A stretch of 64,000 nt of DNA from Mytilus trossulus. Taxonomy: Eukaryota. Made by a program: the position numbers and the translations under genes. The stretch is from the NCBI RefSeq assembly GCF_036588685.1, contig NC_086377.1, forward strand, positions 1,860,001 through 1,924,000. The letters run 5' to 3'. Positions within the stretch are counted from its first letter, which is position 1. Each line of letters starts with the position of its first letter. The notes beneath the pieces are model-generated. The model made no database searches. It had not been told where the DNA came from and saw only the letters and a program-made list of their open reading frames with translations. Positions 1-64,000 of the stretch are shown here, piece after piece.

Positions 1-1500
1 TGCAACTATAAGCAAAACTGCAACACTAAATGATGTGTCTGGACAGAATGGTCTTCAGAAGTGTTCGGTAGGATGCGGTGAATGTTGTGGTTTAAATCGT
101 TCTAATTCTGCTCCCATTGCTGAATCTGACTTTACTGATGAAAAGCTATTTGTTGTATACAGAAAACTATGGAATAATCTTTAAAAAAAATATTTCCATG
201 TATCTTGTCATTTACTTTTAATTCATTATCAGTTTTGGTCAGTGAGACTTTTTACCTCTCATTATGCATAGTCAACACGCTGCTCAGTTTCAAAATGAAT
301 AGCTTTCAATCACACTAGTATATAGTGATAGGGGATTAATTGAGGAATCAAAATAGCAAAAATTTAAAAAGGTGGTCAATGTGGTTGTTTTTGAGATATA
401 ATCCATTATAATTTTGGCGGGAAAATGTTCTCTCTTGATTTTTCATAGCTTTATCATTGACCAGTTAAAGTTCACAAAAAACTATTAAAAAATAAACAAG
501 ATTTTATAAGACTTTAACAAATGGCTTATAATTATGCATGTAAATGATTTATAAAAAGACAAATGGGGTCGATGGGCAAATTATTTTAAGGCATTCAAAT
601 GGATAAAACCAGAGTATTTCGAAATCTGAAAAAAATCCCAAAACATGACAAGCAAACATCCTTAAAATCACTTGCTGGTTAACATAGTGTGAATTTAAGC
701 ATTGTACTTTTTCATATAGAGAATATAAATTAATTTTCACTAACATCTTAATTGATTTCTGAAAAACTATGAATTTTATCATTTTTTTTCCAGTTTCTGA
801 CAATTTTGGGCCAGATTTAGCTTTTTTCACCCAAAATCAGCTATTTTCAAATTTGTTTAACTAGGAATTTGGTTTGATCTGATTATTATCATATGAAGAT
901 TTGAATTTTTCTATTTTTAGAGTGATTTAAAAACAGTTAAAATTCCTAATTTGTGGTTTTCCAGTTTTTAACGATTTTTTGATGATTTTGCTAGATTTTA
1001 CCCAAATCACCAATTACCAAATTAAGTATTGCTGTAAAGTTTTAGAATGGTAAGAATAAAGGTTTTTGTCTTTTTTAAACTATCAAATGAACCTCTTTTA
1101 CTAATATTTATATTTTTGCTGTCCTGTTTGTAATCAATTCACGTTTTGTAAATCTCAAATTCCAACAAAAATCGGATGTTTTCACCTAAATTTCATGCTT
1201 ATACAAAAAAGAACTTTTTTTATAATTTCATTTTATATTCACTGTATAGCCTGTTATAAAACTTTTTATTTGAAATGATTATCATCATTAATGAAAGTTT
1301 AACAAGCTTTTCCCAGTTTTTCGCTATTTCTGTCAAATTTTGCTATTTTTTACCAAAAAAATCCATTTTCCCACTCAGATATTTTTGTTGACTTTTAGTA
1401 TGTTACAAAGAAAGCCTTTTAGAATTGAAAAATACCAAAAATAATTCTGTTGCAATTTTTTTGACGTTGGCCACATTTTTCATCTATTTTGACTAGACTA
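1..1500 (+). mobile_element. Probable 3' end of a decayed DNA transposon (Cys-rich CXC-like C-terminus; possibly Academ-like)
   Basis: 1-110 reads as a degenerate CN.KQNCNTK*C...CSVGCGECCGLN motif; a long T-rich tail ends in TTTTGACTAGACTA. The superfamily call is from memory and unverified. Confidence 0.35.
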
Positions 1501-2090
1501 AAAATATATATTACTGCATTCAAAGTGCACAATACATATACGAAAAAAAGGCCATGTCAATTTCATTTTGGTGTGTTTGGTATTGTCAGTATGCTGTCTT
1601 GTTGACGTTTACATAAGACAGCAAATATCATCAAATTAGAAGTTACCCATTGGTACAAAAGTCATTCAAAATGGCATAAACATCAATGCAAGTAGGAATG
1701 TTTATTTAAACTTCAACACGAATATATGAATACAGGTTGACAAAAAGTACTATTTAAAAAAGTTATTGGCACATGACATAGGTCTCTCATATGTCATTCA
1801 ATAGGACATTTAAATTTAAACAACTGACTTAGAGTATCCGATATCTTTGTCCCGTTTTTATTCTATTTAGCGTTTTACCTTACAAAGTATAATACGAATT
1901 GTTCTAGTTTTTCATAATACTATCATATCAAATACTTGTCTAATAAAATGACATAGGTACATCACATAGCTGTTAATTTAACGAACAGTGGTTTATCCAT
2001 ACATTTATTAGCGTTTGGTCATCCGAACTCCAAAAAGACAATATCCTATGCTGATACATTCATGTAGTACCTACTACAATTTATTTTTTA

Positions 2091-2200
2091 AACTGGCTGT
2101 ACACCTCTCTGGAGCAAGCGTTGAACTGGCTGTATACCTCTCTGGTGCAAGAGTTGAATTGGCTGTATACCTCTCTGGTACAAGCGTTGAACTGGCTGTA
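2091..2200. repeat. 33-bp tandem repeat, ~3 copies, with a solo copy near 3240
   Basis: AACTGGCTGTATACCTCTCTGGTACAAGCGTTG. Confidence 0.8.
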
Positions 2201-3957
2201 AGTGTATACTTTGTATATTCATGTTAATTGAACAGATAAAGTCAATGGCATTTAAAAAGACATTCATAGGACATTTAAATTTAAAAAGTGATAAAGAGTA
2301 TCCGATAGCTGTGTCCTGTTTTCTTTTTATTCTGAGTTTTACTTGTGTTATCCAGTTCTTCGTCAAACTATCAACAGACCTCTGTAGTAAAATGACAAAG
2401 TCCAGTTGACCAGATATCTCACATAGCTGTTAAGTTATCAAACAGTGGTCTATCAATTCATCAATCACCGTTTGATAATAAAACCAGAACTCTATAAAAA
2501 ACATCTTTATTCAACGGACACACAATGGCGGAAACAAGATTCTGAAACCTACATAATTTACTACATTGTAATTGATGGTTTTTAAAAAAAGCATGGAATT
2601 TTCATTAAACGACTACATTGCATGTCAATGTCTTATATATTTACTACATTGTTATTGATTGTTTGGTCAAATATTATGGAATTATCATTAAACGACTACA
2701 ATAAAACAATGTTTAATATATTTTCTTACTGATACTTTCAAATATTCATCAACAATCAAAAATGGTGTACACAAGGTAGAAAATACGAATGCTTTTAAAA
2801 CCAAATATCGATACTTAAATAATCGGTATAAACATGTTTAAAGAAATGATTTGTGAAAGACGTTATTGTTACATAACGGAGTTCGTGTATTTGTCATTTA
2901 ATAAAACATTTAAATTCTAACTTTGAGTATCAAGTTACTATGTATTTTTTAGTGGGAAATCTAGTGACAAAATATAAACCTCTCCTTTAAACACTGACAC
3001 TAGATATGTCAATGTTTGTCCCAATTTAATAAGGACAATTTATATTATAATTTTTAGGGAGTTTGGTAAATGATAGAAATAGAATTAAGTTGGAATAAAA
3101 ACCAATCTTCTATTTGTTGTCACCTTTTCCCTTCTAAAATAGAACATGACATCTCCAGAAGACTAAAGGAGGTTTGTGTATATTCTTTGAAATGCTGACT
3201 GTGAAAAATTTCAGGAGTAGAAACTACATTTTTTTTTAATTGGCTGTATACCTCTCTGGAGCAAGTTAATAATTTTGTATAAACATGCAAATTGATTAGA
3301 GAATTTAGGAAATGAATCCCAAAGAAATTAATGCTTATGAAGCAATGAGTTTTGAAATTAATTTACATGACAAGTTCAAACGAAGCCCATCCGAATGTAA
3401 CTTTTGAACATGAATAGATCAAAAACACTGCAAATATATGTACAAACATCGAGACGACGCTTTTGAAAAAAACTAAACATAACAGAGATGTCAAGGAGTA
3501 CCGAGTATCGAAAATATGAAACTCGAGTAATCAGTTTTCTGTAAAAATGGTTGTGCCTTCTTAAAGATTTTTTTTTTATTAAAAGCAGCTCTCGGGAAAT
3601 TAAATATAAATATAGTTTATCAAAATATCAAAATAGGATGGCCTACAATTGCTAACATTCACTTCATTTGACGTTGGATGGATAGTATTCACAGTAAGAT
3701 TTTGAAAATAGATATATCCATTTTGTTCCATGTTTTACTGATAAATGGACTTAGTTTTGTTTACAGTAATTAAGTAAACACAGTTAACGTTTGTTACACA
3801 TAATACTTCGTCAAACTTGGTTATATGGAGTTGTATGCAACTTAGGCAGGAGACTTTTTAAGATAAAGAGATAATTTCTAAAGCTATATTACAAATAACA
3901 TTTACAGACAGACTGGATCATAATTAATGTGTAAACCTTCGTGAAGCTTGACTCAAA

Positions 3958-5175
3958 AATGAACTCACTGTGTACGTCAACATTACACTTTACTAATAAA
4001 TGAACTCGCTGTGTATGCCAACACTATACTTTACTAATGAATGAACTCACTGTGTATGTCAACACTACACTTTACTAATAAATGAACTCACTTTGCATGT
4101 CAACATTGTACTTTACCAATAAATGAACCCGCTGTGTATGTCAACACTACACTTTACTAATGAATGAACTCACTGTGTATGTCAACACTACACTTTACTA
4201 ATAAATGAACTCACTTTGCATGTCAACATTGTACTTTACCAATAAATGAACTCACTGTGTATGTCAACACTACACTTTACTAATGAATGAACTCACTGTG
4301 TATGTCAACACCACACTTTACTAATGAATGAACTCACTGTGCATTTCAACACCACACTTTACTTATAAATGAACTCACTTTGGATGTCAACACTACACCT
4401 TACTAAAACATTAAAACACTTTGTATTTCAACAGTATACTTTTCTAATAAATGAACTCACTTTGGATGTCAACACTACACTTTACTAATAAATGAACCCG
4501 CTGTGTATGTCAACACTACACTTTACTAATAAATGAACTCACTCTGTATGTCAACACTACACTTTACTAATAAATGCACTCACTTTGCATGTCAACATTG
4601 TAATTTACCAATAATTGAACTCACTGTGTATGTCAACACTACACTTTACAAATAAATGAACTCACTGTGTATGTCAACACTTCACTTTACTAATAAATGA
4701 ACTCACTGTGTATGTCAACACTACACTTTACTAATAAATGAACTCACTTTGCATGTCAACATTGTACTTTACCAATAAATGAACTCACTGTGTATGTCAA
4801 CACCACACTTTACTAATGAAAGAAATCACTGTGCATGTCAACACCACACTTTACTTATAAATGAACTCACTTCGGATGTCAACACTACACCTTACTAAAA
4901 CATTACAACACTTTGTATTTCAACACTACACTTTTCTAATAAATGAACTCACTTTGTATGTCAACACTACACTTTACTAATAAATGAACCCGTTGTGTAT
5001 GTCAACACTATACTTTACTAATAAAGTAACTCCCTGTGTGTGTCAACACTACACCTTACTAATAAGGGAATTCACTTTGTATGTGAACATTAAACTTTAC
5101 TAATAAATGAACTCGCTGTGTATGTCAACACTACACTTTACTATTAAATGAACCCACTGTGTATCTAAACACTAC
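3958..5175. repeat. 41-bp minisatellite, ~30 copies
   Basis: AATGAACTCACTGTGTATGTCAACACTACACTTTACTAATA. Confidence 0.95.
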
Positions 5176-8100
5176 ATGTTTACACTGACAGTAGCAATCA
5201 CAGGATGACACAGGGTTTATTTTAACTTTTTACGATTTTTTTTATGTGACTATGGCCAGGTTAAGGATGATGTTGATAAGAATTATCAAGTTTTCTTTAA
5301 GGCTTGTAAAATTTAGTTGCTGTTGAATACTTTGAAGTTGTCAGTCTCTTCAAATTAGCGATTCATTTTTTTGAAGCGCACGATTTTGAATAGTTCGTGT
5401 CAGAATGTTTATTTTCAGGTGTGTTAGAATTAAGTACATGCTTTATAATATGAATTTATAAATAGAGCTACGTAGGATATCAATTGTCCGTATGCAAGTG
5501 CACGTATTAATGTACATGTATGAAACTTTCAAATACAAACAAAAAGATAAATATTATACTATTCTGTTTAGTAAGGTTTTAATATCAATTGAAATATCCA
5601 AACCGTTACAGACTTTGCATACCGAATATTTTCTCAAACCGAAACAATTTAACAGATGCATCCATCATGGCAGATATTCATTTGAACAAGGTCGACAACT
5701 ATCTGACGCATCTCAAGGTAAGAAAAAAAGGCCATCTAAGGTAAACAAGACTGAAAAGAGATCCAGTATAACAAACACAGAGACAACAACCGTACTACTA
5801 CAGGTGAAGTCCATAAAATGTTATACTGTTATTAACTGGCTGTTTCTGTATTGGCACTGGTATAGATTAAAGGTTTGCTGAATTGGCCTCGAGACTCGTA
5901 GGGCTAATATAGCTGACCAATAATCTATACCAGTGCCAATACAGAAACAGCCAGTTCATAACACTTTTATTAAATGATTATAAGAAAATTATAAACTGTA
6001 ATCAATACCGGGCCAATACGGCTTTTTCTGTATTGGTCCTGTTTTAAAAAAAAAACGTGATCAATACAGGGCCAATACGACTTTTTCCCGCCTTTTTCTG
6101 TATTGGTCCTGTTTTAAAAAAAAAAACGTGATCAATACAGGGCCAATACGACTTTTTCAAGCTTTTTTTCTGTATTGGCCCTTTTTTTCGTATTGACCCT
6201 GTTCGAAGAGCAATATCAAATCTTGATTTAAATTGACAGTGAAACCTTTTCAGTATTGCACATGCTGATTTATCCATATAAGGGCTTATTTGTCATATCA
6301 TGTAATAATAAACTGTACGGCTCATGTTAACCATACTGCCCAAACTTTCAACGGTATTCATGATATTTGTTTAGGATATTGCGTTTTTTTCATAATTTAT
6401 TAATTAAGATTTTTATGTAAAAAAACTATGATATAAAAATGCATGCAGAATCACGATCGAACTATTCTATGTATTGTTCATAACAAACAAAATAAAGAAA
6501 CTTGATGTGAACAAATTATTTGAAATTTAAAAATCATCAACCAAAGAAAAACAAATTTCAAATGTATTTATAGAATAAGATTAAAAAACATATTATATTA
6601 GTTGTCTAGAAAACTTTCTTTGGATAACAAAATAGAAAACTAAGTCATGTGGTGTATACTAAAATTGTCCGGTCAGTAAATCAAAACGGGATATTATGAC
6701 TGATTTTATAATTTTAAAGATTGGATTAAATTATAAAATGGATTATTTACTTAAGAATTAAAAAGAATAAATATTATCTCCTATTAACATTTGTTTGTTT
6801 TAATGTTTTAAATATTTATTTCTCAACAAGTGTGAGAAACACAATCTCATATCTAGAAAGTAATGTGTTCTCGGAAAATGATTGGTCGATTTTAAATTAT
6901 GACATCAAACTTGCATTCTTGCTAATTCTATATTGTTACGTCATGAAAAAAAGCAAACATGTCTGATGAAACTTTTTTTATCTTGACGTCACTAGTTAGT
7001 CGTGTGTGGACGTAACGCACTTTTGGCGTATTAAATTTTAAACCTGGTGCCTTTTGTTAGCTATTGTTTGTGTGTTTCTTTGTCCAATATGTTCTTCTAT
7101 TTATTTAGTTATTTATTTGTATTGTAGTCCTGTAATGTTATGTAGTCATTTTTGTGTTATATATAACATTGCCATTACAGCGGGAGGTGTGGCATGCCAC
7201 AAAACCAGGTTCAACCCACCATGTTTTCTTTAAGTCAGAAATATGGCCATTTTATATCATGGTTTGCTCCTGTGTGTTTCTATTGTGTCGTTTGTTTCCT
7301 CTTATATTTTAGTGTGAATTCGCCTTGTTATAAGACATGTCAAGGTACTTGTCTATCCCAAATGCATGTATTTAATTTTGATGTTATATTTGTTATTCTC
7401 ATCGGATTTTGTCTGATGCTTAGTTCGTTTCTCTGTGTGTTACATTTTAATGTTTTGCCGTTGTTCTCTTATATTAAATGCGTTTCCCTCAGTTTTAGTT
7501 TGTAACCCGGATTTTTTTTTTCACTATCAATTCATGAGTTTCGAACAGCGGTATACTAGTGTTGCCTTTATTCGTCTATAGGAGCAGAATACCTAACTGA
7601 CTCAATGGTGAAACGCTTACTGCTCAATGTCAATATCATGTATTGAACATTTTAGACTACATGTTTGTAATCAACTAAACATGTTGTAAAGATCCCTGAC
7701 AACGAGCTCGAGGTTAATGTCAGATAAATTCTGTCAGACAGACATATACACATAACAATTATTAAGTTCATAAAAATATTTATTGTTAGTCCACTACCAA
7801 TAATGGACTAGTTTAACTTTGGTTTATTTAATGCCTTCAATGAAAGTGCCAAAACAAAACACACAAAAATAACTATAACAATTGAAACTCCAAAATCGCG
7901 TACCAGTACGATCCTACTGTAATATTACTTGTTGCGTAAAATATTTTATGTTATTATTTCTTTCCAACAATTATCTTGTTAATTTTCTGAAATCGTTTAG
8001 AAAACACAATGTTTCTTGTCTTAAAAATACCAGATAATTGCTAATTAGACGCCGTTATGGGTAATTAGATAAAAAAAATTGACACACGTGAACATACACT

Positions 8101-8489
8101 GAACGTTTTAGTTTACAAGACTTATAAACAGAAATGAAACATAATGCTTTCAGTTTATACTTTGTTAGAGGTTTGTTAATATTGCCATTATTAATGAAAT
8201 AGGATAATTACATTTGAACAACTGGAAAATGCTCTTCATTTACAATATACCAACCTTTTCCAGTCGCAGTTTAAATTCCTGTTCTCTGTCGTTCTTATAT
8301 TTTCCATTGATTGTGTTAATGTGCTATCGTAAATTCCAGTATTCCTGGCCTGTGATTCTTTTAATGTGCTTGTTTATATGCCTTCTTTGTTTTTGCATGA
8401 TGACATTTTTTGTTTGTTTCTATAGTGATTAAAATGATAACACAATGTTGACTGCTGTACCCTATTTCTGACATTTATATCTATAAAGG

Positions 8490-8690
8490 CAGAAGATATG
8501 GTACAGATTGCCAATAAGACAACTGTCCACAAGGGACCAACATGACACGGATATTAACAACTATAGGTCATCGTACGGCCTTCGGCAATGAACAAAGGTC
8601 ATACCGCATAGTAAGCTATAAAAGACCCCGATATGACAATGTAAAACAATTATAACGAGAAAACAAACGGCCTTATCTAAATAAAAAAAT
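8490..8690. mobile_element. Second SINE-like repeat family (copies at ~12565, 26260-26440, 32700-32878 reversed, 47890-48110)
   Basis: AGATGTGGTATGATTGCCAATGAGACAACT-type head recurs on both strands. Confidence 0.65.
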
Positions 8691-9832
8691 TAAAAAAGAG
8701 TATGTCTGTTTGTATTGTTCATACATTGGTGTCAATATAATGATATTATGTGTGGCTGTCATACAAGTGAGAGGTTTTGCTAGTTAACACACTTGTTATA
8801 TCCACCATTAGCTAATAAGAAAATGCAGAATTAAAGATATGGCTGTTGTTATCAATTCTTTGATATATTTGAAGCTTTTGATTTAGTCACTTGATGAAGG
8901 ACTTTCCTTTTTGAATTGATTTCGATGTTTGGTATTTATGTGGTCTTACTTTTTTACCTGATTTGTTTTATTCTAAAGTGGTGTAAAGATTGTATTTGTA
9001 ATGTCGATTAATTCCGACAAGATAAATTAGTAAATATGTTAAAGTATCTACACGGAAATAAATGTAATTTACAAAGTTCGTAAAGTTAACTACTAGGAAA
9101 TAAATATATATATATTAGTTTCAATTTCTAGAACAAAAACTTCCTCAAAATTACCATATGGTATTTCCGACTCCTTGACATCAAAATTTGTTTCCGGAAT
9201 GTTCAAGATGGGTTAAATATATAAAGATATACTTTCTATTTATCATGGTCAAAAATAGCTCACCTGAGTGAACTAGGAAATCTTAGTTCTTCCATAACAT
9301 ATGCTTTAAATAACTTTTTGTATGCATTGTATATTTTAGAACACGGTATAAAGCTTAACAGAAAACTGAAGAATCTAAGATTTACACTACCGAATATGTT
9401 TGTTGTTCAGGGTACATACTCAAAAGAGACAAATGCCGTTAAAGTTATAAATCATAACCACTTTTAAAGTTAATTTACCTAAGATGTAATTGAGATAAGA
9501 GTTATTTCCCCTTTGTGTGTCGTTTGGGTACATTCTTATAAATACCTTAATATAAGGGAAAAACTTCTGAGACAAAGGCCTGTGCATTATCTCTACCTTC
9601 CAATGTTGAGAAAGTGGTTGAAAAAGTTTGATGCTATATTTTTTATTTATTTTGCAAATTGACAAAGACTCTTGATAAACTTTAAAGTAAAGGGATACAG
9701 GGGTTCTCCTCTTTTTCTAAAATGACCTCATTAAGGCGCTCATAATGGATGGAAATGTTTTCGTTGAAGTACATCACCCTAAAGTGATTTATTGGCTTGT
9801 ACACTATTTTATGTCTTCCTGTTTTTTTTTAG

Positions 9833-9917
9833 CTGTTTGTAGTAGTGAGTAGAGAGTATGTGTCACCTAACGAGTGTAAATGTCAACCTGGCTGGAGGGG
9901 ACATTCATGTTCTAGTA
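9833..9917 (+). CDS. EGF exon (VCSSE..VSPNECKCQPGWRGHSCSS), frameshifted near 9850
   Basis: Poly-T acceptor with AG at 9831-32; donor GTAAGT at 9918, phase 1. The two halves of the exon are in different frames. Confidence 0.75.
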
Positions 9918-10624
9918 GTAAGTAACCATAGTAACATGGTAAGTGTGTGTCACCTAACGAGTGTAAATGTCACCCTGGCTGGAGGAGACATTCATGTTCT
10001 AGTAGTAAGTAACCATAGTAACATGGAGAGTGTGTGTCACCTAACGAGTGTAAATGTCACCCTGGCTGGAGGGGACATTCATGTTCTAGTAGTAAGTAAC
10101 CATAGTAACATAGAGAGTGTGTCACCTAACGAGTGTAAATGTCACCCTGGCTGGAGGAGACATTCATGTTCTAGTAGTAAGTAACCATAGTAACATGGAG
10201 AGTGTGTATCACCTAACGAGTGTAAATGTCACCCTGGCTGGAGGGGACATTCATGTTCTAGTAGTAAGTAACCATAGTAACATGGAGAGTGTGTGTCACC
10301 TAACGAGTGTAAATGTCACCCTGGCTGGAAGGGACATTCATGTTCTAGTAGTAAGTAACCATAGTAACATAGAGAGTGTGTCACCTAACGAGTGTCAATG
10401 TCACCCTGGCTGGAGGGGACATTCATGTTCTAGTAGTAAGTAACCATAGTAACATGGAGAGTGTGCGTCACCTAACGAGTGTAAATGTCACCCTGGCTGG
10501 AGGGGACATTCATGGTCTAGTAGTAAGTAACCATAGTAACATGGAGAGTGTGTGTCATCTAACCAGTGTAAATGTCACCCTGGCTGGAGGGGACATTCAT
10601 GTTCTAGTAGTAAGTAACCATAGT
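9858..10624 (+). repeat. 87/85-bp splice-donor tandem array, 9 copies
   Basis: Unit is the exon 3' end plus GTAAGTAACCATAGT. Spacing runs 87,87,85, giving a 259-bp higher-order period. Confidence 0.95.
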
Positions 10625-10668
10625 AAGGGATTTAAACCTTAACTGTTACAGATGGGGAAACTTGATGA

Positions 10669-10862
10669 GAGGGGGTAAGAGGGTCCTGTTCCCGAAATCA
10701 GGGGCCTTAAAGCACGAAGTCCCAGGGTCCTGAATTTAAATAAATTTAATTCTGATCCAGAAATTCGTAAAAAGAATTCCCGGATCCAGAAAGGGTCAAT
10801 CCTGAAATCCTGAGCTTAAAAACCCCGATCCCAGAGTCCCGATAAAGGTTCTATCCCCCTCT
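10669..10862. mobile_element. MITE-like element; second copy at 47388-47622
   Basis: GAGGGGG...CCCCCTC inverted ends; internal CCCGAAAT/CCCGGATCC repeats are shared by both copies. Confidence 0.65.
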
Positions 10863-11228
10863 ATAATGTCTGTACAGGCAGTAAACAACGTCACCGTCTA
10901 TTTTGTTTGATTGTGTAATATCAACTCAATAAAGTATAAAATTGAGAATGAAAATGGGGAATGTGTCAAAGAGACAACAAACAGACCATATAACAGACAA
11001 CAGCAGAAGGTCACAAAAGGTCTTCAATGCAGTGAGTACATAACAATAGAACGATGTTAACAAAATATATAGTGACGTAAACAATGGATAATGAAAAGTT
11101 AAACAGCATTTAAAGTAATGTTTAAGTTTGACGCGTAAGTTGAACTGTTTCTAAATTACCGACATTTATAACATCTAGGCCATTCTTCTTGATTTGTCGA
11201 TATTGACATGTTTACAATCAATTATTAG

Positions 11229-11475
11229 GTTGTAGTGATAGTGAATGGGGAGGTAACTGTAAATTGAGATGTAATTGTAACGGACACGGATCATGTGACC
11301 CACAGACGGGACATTGTATATGTGCCGCAGGATGGACAGGAGAGAGATGTCAAACCCCTTGCAGTGAAGGAACCTATGGACCAAACTGTCGTTTAATGTG
11401 TCTTTGTCGTAATGGAGCTACCTATGACAGGACAAATGGAGCTTGTTATTGTTCAACAGGGTTCAAAGGGTCATT
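11229..11475 (+). CDS. EGF exon CSDSEWGGNCKLRCNC...CYCSTGFKGS
   Basis: TAG acceptor at 11226-28; donor GTAAGT at 11476, phase 2. Two EGF repeats; overlaps ORF 11264..11479. Confidence 0.92.
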
Positions 11476-11552
11476 GTAAGTGTCATATTACAAGACAAAA
11501 AAGCTAATTCTATTGAAAAATGGTTGCATCCCTTTTTAAAGCCGTTCAGCCG

Positions 11553-11597
11553 ACATGTGATTCAACTGGTCAATGTAAATGTCCAAGAGGCTGGACT
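11553..11597 (+). pseudogene. 3' half of an EGF exon (TCDSTGQCKCPRGWT) with no in-frame acceptor
   Basis: Donor GTAAGT at 11598 is phase 0, matching the next exon. The 5' half of the EGF repeat is absent. Confidence 0.75.
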
Positions 11598-11974
11598 GTA
11601 AGTATTTACTATCATGAATATTCATAGCATGCAAAATAAAACTCAGAATGTGTCAAAGAGACAACAACCCGACCATAGAACATACAACAGCAGAAGGTCA
11701 CTGATATGTCTTCAATGCAGCAAGAAACTCCCACACACACAGAGGCGTCATTCAGCTGGCCCCTAAACAAATATCTATACTAGTTCAGTGATAATGGATT
11801 ATAATACAATGAATTATGAATATCCATATCCCTCTTGTACAAGATTATGAATATTCATGTCCTACCAACAATGAATTCTGAATTTCTATTTGCTACGGAT
11901 TAAAAATTAGGAAAATTCTAATGCATGACACAAACAATGAATAATGACTATGCACATCTTCATCATCCTACTTT

Positions 11975-12292
11975 GTATGAATTGTGAATATTCATATCCA
12001 ACAAATGAATTGTGAATATTAATGTCCTACACACAAATGAATTGTGAATATTCATGTCCAACAAATGAATTGTGAATATTAATGTCCTACACACAAATGA
12101 ATTGTGATTATTCATATCCTACAAACAAATTAATTGTGAATATTCATATCCTACACACAAATAAATTACAATTAGTCATGTCCTACACACACATGAATTA
12201 CAATTATTCATGTCCTACACACACATGTATTATGAATATTCAAGTCCGACACACAAATGAATTGTGAATATTCATGTCCTACACACAAATGA
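11975..12292. repeat. ~28-32-bp degenerate minisatellite
   Basis: ACAAATGAATTGTGAATATTCATGTCCTACAC. Confidence 0.8.
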
Positions 12293-12969
12293 TTTATTCA
12301 TTGTTTATTTATTGAAAATTATGAATATAGTCATACCATTCAGACAATATTCATGTCAATACTTATACCAACGATGAACTGTGAGTATTTATAAGCATGA
12401 ATATTTATGTTTTTACCTACTATGAATAATGAATATGTATGTCTTTATGTGATTAGATATTGAAGGAGAATGGTAAGAATTCACCTCTCAGGACGCTTAT
12501 GTCATTCTGTTTTTGAATAACAATAATTAATGAACAAATTGAGAACTTCATCAACATATTAAGTAGATGTGTTCTGATTGCCAATGAGACAACTATCCAC
12601 CAACATTCAAATAAAGTGGATGTAAGCAACTACAGGCATCTGCTCATGAAAAATATAAATCAATTGGATTGAGAATGCTAACGACCTATTTATATCAAAA
12701 CAATTCATGAAAAACCAATATGACCGACATGAACCAACAACAACCACTAATCAATCAACAGACTTCTCATTTGTAAAATGCTTAACTCACCAGATGGACA
12801 CGAATAGAAATATATCTACCATGTCTACAGCATGGATTTGGATGAGTACTAACACATTCAAACATCAAAAGAAGCTAAATACAGATCTAAGATGTTTACG
12901 AGTTACTTACAAAGTTTTTAAAGCACTTTTCTCATAAAAAAGTTAAAAAATACTTTTGAATATTTTTAG

Positions 12970-13106
12970 GGATCGATTTGTTCAGAGCCATGCCCAGGAG
13001 GAATGTGGGGTGGAAACTGTAAAGCTCAGTGTAGATGTTACAATGGAGCTACATGTGACAGGATCACAGGACAATGTACATGTGCTCCAGGATATAAAGG
13101 AGAAAG
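12970..13106 (+). CDS. EGF exon [17 protein letters not shown]...[10 protein letters not shown]
   Basis: TTTTTAG acceptor; AG|GTAAAT donor; phase 0 in, phase 2 out. Confidence 0.92.
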
Positions 13107-15065
13107 GTAAATACAACAGATAGAACTACTAGAAGTGTACATGTACTCCCGGATATAAAGGAGAAAGGTAAATACAACAGATAAAACTACTAGAAGTGTA
13201 CATGTGCTCCCAGATATAAAGGAGAAAGGTAAATACAACAGATAAAACTACTAGAAGTGTACATGTGCTCCCAGATATAAAGGAGAAAGGTAAATACAAC
13301 AGATAAAACTACTAGAAGTGTACATGTGCTCCCGGATATAAAGGAGAAAGTTAAATACAACAGATAAAACTACTAGAAGTGTACATGTGCTCCCGGATAT
13401 AAAGGAGAAAGTTAATACAACAGATAAAACTACTAGAGTGTGTACATGTGCACCCGGATATAAAGGAGAAAGGTAAATACAACAGATAAAACTACTAGAA
13501 GTGTACATGTGCTCCCGGATATAAAGGAGAAAGGTAAATACAACAGATAAAACTACTAGAAGTGTACATGTGCTCCCGGATATATAGGAGAAAGGTAAAT
13601 ACAACAGATAGAACTACTAGAAGTGTACATGTGCTCCCGGATATAAAGGAGAAAGGTAAATATAACAGATAGAACTACTAGAAGTGTACATGTGCTCCCG
13701 GATATAAAGGAGAAAGGTAAATACAACAGATAAAACTACTAGAAGTGTACATGTGCTCCGGGATATAAAGGAGAAAGGTAAATATAACAGATAGAACTAC
13801 TAGAAGTGTACATGTGCTCCCGGATATAAAGGAGAAAGGTAAATATAACAGATAGAACTACTAGAAGTGTACATGTGCTCCCGGATATAAAGGAGAAAGG
13901 TAAATATAACAGATTGAACTACTAGAGGTGTACATGTGCACCTGGATATAAAGGAGAAAGGTAAATACAACAGATAAAACTACTAGAAGTGTACATGTGC
14001 TCCCGGATATATAGGAGAAAGGTAAATATAACAGATAGAACTACTAGAAGTGTACATGTGCTCCCGGATATAAAGGAGAAAGGTAAATATAACAGAGAAA
14101 ACTACTAGAAGTGTACATGTGCTCTCGGATATAAAGGAGAAAGGTAAATACAACAGATAAAACTACTAGAAGTGTACATGTGCTCCGGGATATAAAGGAG
14201 AAAGGTAAGTACAACAGATAGAACTACTAGAAGTGTACATGTGCTCCCGGATATAAAGGAGAAAGGTAGATATAACAGATAGAACCACTAGAAGTGTACA
14301 TGTGCTCCCGGATATAAAGGAGAAAGGTAAATACAACAGATTAAACTACTAGAAGTGTACATGTGCTCCCGGATATAAAGGAGAAAGGTAAATACAACAG
14401 ATAAAACTACTAGAAGTGTACATGTGCTCCCGGATATAAAGGAGAAAGGTAAATATAACAGATAGAACTACTAGAAGTGTACATGTGCTCCCGGATATAA
14501 AGGAGAAAGGTAAATACAACATATTAAACTACTAGAAGTGTACATGTGCTCCCGGATATAAAGGAGAAAGGTAAATACAACAGATAGAACTACTAAAAGT
14601 GTACATGTGCTCCCGGATATAAAGGAGAAAGGTAAATACAACAGATAAAACTACTAGAAGTGTACATGTGCTCCCAGATATAAAGGAGAAAGGTAAATAT
14701 AACAGATATAACTACTAGAAGTGTACATGTGCTCCGGGATATAAAGGAGAAAGGTAAATACAACAGATAGAACTACTAGAAGTGTTCATGTACTCCCGGA
14801 TATAAAGGAGAAAGGTAAATATAACAGATAGAACTACTAGAAGTGTACATGTGCTCCCGGATATAAAGGAGAAAGGTAAATACAACAGATAGAACTACTG
14901 GAAGTGTACATGTGCTCCTGGATATAAAGGAGAAAGGTAAATACAACAGATAGAACTACTAGAAGTGTACATGTGCTCCGGGATATAAAGGAGAAAGGTA
15001 AATATAACAGATAGAACTACTAGAAGTGTACATGTGCTCCCGGATATAAAAGAGAAAGGTAAATA
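13075..15065 (+). repeat. 61-bp splice-donor tandem array, ~33 copies
   Basis: Unit TGTACATGTGCTCCCGGATATAAAGGAGAAAG|GTAAATACAACAGATAGAACTACTAGAAG. Confidence 0.95.
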
Positions 15066-15408
15066 TATGACAGAGAAGTAGTACAGGCTTTATTCCTGAT
15101 TTTGACTTAAAATATTCCAATTTCTTGGTGAATTTTAAAAACAAATTAAATTGAAGAACTCTTAAAAAATGGTTTCTCCCTGAACCACACAAGTTGATTC
15201 CAAATGATTGAAAATAAATGAATTATAACTATGATTACTTCTATTCTAAATCAAATGGTGCCTGTTAGTTTCTAGACAAGAGGAAAATTCATTTAGTCGG
15301 TGTTATTAAAACATGATTTTTCCTCTCACAAATATTATGACACCATCTAATTAGATCATTGTTACGAAAACATACATGTATTTCAATTTCTGTTTATATT
15401 TTTTTCAG

Positions 15409-15551
15409 TTGTACTATTCAGTGCCCTGACGGAACATTTGGACCATACCGTTCTCAGACGTGTTCCTGTAAAAATGAAGGAACATGTGAAGCAGTAAAAG
15501 GAACATGTATCTGTCCTGTGGGTTATACTGGGATAGACTGTAATGAAAGTT
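15409..15551 (+). CDS. EGF exon CTIQCPDGTFGPYRSQTCSC...GIDCNES
   Basis: TTTTCAG acceptor; GTAAGT donor at 15552; phase 2 in, phase 1 out. Confidence 0.92.
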
Positions 15552-18500
15552 GTAAGTATCATGTGACTGTCCTGTGGGTTATACTGGGATAGACTGTACT
15601 GAAAGTAGTAAGTATCATGTGACTGTCATGTGATGGTCCTTTGGGTTATACAGGGACAGACTGTACTGAAAGTAGTAAGTATCATGTGACTGTTATGTGG
15701 GTTATACTGGAACAGACTGTACTGAAAGTAGTAAGTATCATGTGACTGTTATGTGGGTTATACTGGGACAGACTGTACTGAAAGTAGTAAGTATCATGTG
15801 ACTGTCCTGTGGGTTATACTGGGACAGACTGTAATGAAAGTAGTAAGTATCATGTGACTGTTATGTGGGTTATACTGGGACAGACTGTACTGAAAGTAGT
15901 AAGTATCATGTGACTGTCCTGTGGGTTATACTGGGACAGACTATACTGAAAGTAGTAAGTATCATGTGACTGTTCTGTGGGTTATACTGGGACAGACTGT
16001 ACTGAAAGTAGTAAGTATAATGTGACTGTCCAGTGGGTTATACTGGGACAGACTGTCCTGAAAGCAGTAAGTATCATGTGACTGTTCTGTGGGTTATACT
16101 GGGACAGACTGTACTGAAAGTAGTAAGTATCATGTGACTGTCATGTGGGGTATACTGGGACAGACTCTACTGAAAGTAGTAAGTATCATGTGACTGTCAT
16201 GTGGGTTATACTGGGACAGACTGTACTGAACGTAGTAAGTATCATGTGACTGTCCTGTGGGTTATACTGGGAGAGACTGTACTGAAAGTAGTAAGTATTA
16301 TGTGACTGTCCTGTGGATTATACTGGGACAGACTGTACTGAAAGTAGTAAGTATCATGTGACTGTCCTGTGGGTTATACTGGGACAGACTGTACTGAAAG
16401 TAGTAAGCATCATGTGACTGTCCTGTGGGTTATACTGGGACAGACTGTACTGAAAGTAGTAAGTATCATGTGACTGTCCTGTGGGTTATACTGGGACAGA
16501 CTGTACTGAAAGTAGTAAGTATCATGTGACTGTTATGTGGGTTATACTGGGACAGACTGTACTGAAAGTAGTAAGTATCATGTGACTGTTATGTGATGGT
16601 CCTTTGGGTTATACTGGGACAGACTGTACTGAAAGTAGTAAGTATCATGTGACTGTCCTGTGGGTTATACTGGGACAGACTGTACTGAAAGTAGTAAGTA
16701 TAATGTGAGTGTCATGTGGGTTATACTGGGACAGACTGTACTGAAAGTAGTAAGTATCATATGACTGTCATGTGGGTTATACTGGGACAGACTGTACTGA
16801 AAGTAGTAATTATATGTGACTGTCCAGTGGGTTATACTGGGACAGACTGTACTGAAAGTAGTAAGTATCATGTGACTGTCATGTGGGTTACACTGGGACA
16901 GACTGTACTGAAAGTAGTAAGTATCATATGACTATCATGTGGGTTATACTAGGACAGACTGTACTGAAAGTAGTAAGTATCATGTGCCTGTCATGTGGGG
17001 TATACTGGGACAGACTCTACTGAAAGTAGTAAGTATCATGTGACTGTCCTGTTGGTTATACTGGGACAGACTGTACTGAAAGTAGTAAGTATATGTGACT
17101 GTCCTGTGGGTTATACTGGGACAGACTGTACTGAAAGTAGTAAGTATCATGTGACTGTCATGTGGGTTATACTGGGACAGACTGTACTGAAAGTAGTAAG
17201 TATCATATGACTGTCATGTGGGTTATACTGGGACAGACTGTACTGAAAGTAGTAAGTATCATGTGACTGTCATGTGGGTTATACTGGGACAGACTCTACT
17301 GAAAGTAGTAAGTATCATATGACTGTCATGTGGGTTATACTGGGACAGACTGTACTGAAAGTAGTAAGTATCATGTGACTGTCCTGTGGGTTATACTGGG
17401 ACAGACTGTAATGAAAGTAGTAAGTATCATGTGACTGTTATGTGGGTTATACTGGGACAGACTGTACTGAAAGTAGTAAGTATCATGTGACTGTCCTGTG
17501 GGTTATACTGGGACAGACTATACTGAAAGTAGTAAGTATCATGTGACTGTTCTGTGGGTTACACTGGGACAGACTGTACTGAAAGTAGTAAGTATCATGT
17601 GACTGTCATGTGGGTTATACTGGGACAGACTGTACTGAAAGTAGTAAGTATCATATGACTGTCATGTGGGTTATACTGGGACAGACTGTACTGAAAGTAG
17701 TAAGTATCATATGACTGTCATGTGGGTTATACTGGGACAGACTGTACTGAAAGTAGTAAGTATCATGTGACTGTCCTGTGGGTTATACTGGGACAGACTG
17801 TACTGAAAGTAGTAAGTGTCATGTGACTCTCATGTGATGATCATGTGGGTTATACTGGGACAGACTACTCAAAGTAGTAAGTATCAGGTCACTGTCCTGT
17901 GGGTTATACTGGGACAGACTGTACTGAAAGTAGTAAGTATCATGTGACTGTTATGTGGGTGATACTGGGACAGACTGTACTGAAAGTATTGTAGCAGGAA
18001 CAATTCTGCCTAAGATTCGGGGATGCGGACCACAGCTAATTCTAGTTTGTAAACTGATGTGTGAGAAAACGACTGATGCCAAAAGTGATGCGCTATAATA
18101 TATCTAAGTAAATGAAAACCAAAAACTGTAAACAATATATAATTTAATCAGCAAAGTACAACTGTTATCATGTAAAGCCAAACGTATGTAGAAGTGGAGG
18201 ATTGAAGAAGACTTCAACTTACAGTACTAAGGAGGCATGTAGCAAATGCACTAATGTAATCGATGGTTGGAAAGCCTGGCTTTCCTTGGTTGGACTGAAT
18301 GTCAGTCCTCAGAGGGTTCAAAATAAGAATCTAAAACTAGTTATATAAAATATATAAATCTCTCGCAGAAGGTATCCAGAGAATTTGCAACGATGCAAAT
18401 ATTAAACTTTACAATTAAGATAAATATCTCTAACTAATGATTTCAAAAAGCAAAAGCTATGCGATTTAACAAATATGTACTGAATAAGCTTAATCTAAAT

Positions 18501-19367
18501 CATCAAATTAAGAAATATGAAATTTATAGTTTTAAACAAGGGAAATAATTATGACATAATAATCCTAACTGTTACAGTACTAAGTATCATGTGACTGTCC
18601 TGTGGGTTATACTGGGACAGACTGTACTGAAAGTAGTAAGTATCATGTGACTGTCACGTGATGGTCATGTGGGTTATACTGGGACAGACTGTACTGAAAG
18701 TAGTAAGTATCATGTGACTGTCCTGTGGGATATACTGGGACAGACTGTACTGAAAGTAGTAAGTATCATGTGACTGTCCTGTGGGTTATACGGGGACAGA
18801 CTGTACTGAAAGTAGTAAGTTTCATGTGACTGTCCTGTGGGTTATACTGGGACAGACTGTACTGAAAGTAGTAAGTATCATGTGACTCTCACGTGATGGT
18901 CATGTGGGTTATACTGGGACAGACTATTGAAAGTAGTAAGTATCATGTGACTGTCCTGTTGGTTATACTGGGACAGACTGTACTGAAAGTAGTAAGTATC
19001 ATGTGACTGTTATGTGGGTTATACTGGGACAGACTGTACTGAAAGTAGTAAGTATCATGTGACTGTCCTGTGGGTTATACTGGGACAGACTGTACTGAAA
19101 GTAGTAAGTATCATGTGACTGTCCTGTGGGTTATACTAGGACAGACTGTACTGAAAGTAGTAAGTATCATGTGACTGTCCTGTGGGTTATACTGGGAGAG
19201 AATGTACTGAAAGTAGTAAGTATCATGTGACTGTCATGTGACTGTCCTGTGGGTTATACTGGGACAGACTGTACTGAAAGTAGTAAGTATCATGTGACTG
19301 TTCTGTGGGGTATACTGGGACAGACTGTACTGAAAGTAGTAAGTAGCATGTGACTGTCATGTGACTG
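15511..19367 (+). repeat. 56-bp splice-donor tandem array, ~55 copies, interrupted by a solo LTR
   Basis: Unit CTGTCCTGTGGGTTATACTGGGACAGACTGTACTGAAAGTA|GTAAGTATCATGTGA. Confidence 0.95.
17990..18576. mobile_element. Solo LTR-like insertion (587 bp)
   Basis: Termini TGTAGCAG...CTGTTACA (TG..CA, 7/8 inverted match); flanks GTAT/GTAC resemble a 4-bp TSD; the array resumes in register. Confidence 0.75.
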
Positions 19368-19518
19368 TTATTTGCAGATATATATACCCTCACTCTAAGA
19401 TAGGGACTAATTGATATCACATCTGTTTGTATTTAAGGCTTCTTCATATATCAATTCTTTCAACTATTATTTTGTCACACTATACAGAAATGTTATCATA
19501 CTATTGTTCTGTTTTCAG

Positions 19519-19588
19519 ATTGTCCATCTTTTAAGTACGGAGAGAAGTGTCAAAAGGATTGTAAATGTAACAGAAAAACTACAGATCA
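19519..19588 (+). CDS. EGF half exon CPSFKYGEKCQKDCKCNRKTTD
   Basis: TTTTCAG acceptor; GTAAGT donor; phase 1 in, phase 2 out. Confidence 0.9.
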
Positions 19589-20145
19589 GTAAGTAGTCTC
19601 CCTTTGTGATACACCTGTTTACAGGATGTGTTATGGTATCCTGCTGTCTGTCTGTCCGTCTATTTTCCACATGTCAGACAATAACTTAAAAATTATTCAA
19701 GCGTGATTGATGAGTCTTTTGTTGTCACTACCCGTGTCTGTTGTAAATATAAAATTTCAATCCTGGTGTCTATGATGAGTTATTTACCTGTTCTTTTATC
19801 AGTTGTTCAATCAAATCGTTGGATCTCTTTAAGTTTCTGTTTTCGCGTATATCACAATCGACCTACAACTAGAAATAAGCTTGAAAATATTTATAAAACA
19901 AAGATTTTACTCCATTTTCACGGTCCACTGAACATATAAAATGATAGTGAGGATAGGGCATCTGTATACTAGGGACACATTATTGTTACATCTACTATAC
20001 CTAAATTTATTTTCTACATTTGAAAAACATGGTGACGTAGTTGTGATGTCATCTAGTCTGATGACAGAGGTTGATTGATTTATAGAGTTATCTGATTGGT
20101 CAGGTAGTTGTGATGTCATCCAGATATTATTTTTTTGTTTTATAG

Positions 20146-20333
20146 GTGTGACCAGGGGAATGGGAAGTGTAGTAAATGTTCCAGTGGATGGACTGGTCCC
20201 CTGTGTAATGAGACTTGCCCAGCTCCATACTATGGTGATGGATGTCAGAAGATCTGTTACTGTAAGAATGGTGGACTTTGTAATCATAAAACTGGATAGT
20301 TTGTCAATGTCAAGCTGGTTACACAGGACAATA
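20146..20333 (+). CDS. EGF exon CDQGNGKC...NHKTG/fs/VCQCQAGYTGQ, frameshifted at 20297-98
   Basis: TTTATAG acceptor; GTATGT donor at 20334. An extra TA creates an in-frame TAG. Confidence 0.85.
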
Positions 20334-20764
20334 GTATGTTTAATAGACTTTCAGATAGTATTAGCCAATCATATAGTATGTATCATAGACTTTGAGATAG
20401 TATTAGCCAATCATATAGTATGTATCATACACTTTGATATAGTGTTAGCTAGCCAATCATATAGTATGTATCATACACTTTGAGATAGTATTAGCCAATC
20501 TTATAGTATGTATCATACACTTTGAGATAGTATTAGCCAATCATATAGTATGTTTAATAGACTTTCAGATAGTATTAGCCAATCATATAGTATGTATCAT
20601 AGATTTTGACATAGTATTAGCCAATCATATAGTATGTATCCTACACTTTGAGATAGTATTAGCTAGCCAATCATATAGTATGTATCATACACTTTGAGAT
20701 AGTATTAGCCAATCTTATAGTATGTATCATACACTTTGAGATAGTTTTAGCCAATCATATAGTA
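20331..20764 (+). repeat. 42-bp array starting at a donor (ATA|GTATGT), ~10 copies
   Basis: Unit ATAGTATGTATCATAGACTTTGAGATAGTATTAGCCAATCAT. Confidence 0.9.
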
Positions 20765-21301
20765 CTGTGAAAGTACTTTAATTTGGGGTATAAAAAACCA
20801 TGAAAATCAGTACACCACAAATAAAAAGTACTTTCACAGAATGTATCATAGACTTTCAGATAGTTTTAGCCAATTGTATGTATTATATACTGTGGAATAA
20901 TTTATTTTCATTGGTATCAATTTTTCATATGGCCTCCAACAGTGAGAAAACCCCATACCAGCTAGACGGCTTTAAAAGGCCCCATTGTGACTAGGATTTT
21001 AAGCTCTGACAGCATGAATTGGGGATTTGATGGTCGCAAATTTTTTTTTTTGGCGACGCGTTAGCGGAAACAGTAAACGGGTATTTGCCACCATCAAATC
21101 CCAAATTGATGCCATCAGAGCTTAAAATACAATATTGTTATCTCCATTCTAATGAAACTGACAGAAAACAATGTTAAAACATGTATTTAAAATTTGTCAT
21201 ATGCCGTCTTGGGCTTGGGCGTACGTTTCATAACATCAATTGTCAATTGATGCCATGTAAGAAGTTATCCAATCAAAATGAACGTTACAAACGTTGTTGC
21301 A

Positions 21302-21787
21302 TTAGAATGTTTATTTAACAGTTGTGAAACTAAATGTACGAAGGGAAAGTTTGGTTTAGAACGTTTATTGTTTATTTTACAGTTGTGGAACTAAATGTAC
21401 GAAGGGAAAGTATGGTTTAGAATGTTTATTGTTTATTTTACAGTTGTGGAACTAAATGTACGAAGGGAAAGTTTGGTTTAGAACGTTTATTGTTTTTTTT
21501 ACAGTTGTGGAACTAAATGTACGAAGGGAAAGTTTGGTTTAGAACGTTTATTGTTTATTTTACAGTTGTGGAACTAAATGTACGAAGGGAAAGTTTGGTT
21601 TAGAACGTTTATTGTTTATTTTACAGTTGTGGAACTAAATGTACGAAGGGAAAGTTTGGTTTAGAACGTTTATTGTTTATTTTACAGTTGTGGAACTAAA
21701 TGTACGAAGGGAAAGTTTGGTTTAGAACGTTTATTGTTTATTTTACAGTTGTGGAACTAAATGTACGAAGGGAAAGTTTGGTTTAGG
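21302..21787 (+). repeat. 61-bp splice-acceptor tandem array, 8 copies
   Basis: Unit ...TTTATTTTACAG|TTGTGGAACTAAATGTACGAAGGGAAAGTTTGGTTTAG. Confidence 0.95.
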
Positions 21788-21861
21788 ATGTCAACAGACT
21801 TGTCTTTGTCAGAACAATGCTGAGTGTGTACCTGAGAATGGATTCTGTATTTGTTCACCAG
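21749..21861 (+). CDS. EGF exon CGTKCTKGKFGLGCQQTCLC...CICSP
   Basis: Last acceptor of the 61-bp array; G|GTGAGA donor; phase 2 in, phase 1 out. Confidence 0.9.
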
Positions 21862-21871
21862 GTGAGAGACT

Positions 21872-22060
21872 GATAGTTTAACCAATCATGTAGTATGTCT
21901 CATACAGTTTGTGATAGTTTAACCAATCATGTAGTATGTCTCATACAGTTTGTGATAGTTTAACCAATCATGGTAGTATGTATCATACAGTTTGTGATAG
22001 TTTAACCAATCATGTAGTATGTTTCATAGACTTTGTGATAGTTTTAGCTAATCATAAAGT
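21872..22060 (+). repeat. ~41-bp tandem repeat related to the 20331 unit
   Basis: GATAGTTTAACCAATCATGTAGTATGTCTCATACAGTTTGT, 4-5 copies. Confidence 0.85.
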
Positions 22061-22489
22061 TTGTATTATCAGTTTATGATGCACTTGCATGGATGATGCA
22101 GAGAGGAGCCAGTAAAATTATTATTTGTGATGGCCAAAACCTAATTTGACAGTGGCAACTCATAAAATACAATATGATTCCTATTCTTATGCAATACTAT
22201 TACCAAGATCAAAATTAGATATTTTTAATTTGCCAACAATGTTACCAATGACTTAGACCTTTAACCAAGAAATCTTGGCAATCATCTAAATGAAATTGGT
22301 TCTACATGACTTAAAGCATTTGTACTTAACTAATTTATTACATTTATTACCAAAATATTTTTTCTGATATTTGTTTGTTGAGCTTTTCCATTTAAGAACA
22401 TAAAAATATTCAAGCATATCATTTCTCCAGCTTTTGTGAATTCAAGGCATCATACTACCTGTGATTCGAATGTGAATTGAAGTTATAAA

Positions 22490-23450
22490 AGTTTGACCAG
22501 TGAAAAATACTGACCACTTGAATGTAAAAATTAAATTATATTTATAGGTTGGAATGGATTGACCAATGAATAATACTGACCACTCATAATGTTAAAAATA
22601 ATTTTTTTTATAGGTTAGAAAGGTTTGACCGCTGAATAATACTGACCACTAATAATGTAAAAAATAAATTTATTTTTAGGTTGGAAAGGTTTGACCAGTG
22701 AATAATACTGACCACTTGTAATGTAAACATGAAATTTATATTTTTAGGTTGGAAAGGTTTGACCAGTGGATAATACTGACCACTTGTAATGTAAAAATGA
22801 AATTTATATTTTTAGGTTGGAAAGGTTTGACCAGTGAATAATACTGACCACTTGTAATGTAAAAATGAAATTTATAATTTTAGGTTGGAAAGGTTTGACC
22901 AGTGAATAATACTGACCACTTGTAATGTAAAAAATTATTTATTTTTTTTTTAGGTTGGAAAGGTTTGACCAGTGAATAATACTGACCACTTGTAATGTAA
23001 AAATGAAATTTATATTTTTAGGTTGGAAAGGTTTGACCAGTGAATAATACTGACCACTTGTAATGTAAAAATGAAATTTATAATTTTAGGTTGGAAAGGT
23101 TTGACCAGTGAATAATACTGACCACTTGTAATGTAAAAATGAAATTTATTTTTTTTAGGTTGGAAAGGTTTGACCAGTGAATAATACTGACCACTTGTAA
23201 TGTAAAAATGAAATTTATTTTTTTTAGGTTGGAAAGGTTTGACCAGTGAATAATACTGACCACTTGTAATGTAAAAATGAAATTTATATTTTTAGGTTGG
23301 AAAGGTTTGACCAGTGAATAGTACTGACCACTTGAATGTAAAAATGAAATTTATAATTTTAGGTTGGAAAGGTTTGACTAGTGAATAGTACTGACCCCTT
23401 ATAATGTAATGAAATTTATATTTTTAGGTTGGAAAGGATTGACCTGTGAA
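22490..23450 (+). repeat. 68-bp splice-acceptor tandem array, ~14 copies
   Basis: Unit ...AAATTTATATTTTTAG|GTTGGAAAGGTTTGACCAGTGAATAATACTGACCACTTGTAATG. Confidence 0.95.
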
Positions 23451-23592
23451 TCCCAATGTCCAAAGGGTTTATATGGTAAAGATTGTCAATCTAAATGTAA
23501 ATGTCAAAATGGTGGATATTGTTACCCAGCAACAGGTCACTGCACATGTCCTCCTGGTTTCTATGGTGATTCCTGTGAAAAAAAACTGCCCT
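23428..23592 (+). CDS. EGF exon WKGLTCESQCPKG...GDSCEK(N)CP with +1 A in a homopolymer
   Basis: Last acceptor of the 68-bp array; GTAAGT donor at 23593. A8 must be A7 to read CEKNCP and give phase 0. Confidence 0.9.
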
Positions 23593-24238
23593 GTAAGTAT
23601 TTCTTTGACCGTGATAGACCCTCGTGGCTAGTCAAGTTCGTTAAACATTCCCTAGGAGTACTTTAACTATGTTTTCTTGAAAAAAAAGAAAGGAAGATAG
23701 ATGTTAAGCACATGTCAAGGTCAAAGGAAAAGTTGCTGGGTTTTTATATTAAAGAAAAGAACAGTTTAATGAAGAAATAATAGATAACATAACAACCTTC
23801 AAGTTTTTACCTTCAAAAATAAAAAAAAATAAAAATGATAAGATCTGGTTTTAAAAATGTACAAAAGGAGAGAAGTTTCATGGGGTAGGGGGGATACAAA
23901 AACCTTGAGGAAAAACATGCAAAATTGAGGCAAAAAAAAACTTTTTAAAGACGGACAACAGTCTACAGGTCTATACAAATTAAAGTAATAGAGGCCCCAA
24001 CAACAAATGGAGGGGCGATTCAGGTGCTCATGAAGGTGAACAGTAAGAAGTGGAGTTAGTAGGGTGATTTGGCCAACTAGAAGGTGAACAGTAAGAGGTG
24101 GAGTTAGTAGGGGGGATTTGGGGCTTTGGAGGGTTTTACATTTAGCATTTGTAGTAGCTCCTGTTCAAAATTAATGAAAAATAACAACAAGTGTTCCTCA
24201 TTTTATGTAATTGTAATTATTGTATTTAACCTTTTTAG

Positions 24239-24347
24239 CAATGGATGTTTGGTTATGTTTGTGGACAGATATGTTCCTGTGAGGAACAGAACTCTTTGTC
24301 ATGTGAAGCAGGAACTGGACGATGTGTTTGTAAATCAGGGTGGCACG
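24239..24347 (+). CDS. EGF exon QWMFGYVCGQICSC...CVCKSGWH
   Basis: TTTTTAG acceptor; G|GTAGGT donor; phase 0 in, phase 1 out. Confidence 0.9.
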
Positions 24348-24479
24348 GTAGGTGGTAATGATAGAATGATTAGAGGTCATGGGGACGAACGACCTCAACC
24401 TATTCTCAAACTTTAAATGTGTAAGAACCAAACCAAGCAGACTGACAATTAAAAATTGCGCTATAAAAGGTTTAAATAC

Positions 24480-24765
24480 ATCTGGTAAAAGGTAGACAAT
24501 TCCTTGTCCAATCTGGTAAAGGGGAAATAACTTCTTGTCCAATCTGGTGAAGGGGAAACAACTCCTTGTCCAATCTGGTAAAGGGGAAACAACTCCTTGT
24601 CCAATTTGGAAAAGGGGAAACAACTCCTTGTCCAATCTGGTAAAGGGGAAACAACTCCTTGTCCAATCTGGTAAGGGGGAAACAACTCCTTGTCCAATCT
24701 GGTAAAGGAAAACAACTGCTTGTCCAATCTGGTAAAGGGGAGACAACTTCTTATCCAATCTGGTG
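24480..24765. repeat. 31-bp minisatellite, ~9 copies
   Basis: TCCTTGTCCAATCTGGTAAAGGGGAAACAAC. Confidence 0.9.
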
Positions 24766-25103
24766 ACCTTTTGTTTTTTTTAAACCATATTGATACAATT
24801 TAAAAAAAAACTATTATATAATTTTCAGGCGTATAACATTGGTTCGTGGAAAATCCTTCATCTGGTAAGCTTAAGTGTTGGGTACCACCTTAAGACCAAA
24901 AGTTTGGAAACACAAAACATGTACAGGGGGTATAAGAACTAAAACAGCCTAAAAATAAAAATATTAATATAAACATAACTGGTGGGATTTTAAACTTTTC
25001 TTTATTGTAATGTTAAGCAATCAACAATCAATTAATCTTAACTACAAGTAAATGATTTTATGCAAATATTGATTTATTAATTGTAAGTTTTCTTATGTTG
25101 TAG

Positions 25104-25250
25104 GCGTCCATTGTGACAGTAAATGTCCACAGAGCAGATGGGGTGAAAGTTGTCAGAAGTTTTGTGATTGTGGAATAGATGGGTCATGTGACCCAGTGAC
25201 TGGAAAATGTCATTGTCAACCTGGCTATACAGGATCTCATTGTTCTAAGG
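25104..25250 (+). CDS. EGF exon VHCDSKCPQSRWGESC...GSHCSK
   Basis: TGTAG acceptor; G|GTACAT donor; phase 1 in and out. Confidence 0.9.
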
Positions 25251-26457
25251 GTACATTGATTTTTAGCTCACCTGGACCAAAGGGCCAAATGACCTTTTCT
25301 CATCACTTGGCGTCCATTGTCTGTCATCGTCGTTAACTTTTACAAAAATCTTCTTCTCTGAAACTACTGGATCAAATTCAACCAAAGTTGGCCAAAATCA
25401 TCATTGGGGTATCTCATTTAAAAAAATGTGTCCGGTGACCCAGCCAACCAACCAAGATGGCTGACAGGGCTGAATATAGAACATAGGGGTAAAATCTAGA
25501 TTTTGGCTTATATCTCTAAAACCAAAGCATTAAGAGCAAATCTGCCTGGGATAAATTTTTCTCATTTCAGATTTCAGAAATTAAAAAGTATTTTTCTTTA
25601 AATATTTTTTTTGGAGTGGATAAACATTTAACAGCATATTTTATTGCTCAAAAGCAAAAACAAATTTTAAATACATTCATTCTGTGTCAACCTTTGCTGT
25701 GTCAACTATTTAATCAGAATCCAAATTCAGAGCTGTATCAAGCTTGAATGTTGTTTCAATACTTGCCCTAACAGTTCAGGGTTTGACCTCTGCTGTCGTA
25801 TAAAGCTGCGCTCTGCGTAGCATGTGGTTTTTGATAATGATTGCAGGATAAAGCTGATAAAGAGAATACAGAAGTCCACCATTTAATGTAGTAATTAAAC
25901 ATCACTGTTTATCCTTTTGGATGAAACATGTCTTCTAATTGGCTGACGGTATTTTGTTATCAGCCCATAGACATAATTAAGTCATGTGACCATGACGTCA
26001 TCAATGATTTTTCATGGTTGACTATGGTTTGAAATGGAATTTAGAATTAAATTATAAGAAATGTCTTATATTTTTTCTGTCTATTCGAAATAACATAAAA
26101 AATGAGATGCACACTGTTAAATAACCCACTACGCTCGTTATTCAGTGTGCACCACATTTTTTATGTTATTTCGAATAGACAGAAAAAAATATTAGTCATT
26201 TCTTAAATGAAAAATCCCATTTTTATTGAATAATATGGTTAATGTTTTAATAGAAAAAAAAAGATGCGGTATGAATGCCAATGAGAAAACTCTCCACAAG
26301 AGACCAAAATGACACAGAAACTAACAACTATATTGCCTTCAACAATGAGCAAAGCCCATACCACATAGTCAGTTATAAAAAGCCCAGAAATGACAAATGT
26401 AAGTAAAACAATTTACACGAGAAAACTAATGGCCTTATAAATGTTATTTTATTTTAG

Positions 26458-26598
26458 TCTGTCCGGCTGGAACCTTTGGTAACTTATGTGAACAAAAATG
26501 TACATGGTGTGATGAAGGACAATTCTGTGACCATATCACTGGTCAGTGTCTGGCCATCACCTGTCCACCTGGTTATACTGGACATACCTGTCAGAAGG
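26458..26598 (+). CDS. EGF exon [14 protein letters not shown]...GHTCQK
   Basis: TTTTAG acceptor; G|GTAAGT donor; phase 1 in and out. Confidence 0.92.
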
Positions 26599-26604
26599 GT
26601 AAGT

Positions 26605-29600
26605 GGTCACTTGTAAAATAACATTAAAACAAGTATGAATAAAAGGTGACTTCATTAAGACAGCAACCCAATGACACACAACAACTTTGGGTAATATACT
26701 ATCCTGGTCACATATAAAATAAACATGGGGTGGATAAAAGGTGACTTCAATAAGACAGCAACCCAGTGACACACACAAACTTTGGGTAATATACTATCCT
26801 GGTCACATATAAAATAAACATGGGGTGAATAAAAGGTGACTTCAATAAGACAGCAACCCATTGACACACAAAAACTTTGGGTTTTATACTATCCTGGTCA
26901 CATATAAAATAAACATGGGGTGGATAAAAGGTGACTTCAATAAGACAGCAACCCAGTGACACACACAAACTTTGGGTAATATACTATCCTGGTCACATAT
27001 AAAATAAACATGGGGTGGATAAAAGGTGACTTCAATAAGACAGCAACCCATTGACACACAAAAACTTTGGGTTTTATACTATCCTGGTCACATATAAAAC
27101 AACATTAAAACAAGTATGAATAAAAGGTGACTTCAATAAGACAGCAACCCAATGACACACACATACTTTGGGTTTTATACTTTCCTGGTCACATATAAAA
27201 TAAACATGGGGTGAATAAAAGGTGACTTCATTAAGACAGTAACCCAATGACACACAAAAACTTTGGGTAATTTACTATCCTGGTCACATATAAAATAAAC
27301 ATGGGGTGAATAAAAGGTGACTTCAATAAGACAGCAACCCAGTGACACACACAAACTTTGGGTAATATACTACCCTGGTCACTTATAAAATAAACATGGG
27401 GTGAATAAAAGCTGACTTCAATAAGACAGTAACCCAGTGACACACAAAAACTTTGGGTTTTATACTTTCCTGGTCACATATAAAATAAACATGGGGTGAA
27501 TAAAAGCTGACTTCAATAAGACAGTAACCCAGTGACACACAAAAAGTTTGGGTTTTATACTTTCCTGGTCACATATAAAATAAACATGGGGTGAATAAAA
27601 GGTGACTTCATTAAGACAGCAACCCAATGACACACAAAAACTTTGGGTAATATACTTTCCTGGTCACATATAAAATAAACATGGGGTGAATAAAAGCTGA
27701 CTTCAATAAGACAGTAACCCAGTGACACACAAAAACTTTGGGTTTTATACTTTCCTGGTCACATATAAAATAAACATGGGGTGGATAAAAGGTGACTTCA
27801 GTAAGACAGCAACCCAGTGACACACACAAACTTTGGGTAATATACTATCCTGGTCACATATAAAATAAACATGGGGGGGGGGATAAAAGGTGACTTCAAT
27901 AAGACAGCAACCCAATGACACACAAAAACTTTGGGTAATATACTATCCTGGTCACATATAAAATAAACATGGGGTGGATAAAAGGTGACTTCATTAAGAC
28001 AGCAACCCAGTGACACACAAAAACTTTGGGTAATATACTATCCTGGTCACATATAAAATAAACATGGGGTGGATAAAAGGTGACTTCATTAAGACAGCAA
28101 CCCAGTGACACACAAAAACTTTGGGTAATATACTATCCTGGTCACATATAATATAAACATGGGGTGGATAAAAGGTGACTTCAATAAGACAGTAACCCAG
28201 TGACACACAAAAACTTTGGGTTTTATACTTTCCTGGTCACATATAAAATAAACATGGGGTGGATAAAAGGTGACTTCAGTAAGACAGCAACCCAGTGACA
28301 CACACAAACTTTGGGTTTTATACTATCCTGGTCACATATAAAATAAACATGGGGTGAATAAAAGGTGACTTCATTAAGACAGCGACCCAATGACACACAA
28401 AAACTTTGGGTAATATACTATCCTGGTCACATATAAAACAAACATGGGGTGGATAAAAGGTGACTTCATTAAGACAGCAACCCAGTGACACACAAAAACT
28501 TTGGGTAATATACTATCCTGGTCACATATAAAATAAACATAGGGGGGATAAAAGGTGACTTCAATAAGACAGTAACCCAGTGACACACAAAAACTTTGGG
28601 TAATATACTATCCTGGTCACATATAAAATAAACATGGGGTGGATAAAAGGTGACTTCAATAAGACAGCAACCCAGTGACACACAAAAACTTTGGGTATTA
28701 TACTATCCTGGTCACATATAAAATAAACATGGGGGGGATAAAAGGTGACTTCAATAAGACAGCAACCCATTGACACACACAAACTTTGGGTAATATACTA
28801 TCCTGGTCACATATAAAATAAACATGGGGGGGGGATAAAAGGTGACTTCAATAAGACAGCAACCCAATGACACACAAAAACTTTGGGTAATATACTATCC
28901 TGGTCACATATAAAATAAACATGGGGGGGATAAAAGGTGACTTCAATAAGACAGTAACCCAATGACACACACAAACTTTGGGTATTATACTATCCTGGTC
29001 ACATATAAAATAAACATGGGGTGGATAAAAGGTGACTTCAATAAGACATCAACCCAGTGACACACACAAACTTTGGGTATTATACTATCCTGGTCACATA
29101 TAAAATAAACATGGGGTGAATAAAAGGTGACTTCAATAAGACAGCAACCCAGTGACACACAAATACTTTGGGTAATATACTTTCCTGGTCACATATAAAA
29201 CAACATTAAAAACATGGGGTGAATAAAAGGTGACTTCAATAAGACAGTAACCCAGTGACACACAAATACTTTGGGTAATATACTATCCTGGTCACATATA
29301 AAATAAACATGGGGTGGATAAAAGGTGACTTCAATAAGACAGTAACCCAGTGACACACAAATACTTTGGGTAATATACTATCCTGGTCACATATAAAATA
29401 AACATGGGGTGGATAAAAGGTGACTTCAATAAGACAGCAACCCAGTGACACACAAAAACTGTGGGTAATATACTTTCCTGGTCACATATAAAATAAACAT
29501 GAGGTGGATAAAAGGTGACTTCAATAAGTCAGTAACCCAATGACACACAAAAACTGTGGGTAATATACTTTCCTGGTCACATATAAAACAACATTAAAAA

Positions 29601-31981
29601 CATGGGGTGGATAAAAGGTGACTTCAATAAGACAGTAACCCAGTGACACACACAAACTTTGGGTAATATACTATCCTGGTCACATATAAAATAAACATGG
29701 GGTGGATAAAAGGTGACTTCAATAAGACAGTAACCCAGTGACACACACAAACTTTGGGTAATATACTTTCCTGGTCACATATAAAACAACATTAAAAACA
29801 TGGGGTGGATAACAGATGACTTCAATAAGACAGTAACCCAGTGACACACACAAACTTTGGGTAATATACTATCCTGGTCACATATAAAATAAACATGGGG
29901 TGGATAAAAGGTGACTTCAATAAGACAGTAACCCAGTGACACACAAACACTTTGGGTAATATACTTTCCTGGTCACATATAAAATAAACATGGGGTGGAT
30001 AAAAGGTGACTTCAATAAGACAGTAACCCAATGACACACACAAACTTTGGGTAATATACTATCCTGGTCACATATAAAATAAACATAGGGTGGATAAAAG
30101 GTGACTTCAATAAGACAGTAACCCAGTGACACACAAAAACTTTGGGTATTATACTTTCCTGGTCACATATAAAACAACATTAAAAACATGGGGTGGATAA
30201 AAGGTGACTTCAATAAGACAGTAACCCAATGACACACAAAAACTTTGGGTAATATACTATCCTGGTCACATATAAAATAAACATGGGGTGAATAAAAGGT
30301 GACTTCAATAAGACAGCATCCCAGTGACACACAAAAACTTTGGGTAATATACTATCCTGGTCACATATAAAACAACATTAAAAACATGGGGTGAATAAAG
30401 GTGACTTCAATAAGACAGCAACCCAGTGACACACAAAAACTTTGGGTAATATACTATCCTGGTCACATATAAAATAAACATGGGGTGAATAAAAGGTGAC
30501 TTCAATAAGACAGTAACCCAGTGACACACACAAACTTTGGGTAATATACTATCCTGGTCACATATAAAATAAACATGGGGTGAATAAAAGGTGACTTCAA
30601 TAAGACAGTAACCCAGTGACACACAAACACTTTGGGTAATATACTATCCTGGTCACATATAAAATAAACATGGGGTGGATAAAAGGTGACTTCAATAAGA
30701 CAGTAACCCAATGACACACAAAAACTTTGGGTAATATACTATCCTGGTCACATATAAAATAAACATGGGGTGAATAAAAGGTGACTTCAATAAGACAGTA
30801 ACCCAGTGACACACAAACACTTTGGGTAATATACTATCCTGGTCACATATAAAATAAACATGGGGTGAATAAAAGGTGACTTCAATAAGACAGTAACCCA
30901 GTGACACACAAACACTTTGGGTAATATACTATCCTGGTCACATATAAAATAAACATGGGGTGAATAAAAGGTGACTTCAATAAGACAGTAACCCAATGAC
31001 ACACAAAAACTTTGGGTAATATACTATCCTGGTCACATATAAAATAAACATGGGGTGAATAAAAGGTGACTTCAATAAGACAGTAACCCAATGACACACA
31101 AAAACTTTGGGTAATATACTATCCTGGTCACATATAAAATAAACATGGGGTGAATAAAAGGTGACTTCAATAAGACAGTAACCCAGTGACACACACAAAC
31201 TTTGGGAAATATACTATCCTGGTCACATATAAAATAAACATGGGGTGGATAAAAGGTGACTTCAATAAGACAGTAACCCAGTGACACACAACCACTTTGG
31301 GTAATATACTATCCTGGTCACTTATAAAATAAACATGGGGTGAATAAAAGGTGACTTCAATAAGACAGTAACCCAGTGACACACAAACACTTTGGGTAAT
31401 ATACTATCCTGGTCACATATAAAATAAACATGGGGTGGATAAAAGGTGACTTCAATAAGACAGCAACCCAGTGACACACAAAAACTTTGGGTATTATACT
31501 TTCCTGGTCACATATAAAATAAACATGGGGTGAATAAAAGGTGACTTCAATAAGACAGTAACCCAATGACACACACAAACTTTGGGTAATATACTATCCT
31601 GGTCACATATAAAATAAACATGGGGTGAATAAAAGGTGACTTCAATAAGACAGTAACCCAATGACACACAAAAACTTTGGGTAATATACTATCCTGGTCA
31701 CTTATAAAATAAACATGGGGTGGATAAAAGGTGACTTCAATAAGACAGTAACCCAATGACACACACAAACTTTGGGTAATATACTATCCTGGTCACATAT
31801 AAAATAAACATGGGGTGAATAAAAGGTGACTTCAATAAGACAGTAACCCAATGACACACAAAAACTTTGGGTAATATACTATCCTGGTCACTTATAAAAT
31901 AAACATGGGGTGGATAAAAGGTGACTTCATTAAGACATCAACCCAGTGACACACAAAAACTTTGGGTAATATACTTTCCTG
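26605..31981. repeat. 95-bp intronic satellite, ~56 copies
   Basis: The 95-bp period is visible in both sequence and ORF spacing; it starts about 6 nt after the donor at 26599. Confidence 0.95.
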
Positions 31982-32136
31982 AAAACATTAGATTCATTCT
32001 TTGAGAAATGCATATTTCCACCTCTCAAGATATTCTGGAACGGGATAAATCGTTTCTAGGTGTCAATCTTACTAAACACAGGTTGAAATATTATTTTCAT
32101 TAAAGTTATATCATATTATGGAGATTTATCCTACAC

Positions 32137-32496
32137 TAAAATTGAGAATGGAAATAGGGAATGTGTCAAAGAGACAACAACCTGACCAAATAAAAAAAAC
32201 AACAGCAGACGGTCACCAACAGGTCTTCAATGTAGCAAGAAATTCCCGCACCCGGAGGCGTCCTTCAGCTGGCCCCTAAACAAATATATACTACGGTAGT
32301 TCAGTGATAATGAACGCCATACTAATTTCCAAATTGTACACAAGAAACTAATATTAAAATAATACAAGACTAACAAAGGCCAGAGGCTCCTGACTTGGGA
32401 CAGACGCAAAAATGCAGCGGGGTTAAACATGTTTGTGAGATCTCAACCCTCCCCTATACCTCTAGCCAATGTAAAAAAGTAAACGCATAACAATAC
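32137..32496. mobile_element. Abundant SINE-like interspersed repeat (copies at ~10935, ~11645, 62630-62832)
   Basis: TAAAATTGAGAATGGAAAT..GAATGTGTCAAAGAGACAACAAC recurs four times in the window. Confidence 0.7.
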
Positions 32497-33111
32497 TGTT
32501 TATTTGTAAAGAAAACAATTACTTCGTCTTTCACTCATGAAATAGAAAAATGAATGAAATCCAAATATAAAAATGCATTGTTCAACCTAATTATATTCTG
32601 GAGAAGAGATTAATCTTTTCTAGGTGTCAATCTAAATAAATCCAGCTTAAAATATTATTTGCAGAAAAGTTATATCTAGTGATTATTGAGATATGCTCTT
32701 AATTTTCTCGTTTGAATTGTTTTGCATTGTCTTATCAAGGCCTTTTATAGCTGACTTTGCGGTATGGGCTTTGCTCAACGTGAAGGCTGTATGATGACCT
32801 ATAGTTGTTTATGTCTGTGTCATTTTGGTCTTTTGTGGATAGTTGTCTCATTGGCAATCATACCACATCTTCTTTTTTATATCTAATATCAATGCATCGT
32901 TTTAGAATCTAATGCATTCTGGGTAATAAATGCATAAGCGTACACCAAAATGTTTTGATTGGTTAAAAACATTTTAAACGATTGAAATTCAACCGATGAT
33001 GTAAGGTTATTTTAAGTTTGGTGTACGAACAATGAGATTATTACCCATAGTTCAATAGTTGCTTCTTTTGTTTTGTACCATAATTATTTTGTCATAAGAG
33101 TACAATAGAAA

Positions 33112-34309
33112 GTCCTAACTACTATCATTTTCAACTTTCAGTTTGACCTTAATGTAAGGGCTATTCCATAAAAATATATGTGGGAGGGTAGGAATGGGCT
33201 TAAAATAGCCATGAACCATTTTTTTTTTAGATAATTTTGCGTACTGAAAAAGTCCCATTCAATTATCAAAACTTCCTTTTCTACCCTCCTACATACATTT
33301 AATTGGAATAGCTCTGATAGACTATACAAATGTCCTAACTACTTTCAGTTCCCAAAGGAACATCAAGAGTAGACTGTTTAGACAAATCTAACTACTTTCA
33401 TTTTCTACTTTCAGTTTGTCCTAAAGGAACATCTAGAGTAGACTGTTTAGACAAATGTCCTAACTACTTTCGTTTTCTACTTTCAGTTTGTCCCAAAGGA
33501 ACATCTGGAGTAGACTGTTTAGACAAAGGTCCTAACTACTTTCGTTTTCTACTTTCAGTTTGTCCCAAAGGAACATCAGGAGTAGACTGTTGAGACAAAT
33601 CTAAGTACTTTCATTTTCTACTTTCAGTTTGTCCTAAAGGAACATCTAGAGTAGACTGTTTAGGCAAATCTAACTACTTTCATTTTCTACTTTCAGTTTG
33701 TCCCAAAGGAACATCAGGAGTAGACTGTTTAGACAAATCTAACTACTTTCATTTTCTACTTTCAGTTTGTCCTAAAGGAACATCAGGAGTAGACTGTTTA
33801 GACAAATGTCCTAACTACTTTCATTTTCTACTTTCAGTTTGTCACAAAGGAACATCAGGAGTAGACTGTTTAGACAAATGTCCTAACTACTTTCATTTTC
33901 TACTTTCAGTTTGTCACAAAGGAACATCAGGAGTAGACTGTTTAGACAAATGTCCTAACTACTTTCATTTTCTACTTTCAGTTTGTCCCAAAGGAACATC
34001 AGGAGTAGACTGTTGAGACAAATCTAAGTACTTTCATTTTCTACTTTCAGTTTGTCCTAAAGGAACATCTAGAGTAGACTGTTTAGACAAATCTAACTAC
34101 TTTCATTTTCTACTTTCAGTTTGTCCCAAAGGAACATCAGGAGTAGACTGTTTAGACAAATCTAACTACTTTCATTTTCTACTTTCAGTTTGTCCTAAAG
34201 GAACATCAGGAGTAGACTGTTTAGACAAATGTCCTAACTACTTTCATTTTCTACTTTCAGTTTGTCCCAAAGGAACATCTGGAGTAGACTGTTTAGACAA
34301 ATGTCCTAA
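33112..34309 (+). repeat. 69/72-bp splice-acceptor tandem array, ~15 copies
   Basis: Unit CTACTTTCATTTTCTACTTTCAG|TTTGTCCCAAAGGAACATCAGGAGTAGACTGTTTAGACAAATGTCCTAA. Confidence 0.95.
33157..33315. mobile_element. MITE inserted in the distal unit of an acceptor array
   Basis: TIR AGGGCTATTCCA / TGGAATAGCTCT, plus inner inverted TATGTGGGAGGGTAG / CTACCCTCCTACATA. Confidence 0.75.
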
Positions 34310-34392
34310 GTGTGACAATGGAGGGTTATGTGATTATAGATCAGGGAAGTGTATCTGTTTACCTGGCTTTAGAGGAGATTTCTGTCAAGCTG
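34261..34392 (+). CDS. EGF exon CPKGTSGVDCLDKCPKC...GDFCQA
   Basis: Last acceptor of the 69/72-bp array; G|GTAATT donor; phase 1 in and out. Confidence 0.92.
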
Positions 34393-34679
34393 GTAATTAA
34401 TTATGCAGTTTCTATTTTATTTTTGAAATTGACAGGTTGATATTTAAACAATGTTAACTGTTTTATTTTCAGTATATAATGTTGATTTAGAAAACATGTT
34501 TAATACAACATTTCATTTATAAAGATACTTCAATATTATATGTTAACTTGTAAGCCGTACCTTGACCTATATGTTTACTTTATAAATTGTAATTTAAATG
34601 GAGAGTAATGTCTCATTGGCACTCATACCACATCTTCCTATATCCATATAGACAGACTGGATGAATATTATCCATTACT

Positions 34680-36065
34680 TGACATAAAATTGGCAAAAAT
34701 CTAACAGTCACATGACATTAAATTGACAACAAAGTCACATGACATAAAAGTGACAACAATCTGTCAGTCACATGACATAAAAATGACAACAATATACCAG
34801 TAACATTACATAAAAGTGACAACAATCTACCAGTCACATTACATAAAAGTGACAACAATCTAACAGTCACATGACATAAAATTGACAACAATCTACCAGT
34901 CACATGACATAAAAGTGACAACAATCTACCAGTCACATGACATAAAAGTGACAACATTCTTCCAGTCACATGACATAAAAGTGACAACAATCTACCAGTC
35001 ACATGACATAAAAGTGACAACAATCTACCAGTTACTTGACATAAAAGTAACAACAATCTACCAGTCAGATGACATAAAAGTGACAACAATCTACCAGTTA
35101 CTTGACATAAAAGAGACAACAATCTACCAGTCAGATGACATAAAAGTGACAACAATCTACCAGTCAGATGACATAAAAGTGACAACAATCTACCAGTCAC
35201 ATGACATAAAAGTGACAACAATCTACCAGTCATATGACATAAACATGACAACAATCTACCAGTCACATGACATAAAAGTGACAACAATCTACCAGTCACA
35301 TGACATAAAAGTGACATCAATCTACCAATCACGTGACGTAAAAGTGACAACAATCGGTCAGTAATATGACATAAAAGTGACAACAATCTACCAGTCACAT
35401 GACATAAAAGTGACAACAATCTGTCAGTCACATGACATAAAAGTGACAACAATCTACCAGTCACATCACATAAAAGTGACAACAATCTGGCAGTCACATC
35501 ACATAAAAGTGACAACCATATGGCAGTCACATCACATAAAAGTGACAACAATCTACCAGTCACATGACATAAAAGTGACAACAATCTGTCAGTCACATGA
35601 CATAAAAGTGACAACAATCTACCAGTCACATCACATAAAAGTGACAACTATATGACAGTCACATGACATAAAAGTGACAACAATCTACCAGTCAGATGAC
35701 ATAAAAGTGACAACAATCTACCAGTTACTTGACATAAAAGTCACAACCATAGGCATGACATAAAAGTGACAATCATGTGGCAGTCACATGACATAAAAGT
35801 GACAACCATATGGCAGTCAAATGACATAAAAGTGAAAACTATATGGCAGTCACATGACATAAAAGTGACAACCATATCCAAGTCACATGACATAAAAGTG
35901 ACAACCATTTGCCAGTCACATGACATTAAAGTGACAGCCATATGGCAGTCACATGACATAAAAGTGACAGCCATATGGAAGTCACATGACATAAAAGTTA
36001 CAACCATATGTCAGTCACATGACATAAAAATTACAATAATCCATTCATATGACATAAAAGTCAAT
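34680..36065. repeat. 33-bp minisatellite, ~40 copies
   Basis: GACATAAAAGTGACAACAATCTACCAGTCACAT. Confidence 0.95.
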
Positions 36066-36222
36066 AACTTATCATTGATTGGGAAAGAATGCTTAAATAT
36101 TTTGTGAACTCAGGATGACATTTCCTCCCCCTTCCATAATCAGCTGAGTAGATAATAAACATTGTTACAAAACTAAACAAAAACACTGCTTATTAATTGT
36201 CAATCATTATTTTATCAAACAG

Positions 36223-36351
36223 AGTGTCCAAAGTCCAAATATGGTATAGGATGTAAAACCACATGTAACTGTGAGAATCAAGCATACTGTCGACCAAGTG
36301 ATGGCTTCTGTAAATGTTTACCTGGCTACATGGGAGTCACATGTTCTCAAA
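36223..36351 (+). CDS. EGF exon CPKSKYGIGCKTTCNC...GVTCSQ
   Basis: ACAG acceptor; GTAAGT donor; phase 1 in and out. Confidence 0.92.
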
Positions 36352-36873
36352 GTAAGTCACATGATCTCATAGCTAGTCACATGATCTCAAAATTTAAGTC
36401 ACATGGTCTTAAGAGTAAGTCAAATGATCTTAGAGTAAGTCAAATGATCTCAGAGTAAATCACATGGTCTCAGAGTAAGTCAAATGGTCTAAGAGTAAGT
36501 CAAATGATCTCAGAGTAAGTCACATGGTCTCAGAGTGAACCAATAGTCTCAGAGTAAGTCACATGGTCTTAGAGTAAGTCACATGATTTCAGAGTAAGTT
36601 ATATGGTCTTATAGTAAACCAAATGATCTCAGAGTAAGTCACATGGTCTAAGAGTAAGTCACATGGTCTTAGAGTAAGTCACATGTTCTCAAAGTAAGTC
36701 ACATGGTCTAAGAGTAAGTCAAATGATCTCAGAGTAAGTCACATGGTCTTAGAGTAAGTCAAATGATCTCAGAGTAAGTCACATGTTGTCAGTGTAAGTC
36801 ACATAATCTCAAAAGTAAGTCACATGGTGTCAGAGTAAGTCACCTGGTCTCAGAGTAAGTCACATGATATCAG
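36335..36873 (+). repeat. 20-bp splice-donor tandem array, ~27 copies
   Basis: Unit CACATGGTCTCAGA|GTAAGT. Confidence 0.92.
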
Positions 36874-37065
36874 ATGAAATATATTTGTATGTTCCTTGCC
36901 ATTTTTACCCTCGTCTTTCTGTATGTTTGTCCGTAGGTACATCTCAAAATGGTTTCCATTCTCTAAATTAAGTTTTCTTCATCCAAATATCAAGAAACTT
37001 ATGCAAAACCTTTTTATTTTAAAACTCAGATTAAATTTGGAATTTTGATGGCATCACTTTTATTG

Positions 37066-37382
37066 TTCTAGAGTTATGTCCCTTTATTATGGTATATGTT
37101 CTTGAGTTATGTCCCTTTATTATGGTATATATGTTCTTGAGCTATGTCCCTTTATTATGGTATATGTTCTCGAGTTATGTCCCTTTAGTATGGTATATAT
37201 ATTCTAGAGTTATTTCCCTTTATTTATTGTATATGTTCTTGAGTTATGTCCCTTTATTATAGTATATATGTTCTTAAGTTATGTCCCTTTATTATGGTAT
37301 ATGTTCTTGAGTTATGTCCCTTTATTATGGTATATGTTCTTGAGTTATGTCCCTTTATTATGGTATATATGTTCTTGAGTTT
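37066..37382. repeat. 33-35-bp minisatellite, ~9 copies
   Basis: TTCTTGAGTTATGTCCCTTTATTATGGTATATG. Confidence 0.85.
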
Positions 37383-37664
37383 ATGAGATTGTGGGCATCA
37401 TATGTATCCCTGCTCTATTAAAAGTTTCATTGACTTTCATATTCACCGTTCTGTAGGGTAGTATAGAAATAATTGATGGAAGTCACATGACAGATGCAAC
37501 TCAAAACCACATCCCTGAACTGACATTTAAACAGTTGTCTGTACAATTTGAAAAAAATATTTTGGTTTCTTGTGAAATTTAATTCATATTATAACTTTTG
37601 GTTTCTAGTGAAATAGTTCAAATTATAAAATATAATTAATTGTTTTTTATTGTTGTGTTTTCAG

Positions 37665-37754
37665 CCTGCACTACTGGGTATTATGGAGAAAACTGCGCAA
37701 AGCAATGTCAATGTACAGACAAACAGGAATGTAACCCGGTGTATGGGTGTATAG
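37665..37754 (+). CDS. Last, partial EGF exon CTTGYYGENCAKQCQC...YGCI
   Basis: TTTTCAG acceptor; AG|GTATGT donor; phase 1 in and out. Confidence 0.9.
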   Translation, partial: PALLGIMEKTAQSNVNVQTNRNVTRCMGV

Positions 37755-37938
37755 GTATGTGTAAACAGCAGATAAGTTACCTGTTCTACAATGCTATATA
37801 AAAAAGAGGATGTGGTGTGACTGCCAATGAGACCTCTCCTCACAATGCTATGTTGATAAAGTGTATACAGTAGAAATGTCATCTGAAGTTAACTGACATT
37901 TCAAGAAAAGTATTTTATCCTTGCCCTTTAAAGGAGTA

Positions 37939-38111
37939 CAGTGTAACCTGTGTTATCAGAGACGCTGGGTGACAAGAAAAAAATGTCGGATTAAGTAGGG
38001 TGTTGGAATACTCAATGTTTTTCTGCAAGGATAGACATATTTTGGGACCATGAAAATAAGATTAAAGCAGGTTGTTGGAATCTCAGGTGTTGCATTAGGC
38101 AGGTTACACTG
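37939..38111. mobile_element. Tc1/mariner-type MITE
   Basis: TA|CAGTGTAACCTG ... CAGGTTACACTG|TA. Confidence 0.8.
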
Positions 38112-38357
38112 TATAAATGAAAAGGATAAAATCTTTTCATACTTTGCTTAAAGTAATATGTATGGAGTATGTTCAAAAATATAATAAAACAGATAAGTTA
38201 CCAAGCTTGTTTTCAAGCTACTGGTTGTGAAAAAATAATAGAAAACATTAATAGGTGAATAGAAGGTTATCTAAATGTTTGATATCTGAAATAATATATG
38301 AGAAGATAGTTCTTTTGAAATACTGTCAGAATATTAAAATGAAAAATTAAGGTTATA

Positions 38358-38817
38358 GGTGTAATACCACCATTGATTTTCCCCTATTAGTCTTTGTTAA
38401 ATTTGCACTTTTCAAAAAATTGTGCAGAATTGATCTTTGTTTCAAATAAAGATATACTTGGCATGAGTAAAGTTTTATCCTGTCCAGTTCTATAGAAAAA
38501 GTTTCACATCACATTTCATTGCATATAAGAATATAACCAAGGAAGTTAACCAATCAAATTTCTCCCCTTATTCTATCTGTGTACAAGGTTTAGTCACCAT
38601 GTAACCTCAAGATTACAAAATTTTCTATAGAAATCACAAATAAAAAATAATGGTGTTTTGAAATACCAAAGACATATGTTTATGACACAGAAATAGTTTT
38701 ACTGCAATAAAATGTAGGATTAATTACCTACAACGGTCAAATTCAAGGGAATATTTTTTTAGACCTACTTTCGTATGCAATCAGATGTGACTAACCATGA
38801 TTTGGTGGTATTACACC
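38358..38817. mobile_element. Non-autonomous TIR element (Kolobok-like GG..CC ends)
   Basis: TIR GGTGTAATACCACCA / TGGTGGTATTACACC in A/T flanks. Confidence 0.75.
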
Positions 38818-39213
38818 TAAAACATAGTTAAATATTCCTATTCCTCTATGAATTATACAATGTCAGAGTTACTTCCCCTTAGTACCCCCGAGTTGAACAA
38901 TTGAAATACAGTAAAGATATTATTTATTATAAGATATCGATATACACCATAAATTGTTCATTTCAACAACAACAATTATTTATATAAGTAAATAACATTC
39001 CTGCTTTTAAATTTGTTGACTTGATTGAAAATCTAATAGTATTGAGTTCTATCCTATTTAACAATTCAAGATGGCGGAAGACCAACCTTAATACTGGGTA
39101 AAACAGTCTGATTTTTCAGGGTAGTACAACTGATATGTATAAAAAAGATGAAAAAAATTATGTCAACTTGACAGCAACCAAACTTCATTTAATTTACCTT
39201 TTTTTTCTTTCAG

Positions 39214-39417
39214 GAAGAGATGCAGTAGGACATATCATTTCACCTTCTGAGACGGCCCCTCAAGAATCGGATCCAGCTGTTGCCATAGTGACAGTAATGA
39301 TTGTGTTGTTTCTATTGGTCGTATTGTTTGTAGGAGTTTACATGTACAGGAGAATGAGCAGATTGAAAAAAGAGAATGAAATCCTGAACTCTGTTCACTT
39401 CTCTAGTTCACAATCTG
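39214..39417 (+). CDS. Transmembrane exon (PAVAIVTVMIVLFLLVVLFVGVYMY-RRMSRLKK)
   Basis: Strong pyrimidine tract plus CAG; hydrophobic helix followed by basic residues; G|GTGAGT donor at 39418. Confidence 0.92.
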
Positions 39418-40935
39418 GTGAGTACCTCAACTCTATTCACTTCTTAAGTTCACAATCCGGTGAGTACCTCAACACTGCTCACTTCTCTAGTACACAATCA
39501 GGTGAGTACCTCAACACTGTTCACTTCTCTAGTTCACAATCAGGTGAGTACCTCAACTCTGCTCACTTCTCTAGTACACAATCAGGTGAGTACCTCAACT
39601 CTGTTCACTTCTCTAGTTCACAATCTGGTGAGTACCTCAACTCTGTTCACTTCTCTAGTTCACAATCAGGTGAGTACCTCAACTCTGTTCACTTCTCTAG
39701 TTCACAATCTGGTGAGTACCTCAACTCTGTTCACTTCTCTAGTTCACAATCAGGTGAGTACCTCAACTCTGTTCACTTCTCTAGTTCACAATCTGGTGAG
39801 TACCTCAACTCTGTTCACTTCTTTAGTTCACAATCTGGTGAGTACCTCAACTCTGCTCACTTCTCTAGTACACAATCAGGTGAGTACCTCAACACTGTTC
39901 ACTTCTCTAGTTCACAATCAGGTGAGTACCTCAACTCTGCTCACTTCTCTAGTACACAATCTGGTGAGTACCTCAACTCTGTTCACTTCTCTAGTTCACA
40001 ATCTGGTGAGTACCTCAACTCTGTTCACTTCTCTAGTTCACAATCAGGTGAGTACCTCAACTCTGTTCACCTCTCTAGTTCACAATCTGGTGAGTACCTC
40101 AATTATGTTCACTTCTCTAGTTCACAATCTGGTGAGTACATCAACTCTGTTCACTTCTCTAGTTCACAATCAGGTGAGTAATTTGGTGAGTACCTCAATT
40201 CTATTCACTTCTCTAGTTCACAATCTGGTGTGTACCTCAACTCTGTTCACTTCTCTAGTTCACAATCAGGTGAGTACCTAAACTCTGTTCACTTCTCTAG
40301 TTCACAATATGGTGAATACCTCAACTCTGTTCACTTCTCTAGTTCACAATCTGGTGAGTACCTAAACTCTGTTCACTTCTCTAGTTCACAATTTGGTAAA
40401 TACCTCAACTTTGTTCACTTCTCTAGTTCACAATCAGGTGAGTACCTCAACTCTGTTCACTTCTCTAGTTCACAATTTGGGGAATACCTCAACTCTGTTC
40501 ACTTCTCTAGTTCACAATCTGGTGAGTACCTCAACTCTGTTCACTTCTCTAGTTCACAATCTGGTGAGTACCTCAACTCTGTTCACTTCTCTAGTTCACA
40601 ATCAGGTGAGTACCTTAACTCTGTTCACTTCTCTAGTTCACAATTAGGTGAGTACCTCAACTCTGTTCACTTCTCTAGTTCACAATCTGGTGAGTACCTC
40701 AACTCTGTTCACTTCTCTAGTTCACAATCTGGTGAGTACCTCAACTCTGTTCACTTCTCTAGTTCACAATCTGGTGAGTACCTCAACTCTGTTCACTTCT
40801 CTAGTTCACAATCAGGTGAGTACCTTAACTCTGTTCACTTCTCTAGTTCACAATCTGGTGAGTACCTCAACTCTGTTCACTTCTCTAGTTCACAATCAGG
40901 TAAGTACCTCAACTCTGTTCACAATCAGGTGAGTA
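39387..40935 (+). repeat. 42-bp in-frame splice-donor tandem array, ~36 copies
   Basis: Unit AACTCTGTTCACTTCTCTAGTTCACAATCTG|GTGAGTACCTC, which translates as GEYLNSVHFSSSQS. Confidence 0.95.
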
Positions 40936-40957
40936 ATTTACTGGACATTTAAAGATA

Positions 40958-41163
40958 CTGTGGATTCATTTTATTTTCGTTGGCACCAAATTTTGTGAAT
41001 CAAGTAAAACTTACATGATTGTGGATATTCAATTTCATGGTTTTGCCATAGTGTGTATACACGCCTAGAGGAAAATATGTAATTTGTTGAATATTAATTT
41101 TGTGGTTAATCACCGACGAAATGTATGAAAATTGGTATCCAAGGAATAATAATGAATCCACAG
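40958..41163. mobile_element. TA-flanked MITE
   Basis: TA|CTGTGGATTCATT ... AATGAATCCACAG|TA. Confidence 0.8.
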
Positions 41164-41171
41164 TAATCGGT

Positions 41172-42311
41172 TATACAGTGTCTAGTAAGTAATACTTTAG
41201 GTCAGAAATTGTCAGTTTTACCGTGTCTAGTAAGTAATACTTTAGGTCAGAAATTGTCAGTTTATACCGTGTCTAGTAAGTAATACTTTAGGTCAGAAAT
41301 TGTCAGTTTATACCGTGTCTAGTAAGTAATACTTTAGGTCAGAAATTGTCAGTTTTACCGATCTAGTAAGTAATACTTTAGGTCAGAAATTGTCAGTTTT
41401 ACCGTGTCTAGTAAGTAATACTTAAGGTCAGAAATTGTCAGTTTTACAGTGTCTAGTAAGTAATACTTTAGGTCAGAAATTGTCAGTTTTACCGTATCTA
41501 GTAAGTAATACTTTAGGTCAGAAATTGTCAGTTTTACCGTATCTAGTAAGTAATACTTTAGGTCAGAAATTGTCAGTTTATACCGTGTCTAGTAAGTAAT
41601 ACTTTAGGTCAGAAATTGTCAGTTTATACCGTGTCTAGTAAGTAATACTTTAGGTCAGAAATTGTCAGTTTATACCGTGTCTAGTAAGTAATACTTTAGG
41701 TCAGAAATTGTCAGTTTATACCGTGTCTAGTAAGTAATACTTTAGGTCAGAAATTGTCAGTTTTACCGTGTCTAGTAAGTAATACTTTAGGTCAGAAATT
41801 GTCAGTTTTACAGTGTCTAGTGAGTAATACTTTAGGTCAGACATTGTCAGTTTTACAGTGTCTAGTAAGTTATATTTTAGGTCAGAAATTGTCAGTTTTA
41901 CAGTGTCTAGTAAGTAATACTTTAGGTCAGAAATTGTCAGTTTTACAGTGTCTAGTAAGTAATACTTAAGGTCAGAAATTGTCAGTTTTACAGTGTCTAG
42001 TAAGTAATACTTTAGCTCAGAAATTGTCAGTTTTACCGTGTCTAGTAAGTAATACTTTAGGTCAGAAATTGTCAGTTTTACAGTGTCTAGTAAGTAATAC
42101 TTTAGGTCAGAAATTGTCAGTTTTACAGTGTCTAGTAAGTAATACTTTAGGTCAGAAATTGTCAGTTTTACAGTGTCTAGTAAGTAATACTTTAGGTCAG
42201 ACATTGTCAGTTTTATCGTGTCTAGTAAGTAATACTTTAGGTCAGAAATTGTCAGTTTTACCGTGTCTAGTAAGTAATACTTTAGGTCAGAAATTGTCAG
42301 TTTTACCGTGT
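41172..42311. repeat. 45/46-bp minisatellite, ~25 copies
   Basis: GTGTCTAGTAAGTAATACTTTAGGTCAGAAATTGTCAGTTTTACC. Confidence 0.95.
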
Positions 42312-43062
42312 CCAACTTCATTTCATCGATTGATTGGCGTTTCAAGGCCACTTTTAAGGGCCACTTTTGGGCTTTTTTGTGGCGACAATTTTTTATTGGT
42401 GGAGGAAGCCGGAGAGTGTCCAGTGAAGGACACTGACCTTTTATAGGGAATCTGACAAACCTGGTCAATTGAGATTGGACTCCAGTGAACCTTGAACTCA
42501 CAACCTCAGTGTTGACTGGCTAGTGATGACAGTAGTGACTACTTCGACAACTCAGCGTCTTATGCTTCTACTTCATTTGACACCCCCACATCACATGATC
42601 ATTGAAAAAGAAGGATCAGGATTGCCTACAATTTACAAATCAATCGAGAAGCAAATTCAACCACTTTATCTGATGTGCTATAAAAGATCTCTACCCCAAC
42701 AGTTAGATATTAAGAATTTGAATTACTCACCAAGTCTTTAAAAAAAATTTAGCTACTCTAAGCTCTTAGAAAAAAAAGTTTCTTTAACCAAACATGCTTT
42801 CATTAACATTATTAGTTATTTGTTGGATAGGTGTTTTATTGGCAACTGTCACCACATCTCATTGTGTTATTGTAATTTCATGGTTCACATGTATCTATGA
42901 AATACACAAAAATTGGTATCCAATGAATAATGAATCCACATGTTGAAAAGGAATATATAATCCTCAGTAGATGTATGACATACTTATAAATAAAATATAT
43001 TAACCTCAGTTCTCAGCCTCAGTAGATATGACTTACTTATAAAATGTTATCTTCTTTTGCAG

Positions 43063-43236
43063 AGATATCAGGAATAAATAATCCAAACTTCACAACATCA
43101 GCATCAACAGACGGTTGCCATAACAACTGTACAGATAGACCCACTTCCTGTACATCTGTAGCTGAAGGCGTTGACGATCGGTATACCACCATTAAAAATA
43201 TAAATGCTGATTTTGGAAATCCAAACCTTTCTAATG
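43063..43236 (+). CDS. Cytoplasmic exon ISGINNPNF...DDRYTTIKN...NLSN
   Basis: TTTTGCAG acceptor; G|GTAGGT donor; phase 1 in and out; open frame. Confidence 0.85.
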
Positions 43237-43665
43237 GTAGGTTGAATAAATGTTAAAATGAGAATGGATGTATCATTATCATTTATCATTTTACCACTAA
43301 TACTCAAAATTTCAATAACAATTACTGTTTGAAGATTTTCTTTTTATTTAGATTTTTAATAATACTTTTTTCATATCATGCTACTTGCTTGAGATGGGAA
43401 AATGCTAGAAACGCAGTAGGCATGTGGCGTTGCTAATAAAACTGATATGAATTTTACATGTCGTCATAGGTAAAATAACAATAAACACATTATCATTGGT
43501 CATCTCAACTTGATTGCTTTTCTCCCTTTTGCCTTCCCGGCTGAAGCAAGAAAATCAATCTCGTTGAGATGATCAACGATAATCTAAAAATATTTGTTGA
43601 TAGTCATTATATCCATACCTGCTTAAATAATAAATATATGTATGATCTTTGTTTATGATTAACAG

Positions 43666-43812
43666 TTGCCGTGGTTGCAGAAGACAATGGTTATGAAGAA
43701 TTTGTTCCTAGTAAAAAAGATTTTCTGTTTAAAGAGAAGTTGAACGTAAACTTGAACAACTTGAGTCCCGATAAATCTGACACTGGACATGATTATGACA
43801 ATGTCTCTGTTG
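43666..43812 (+). CDS. Cytoplasmic exon AVVAEDNGYEEF...HDYDNVSV
   Basis: AACAG acceptor; G|GTATGT donor; phase 1 in and out; acidic Tyr motifs. Confidence 0.8.
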
Positions 43813-43837
43813 GTATGTACTATGATAAATATTTTTA

Positions 43838-44130
43838 TTATGCCCCATTTATGGGCATCATGTTTTCTGGTCTGTGCGTCCTTCCGTCCATTCTTCCGTC
43901 CAACCGTTCTTCTGTCCATTCGTCCCACTTCAGGTTGAAGTTTTTGGTTGAGGTAGTTTTTGATAAAGTTGAAGTCCAATCAATTTGAAACTTAGTAAAC
44001 ATGTTCCCTATGCTATGATCTTTCTAATTTTAATGCCAAATTAGAGATTTTATCCCATTTTCATGGTCCACTGAACATAGAAAATGATAGTGCAGATGGG
44101 GCATCTGTGTATTTTGGACACATTCTTGTT
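43838..44130 (+). mobile_element. Helentron-associated (HINE/DINE-like) element; related copies at ~19610-19988 and, reversed, 52698-52986
   Basis: T-run boundaries, ATGCCCC..GGGCAT subterminal inverted repeats, CCGT-type microsatellite, 3' hairpin. Confidence 0.65.
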
Positions 44131-44426
44131 AGTCAATAATTTCCTGATTTATAAATACCTAAATAGCCCAGGTCGCATACTTAGAAGCCCCTGTACTTAA
44201 ACAGCATCACTTGACCATTTACCTTTATCAGGAACGCTCAAAGCAAAACATTCGAAATATGAGGATGTATAAGTACCGAAAATCATTAAAAATACCTTAA
44301 ATGATAGCCAAATTCATCTTTAAAGTCAACTTTGCCTGAGGGAGTTGAAACCTTAGTTTCTAATAATTTCAAAATTTATAAAAGGAAAATTTTAGTAAAG
44401 TTTGTTAAATCATGTCAGTATCAAAG

Positions 44427-45530
44427 TACTGACTACTGAGATGATGATACCCTCAGGGACTGATAGTCCATCAGCAGAGATAACTGGGCCTCACTTGACC
44501 AGGGAAATAATCAAATGAGACTTTATTTGAAATATACACCTTCTCCTCGGTACTGACTACTGAGCTGATGATACCCTCAGGGACTGATAGTCCACCAGCA
44601 GAGATAACTGAGCCTCACTTGACCAGGGAAATAATCAAATGAGACTTTATTTGAAATAAACGCCTTCTCCTCGATACTGAATATCAATACATCTGACTAC
44701 TGATCTGATGATACCTTCAAGGACTGATAGTCCACCATCAGAGATAACTGGGCCTCACTTGACCCGGGAAATAATCAAATGAGACTTTATTTGAAATAAA
44801 CGCCTTCTCCTCGATACTGAATATCAATACATCTGACTACTGATCTGATGATACCCTCAGGGACTGATAGTCCACCATCAGAGATAACTGGGCCTCACTT
44901 GACCCGGGAAATAATCAAATGAGACTTTATTTGAAATAAACGCCTTCTCCTCGATACTGAATATCAATACATCTGACTACTGATCTGATGATACCTTCAA
45001 GGACTGATAGTCCACCATCAGAGATAACTGGGCCTCACTTGACCCGGGAAATAATCAAATGATACTTTATTTGAAATAAACGCCTTCTCCTCGATACTGA
45101 ATATCAATACATCTGACTACTGATCTGATGATACCCTCAGGGACTGATAGTCCACCATCAGAGATAACTGGGCCTCACTTGACCCGGGAAATAATCAAAT
45201 GAGACTTTATTTGAAATAAACGCCTTCTCCTCGATACTGAATATCAATACATCTGACTACTGATCTGATGATACCTTCAAGGACTGATAGTCCACCATCA
45301 GAGATAACTGGGCCTCACTTGACCCGGGAAATAATCAAATGAGACTTTATTTGAAATAAACGCCTTCTCCTCGATACTGAATATCAATACATCTGACTAC
45401 TGATCTGATGATACCCTCAGGGACTGATAGTCCACCATCAGAGATAACTGGGCCTCACTTGACCCGGGAAATAATCAAATGAGACTTTATTTGAAATATA
45501 CACCTTCTCCACGGTACTGATTATCAATAC
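44427..45530. repeat. 140-bp tandem repeat, ~8 copies
   Basis: ATATCAATACATCTGACTAC recurs at 44681, 44821, 44961, 45101, 45241 and 45381. Confidence 0.95.
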
Positions 45531-45677
45531 ACCTATTGACCTGTTTCTGGTTTGAAAAAATATTAATGCAAATCTGTGACTGTTTGAAAATAAGGTTGAT
45601 ATAAAAACCCAAAATTGGTATTTTATTTCGTATTTAAAGGTTCCAAAACTATTCAAAATATTATGCATGTATATATT

Positions 45678-46157
45678 CAGTGTAACCTGCCTAATCCATC
45701 ACCTCCGTATTCCATCATTCTGTCTTAACAGACACATTTTCATGGTTCCACATGTGTCTTTCCCTGCAGAAGTAACCTGACTATGTGGTACCTCAGTTGG
45801 ATGAATTATATAAGTTATGGTTCGCTTCTGACCCCCGACGGATCCATAGACATGATAGAGGGTTAGTTAAATCCAAAGGGGTTGAGGTCGGAGGCCAAAT
45901 CCCCTATGAGTTTGATTCACCCTCTATGGATCTGAAGGGGGTCAATAGTTGACCGTATAACAAATTTATAGCACGCTGGACTTTTTCTGCTGCGTTTTGT
46001 TGAAAAATAAACAATTAAACACAACAACATTATTAGATGACGTCACAATTAACGCGTCACAAACCGCCTACTGTCTCATAATGGATCACCACGTAAGGGC
46101 ATTTAACCAATCACAACGTGATAATTTATCTGTGGACCGATAACACAGGTTACACTG
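45678..46157. mobile_element. Tc1/mariner-type MITE carrying a nested hairpin element
   Basis: Same CAGTGTAACCTG TIRs as 37939-38111, but ~300 bp longer and with an internal palindrome. Confidence 0.7.
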
Positions 46158-46239
46158 TATACATGGTTTATGTGCATTTTATTAAATTTCTGTGCGACCC
46201 AGCTTATATGTTTACAATGTATATTGTTTTTTTCACCAG

Positions 46240-46289
46240 ATTCCATAGATTCCATAGAAGAAGAAAAGAAGAGAAACAATATGAAGTGA
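46240..46289 (+). CDS. Candidate last coding exon (D)SIDSIEEEKKRNNMK*
   Basis: TTTTTTTCACCAG acceptor; phase 1 reading ends at TGA 46287-89; possible CAG|GTGTGT donor at 46298. Confidence 0.5.
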
Positions 46290-47284
46290 TATGTCAGGTG
46301 TGTATACAATATGAAGTGATATGTCAGGTGTGTAAACAATATGAAATAATATGTCAGGTGTGTATACAATATGAAGTGATATGTCAGGTGTGTATACAAT
46401 ATGAAGTGATATGTCAGGTGTGTAAACAATATGAAGTGATATGTCAGGTGTGTATACAATATGAAGTGATATGTCAGGTGTGTAAACAATATGAAGTGAT
46501 ATGTCAGGTGTAAGTGATATGTCAGGAGTGTATACAATATGAAGTGATATGTCAGGTGTGTAAACAATATGAAGTGATATGTCAGGTGTGTATACAATGT
46601 GAAGTGATATGTCAGGTGTGTAAACAATGTGCAGTGCTATGTCAGGTGTGTATACAATGTGCAGTGCTATGTCAGGTGTGTATACAATATGAAGTGATAT
46701 GTCAGGTGTGTATACAATATGAAGTGATATGTCAGGTGTGTATACAATATGAAGTGATATATCAGGTGTGTATACAATATGAAGTGATATGTCAGGTGAT
46801 ATATCAGGTTTGTATACAATATGAAGTGATATGTCAGGTGTGTATACAATATGAAGTGTGTATACAATATGAAGTGATATGTCAGGTGTGTAAACAATAT
46901 GAAGTGATATATCAGGTGTGTAAACAATATGAAGTGATATATCAGGTGTGTATACAATATGAAGTGATATGTCAGGTGTGTATACAATTTGAAGTGATAT
47001 GTCAGGTGTGTAAACAATATGAAGTGATATGTCAGGTGTGTATACAATGTGAAATGATATATTAGGTGTGCATACAATATGAAGTGATATGTCAGGTGTG
47101 TATACAATATGAAGTGATATGTCACGTGTGTATACAATATGAAGTGATATGTCAGGTGTGTATACAATATGAAGTGATATATCAGGTGTGTATACAATAT
47201 GAAGTGATATATCAGGTGTGTAAACAATATGAAGTGATATATCAGGTGTGTATACAATATGAAGTGATATGTCAGGTGTGTATA
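46276..47284 (+). repeat. 30-bp tandem array covering the putative stop codon and donor, ~34 copies
   Basis: Unit ACAATATGAAGTGATATGTCAG|GTGTGTAT. Confidence 0.92.
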
Positions 47285-47387
47285 CCAAAAACAGGATTTC
47301 ATAGCTTTAAGTATTGTAACAGGTCATATATATTCAAAGAGCAGATTGCTCTGAGGTATACGATTGCCATTGTTTTCATTGATACAT

Positions 47388-47622
47388 GAGGGGGGCAGGA
47401 GGGGTCCTGATCCCGAAATCCCGGGCTTAAAACATGGAATCTCAAAATCTCGAGGTCCCAAAATTTGAATAAAGAAATTCCCGGATCCCGAAATGGTCAA
47501 TCCCAAAATCCGGAGGTCCTGAAATCGAATAAAGAAATTCCCGGATCCTGAAATGGTCAATCCCAAAATCCCGAGCTTAAAAACACCCGATCCCAGAGTC
47601 CTGATAAAGGTCCTATTCCCCT
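47388..47622. mobile_element. MITE-like element, same family as 10669-10862
   Basis: Collinear similarity to the first copy and inverted termini. Confidence 0.65.
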
Positions 47623-49252
47623 CATACATGTATTAGTATTATTTTCAAAAATAATTTAACTGCACGTGTAAAATGTAATTTTCGTAATCTGAATAGTTAT
47701 TCAACTTTAGAAAGAGCCAATCCGCTATTCAAGTGTATGACTCCTTTCCATACACATTCCTCTGTTTAAATTGCGATTGGTTTGAATACAATATTATGTT
47801 CCTTGATGTTTACAGTAGATGTGAGGGCATTGGCCTGAGTCCATGGTATAAGTCTACAGATTGCTTAAAAGCAATCGTATCCAAAAAAAGCAGATGTGGT
47901 CATGATTGCCAATGAGACAACTCTCCACATGAGGCCTAATGACACAGAAATTAACAACTATATAGGTCAACAATATAAATTGACAAATGTAAAACAATTG
48001 GAACAAGAAAACTAAAGGCTTATTTATATACAAAAAAAATCAACGAAAAACAAATAATTATATAACACAAACAACAACCACTGAATTCCAGACTCCTGAC
48101 TTGGGACAGGCATATATAGGTTATTTTTTATTATTTTGCAGTCGAAAACATATCCCCAATTGCCTGGTTTGTAGAAGTTATGATAATTGATGTGAATTGT
48201 AACCTAATATTGATAGGCACTATGACATTATATTCTAGCGGAGCATACCTGTTAACTTTTCAAAGTGCCCATGGTGGTTTTGCGTGCAAGATGGCTCGCA
48301 TAGTCCTAAAAAACCTTCAAGGGGTCCTGCAAATACATTTTAATGTTGTTTTTTTACTTCTTCATTCTTTTATAAGCCTAAATTCATTGGAAATTTAATT
48401 CTTTTGTTTAAATTGTGGACGAAATTGCTCTTTCAAAATTTCAATTTGTGAGTCTCAATTGGGAAAATCCCCCGCAAATAGTGACAGTTGGCAGGTATGG
48501 CGGAGATAACTCTTCTTGGGGAATTTCTGAGATAGAAGCCATTTCAAAGGGATGGTTAAATTTTAAAAAGTACCAAGGGAATTTTTTCTAGACATAGTTT
48601 TGAGTGACTCACATTTTCAAAACCTTTTTGTATTCAAACTAAAAATTCATGTGTTTTGATAATATATAAAAGAATAAAAGTCTAAAAGATGACAAGTTGT
48701 CATTAATGAATTGCCTCAAATTTAGTTTTACTAGCGACTCTAAAACACAAAATAAAAAAGCCATCACAGTCATGCCACCAACAGGATGACAACTAACTTG
48801 CATCACATAATTTAGAAGGCAAATTATTTTTAATTTACCATGTTTAATCAACAATATCATTTAGTAATTTATTGTATGTTTTTTTTAGATTTGTTTGTTG
48901 ATGGGTACCAGTATAAGTGCTATATAAACCAGTCTTCCACGTGGATGTTCTGTCTCAATGTTAATCATTGTATGCATTAACAATGACCTTTTTATTTTTC
49001 AACTTGTTAGTTTGCTATTTTATGTATGATTATAATAGCTGACAGATAATGTTAACTGAAGAATGCCAATGGCCGAAACGTCTTGAAAAATTGGTTTATT
49101 TATACAATAAGATATTGTTAAGATTTGTTATGAAGTTTTGTTTGTTTGTTTTTAATGTTTTATAGATCTTCATGACATATGTGCAAATGCTTATCAATTT
49201 GAAAAAGGTTTAATGAAAGCCTACTGGTAATTTTAACCAGACAGAAAGATTA

Positions 49253-49459
49253 CTGTAAATTCAGAAAATAATGTGTGTGCATTTATTATTGCAATTTTGT
49301 AATTTTTGAGCAAAATGCTATTTGAATTTTGAAATATTGAGAAAATCCTGTTTTATTCATTTAAAAGAATTTCAGAATGCAAGTTTAAATTATTGCGGTA
49401 ATAACCTTGTTGCATTTTTTGCAATAATAAAAGCATCCCAAAAATTTCTGAATTTACAG
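49253..49459. mobile_element. TA-flanked MITE
   Basis: TA|CTGTAAATTCAGAAA ... TTTCTGAATTTACAG|TA. Confidence 0.8.
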
Positions 49460-49486
49460 TATGTCTTTTTCATGTAATCACTTTAA

Positions 49487-50060
49487 GGGCATACAATACA
49501 TTTAAAGGGGAGGTAATGATGTTGCTAATGTAAAATGTAATTTTGAGACATCAAACTGTGACATATCGGTAAACTGATTTTGATCATTCAAACTGATTTA
49601 ATTTGAAAACGAGTGCATTGACCCCTATTTTTAAAACGACATTTTGTTTCATTTTGCAGGGAGATAATATGGACCAAATGTTATTAAACTGTAAATAGTG
49701 CAATTTTATTAATTTTGATAAATAGACAGCAAAAAATGGTGTTTTTTCTCAATTCATGACCATTTGACAAATATGAGTTATTTTATTTTATAAATTTATA
49801 ATTTATAAAATTACAAATTATTCAACAAAAAACAATTTCAGTCTTTAAACAAAAAAAGCTTTGACTTTCTTTCGAAAGGAAAAAATTCGGCCACAAATCC
49901 AAATTTTGAGCAAATATACCAAATTTCGACCTCATTTAACTCAAAGAGTAGCACATGAAGGTATATTTTTCATTACATATTTGATTTAATCAGGCAAAAA
50001 TTAGTCCATATGGAAAATTTCATCGAACTAAATACAGGATCAAAACTGTATCGTATGCCC
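49487..50060. mobile_element. Kolobok-like non-autonomous DNA transposon
   Basis: TTAA|GGGCATACAATACA ... TGTATCGTATGCCC|TTAA. Confidence 0.8.
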
Positions 50061-50559
50061 TTAAATACCACTGAAGTGAAATTTTAATACACTGAAAACC
50101 TTTCGTATTTGATTTTTTCAGTGTAAATATATAACTTTGCAATTTGTTTTTTGAGTCATTGTTAAGAAACGTGATATTCTAGAAAATGACAATTTATAAT
50201 TTACAATGATTTTATTGTTTGCTACCTTCAGTATTATTTAGATAAATTTACCCTCATTTGAAAGTTTATAATTTCAAGTCCCAACATCTTGTCTCGGTTA
50301 GTAAAGCAATAGTTTTCATAGTCCATTTTACTATTTCATCGTAGATTTAATTTAAAAGTTGATATTTTGAAGTCCCATGCAGTATGTTGTCTCACTTATA
50401 TTATATTCAATAAGTAAATTAAAATTTATCAGAGACTGATTTACTATTTTATCTTAAATAGACTTCATTAAAAAATTTATATTTTACAGTCCCATACAAC
50501 ATTCTGTCTGGCTTAATAAATCAAGAATTAAGAATCAAGAATCATGAATTATCATCATA

Positions 50560-50836
50560 AGCCATTTTACTATTTATCTTAGACTATAAGAATTATCATA
50601 GGCCATTTTACTATTTATCTTAGACTATAAGAATTATCATAGGCCAATTTACTTTTTTATCTTAGACTATAAGAATTATCATAGGCCATTTTACTTTTTT
50701 ATCTTAGACTATAAGAATTATCATAGGCCATTTTACTTTTTTATCTTAGACTATAAGAATTACCATTGGCCATTTTACTTTTTTATCTTAGACTTTAAGA
50801 ATTATCATAGGCCGTTTTCCAATTTTAACCTAGACT
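50560..50836. repeat. ~41-bp minisatellite, ~6 copies
   Basis: AAGAATTATCATAGGCCATTTTACTTTTTTATCTTAGACTAT. Confidence 0.85.
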
Positions 50837-52697
50837 TAATTAAAAAAAAACATATTTTGCAGTCCCATGCAACCTTTCGTCTCACTAAATAAATCAAAAT
50901 TTATCATTGGCCATTTTACTATTACATATTTGACCATCTAATTTTGCTGAGATTTTGTTTATGTTTAATCTTTACAGAAATTTATAACTTTTTATATCTC
51001 TTCTATTGCATGTGTACAATCATTAGTGCTTATTTTGGATTGTACCAAAAAATGTATCAGCTCATAGTTTTTTTGGTTACTGTCTCATCGTGTGTTGGGT
51101 ATTATTGAGGGCATGTATGGTGTTTACAGAATGGAGAATATATAAATAAAAAATAATGCTGGGGGAAGGCAAAAGTAAAGAACTTGAAAATAAAGGGTAA
51201 AAATAAAATACTGACCCAAGAAATAAAATATGCTTAGTAAAAAAGGTATAAAGAAATAACATAAAAATATAAAAGTACTGTTAGACTAATTTTCACCAGA
51301 TATTTTTCTAACAGAATAAGCATTATTTTTAAATTGAAAAAATGCCTTAAAATCTTTATAAAGAAATTAAGGACCCCTCTGGTATTACATAACAAATAGT
51401 TATACATTATTGTAAGTCATCTCAACGAGATTGATTTTCTTGCTTGAGTCAGGTTTTGATCCTTTAAGATAAGGATCATCAGTATATATTCATTCAGATA
51501 CAAAAATTCTTTTACTTTGCCAAAAATGTAGATTTTACTGTCCTTTTTTCAAGAAAAATACAGCATGGGTCAACATGCTATTTTTTAAGTCACAAGTCGT
51601 GCAAGAGTGATTATATTCTGCATATACCATGTATGAAGAAAAATTGTTTTGTGAATAAAAGAAATCTATGAGATAGAAACTTGAAATAAAATACAATTTT
51701 TACTATAAGGGTTAACTCCCCTTAAATGGCTAGGTTAAACAATTGATTTTTTACAGAAAAAAATATTTTATATTTGTTAAAACAGTTAAAATACTGCAAA
51801 TAATTAATTATTTTTCCTTATTTGAATTATCAATCTTTCACATAGATTGCTGATCTGTCTCAAAATTTGCAATTTTTGGCAAGGAAATAGACAGATTGTG
51901 TACAACCAATTTACAATCCAAGTTGGAGGTTTACATTTAAGTGCCAGTCTTTGTAAGAATCAGGCAATTTAGGTAAAAATTAAAACATGATTAGAAAAAA
52001 CCCACCATGCTAATCATGCTATTTAATACTAACCTTCATCCTGAGTTAAAAAGTGTAAGTCTTTCGTTTGTTTGTTCCTGATAATATCAAATAACTTGGT
52101 TAGAAAATTTGTTAGAATGATAGCAAATTACAGAGTTATCTCCCCTTATTCATTAATTTCTAGTGCATTTCAACCAAATTGTTTCTTCTATTACCAGAAC
52201 AGAAAATGGAAATGAATGTTATTTTTGTGTATAAACTGAAATCAATGTCAAATTGGGTGGGTTTTTTTTTGTCATGTTTTCACCACTGCCTGATTCTTAG
52301 GCAGACTGGCATTTAATCTACCTTAAATAATAGCTGCTTTCTATATATGTTTACAGTGTGGGATAGATATAACTGTATGTAAGGAAATATATCTGTGCTG
52401 CATGAAAATAATTCTGTCAGTTTTATTTATGTGTAAGTATTCAGTACTATGTGATATTTCTGTTGTAAAAACATATTGATATGCAATATTTATTTGAAAA
52501 TAAAGTTTAGTAATACATTCATGTTATTCTTATTGTTATTGTATATTTTTAGTAGACGCTCATTTAGAATTGATGATAGGCTTTACATGTTATTTAACAA
52601 TCAGTTGTATACAGTTCAACGGTATTGCTGCCATCCACTTCATACCAATACGGAATATTTGACCTGACCATTCTTTGCTCTTTATTACTGCATGCAT

Positions 52698-52986
52698 AAC
52701 AAGAATGTGTTCAAAGTTTGCGGATGCCCCACTGGCACTATCATTTTCCATGTTCCATGGACCGTGAAATTGGGTCAAAAGTCTAATTTGGCTTTAAAAT
52801 TAGAAAGATCATTCATAAGCAGCAAGTGTTTTAAGTTTCAAGTTGATAGGACTTCAGCTTCATCAAAAACTACCTGACCAAAAACTTTAACCTGTGGATG
52901 AACAAACGAACGGACAGACGGAGGAACGAACGGAGCAACAGACCAGAAAACATAATGCCCCTTTACTATTGTAGGTGGGGCATAAA
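52698..52986 (-). mobile_element. HINE-like element
   Basis: Reverse-complement similarity to 43838-44130. Confidence 0.65.
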
Positions 52987-53107
52987 ATCAGTGTATTTCA
53001 ATGTCCTCTAATTTGATGATATAGAAATTATTACTTGCATTTATTATTGCAATTTTGCCATTTTAGACTCAAATCTGACATAAATTTGGGCGATATTGAG
53101 AAACATA

Positions 53108-55118
53108 TTTTTAGCTCAACTGGCCTTAAAGTCCAAATGAGCTTTTCTCATAACTTGTCGTCCGTCGTCGTTAACTTTTACAAAAATCTTCTCCTCTAAA
53201 ACTACTGGGCCAAATTAAACCAAACTTGGCCACAATCATCATTGATGTATCTAGTTTAACATTTGTTTTTTTTTACCCGGCCAATCAACCAAGATGGCCG
53301 CCATGGCTAAAAATAGAACATAGGGGTAAAATGCAGTTTTTGGTTTATAACTCAAAAACCAAAGCATTTAGAGCAAATCTGACATGAGATTAAATGGTTT
53401 AACAGGTGAAGATATATCTGCCCTGAAATTTTCAGATGAATCTGACAACCAATTGTTGGGTTGCTGCCCCCGAATTGGTAATATAAAGGAAATTTCGCTG
53501 TTTTAGGTTATTATCTTGAATATGATTATAGATGGAGATAAACTTTGAACAGCAATAATGTTCAGCAAAGTAAGATTTACAAATAAGTCAACATGACCAA
53601 AATAGTCAGTTGAACCCTTTAGGGAGTTATTGCCCTTTATAGTCAATTTTTGTCTTGCCTTGATAGAGTCAAAAAGCGAGACATAGGTGCTGTTTCCGGC
53701 GTCGGCGACGGCGTCAACAATGTATTAGTTTGTGATTAGCTCAGTTTTATGGGGAACCACTAGTGGTATGTCAATGATAATTGGTATGCAGATGTATTAC
53801 CATTGCCACATCTCATTGCCATGGAGATTATTTGGCTCCGCCCCCTCAGTCATGGTCTATTGACTTTGAATGGTTTGCTTACTTTACATGTATTAGTTTG
53901 TGATTATGTCAGTTTATGGAGATCCACTTGTGGTACGTCAATGATAATTGGTATGCAGATGTATTACTATTGCCACATCTCATTGCGATGGAGAATTTTT
54001 GGCTCCGAACCCTCAGTCGTGGTCTATTGACTTTGAATGGTTTGCTTACTTTACATGTATTACTTTGTGATCCTTATAATAACTCAATGGCATGTGGTAT
54101 GAAGTTGTATTAGCATTGACACATCTGATTTACATGGAGATTGTTTAACCATGTAACTCAGTCATGGTTCATTGACTTTGAATATTTGCATAACTTGTGT
54201 AAGCTGTTAAGGTATTGCTATTTTGATTTCAACATTTTCATAATCAAAATTACAAAAAGGCGAGACATATCTCTGTGATAACAGTTTATTAACCATTTTT
54301 CGTAAATCTCCATGATCTTTTACAAAAAATGTTCTCCTCTGAAACTACAGAGCCAAATTAATCCAAATTTGGCCACAATCATCGTTGATGTATATAGTTT
54401 AAAAATTGTGTTTAGTGACTGGGCAAATCAACTATGATGGCCGCTACGGCTAAAAATAGAACATATGGGTTAAAATGCAGTTTTTTACTTATAACTCAAA
54501 AACCAAAGCATTTAAAGCAAATCTGACAAGGGGTTAAATTGTTTATCTGGTCAAGATCTATCTGCCCTGAAATATTTAGATGAATCAGACAACTCGTTGT
54601 TAGGTTGCTGACCCTAAATTGATAATTTAAAGGAAATTTTGCTGTTTTGGGTTATTATCTTGAATAATATTATAGATATAGATAAACCGTAAACAGCAAT
54701 AATGTACAGCACTTTAAGACTAAAAAATAAGTCAAAATGACCAAAATGGTCAGTTGACCCCTTTAGGAGTTATTGCCCTTTATAGTCAATTTTTAACCAT
54801 TTTTCGTAAATCTCCATGATATTTTACAAAAATCTTCTCCTCTGAAACTACCGGGCTAAGAAGTTATTGTCCTTTATAATCAATATTTATCAATTTTCAT
54901 AAAATTTTCTAAATTTTTATGACATTTTCCACTGAAACTGCACCGACAAGTTCATTATAGATAGAGATAATTGTAAGCAGCAAGAATGATCAGTAAAGTA
55001 GGATTTACAAACACATCACAATCACCTAAACACAATTTTGTCATGAACTGTCTGCTTCCTTTGTTTAATTCACATATACCAAGATGAGCAACACAGGCTC
55101 TTTAGAGCCTCTAGTTTT
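53108..55118 (+). mobile_element. HINE-like element with internal duplication and a nested second element (~53650-54287); 5' fragment also at 25260-25560
   Basis: TTTTAGCTCA start; GATGAGC plus hairpin AGGCTCTTTAGAGCCT plus CTAGTTTT end. Confidence 0.7.
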
Positions 55119-56612
55119 AATTCATATAACAAATTTCAAAATATGAGTTCAAATTATATATTGCAATTACAACCCTGTGACATTTATCGCAATTATAAAA
55201 ACATTGCAATAATTTCTGAATTTACAGAAGAACTTCACTCTCAACAGAAACCAATACACCAAATATAGTCAATTCTGACAATATAAGAAATTAAACAGAA
55301 TACAACTAAAAACAAAAACTTAACATTGACCAATAAACTATGAATATAGGGTCAAGTTAGGATGACACCTGCGAGACTGACATGTACACCTAACAATCAT
55401 TCATTACACCAAATATAGTTTACCTACGGCTAACTGTATCTGAGAAATGAAACTAATTTGAACATTGACTACTGATCCATGAAATGAAGTTAAAGTTGGC
55501 TGAACCTTGTCTTACAGACATATAGACTGCAAGAAACCCACATTCCAAACATATTTTTTTTTAGTATTTTGAGTGACAATAAACTGAACCAGATTCCCCA
55601 CAGGGGGCAGCTTTATACGACTTCAGAGGTCGAACCCTGAATGTTTGGGGCTAGTATGAACACAACATTCAAACTGGATACAGCTCTGAATATGGATTGT
55701 GATTAAAAATAGTTAGTGTAAATATATTTTATCAATTATATTCAGGTACATACATAGGCATTTACATAATAATGCAATTGATATAAGTATTAGGATCCAG
55801 CAACAAGCTCTTAGCTTATATTAATCCGTTTCCTTATAAGAACATTTCATATTTTAATACTCAAGGAGTACAATGTTAAAAAAAATAACAATGTTACACT
55901 AGATGGAAAGAAGAATTGTTGACACATCATAGGTTTCTGACACAGAATTAATGTGGTCTAATGAACTTAATTTTTTTTTTTGCTTTTGAGCAATTCAGTA
56001 TGCTGTTGAATATTAATCCTTTGATATTTGAAGAAATTTTCTTTTTCATTTCTGAAATCTGAAATTAGAATAATTGAACCCCACCAACTTTTTGTTTACC
56101 TCCCCTTTTCCCTTATTCAAAAAATGATCTCAATTGAAATTTCTGATGGAGTTTTCAACAATAACTACTTATTTAGATACATCAAAAAATATAAAATGTC
56201 ATACAGTCATGATTTAAGTTAATTTAACTACTATTCTGGACAAAAAAAGATAACTCCAATGCAACATTTTATATTGTCAAATTTCCAATGAAGTTCATTA
56301 ACCTAAATTTTTTTGCAAATTTCCAATGGAATTTATCAATAATAAAGTTTTTGGCAAATTTCCAATATACATAATTTAAGAGCAGTTTGGATGAGATATT
56401 AAATTGAGTTTCAATTACCAACCTTACACTGCTGTTAAATTATGTTTTGTACTTAAGTTACTGTCCATTAACCTGGAGACCATTTCCCCCCTTTTTTGCA
56501 TCTTATTCCTTAACGGTTAGAACTATAACCCCCAAAGACAATTCTTACCATCCCTTTGTGGAATTCCAACATCCAAGTTTAAATACATTGTTAAATTCAT
56601 CATATCAAAGAA

Positions 56613-59600
56613 CCCTTACCCAAGTCTATCCACCTTAATTATCTCCCCTTACCCAAGTTTATCCACCTAAATTATCTCCCTTTACCAAAGTCTATCCACC
56701 TTAATTATCTCCCCTTACCCAAGTTTATCCACCTTAATTATCTCCCTTTACCAAAGTCTATCCAGCTTAATTATCCCACCTTACCCAAGTTTATTCAGCT
56801 TAACCATCTCACCTTACCCAAGTCTATCCACCTTTAGTATCTTCCCTTACCCAAGTTTATCCAGCTTAACCATCTCCCCTTACCCAAATGTATCCAGCTT
56901 AACCATCTCTCCTTACCCAAGTTTATCCATCTTAACCATTTCACCTTACCAAAGTCTATCCACCTTAATTATCTCCCCTTACCAAAGTCTATCCACCTTA
57001 ATTATCTCCCCTTACCCAAGTTTATCCAGCTTAACCATCTCACCTTACCAAAGTCTATCCACCTTAATTATCTCCCCTTACCAAAGTCTATCCACCTTAA
57101 TTATCTCCCCTTACCAAAGTTTATCCACCTTAACCATCTCCCCTTACCAAAGTCTATCCACCCTTATTATCTCCCCTTACCCAAGTCTATCCATCTTAAC
57201 CATTTCACCTTACCAAAGTCTATCCACCTTAATTATCTCCCCTTACCCAAGTTTATTCAGCTTAACCATCTCACAATACCAAAGTCTATCCACCTTTAGT
57301 ATCTTCCCTTACCCAAGTTTATCCAGCTTAACAATCTCCCCTTACCCAAATGTATCCAGCTTAACCATCTCTCCTTACCCAAGTTTATCCATCTTAACCA
57401 TTTCACCTTACCAAAGTCTATTCACCTTAATTATCTCCCCTTACCAAAGTCTATCCACCTTAATTATCTCCCCTTACCCAAGTTTATCCAGCTTAACCAT
57501 CTCCCCTTACCAAAGTTTATCCACCTTAACCATCTCCCCTTACCAAAGTCTATCCACCTTAATTATCTAAACTTACCAGTTTATCCAGCTTAACCATATC
57601 CCCTTACAAAAGTTTATACACCTTAACCATGTCCCCTTACAAAAGTTTATCCACCTTAACCATCTCAACTTACCAAAGTCTATCCACCTTAATTATCTCC
57701 CCTTACCCAAGTTTATCCAGCTTAACCATCTCCCCTTATCAAAGTTTATCCAGCTTAACCATCTCCCCTTACCAAAGTTTATCCACCTTAACCATCTCCC
57801 CTTACCAAAGTTTATCCACCTGAACCATCTCACCTTACCCAAGTTTATCCAGCTTAATTATATCCTTTTACCCAAGTTTATCCACCTTGATTATCTCCTC
57901 TTACCCAAGTGTATCCAGCTTAACCATCTTCCCTTACCCAAGTTTATCCGGCTTAACCATCTCACCTTACCAAAGTTTATCCAGTTTAACCATCTCCCCT
58001 TACCCATGTTTATCCAGCTTAACCATGTCACCTCACCAAAGTCTATCCACCTTAATTATCTCCCCTTACCCAAGTTTATCCACCTTAACCATCTCCCCTT
58101 ACCCAAGTTAATCCAGCTTAACCATATCCCTTTACCCAAGTTTATCCAGCTTAACCATCTCCCCTTACCAAGTTTATCCAGCTTAACCATCTCCCCTTAC
58201 CCAAGTTTATCCAGCTTAACCATCTCCCCTTACCCAAGTCTATCTACCTTAATTATCTCCTCTTACCCAAGTTTATCCACCTTAATTATCTCCTCTTACC
58301 CAAGTTTATCCACCTTAATTATCTCCCCTTATCCAAGTTTATCCACCTTAATTATCTCCTCTTACCCAAGTCTATCCACCTTAATTATCTCCCCTTACCA
58401 AAGTTTATCCACCTTTACCATATCACCTTACCCAAGTCTAACCACCTTAATTATCTCCCCTTATCCAAGTTAATCCAGCTTAACCATCTCCCCTCACCCA
58501 AGTTTATCCAGCTTAACCATATCCCCTTACCCAAGTTTATTCAGCTTAACCATTTCCCCTTTCCCAAGTTTATCGAGCTTAACCATCTCACCTTACCCAA
58601 GTATATCCACCTTGATTATCTCCCCTTACCCAAGTTTATCCAGCTTAACCATCTCCCCTTACCCAAGTTTATCCAGCTTAACCATCTCACCTTACCCAAG
58701 TCTATCCACCTTAATTATCTCCCCTTATCCAATTTTATCCAGCTTAACCATCTCCCCTTACCCAAGTTTATCCAGCTCAACCATCTCCCCTTACCCAAGT
58801 TTATCCAGCTTAACCATCTCACCTTACCAAAGTCTATCCACCTTAATTATCTCCCCTTACCCAAGTTTATCCACCTTAACCATCTCCCCTTACCAAAGTC
58901 TATCCACCTTAATTATCTCCCCTTACCAAAGTCTATCCACCTTAATTATCTCCCCTTACCAAAGTTTATCCACCTTAACCATCTCCCCTTACCAAAGTCT
59001 ATCCACCCTTATTATCTCCCCTTACCCAAGTCTATCCATCTTAACCATTTCACCTTACCAAAGTCTATCCACCTTAATTATCTCCCCTTACCCAAGTTTA
59101 TTCAGCTTAACCATCTCACAATACCAAAGTCTATCCACCTTTAGTATCTTCCCTTACCCAAGTTTATCCAGCTTAACCATCTCCCCTTACCCAAATGTAT
59201 CCAGCTTAACCATCTCTCCTTACCCAAGTTTATCCATCTTAACCATTTCACCTTACCAAAGTCTATTCACCTTAATTATCTCCCCTTACCAAAGTCTATC
59301 CACCTTAATTATCTCCCCTTACCAAAGTTTATCCAGTTTAACCATCTCCCCTTACCAAAGTTTATCCACCTTAACCATCTCCCCTTACCAAAGTTTATCC
59401 AGCTTAACCATCTCAACTTACCAAAGTCTATCCACCTTAATTATCTAAACTTACCAGTTTATCCAGCTTAACCATATCCCCTTACAAAAGTTTATCCACC
59501 TTAACCATCTCCCCTTACAAAAGTTTATCCACCTTAACCATCTCAACTTACCAAAGTCTATCCACCTTAATTATCTCCCCTTACCCAAGTTTATCCAGCT

Positions 59601-61800
59601 TAACCATCTCCCCTTATCAAAGTTTATCCAGCTTAATTATCTCACCTTACCCAAGTTTATCCAGCTTAACCATCTCCCCTTACCAAAGTTTATCCACCTT
59701 AACCATCTCACCTTACCCAAGTTTATCCAGCTTAAGTATCTCCTTTTACCCAAGTTTATCCACCTTGATTATCTCCTCTTACCCAAGTGTATCCAGCTTA
59801 ACCATCTTCCCTTACCCAAGTTTATCCGGCTTAACCATCTCACCTTACCAAAGTTTATTCAGTTTAACCATCTCCCCTTACCCATGTTTATCCAGCTTAA
59901 CCATGTCACCTCACCAAAGTCTATCCACCTTAATTATCTCCCCTTACCCAAGTTTATCCACCTTAACCATCTCCCCTTTCCCAAGTTAATCCAGCTTAAC
60001 CATATCCCTTTACCCAAGTTTATCCAGCTTAACCATCTCCCCTTACCAAGTTTATCCAGCTTAACCATCTCCCCTTACCCAAGTTTATCCAGCTTAACCA
60101 TCTCCCCTTACCCAAGTCTATCTACCTTAATTATCTCCTCTTACCCAAGTTTATCCACCTTAATTATCTCCTCTTACCCAAGTTTATCCACCTTAATTAT
60201 CTCCCCTTACCCAAGTTTATCCACCTTAATTATCTCCTTTTACCCAAGTCTATCCACCTTAATTATCTCCCCTTACCAAAGTTTATCCACCTTAACCATC
60301 TCACCTTACCCAAGTCTAACCACCTTAATTATCTCCCCTTATCCAAGTTAATCCAGCTTAACCATCTCCCCTTACCCAAGTTTATCCAGCTTAACCATAT
60401 CCCCTTACCCAAGTTTATTCAGCTTAACCATTTCCCCTTTCCCAAGTTTATCGAGCTTAACCATCTCACCTTACCCAAGTCTATCAACCTTAATTATCTC
60501 CCTTACCAAAGTTTATCCAGCTTAACCATCTCCCCTTACCCAAGTTTATCCAGCTTAACCATCTCACCTTACCCAAGTCTATCCACCTTAATTATCTCCC
60601 CTTACCCAAGTTTATCCAGCTTAACCATCTACCCTTACCCAAGTTTATCCAGATCAACCATCTCCCCTTACCCAAGTTTATCCAGCTTAACCATCTCACC
60701 TAACCAAAGTCTATCCACCTTAATTATCTCCCCTTACCCAAGTTTATCCACCTTAACCATCTCCCCTTACCAAAGTCTATCCACCTTAATTATCTCCCCT
60801 TACCAAAGTTTATCCAGCTTAACCATCTCCCCTTACCCAAGTTTATCCAGGTTAACCATCTCACCTTACCCAAGTCTATCCACCTTAATTATCTCCCCTT
60901 AACCAAGTTTATCCACCTTAACCATCTCCCCTTACCCAAGTTTATCCAGCTTAACCATCTCCCCTTACCAAAGTTTATCCAGATTAACCATATCCCCTTA
61001 CCCAAGTTTATCCAGCTTAACCACCTCCCCTTACCAAAGTCTATCCACCTTAATTATCTCCCCTTACCAAAGTGTATCCACCTTAACCATCTCCCTTTAC
61101 CAAAGTCTATCCACCCTTATTATCTCCCCTTACCCAAGTCTATCTATCTTAACCATTTCACCTTACCAAAGTATATCCACCTTAATTATCTCCCCTTACC
61201 CAAGTTTATCCACCTTAATTATCTCCTCTTACCCAAGTCTATCCACCTTAATTATCTCCCCTTACCAAAGTCTATCCACCTTAATTATCTCCCCTTACCA
61301 AAGTTTATCCAGCTTAACCATCTCCCCTTACCCAAGTTTATCCAGCTTAACCATCTCACCTTACCCATGTCTATCCACCTTAATTATCTCCCCTTACCCA
61401 AGTTTATCCACCTTAACCATCTCACCTTACCAAAGTCTATCCACCTTAATTATCTCCCCTTACCCAAGTTTATCCACATTAACCATCTCCTCTTACCCAA
61501 GTTTATCCAGCTTAACCATCTCCCCTTACCAAAGTTTATCCAGCTTAACCATATCCCCTTACCCAAGTTTATCCAGCTTAACCATCTCACCTTACCAAAG
61601 TCTATCCACCTTAATTATCTCCCCTTACCAAAGTCTATCCACCTTAATTATCTCCCCTTACCCAAGTTTATCCACCTTAACCATCTCCCCTTACCCAAGT
61701 TTATCCAGCTTAACCATCTCCCCTTACCCAAGTTTAACCAGCTTAACCATCTCCCCTTACCCAAGTTTATCCAGCTTAACCATCTCCCCTCACGCAAGTT
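56613..61800. repeat. 33-bp satellite, ~155 copies, with a higher-order duplication
   Basis: CCTTACCCAAGTTTATCCAGCTTAACCATCTCC; rare variants recur at a 1878-bp offset. Confidence 0.95.
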
Positions 61801-63214
61801 TGCTGGTGCTACGTAGAGCTAACCTTACAACGATGAAAATAAAATAACAAACATTGTAAGACGAACTCGCCCCAAATTTATATGACTCGCCCCCATTTTC
61901 TTTCAAATGAGTATTAGTAAGTAAAGTAAAACTTTTTTATATGAATTATCTTTTAGCTTTTCAAGTTAGAAGCACTGTGTTAGTAATTCCAGTCTTAAAG
62001 AAAAGTGGTTTTTGTTTTGTAGCTATGATTTGCCTGGGTTTAGTTTTCCATTTGCTTAAAAAAATTCAGTATCTGATAGTGGTTCTAATGAACTCAGTGT
62101 TCATGTTTTCGGATCATCATATATCACAATTGGGTCCTTTTATAATGGAGGTTGTTGAGGTTCTTGATTGGACTCTATTTCTATTGATCAGTTGGTAATT
62201 AATTTTCATTGACGGGTTGTCCATAATTTCTGAATATATTTTGTTGTCGACTCTCCATACTTTTCTTTTCTCTTTGATCTTTTATTCAGTTGATGTTTTG
62301 GAAATACCAGTTTGGTTGTCCGTTATCGACCCATTCTTTATGTTAGTTAAGTCGCATAAACAAGCATTCCACTGAGGCCCCTATAATTTTATCATTTTTG
62401 CTGGAACAACAGTCACCATGGTCACTGTGGCATCTGCTTATTAAAGTTTTCTGGGGAGATGGTATTTTCCCGTTTGAGATTGCCCGGATTTTTATATTTG
62501 CACAAGTGTGGCTGGATGTGTTGACTGGAACCATTTCATGTTTTTATATTGATCTAAGATTCCACATGAGGTTGATAAGATGTATGTAGTGTATTTGAGA
62601 CTGTGAGTTACCATTGTGATGGATAAGAGTATAAAATTGAGAATGGAAATGAGGAATGTGTCAAAGAGACAACAACCCGACCAAATATAAAAAAACAGCA
62701 GAAGGTCACCAACAGGTCTTCAATGTAGCGAGAAATTCCCGCAACCGGAGGCGTCCTTCAGCTGGCACCTAACCAAGTAGATACTAGTTCAGTGATAATG
62801 AACGCCATTCTAATTTCCAAATTGTACACAAGAGTAGACGGTTTTCCTATAGTAGATTTCAGTTAAAGATCTAGAAAAAAAATCTTAAATTGCGCATCAT
62901 GCTTTTTGTATGATCTAGAGGCTAATAGGCCTCTAATAGTTATCCAGGGACCAGGATTATAATTTGGTACGTCAGACGCGCGTTTCGTCGACAAAAGACT
63001 CATCAGTGACGGTCATATCAAAATATTTATAAAGCCAAACAAGTACAAAGTTGAAGAGCATTAATTGAGGATCAAAAATTCCCAAAAGTTGTGCCCAATA
63101 CGACTAATAATGTAAGATTAAAGTCTGCTGTGATGACAATTGTATATGTATCGCCAAATTTAAATATGATGTTGAAAAGAATATCAACTTGAAACTCATG
63201 CTTATGTGGCTCCT

Positions 63215-64000
63215 GCAGATTTTAAAGCTTTAATTGATTTTTTATGATTTGAATTTTCTTGAATAATAGATGAAGATGATATAAATCAGGCATTTTCAGA
63301 TTTTGAAAAGGCTGTGGTAAATGTTTTAGACCAACATGCTCACTTGAAAAAAAGAAAACAATGTAAACAACCAGCACAATTTATGAAACTGGAGCTACGA
63401 AAAGCAGTGTAAAAAAAAGACAACTGTACAATAGGTAAAACAAACACAAACCAGGCAATAACTGGAAACTCTATAGACAACAGAGAAATCTAATCAACGA
63501 AGTAAAGACAAAATCCATTAAATCATTCTTTAACGAACGCTGCGTAGGCGGACCATTAAATCATTCTTTAACGAACGCTGCGTAGGCGGACCATTAAATC
63601 ATTCTTTAACGAACGCTGCGTAGGCGGACCATTAAAATATACTCTAACGAACGCTGCGTAGGAGGACCATCAAAACATACTTTTACGAACGCTGCGTAGG
63701 CGGACCATTAAATCATTCTTTAACGAACGCTGCGTAGGCGGACCATTAAATCATTCTTTAACGAACGCTGCGTAGGCGGACCATTAAAATATATTCTAAC
63801 GAACGCTGCGTAGGAGGACCATCAAAACATACTTTTACGAACGCTGCGTAGGCGGACCATTAAAACACTTTAACGAACGCTGCGTAGACGGACCATCAAA
63901 ACATCTGATTTCTGGTCTACTGTAACAATTAAACCTTTCATTACATACAAAGGTAGCAGCTTCACAAAAAAATATCATTCTATGTGATGAAGAAAACATA
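63215..64000 (+). mobile_element. Decayed non-LTR retrotransposon ORF2 fragment (CR1/L2-like endonuclease-RT linker)
   Basis: Translates as DINQAFSDFEKAVVNVLDQHAHLKKRK...ELRKAV*...WKLYRQQRNL...KSIKSFF...DFWSTV, with stops. Confidence 0.7.
63516..63900. repeat. 38-bp tandem array inside a LINE fragment, ~10 copies
   Basis: CCATTAAATCATTCTTTAACGAACGCTGCGTAGGCGGA. Confidence 0.92.

Follow-up and report, generated by a model that had tools for sequence, protein, structure and literature searches.

Tandem repeats lying across exon-intron boundaries have been described in amphioxus under the name of mirages (PMC3087553, PMC3902484). These two papers, citing Canestro et al. 2002, place mirages in Adh3, TnC, the globin genes BflGb6 and BflGb9, and PGBD5, and call the mechanism of their origin unclear. 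Equivalent human arrays occur in F7 (IVS7, 37 bp in 5-9 copies), CBS (IVS13), IFI6 (6-16; intron 2), LMNB2 and PDGF (intron 4) (PMC1557585). In F7, LMNB2, PDGF and the amphioxus mirages the genuine splice site alone is used (PMC1557585, PMC3087553, PMC3902484); in human IFI6 and CBS, two pseudo-sites are used besides the real one (PMC1557585).

Here we analysed a 64,000-nucleotide stretch of Mytilus trossulus DNA (hereafter the window; NC_086377.1, positions 1,860,001 to 1,924,000), in which a first-pass annotation had reported ten arrays at exon boundaries of one gene. That annotation knew of no named class to which they belonged, a view that the literature overturns: the window arrays are a new case of the mirages of amphioxus (PMC3087553, PMC3902484) and their human equivalents (PMC1557585), unusually numerous and large. 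Their units are head-to-tail and of minisatellite size (about 10-160 bp), the unit in nine arrays joins an exon edge to its splice signal, one copy of the edge being continuous with the exon, GT or AG is kept, and length is unstable between gene copies. Amphioxus mirages likewise have boundary-spanning repeats of 10-160 bp on donor and acceptor sides, number several per gene, keep AG/GT, and vary in copy number between haplotypes, as the window arrays do between gene copies. In contrast to them, the arrays described here belong to another phylum, strike ten or eleven junctions of a single gene, reach 148 units (9 kb), are accompanied by evidence of genome-wide over-representation, and are known from genomic sequence alone. 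Human junction VNTRs resemble the window donor arrays in that the first monomer sits on the boundary, so that identical pseudo-donors come after the authentic one, and they are length-polymorphic (PMC1557585), as the window arrays differ in length between copies. They differ in forming one array per gene, with 5-26 units and all those listed on the donor side, and in that their splice-site choice was tested experimentally (PMC1557585).

Splice signals are also copied in tandem, and the segment between them spliced out as an intron, in the Rogers model of intron gain, where an AGGT proto-splice site is tandemly duplicated (PMC2891723, PMC4974935). That model duplicates an exon-internal segment and makes a new intron, whereas in the window pre-existing junctions are amplified and introns grow. 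We rejected Rogers intron gain for this locus, as every window array includes a pre-existing junction and no new intron position was seen. New here are a decayed duplicate with an intact copy 610 kb away, and two array births.

Results

The host gene and its second copy

The host gene was delimited by exon-by-exon Pfam matches to EGF_laminin and EGF_PEAR1L and by its homologues, the multi-EGF proteins. Exons were searched singly, not as one joined spliced protein, and exon ends were set by reading frame, the EGF cysteine pattern and GT/AG.

9833..39417, + strand: multi-EGF (MEGF/PEAR1-like) receptor gene, exons E1-E15 (Pfam, homologues, frames, splice sites)
9339..9438, + strand: EMI-domain exon that has lost its donor and contains an in-frame TAA (tblastn with homologue N-termini; alignment to the second copy)
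9833-9917, + strand: E1
11229-11475, + strand: E2
12970-13106, + strand: E3
15409-15551, + strand: E4
19519-19588, + strand: E5
20146-20333, + strand: E6
21749-21861, + strand: E7
23428-23592, + strand: E8
24239-24347, + strand: E9
25104-25250, + strand: E10
26458-26598, + strand: E11
34261-34392, + strand: E12
36223-36351, + strand: E13
37665-37753, + strand: E14
39214-39417, + strand: E15, the transmembrane exon

Reading frames and the EGF pattern show exon order and EGF periodicity to be continuous along the gene; for E2 and E3, no in-frame joining with GT-AG sites was found in either gene copy. The paralogue comparison that the first-pass annotation had proposed located a second copy of the gene at C5:1.24-1.30 Mb, 610 kb from the window copy, in which nine of the ten arrays are present but differ in size. 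The two copies are collinear and 96-100% identical in unique DNA, within a shared segment that is sharply bounded; the 5' part is only 82% identical between copies. Alignment shows the sites of the EMI-exon TAA and of the lost donor to be both intact in the second copy. Copy-to-copy comparison revealed five disabling lesions in the window gene, and the second copy is intact at all 5 of the 5 sites. Judged by these lesions, the window copy is a pseudogene, the decayed member of a duplicate pair.

Minisatellite arrays at splice junctions

TRF recovered all ten arrays at the positions and periods first reported, with periods of 20-87 bp, 8-58 copies and 80-98% matches. All are given as TRF calls.

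9852..10626, + strand: D87, donor array, 87 bp x 9; unit is 66 nt of E1 end plus 21 nt of intron
13075..15065, + strand: D61, donor array, 61 bp x 33; unit is 32 nt of E3 end plus 29 nt of intron
15504..19363, + strand: D56, donor array, 56 bp, ~58 units; unit is 48 nt of E4 end plus an 8-nt donor core (GTAAGTAT)
20331..20764, + strand: D42a, 42 bp x 10; unit is 3 nt of exon plus 39 nt of intron
21308..21786, + strand: A61, acceptor array, 61 bp x 8; unit is 14 nt of pyrimidine tract/AG plus 47 nt of E7 start
22487..23451, + strand: A68, acceptor array, 68 bp x 14; unit is 44 nt of intron plus 24 nt of E8 start
33339..34309, + strand: A69, acceptor array, 69 bp x 14; unit is 23 nt of intron plus 46 nt of E12 start
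36335..36874, + strand: D20, donor array, 20 bp x 27; unit is 17 nt of E13 end plus 3 nt of intron (GTA)
39383..40922, + strand: D42b, donor array, 42 bp x 36; unit is 35 nt of E15 end plus GTGAGTA
46276..47285, + strand: D30, 30 bp x 32; unit is 22+8 nt, each with CAG/GTGTGT at a putative junction

The claim that these arrays sit on exon boundaries held for nine of them, whose junctions can be placed by reading frame and EGF pattern; D30 sits at a putative junction, behind a 58-nt putative exon without homology support. D56 is split into two blocks by a 588-bp interruption, and D42a starts 3 nt upstream of the E6 donor (GTATGT), with an exon overlap of only those 3 nt. The intron part of the A68 unit contains a TACTGAC branch-like site, a pyrimidine tract and AG. 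D20 is the oldest array, with ~83% identity among units.

Splice signals are borne by ~240 units across the ten arrays, consistent with the 200 or more duplicate sites estimated at first, and most units do keep the consensus: GT is retained in 186 of the 191 donor units examined and AG in 36/36 acceptor units (A61, 8/8; A68, 14/14; A69, 14/14). The exon-contiguous copy is indeed first in donor arrays and last in acceptor arrays, an order that is not a separate finding because any junction-spanning array has that geometry.

Further arrays lie off the junctions.

11977..12292, + strand: intronic array, 32 bp x 10, a non-junction array in the junction test (TRF)
21871..22080, + strand: I41, intronic array, 41 bp x 5, starting 10 nt past the E7 donor (TRF)
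24480-24764: non-junction array, 31 bp
26639..31981, + strand: I95, intronic array, 95 bp x 56, starting 40 nt past the E11 donor (TRF)
34680-36061: non-junction array, 33 bp
37064-37381: non-junction array, 33 bp
41170-42312: non-junction array, 45 bp
44553-45531: non-junction array, 140 bp

I41 and D42a, which occupy neighbouring introns, are 90% identical and form a common family; because of this identity the arrays are not all mutually unrelated, as had been claimed. GC bias was considered as what drives exon-proximal seeding; the GC content of intronic array units was 0.354 compared to 0.319 for the intron background, a difference that is not significant with n=8 arrays. A dispersed satellite or transposon-borne repeat was rejected for the 61-bp and 42-bp units, the two that were searched, both being confined to the two gene copies.

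Array sizes, births and ages in the two gene copies

We compared unit counts between the window copy and the second copy, which are paralogous copies rather than proven alleles. D61 has 33 units (2.0 kb) in the window copy and 148 (9.0 kb) in the second, D56 ~58 units (3.9 kb) and 17 (1.0 kb), and A69 14 units (1.0 kb) and 63 (4.4 kb, period 72), respectively. One further array has 8 units in the window copy versus 3, and the intronic I95 has 56 versus only ~3.

The second copy lacks D87 and has, at the boundaries of the unit, two AACAT direct repeats spaced by exactly 87 bp; taken as the single-copy counterpart, this site shows D87 to have formed between 5-bp direct repeats. A 42-bp x 5 acceptor array at E9 (24 nt of intron plus 18 nt of exon) is found in the second copy only. 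Single-copy counterparts thus reveal two array births, those of D87 and of the E9 acceptor array.

Unit identity within a copy equals that between copies (0.83-0.97), so the pools of unit variants predate the copy split, and by this comparison no homogenisation followed it. Unit divergence (3-17%) likewise exceeds the divergence between the copies (1-4%). The arrays probably originated in a working ancestor, and the window copy decayed to a pseudogene later.

Origin of the arrays

We consider it probable that the arrays are mirage minisatellites, in which local tandem duplications spanning a boundary arose and were later amplified. An array would be born when slippage, or a template switch from one short direct repeat to another, makes a tandem copy of a short stretch with an exon edge and its splice signal, as D87 shows; the fresh 5-copy acceptor array of the second copy is a further instance. 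It would then grow or shrink as blocks of units are gained and lost by unequal exchange or replication slippage; gain and loss of blocks are shown by the differing sizes (2.0/9.0, 3.9/1.0 and 1.0/4.4 kb) in copies sharing one variant pool. Such arrays would be tolerated, going by the published cases, if the spliceosome picks the exon-proximal site (first donor, last acceptor); the extra units would then leave as intron, whereas a duplication wholly within an exon would break the protein. By analogy with other species, we infer that only the exon-proximal site is used here. The outcome would be introns lengthened by array copies (60% of the E1-E15 span) together with ~230 decoy splice sites that stay silent.

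Junction bias and uniform seeding

Within E1-E15, 9 of the 15 arrays lie on a junction versus 1.9 expected (P = 1.5e-5, Poisson-binomial), a P value that is inflated because the window was picked for its junction arrays. Seed units contain 321 exon-derived bases versus 56 expected. The predicted intron growth is equally evident, in that extra array copies make up 18.6 kb of the 31.1-kb E1-E15 span (60%).

Genome-wide, a triple AGGTRAGT at minisatellite spacing gave 3081 matches compared to 1535, 1026 and 629 for control words, an approximately 3-fold (about 2-4-fold) excess in periodic recurrence of the donor consensus that bears out the junction bias first proposed; the test used one 8-mer and three control words of equal composition and counts matches, among which large arrays dominate. 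The background frequency of AGGTRAGT is similar to or below that of the controls, and the word is over-represented in both spacing classes. When arrays are counted instead, the numbers for one chromosome are low, at least 12 versus 3 and 8, and 13 versus 6. Genome-wide, GTAAGT alone displayed no raw excess over the reverse word (13,474 versus 14,558 matches); in background DNA the reverse word has twice the frequency of GTAAGT.

These observations could also arise without any real junction bias, if arrays were seeded uniformly, exon-internal copies were removed by selection, and a window in a repeat-rich chromosome end was picked. The window was indeed chosen on its junction arrays, only 1.86 Mb separate it from the end of an 88-Mb contig, and all of it is array-rich compared to 200 kb of random genome, which held ~7 arrays with >=5 copies, too few for a junction test; in addition, the genome-wide enrichment is only about 2-4-fold over few control words. 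However, the in-gene permutation already leaves out exon-internal seeds and still predicts 1.9 junction arrays versus 9 observed, the only clear array birth since the copy split again lies on a junction, and AGGTRAGT is in excess across the genome in either spacing class. We therefore regard uniform seeding as unlikely, and these findings support the view that junctions are struck more often than it predicts.

Possible splice-site ladders and translated repeats

Internal units might instead serve as functional splice-site ladders that make isoforms or recruit U1/U2 for splicing control, for example by extending the cytoplasmic tail with Tyr-containing repeats of 14 residues. The D42b unit equals 14 codons, and the exon frame is open over its 36 units but for one stop (40179), the only array with an open frame across units; its variants comprise 9 synonymous and 13 non-synonymous changes, a synonymous share of 0.41 compared to 0.22 expected (n=22). 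However, a second frame of the D42b unit is open as well, and translation of these repeats is at most weakly suggested. GT columns vary slightly less than other unit columns (5 mismatches versus 16.5 expected, P = 0.04), and the comparison for the 6-nt splice core gave P = 0.05, both results being borderline; GT conservation hints at weak selection, against a purely neutral account. Use of pseudo-sites has its precedent in human IFI6 and CBS (PMC1557585), but F7, LMNB2, PDGF and the amphioxus mirages use the genuine site only (PMC1557585, PMC3087553, PMC3902484), 6 of the 7 donor units either have a length indivisible by 3 or contain stops, and the pseudogene's arrays resemble those of the intact copy. 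A functional ladder is, on these grounds, very improbable.

Mis-assembled repeats or an uncollapsed haplotype can be set aside almost entirely: the second copy might conceivably be a haplotype placed wrongly, which would merely turn the comparison into an allelic one, but two loci that were assembled separately and lie 610 kb apart share the arrays and their unit variants, the shared segment is sharply bounded with a 5' part only 82% identical, and the units show substitutions of an ordinary pattern as well as higher-order periods.

Discussion

Junction-spanning minisatellites have so far been known as single-gene curiosities. A genome with hundreds of them, and ten or eleven in a single gene, would permit tests of three kinds. 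Gene-copy pairs bear on origin: because they differ in array size and presence, births can be read from them directly, one of them here between 5-bp direct repeats. The arrays would further allow a test of whether splice junctions are truly hot spots of tandem duplication, and their dozens of identical rival sites would amount to a natural experiment on splice-site choice by the spliceosome. In practice, such arrays inflate introns, their copies filling 60% of the span of this gene, and gene predictors and read mappers will be misled by the hundreds of perfect decoy sites in Mytilus trossulus and related genomes.

Tandem duplications in this mollusc genome may be seeded at splice junctions by a genuine mutational bias, a possibility we raise tentatively and with some doubt. 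The source of such a bias may be, for instance, replication or repair errors at polymerase or spliceosome pauses in germline-expressed genes; that junction duplication might be coupled to transcription or splicing is something we infer purely. If the bias is true, this would be the first genome suited to a statistical study of mirage origin, and it would hold hundreds to thousands of mirage arrays, which would be one of the main ways in which introns lengthen and a source from which new exons and introns could be made.

Gene structure and array anatomy

The window (C5:1860001-1924000) is AT-rich (GC ~0.33) and belongs to a genome of 1.3 Gb with large contigs of 63-113 Mb. Its + strand carries a multi-EGF receptor gene. 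Using exons singly as search queries, rather than a spliced protein, we found that cysteine-rich open segments of the gene matched Pfam EGF_laminin and EGF_PEAR1L exon by exon, and that a single 83-residue exon matched thousands of multi-EGF proteins. The exons are:

9339-9438, + strand: EMI-domain exon
9833-39417, + strand: exons E1-E15 (15 exons), placed from GT/AG sites, the recurrent cysteine spacing of EGF domains and an uninterrupted reading frame

Cytoplasmic exons probably lie near 43.0-43.8 kb. E2 and E3 lack any in-frame GT-AG joining pair (11468-11480, 12963-12975), both here and in a second gene copy on the same contig (stretches L001/L002), despite continuation of the EGF pattern across them; both copies may share a lesion, or a homopolymer error or unusual splicing may be responsible.

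TRF recovered all 10 arrays named in the first-pass annotation, the anatomy of which had been read correctly, together with 8 further arrays within the gene. Each junction array, with boundaries read from the sequence, consists of a repeated exon edge and its splice signal (D, donor; A, acceptor; number, unit length in bp; all + strand):

D87, start 9852: 87 bp = exon 66 nt + intron 21 nt
D61, start 13075: 61 bp = exon 32 nt + intron 29 nt
D56, start 15504: 56 bp = exon 48 nt + intron 8 nt
D42a, start 20331: 42 bp = exon 3 nt + intron 39 nt
A61, start 21308: 61 bp = exon 47 nt + intron 14 nt
A68, start 22487: 68 bp = exon 24 nt + intron 44 nt
A69, start 33339: 69 bp = exon 46 nt + intron 23 nt
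D20, start 36335: 20 bp = exon 17 nt + intron 3 nt
D42b, start 39383: 42 bp = exon 35 nt + intron 7 nt
D30, start 46276: 30 bp = candidate exon 22 nt + intron 8 nt

The D30 junction, already called tentative, remains so, as no homology was found for the candidate exon preceding it. Once every unit had been fitted to its array consensus, 186 of 191 donor units retained GT and 36 of 36 acceptor units AG, in agreement with the claim that most units keep their signal. The units total ~240 when both blocks of the 56-bp array are counted, and hence ~230 are decoy sites, matching the earlier estimate of 200+ duplicates. The arrays are not all unrelated to each other, as had been thought: D42a is 90% identical to a 41-bp array starting 10 nt past the donor of the next exon, a family with no further occurrence in a genome-wide search. 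The genuine copy is indeed first in donor arrays and last in acceptor arrays, but this order follows from geometry and is not a separate finding.

A stretch of ~588 bp (17988-18576) breaks the 56-bp donor array into two blocks. At 41170-42312, an intronic 45-bp array bears a perfect GTAAGT in every unit (25 units in the window vs 57 in the second copy). No exon was recognizable in front of it, and it may be the junction array of an unrecognized or extinct exon.

Relation to known junction-spanning repeats

The arrays had not been recognized as a named element class; such a class exists. Two reports (PMC3087553, PMC3902484) give 'mirages' as the amphioxus name for tandem repeats across exon-intron boundaries, and describe several arrays of 10-72 bp in Adh3 and others in TnC. 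These reports also cover PGBD5 and globin genes, the latter with mirages on both acceptor and donor sides; array length differs between haplotypes, splicing is undisturbed, and the origin is called unclear (PMC3087553, PMC3902484). Human F7 (IVS7), CBS, IFI6, LMNB2 and PDGF contain equivalent structures; only the most upstream donor is used in F7, LMNB2 and PDGF, while two pseudo-sites are used besides the real one in IFI6 and CBS (PMC1557585). The window arrays share the structure of both the amphioxus and the human arrays, and we found no published report of mirages from molluscs. They are thus of a known, named kind, of which this gene is an extreme case in arrays per gene and in array size.

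Enrichment at junctions

We measured junction bias within E1-E15 after collapsing each array to one unit. This reduced the span from 31,090 to 12,452 bp, such that 60% of it consists of extra copies, and left 29 junctions and 17% exon. When 15 seeds matching the arrays in unit length were placed randomly, omitting those wholly exonic or swallowing a whole exon, 1.9 junction arrays were expected vs 9 observed (Poisson-binomial P = 1.5e-5, or 1.5e-4 without the 3-nt overlap case), although the P value overstates the case because this very feature led to the selection of the window. The seed units held 321 exon-derived bases vs 56 expected. Arrays of at least 5 copies numbered 4.8 per 10 kb in the gene vs ~0.35 in random DNA (200 kb sampled). 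The locus lies 2% in from the end of a chromosome-scale contig, which may explain part of this richness.

As an unbiased check, we counted genome-wide matches to the donor consensus AGGTRAGT repeated three times at minisatellite spacing, and did likewise for three control words.

Genome-wide triple-word counts (donor word; its reverse; unrelated word of same composition; reverse of unrelated word)
Spacing 12-42 nt: 797; 537; 394; 149
Spacing 43-73 nt: 2284; 998; 632; 480

Background occurrences in 200 kb of random genome were, in the same order, 9, 18, 9 and 7 (first-order Markov expectation 10.8, 15.1, 11.3 and 8.7), and relative to background frequencies the donor-word excess is therefore ~3-fold. 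Among the matches listed for chromosome C1, the donor word accounted for at least 12 distinct arrays at the short spacing, vs 3 and 8 for two controls; at the long spacing (first 58 Mb) the numbers were 13 vs 6. The plain hexamer GTAAGT showed no raw excess genome-wide. The word count, which uses one donor word and is dominated by large arrays, is supportive but coarse. Overall, the case for junction bias is moderate.

On C1, arrays with the perfect donor consensus are clustered near the ends (among the matches listed, the terminal 11% holds 5 of 12), which suggests a terminal concentration of minisatellites along the chromosomes of this genome. Outside the gene, the window also holds arrays at 3957-5176 (41 bp x30), 50554-50836 (42 bp x7), 63515-63904 (38 bp x10) and 56613-61801 (33 bp, 157 copies), the last with extreme strand skew (GC skew ~-0.7). 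A random 10-kb sample (C3:15200001-15210000) was nearly filled by related 70-240-bp tandem repeats with a shared GGATCC-containing motif, probably a satellite or transposon-derived array.

A second gene copy, and the birth and growth of arrays

A search with the 61-bp unit identified the second copy, collinear with the first, at C5:1.243-1.296 Mb, 610 kb upstream. Unique DNA is 96-100% identical across window 11.0-52.8 kb and only 82% further 5'. Five lesions mark the window copy as a pseudogene:

Lesion 1: TAA stop in the EMI exon
Lesion 2: donor of the EMI exon lost
Lesion 3: 8-nt deletion in E1
Lesion 4: 2-bp insertion in E6
Lesion 5: 1-bp insertion in the E8 poly-A run

None of the five is present in the second copy (window 9339-23592 vs L001-L004, C5:1236001-1276000), which probably represents the functional gene. 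Just past it begins a satellite with a 48-bp unit, comprising at least 400 copies and more than 19 kb (C5:1296703-1316000, L007-L008).

The paralogue comparison suggested in the first-pass annotation revealed every array except the 87-bp one in the second copy, at very different sizes, and allowed two births to be read.

Array units, window copy vs second copy
61-bp: 33 vs 148
56-bp: ~58 vs 17
69/72-bp: 14 vs 63
61-bp acceptor: 8 vs 3
95-bp: 56 vs ~3
140-bp: 7 vs 2

Mean unit identity is equal within and between copies (0.83-0.97), and unit variants therefore predate the duplication, since which array size has changed through gain and loss of blocks.

E1 of the second copy is single-copy and intact, with two AACAT pentamers exactly 87 bp apart at the future unit boundaries, a pattern characteristic of slippage between short direct repeats. 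In the window, ancestral exon sequence missing from the damaged exon-contiguous unit of the 87-bp array survives in its internal units. Just one array has clearly arisen after the copies split, and it too is junction-borne: a young acceptor array at E9 of the second copy (42 bp x5, units 95-100% identical, intron 24 nt + exon 18 nt), where the window is single-copy with microhomology of at most 1-2 nt. Comparison of the copies shows arrays being born by microhomology-mediated duplication and growing by unequal exchange.

Function of internal units

The 42-bp array at 39383 alone reads through in frame, with a 14-residue unit and a stop at 40179; its second frame is open too. Its variants comprise 9 synonymous vs 13 non-synonymous changes, with 22% synonymous expected, so that coding constraint is weak at best. 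GT columns are less variable than other unit columns, at borderline significance (P = 0.04), and the arrays of the dead copy resemble those of the intact one. By analogy, we infer that the extra splice sites would be silent decoys.
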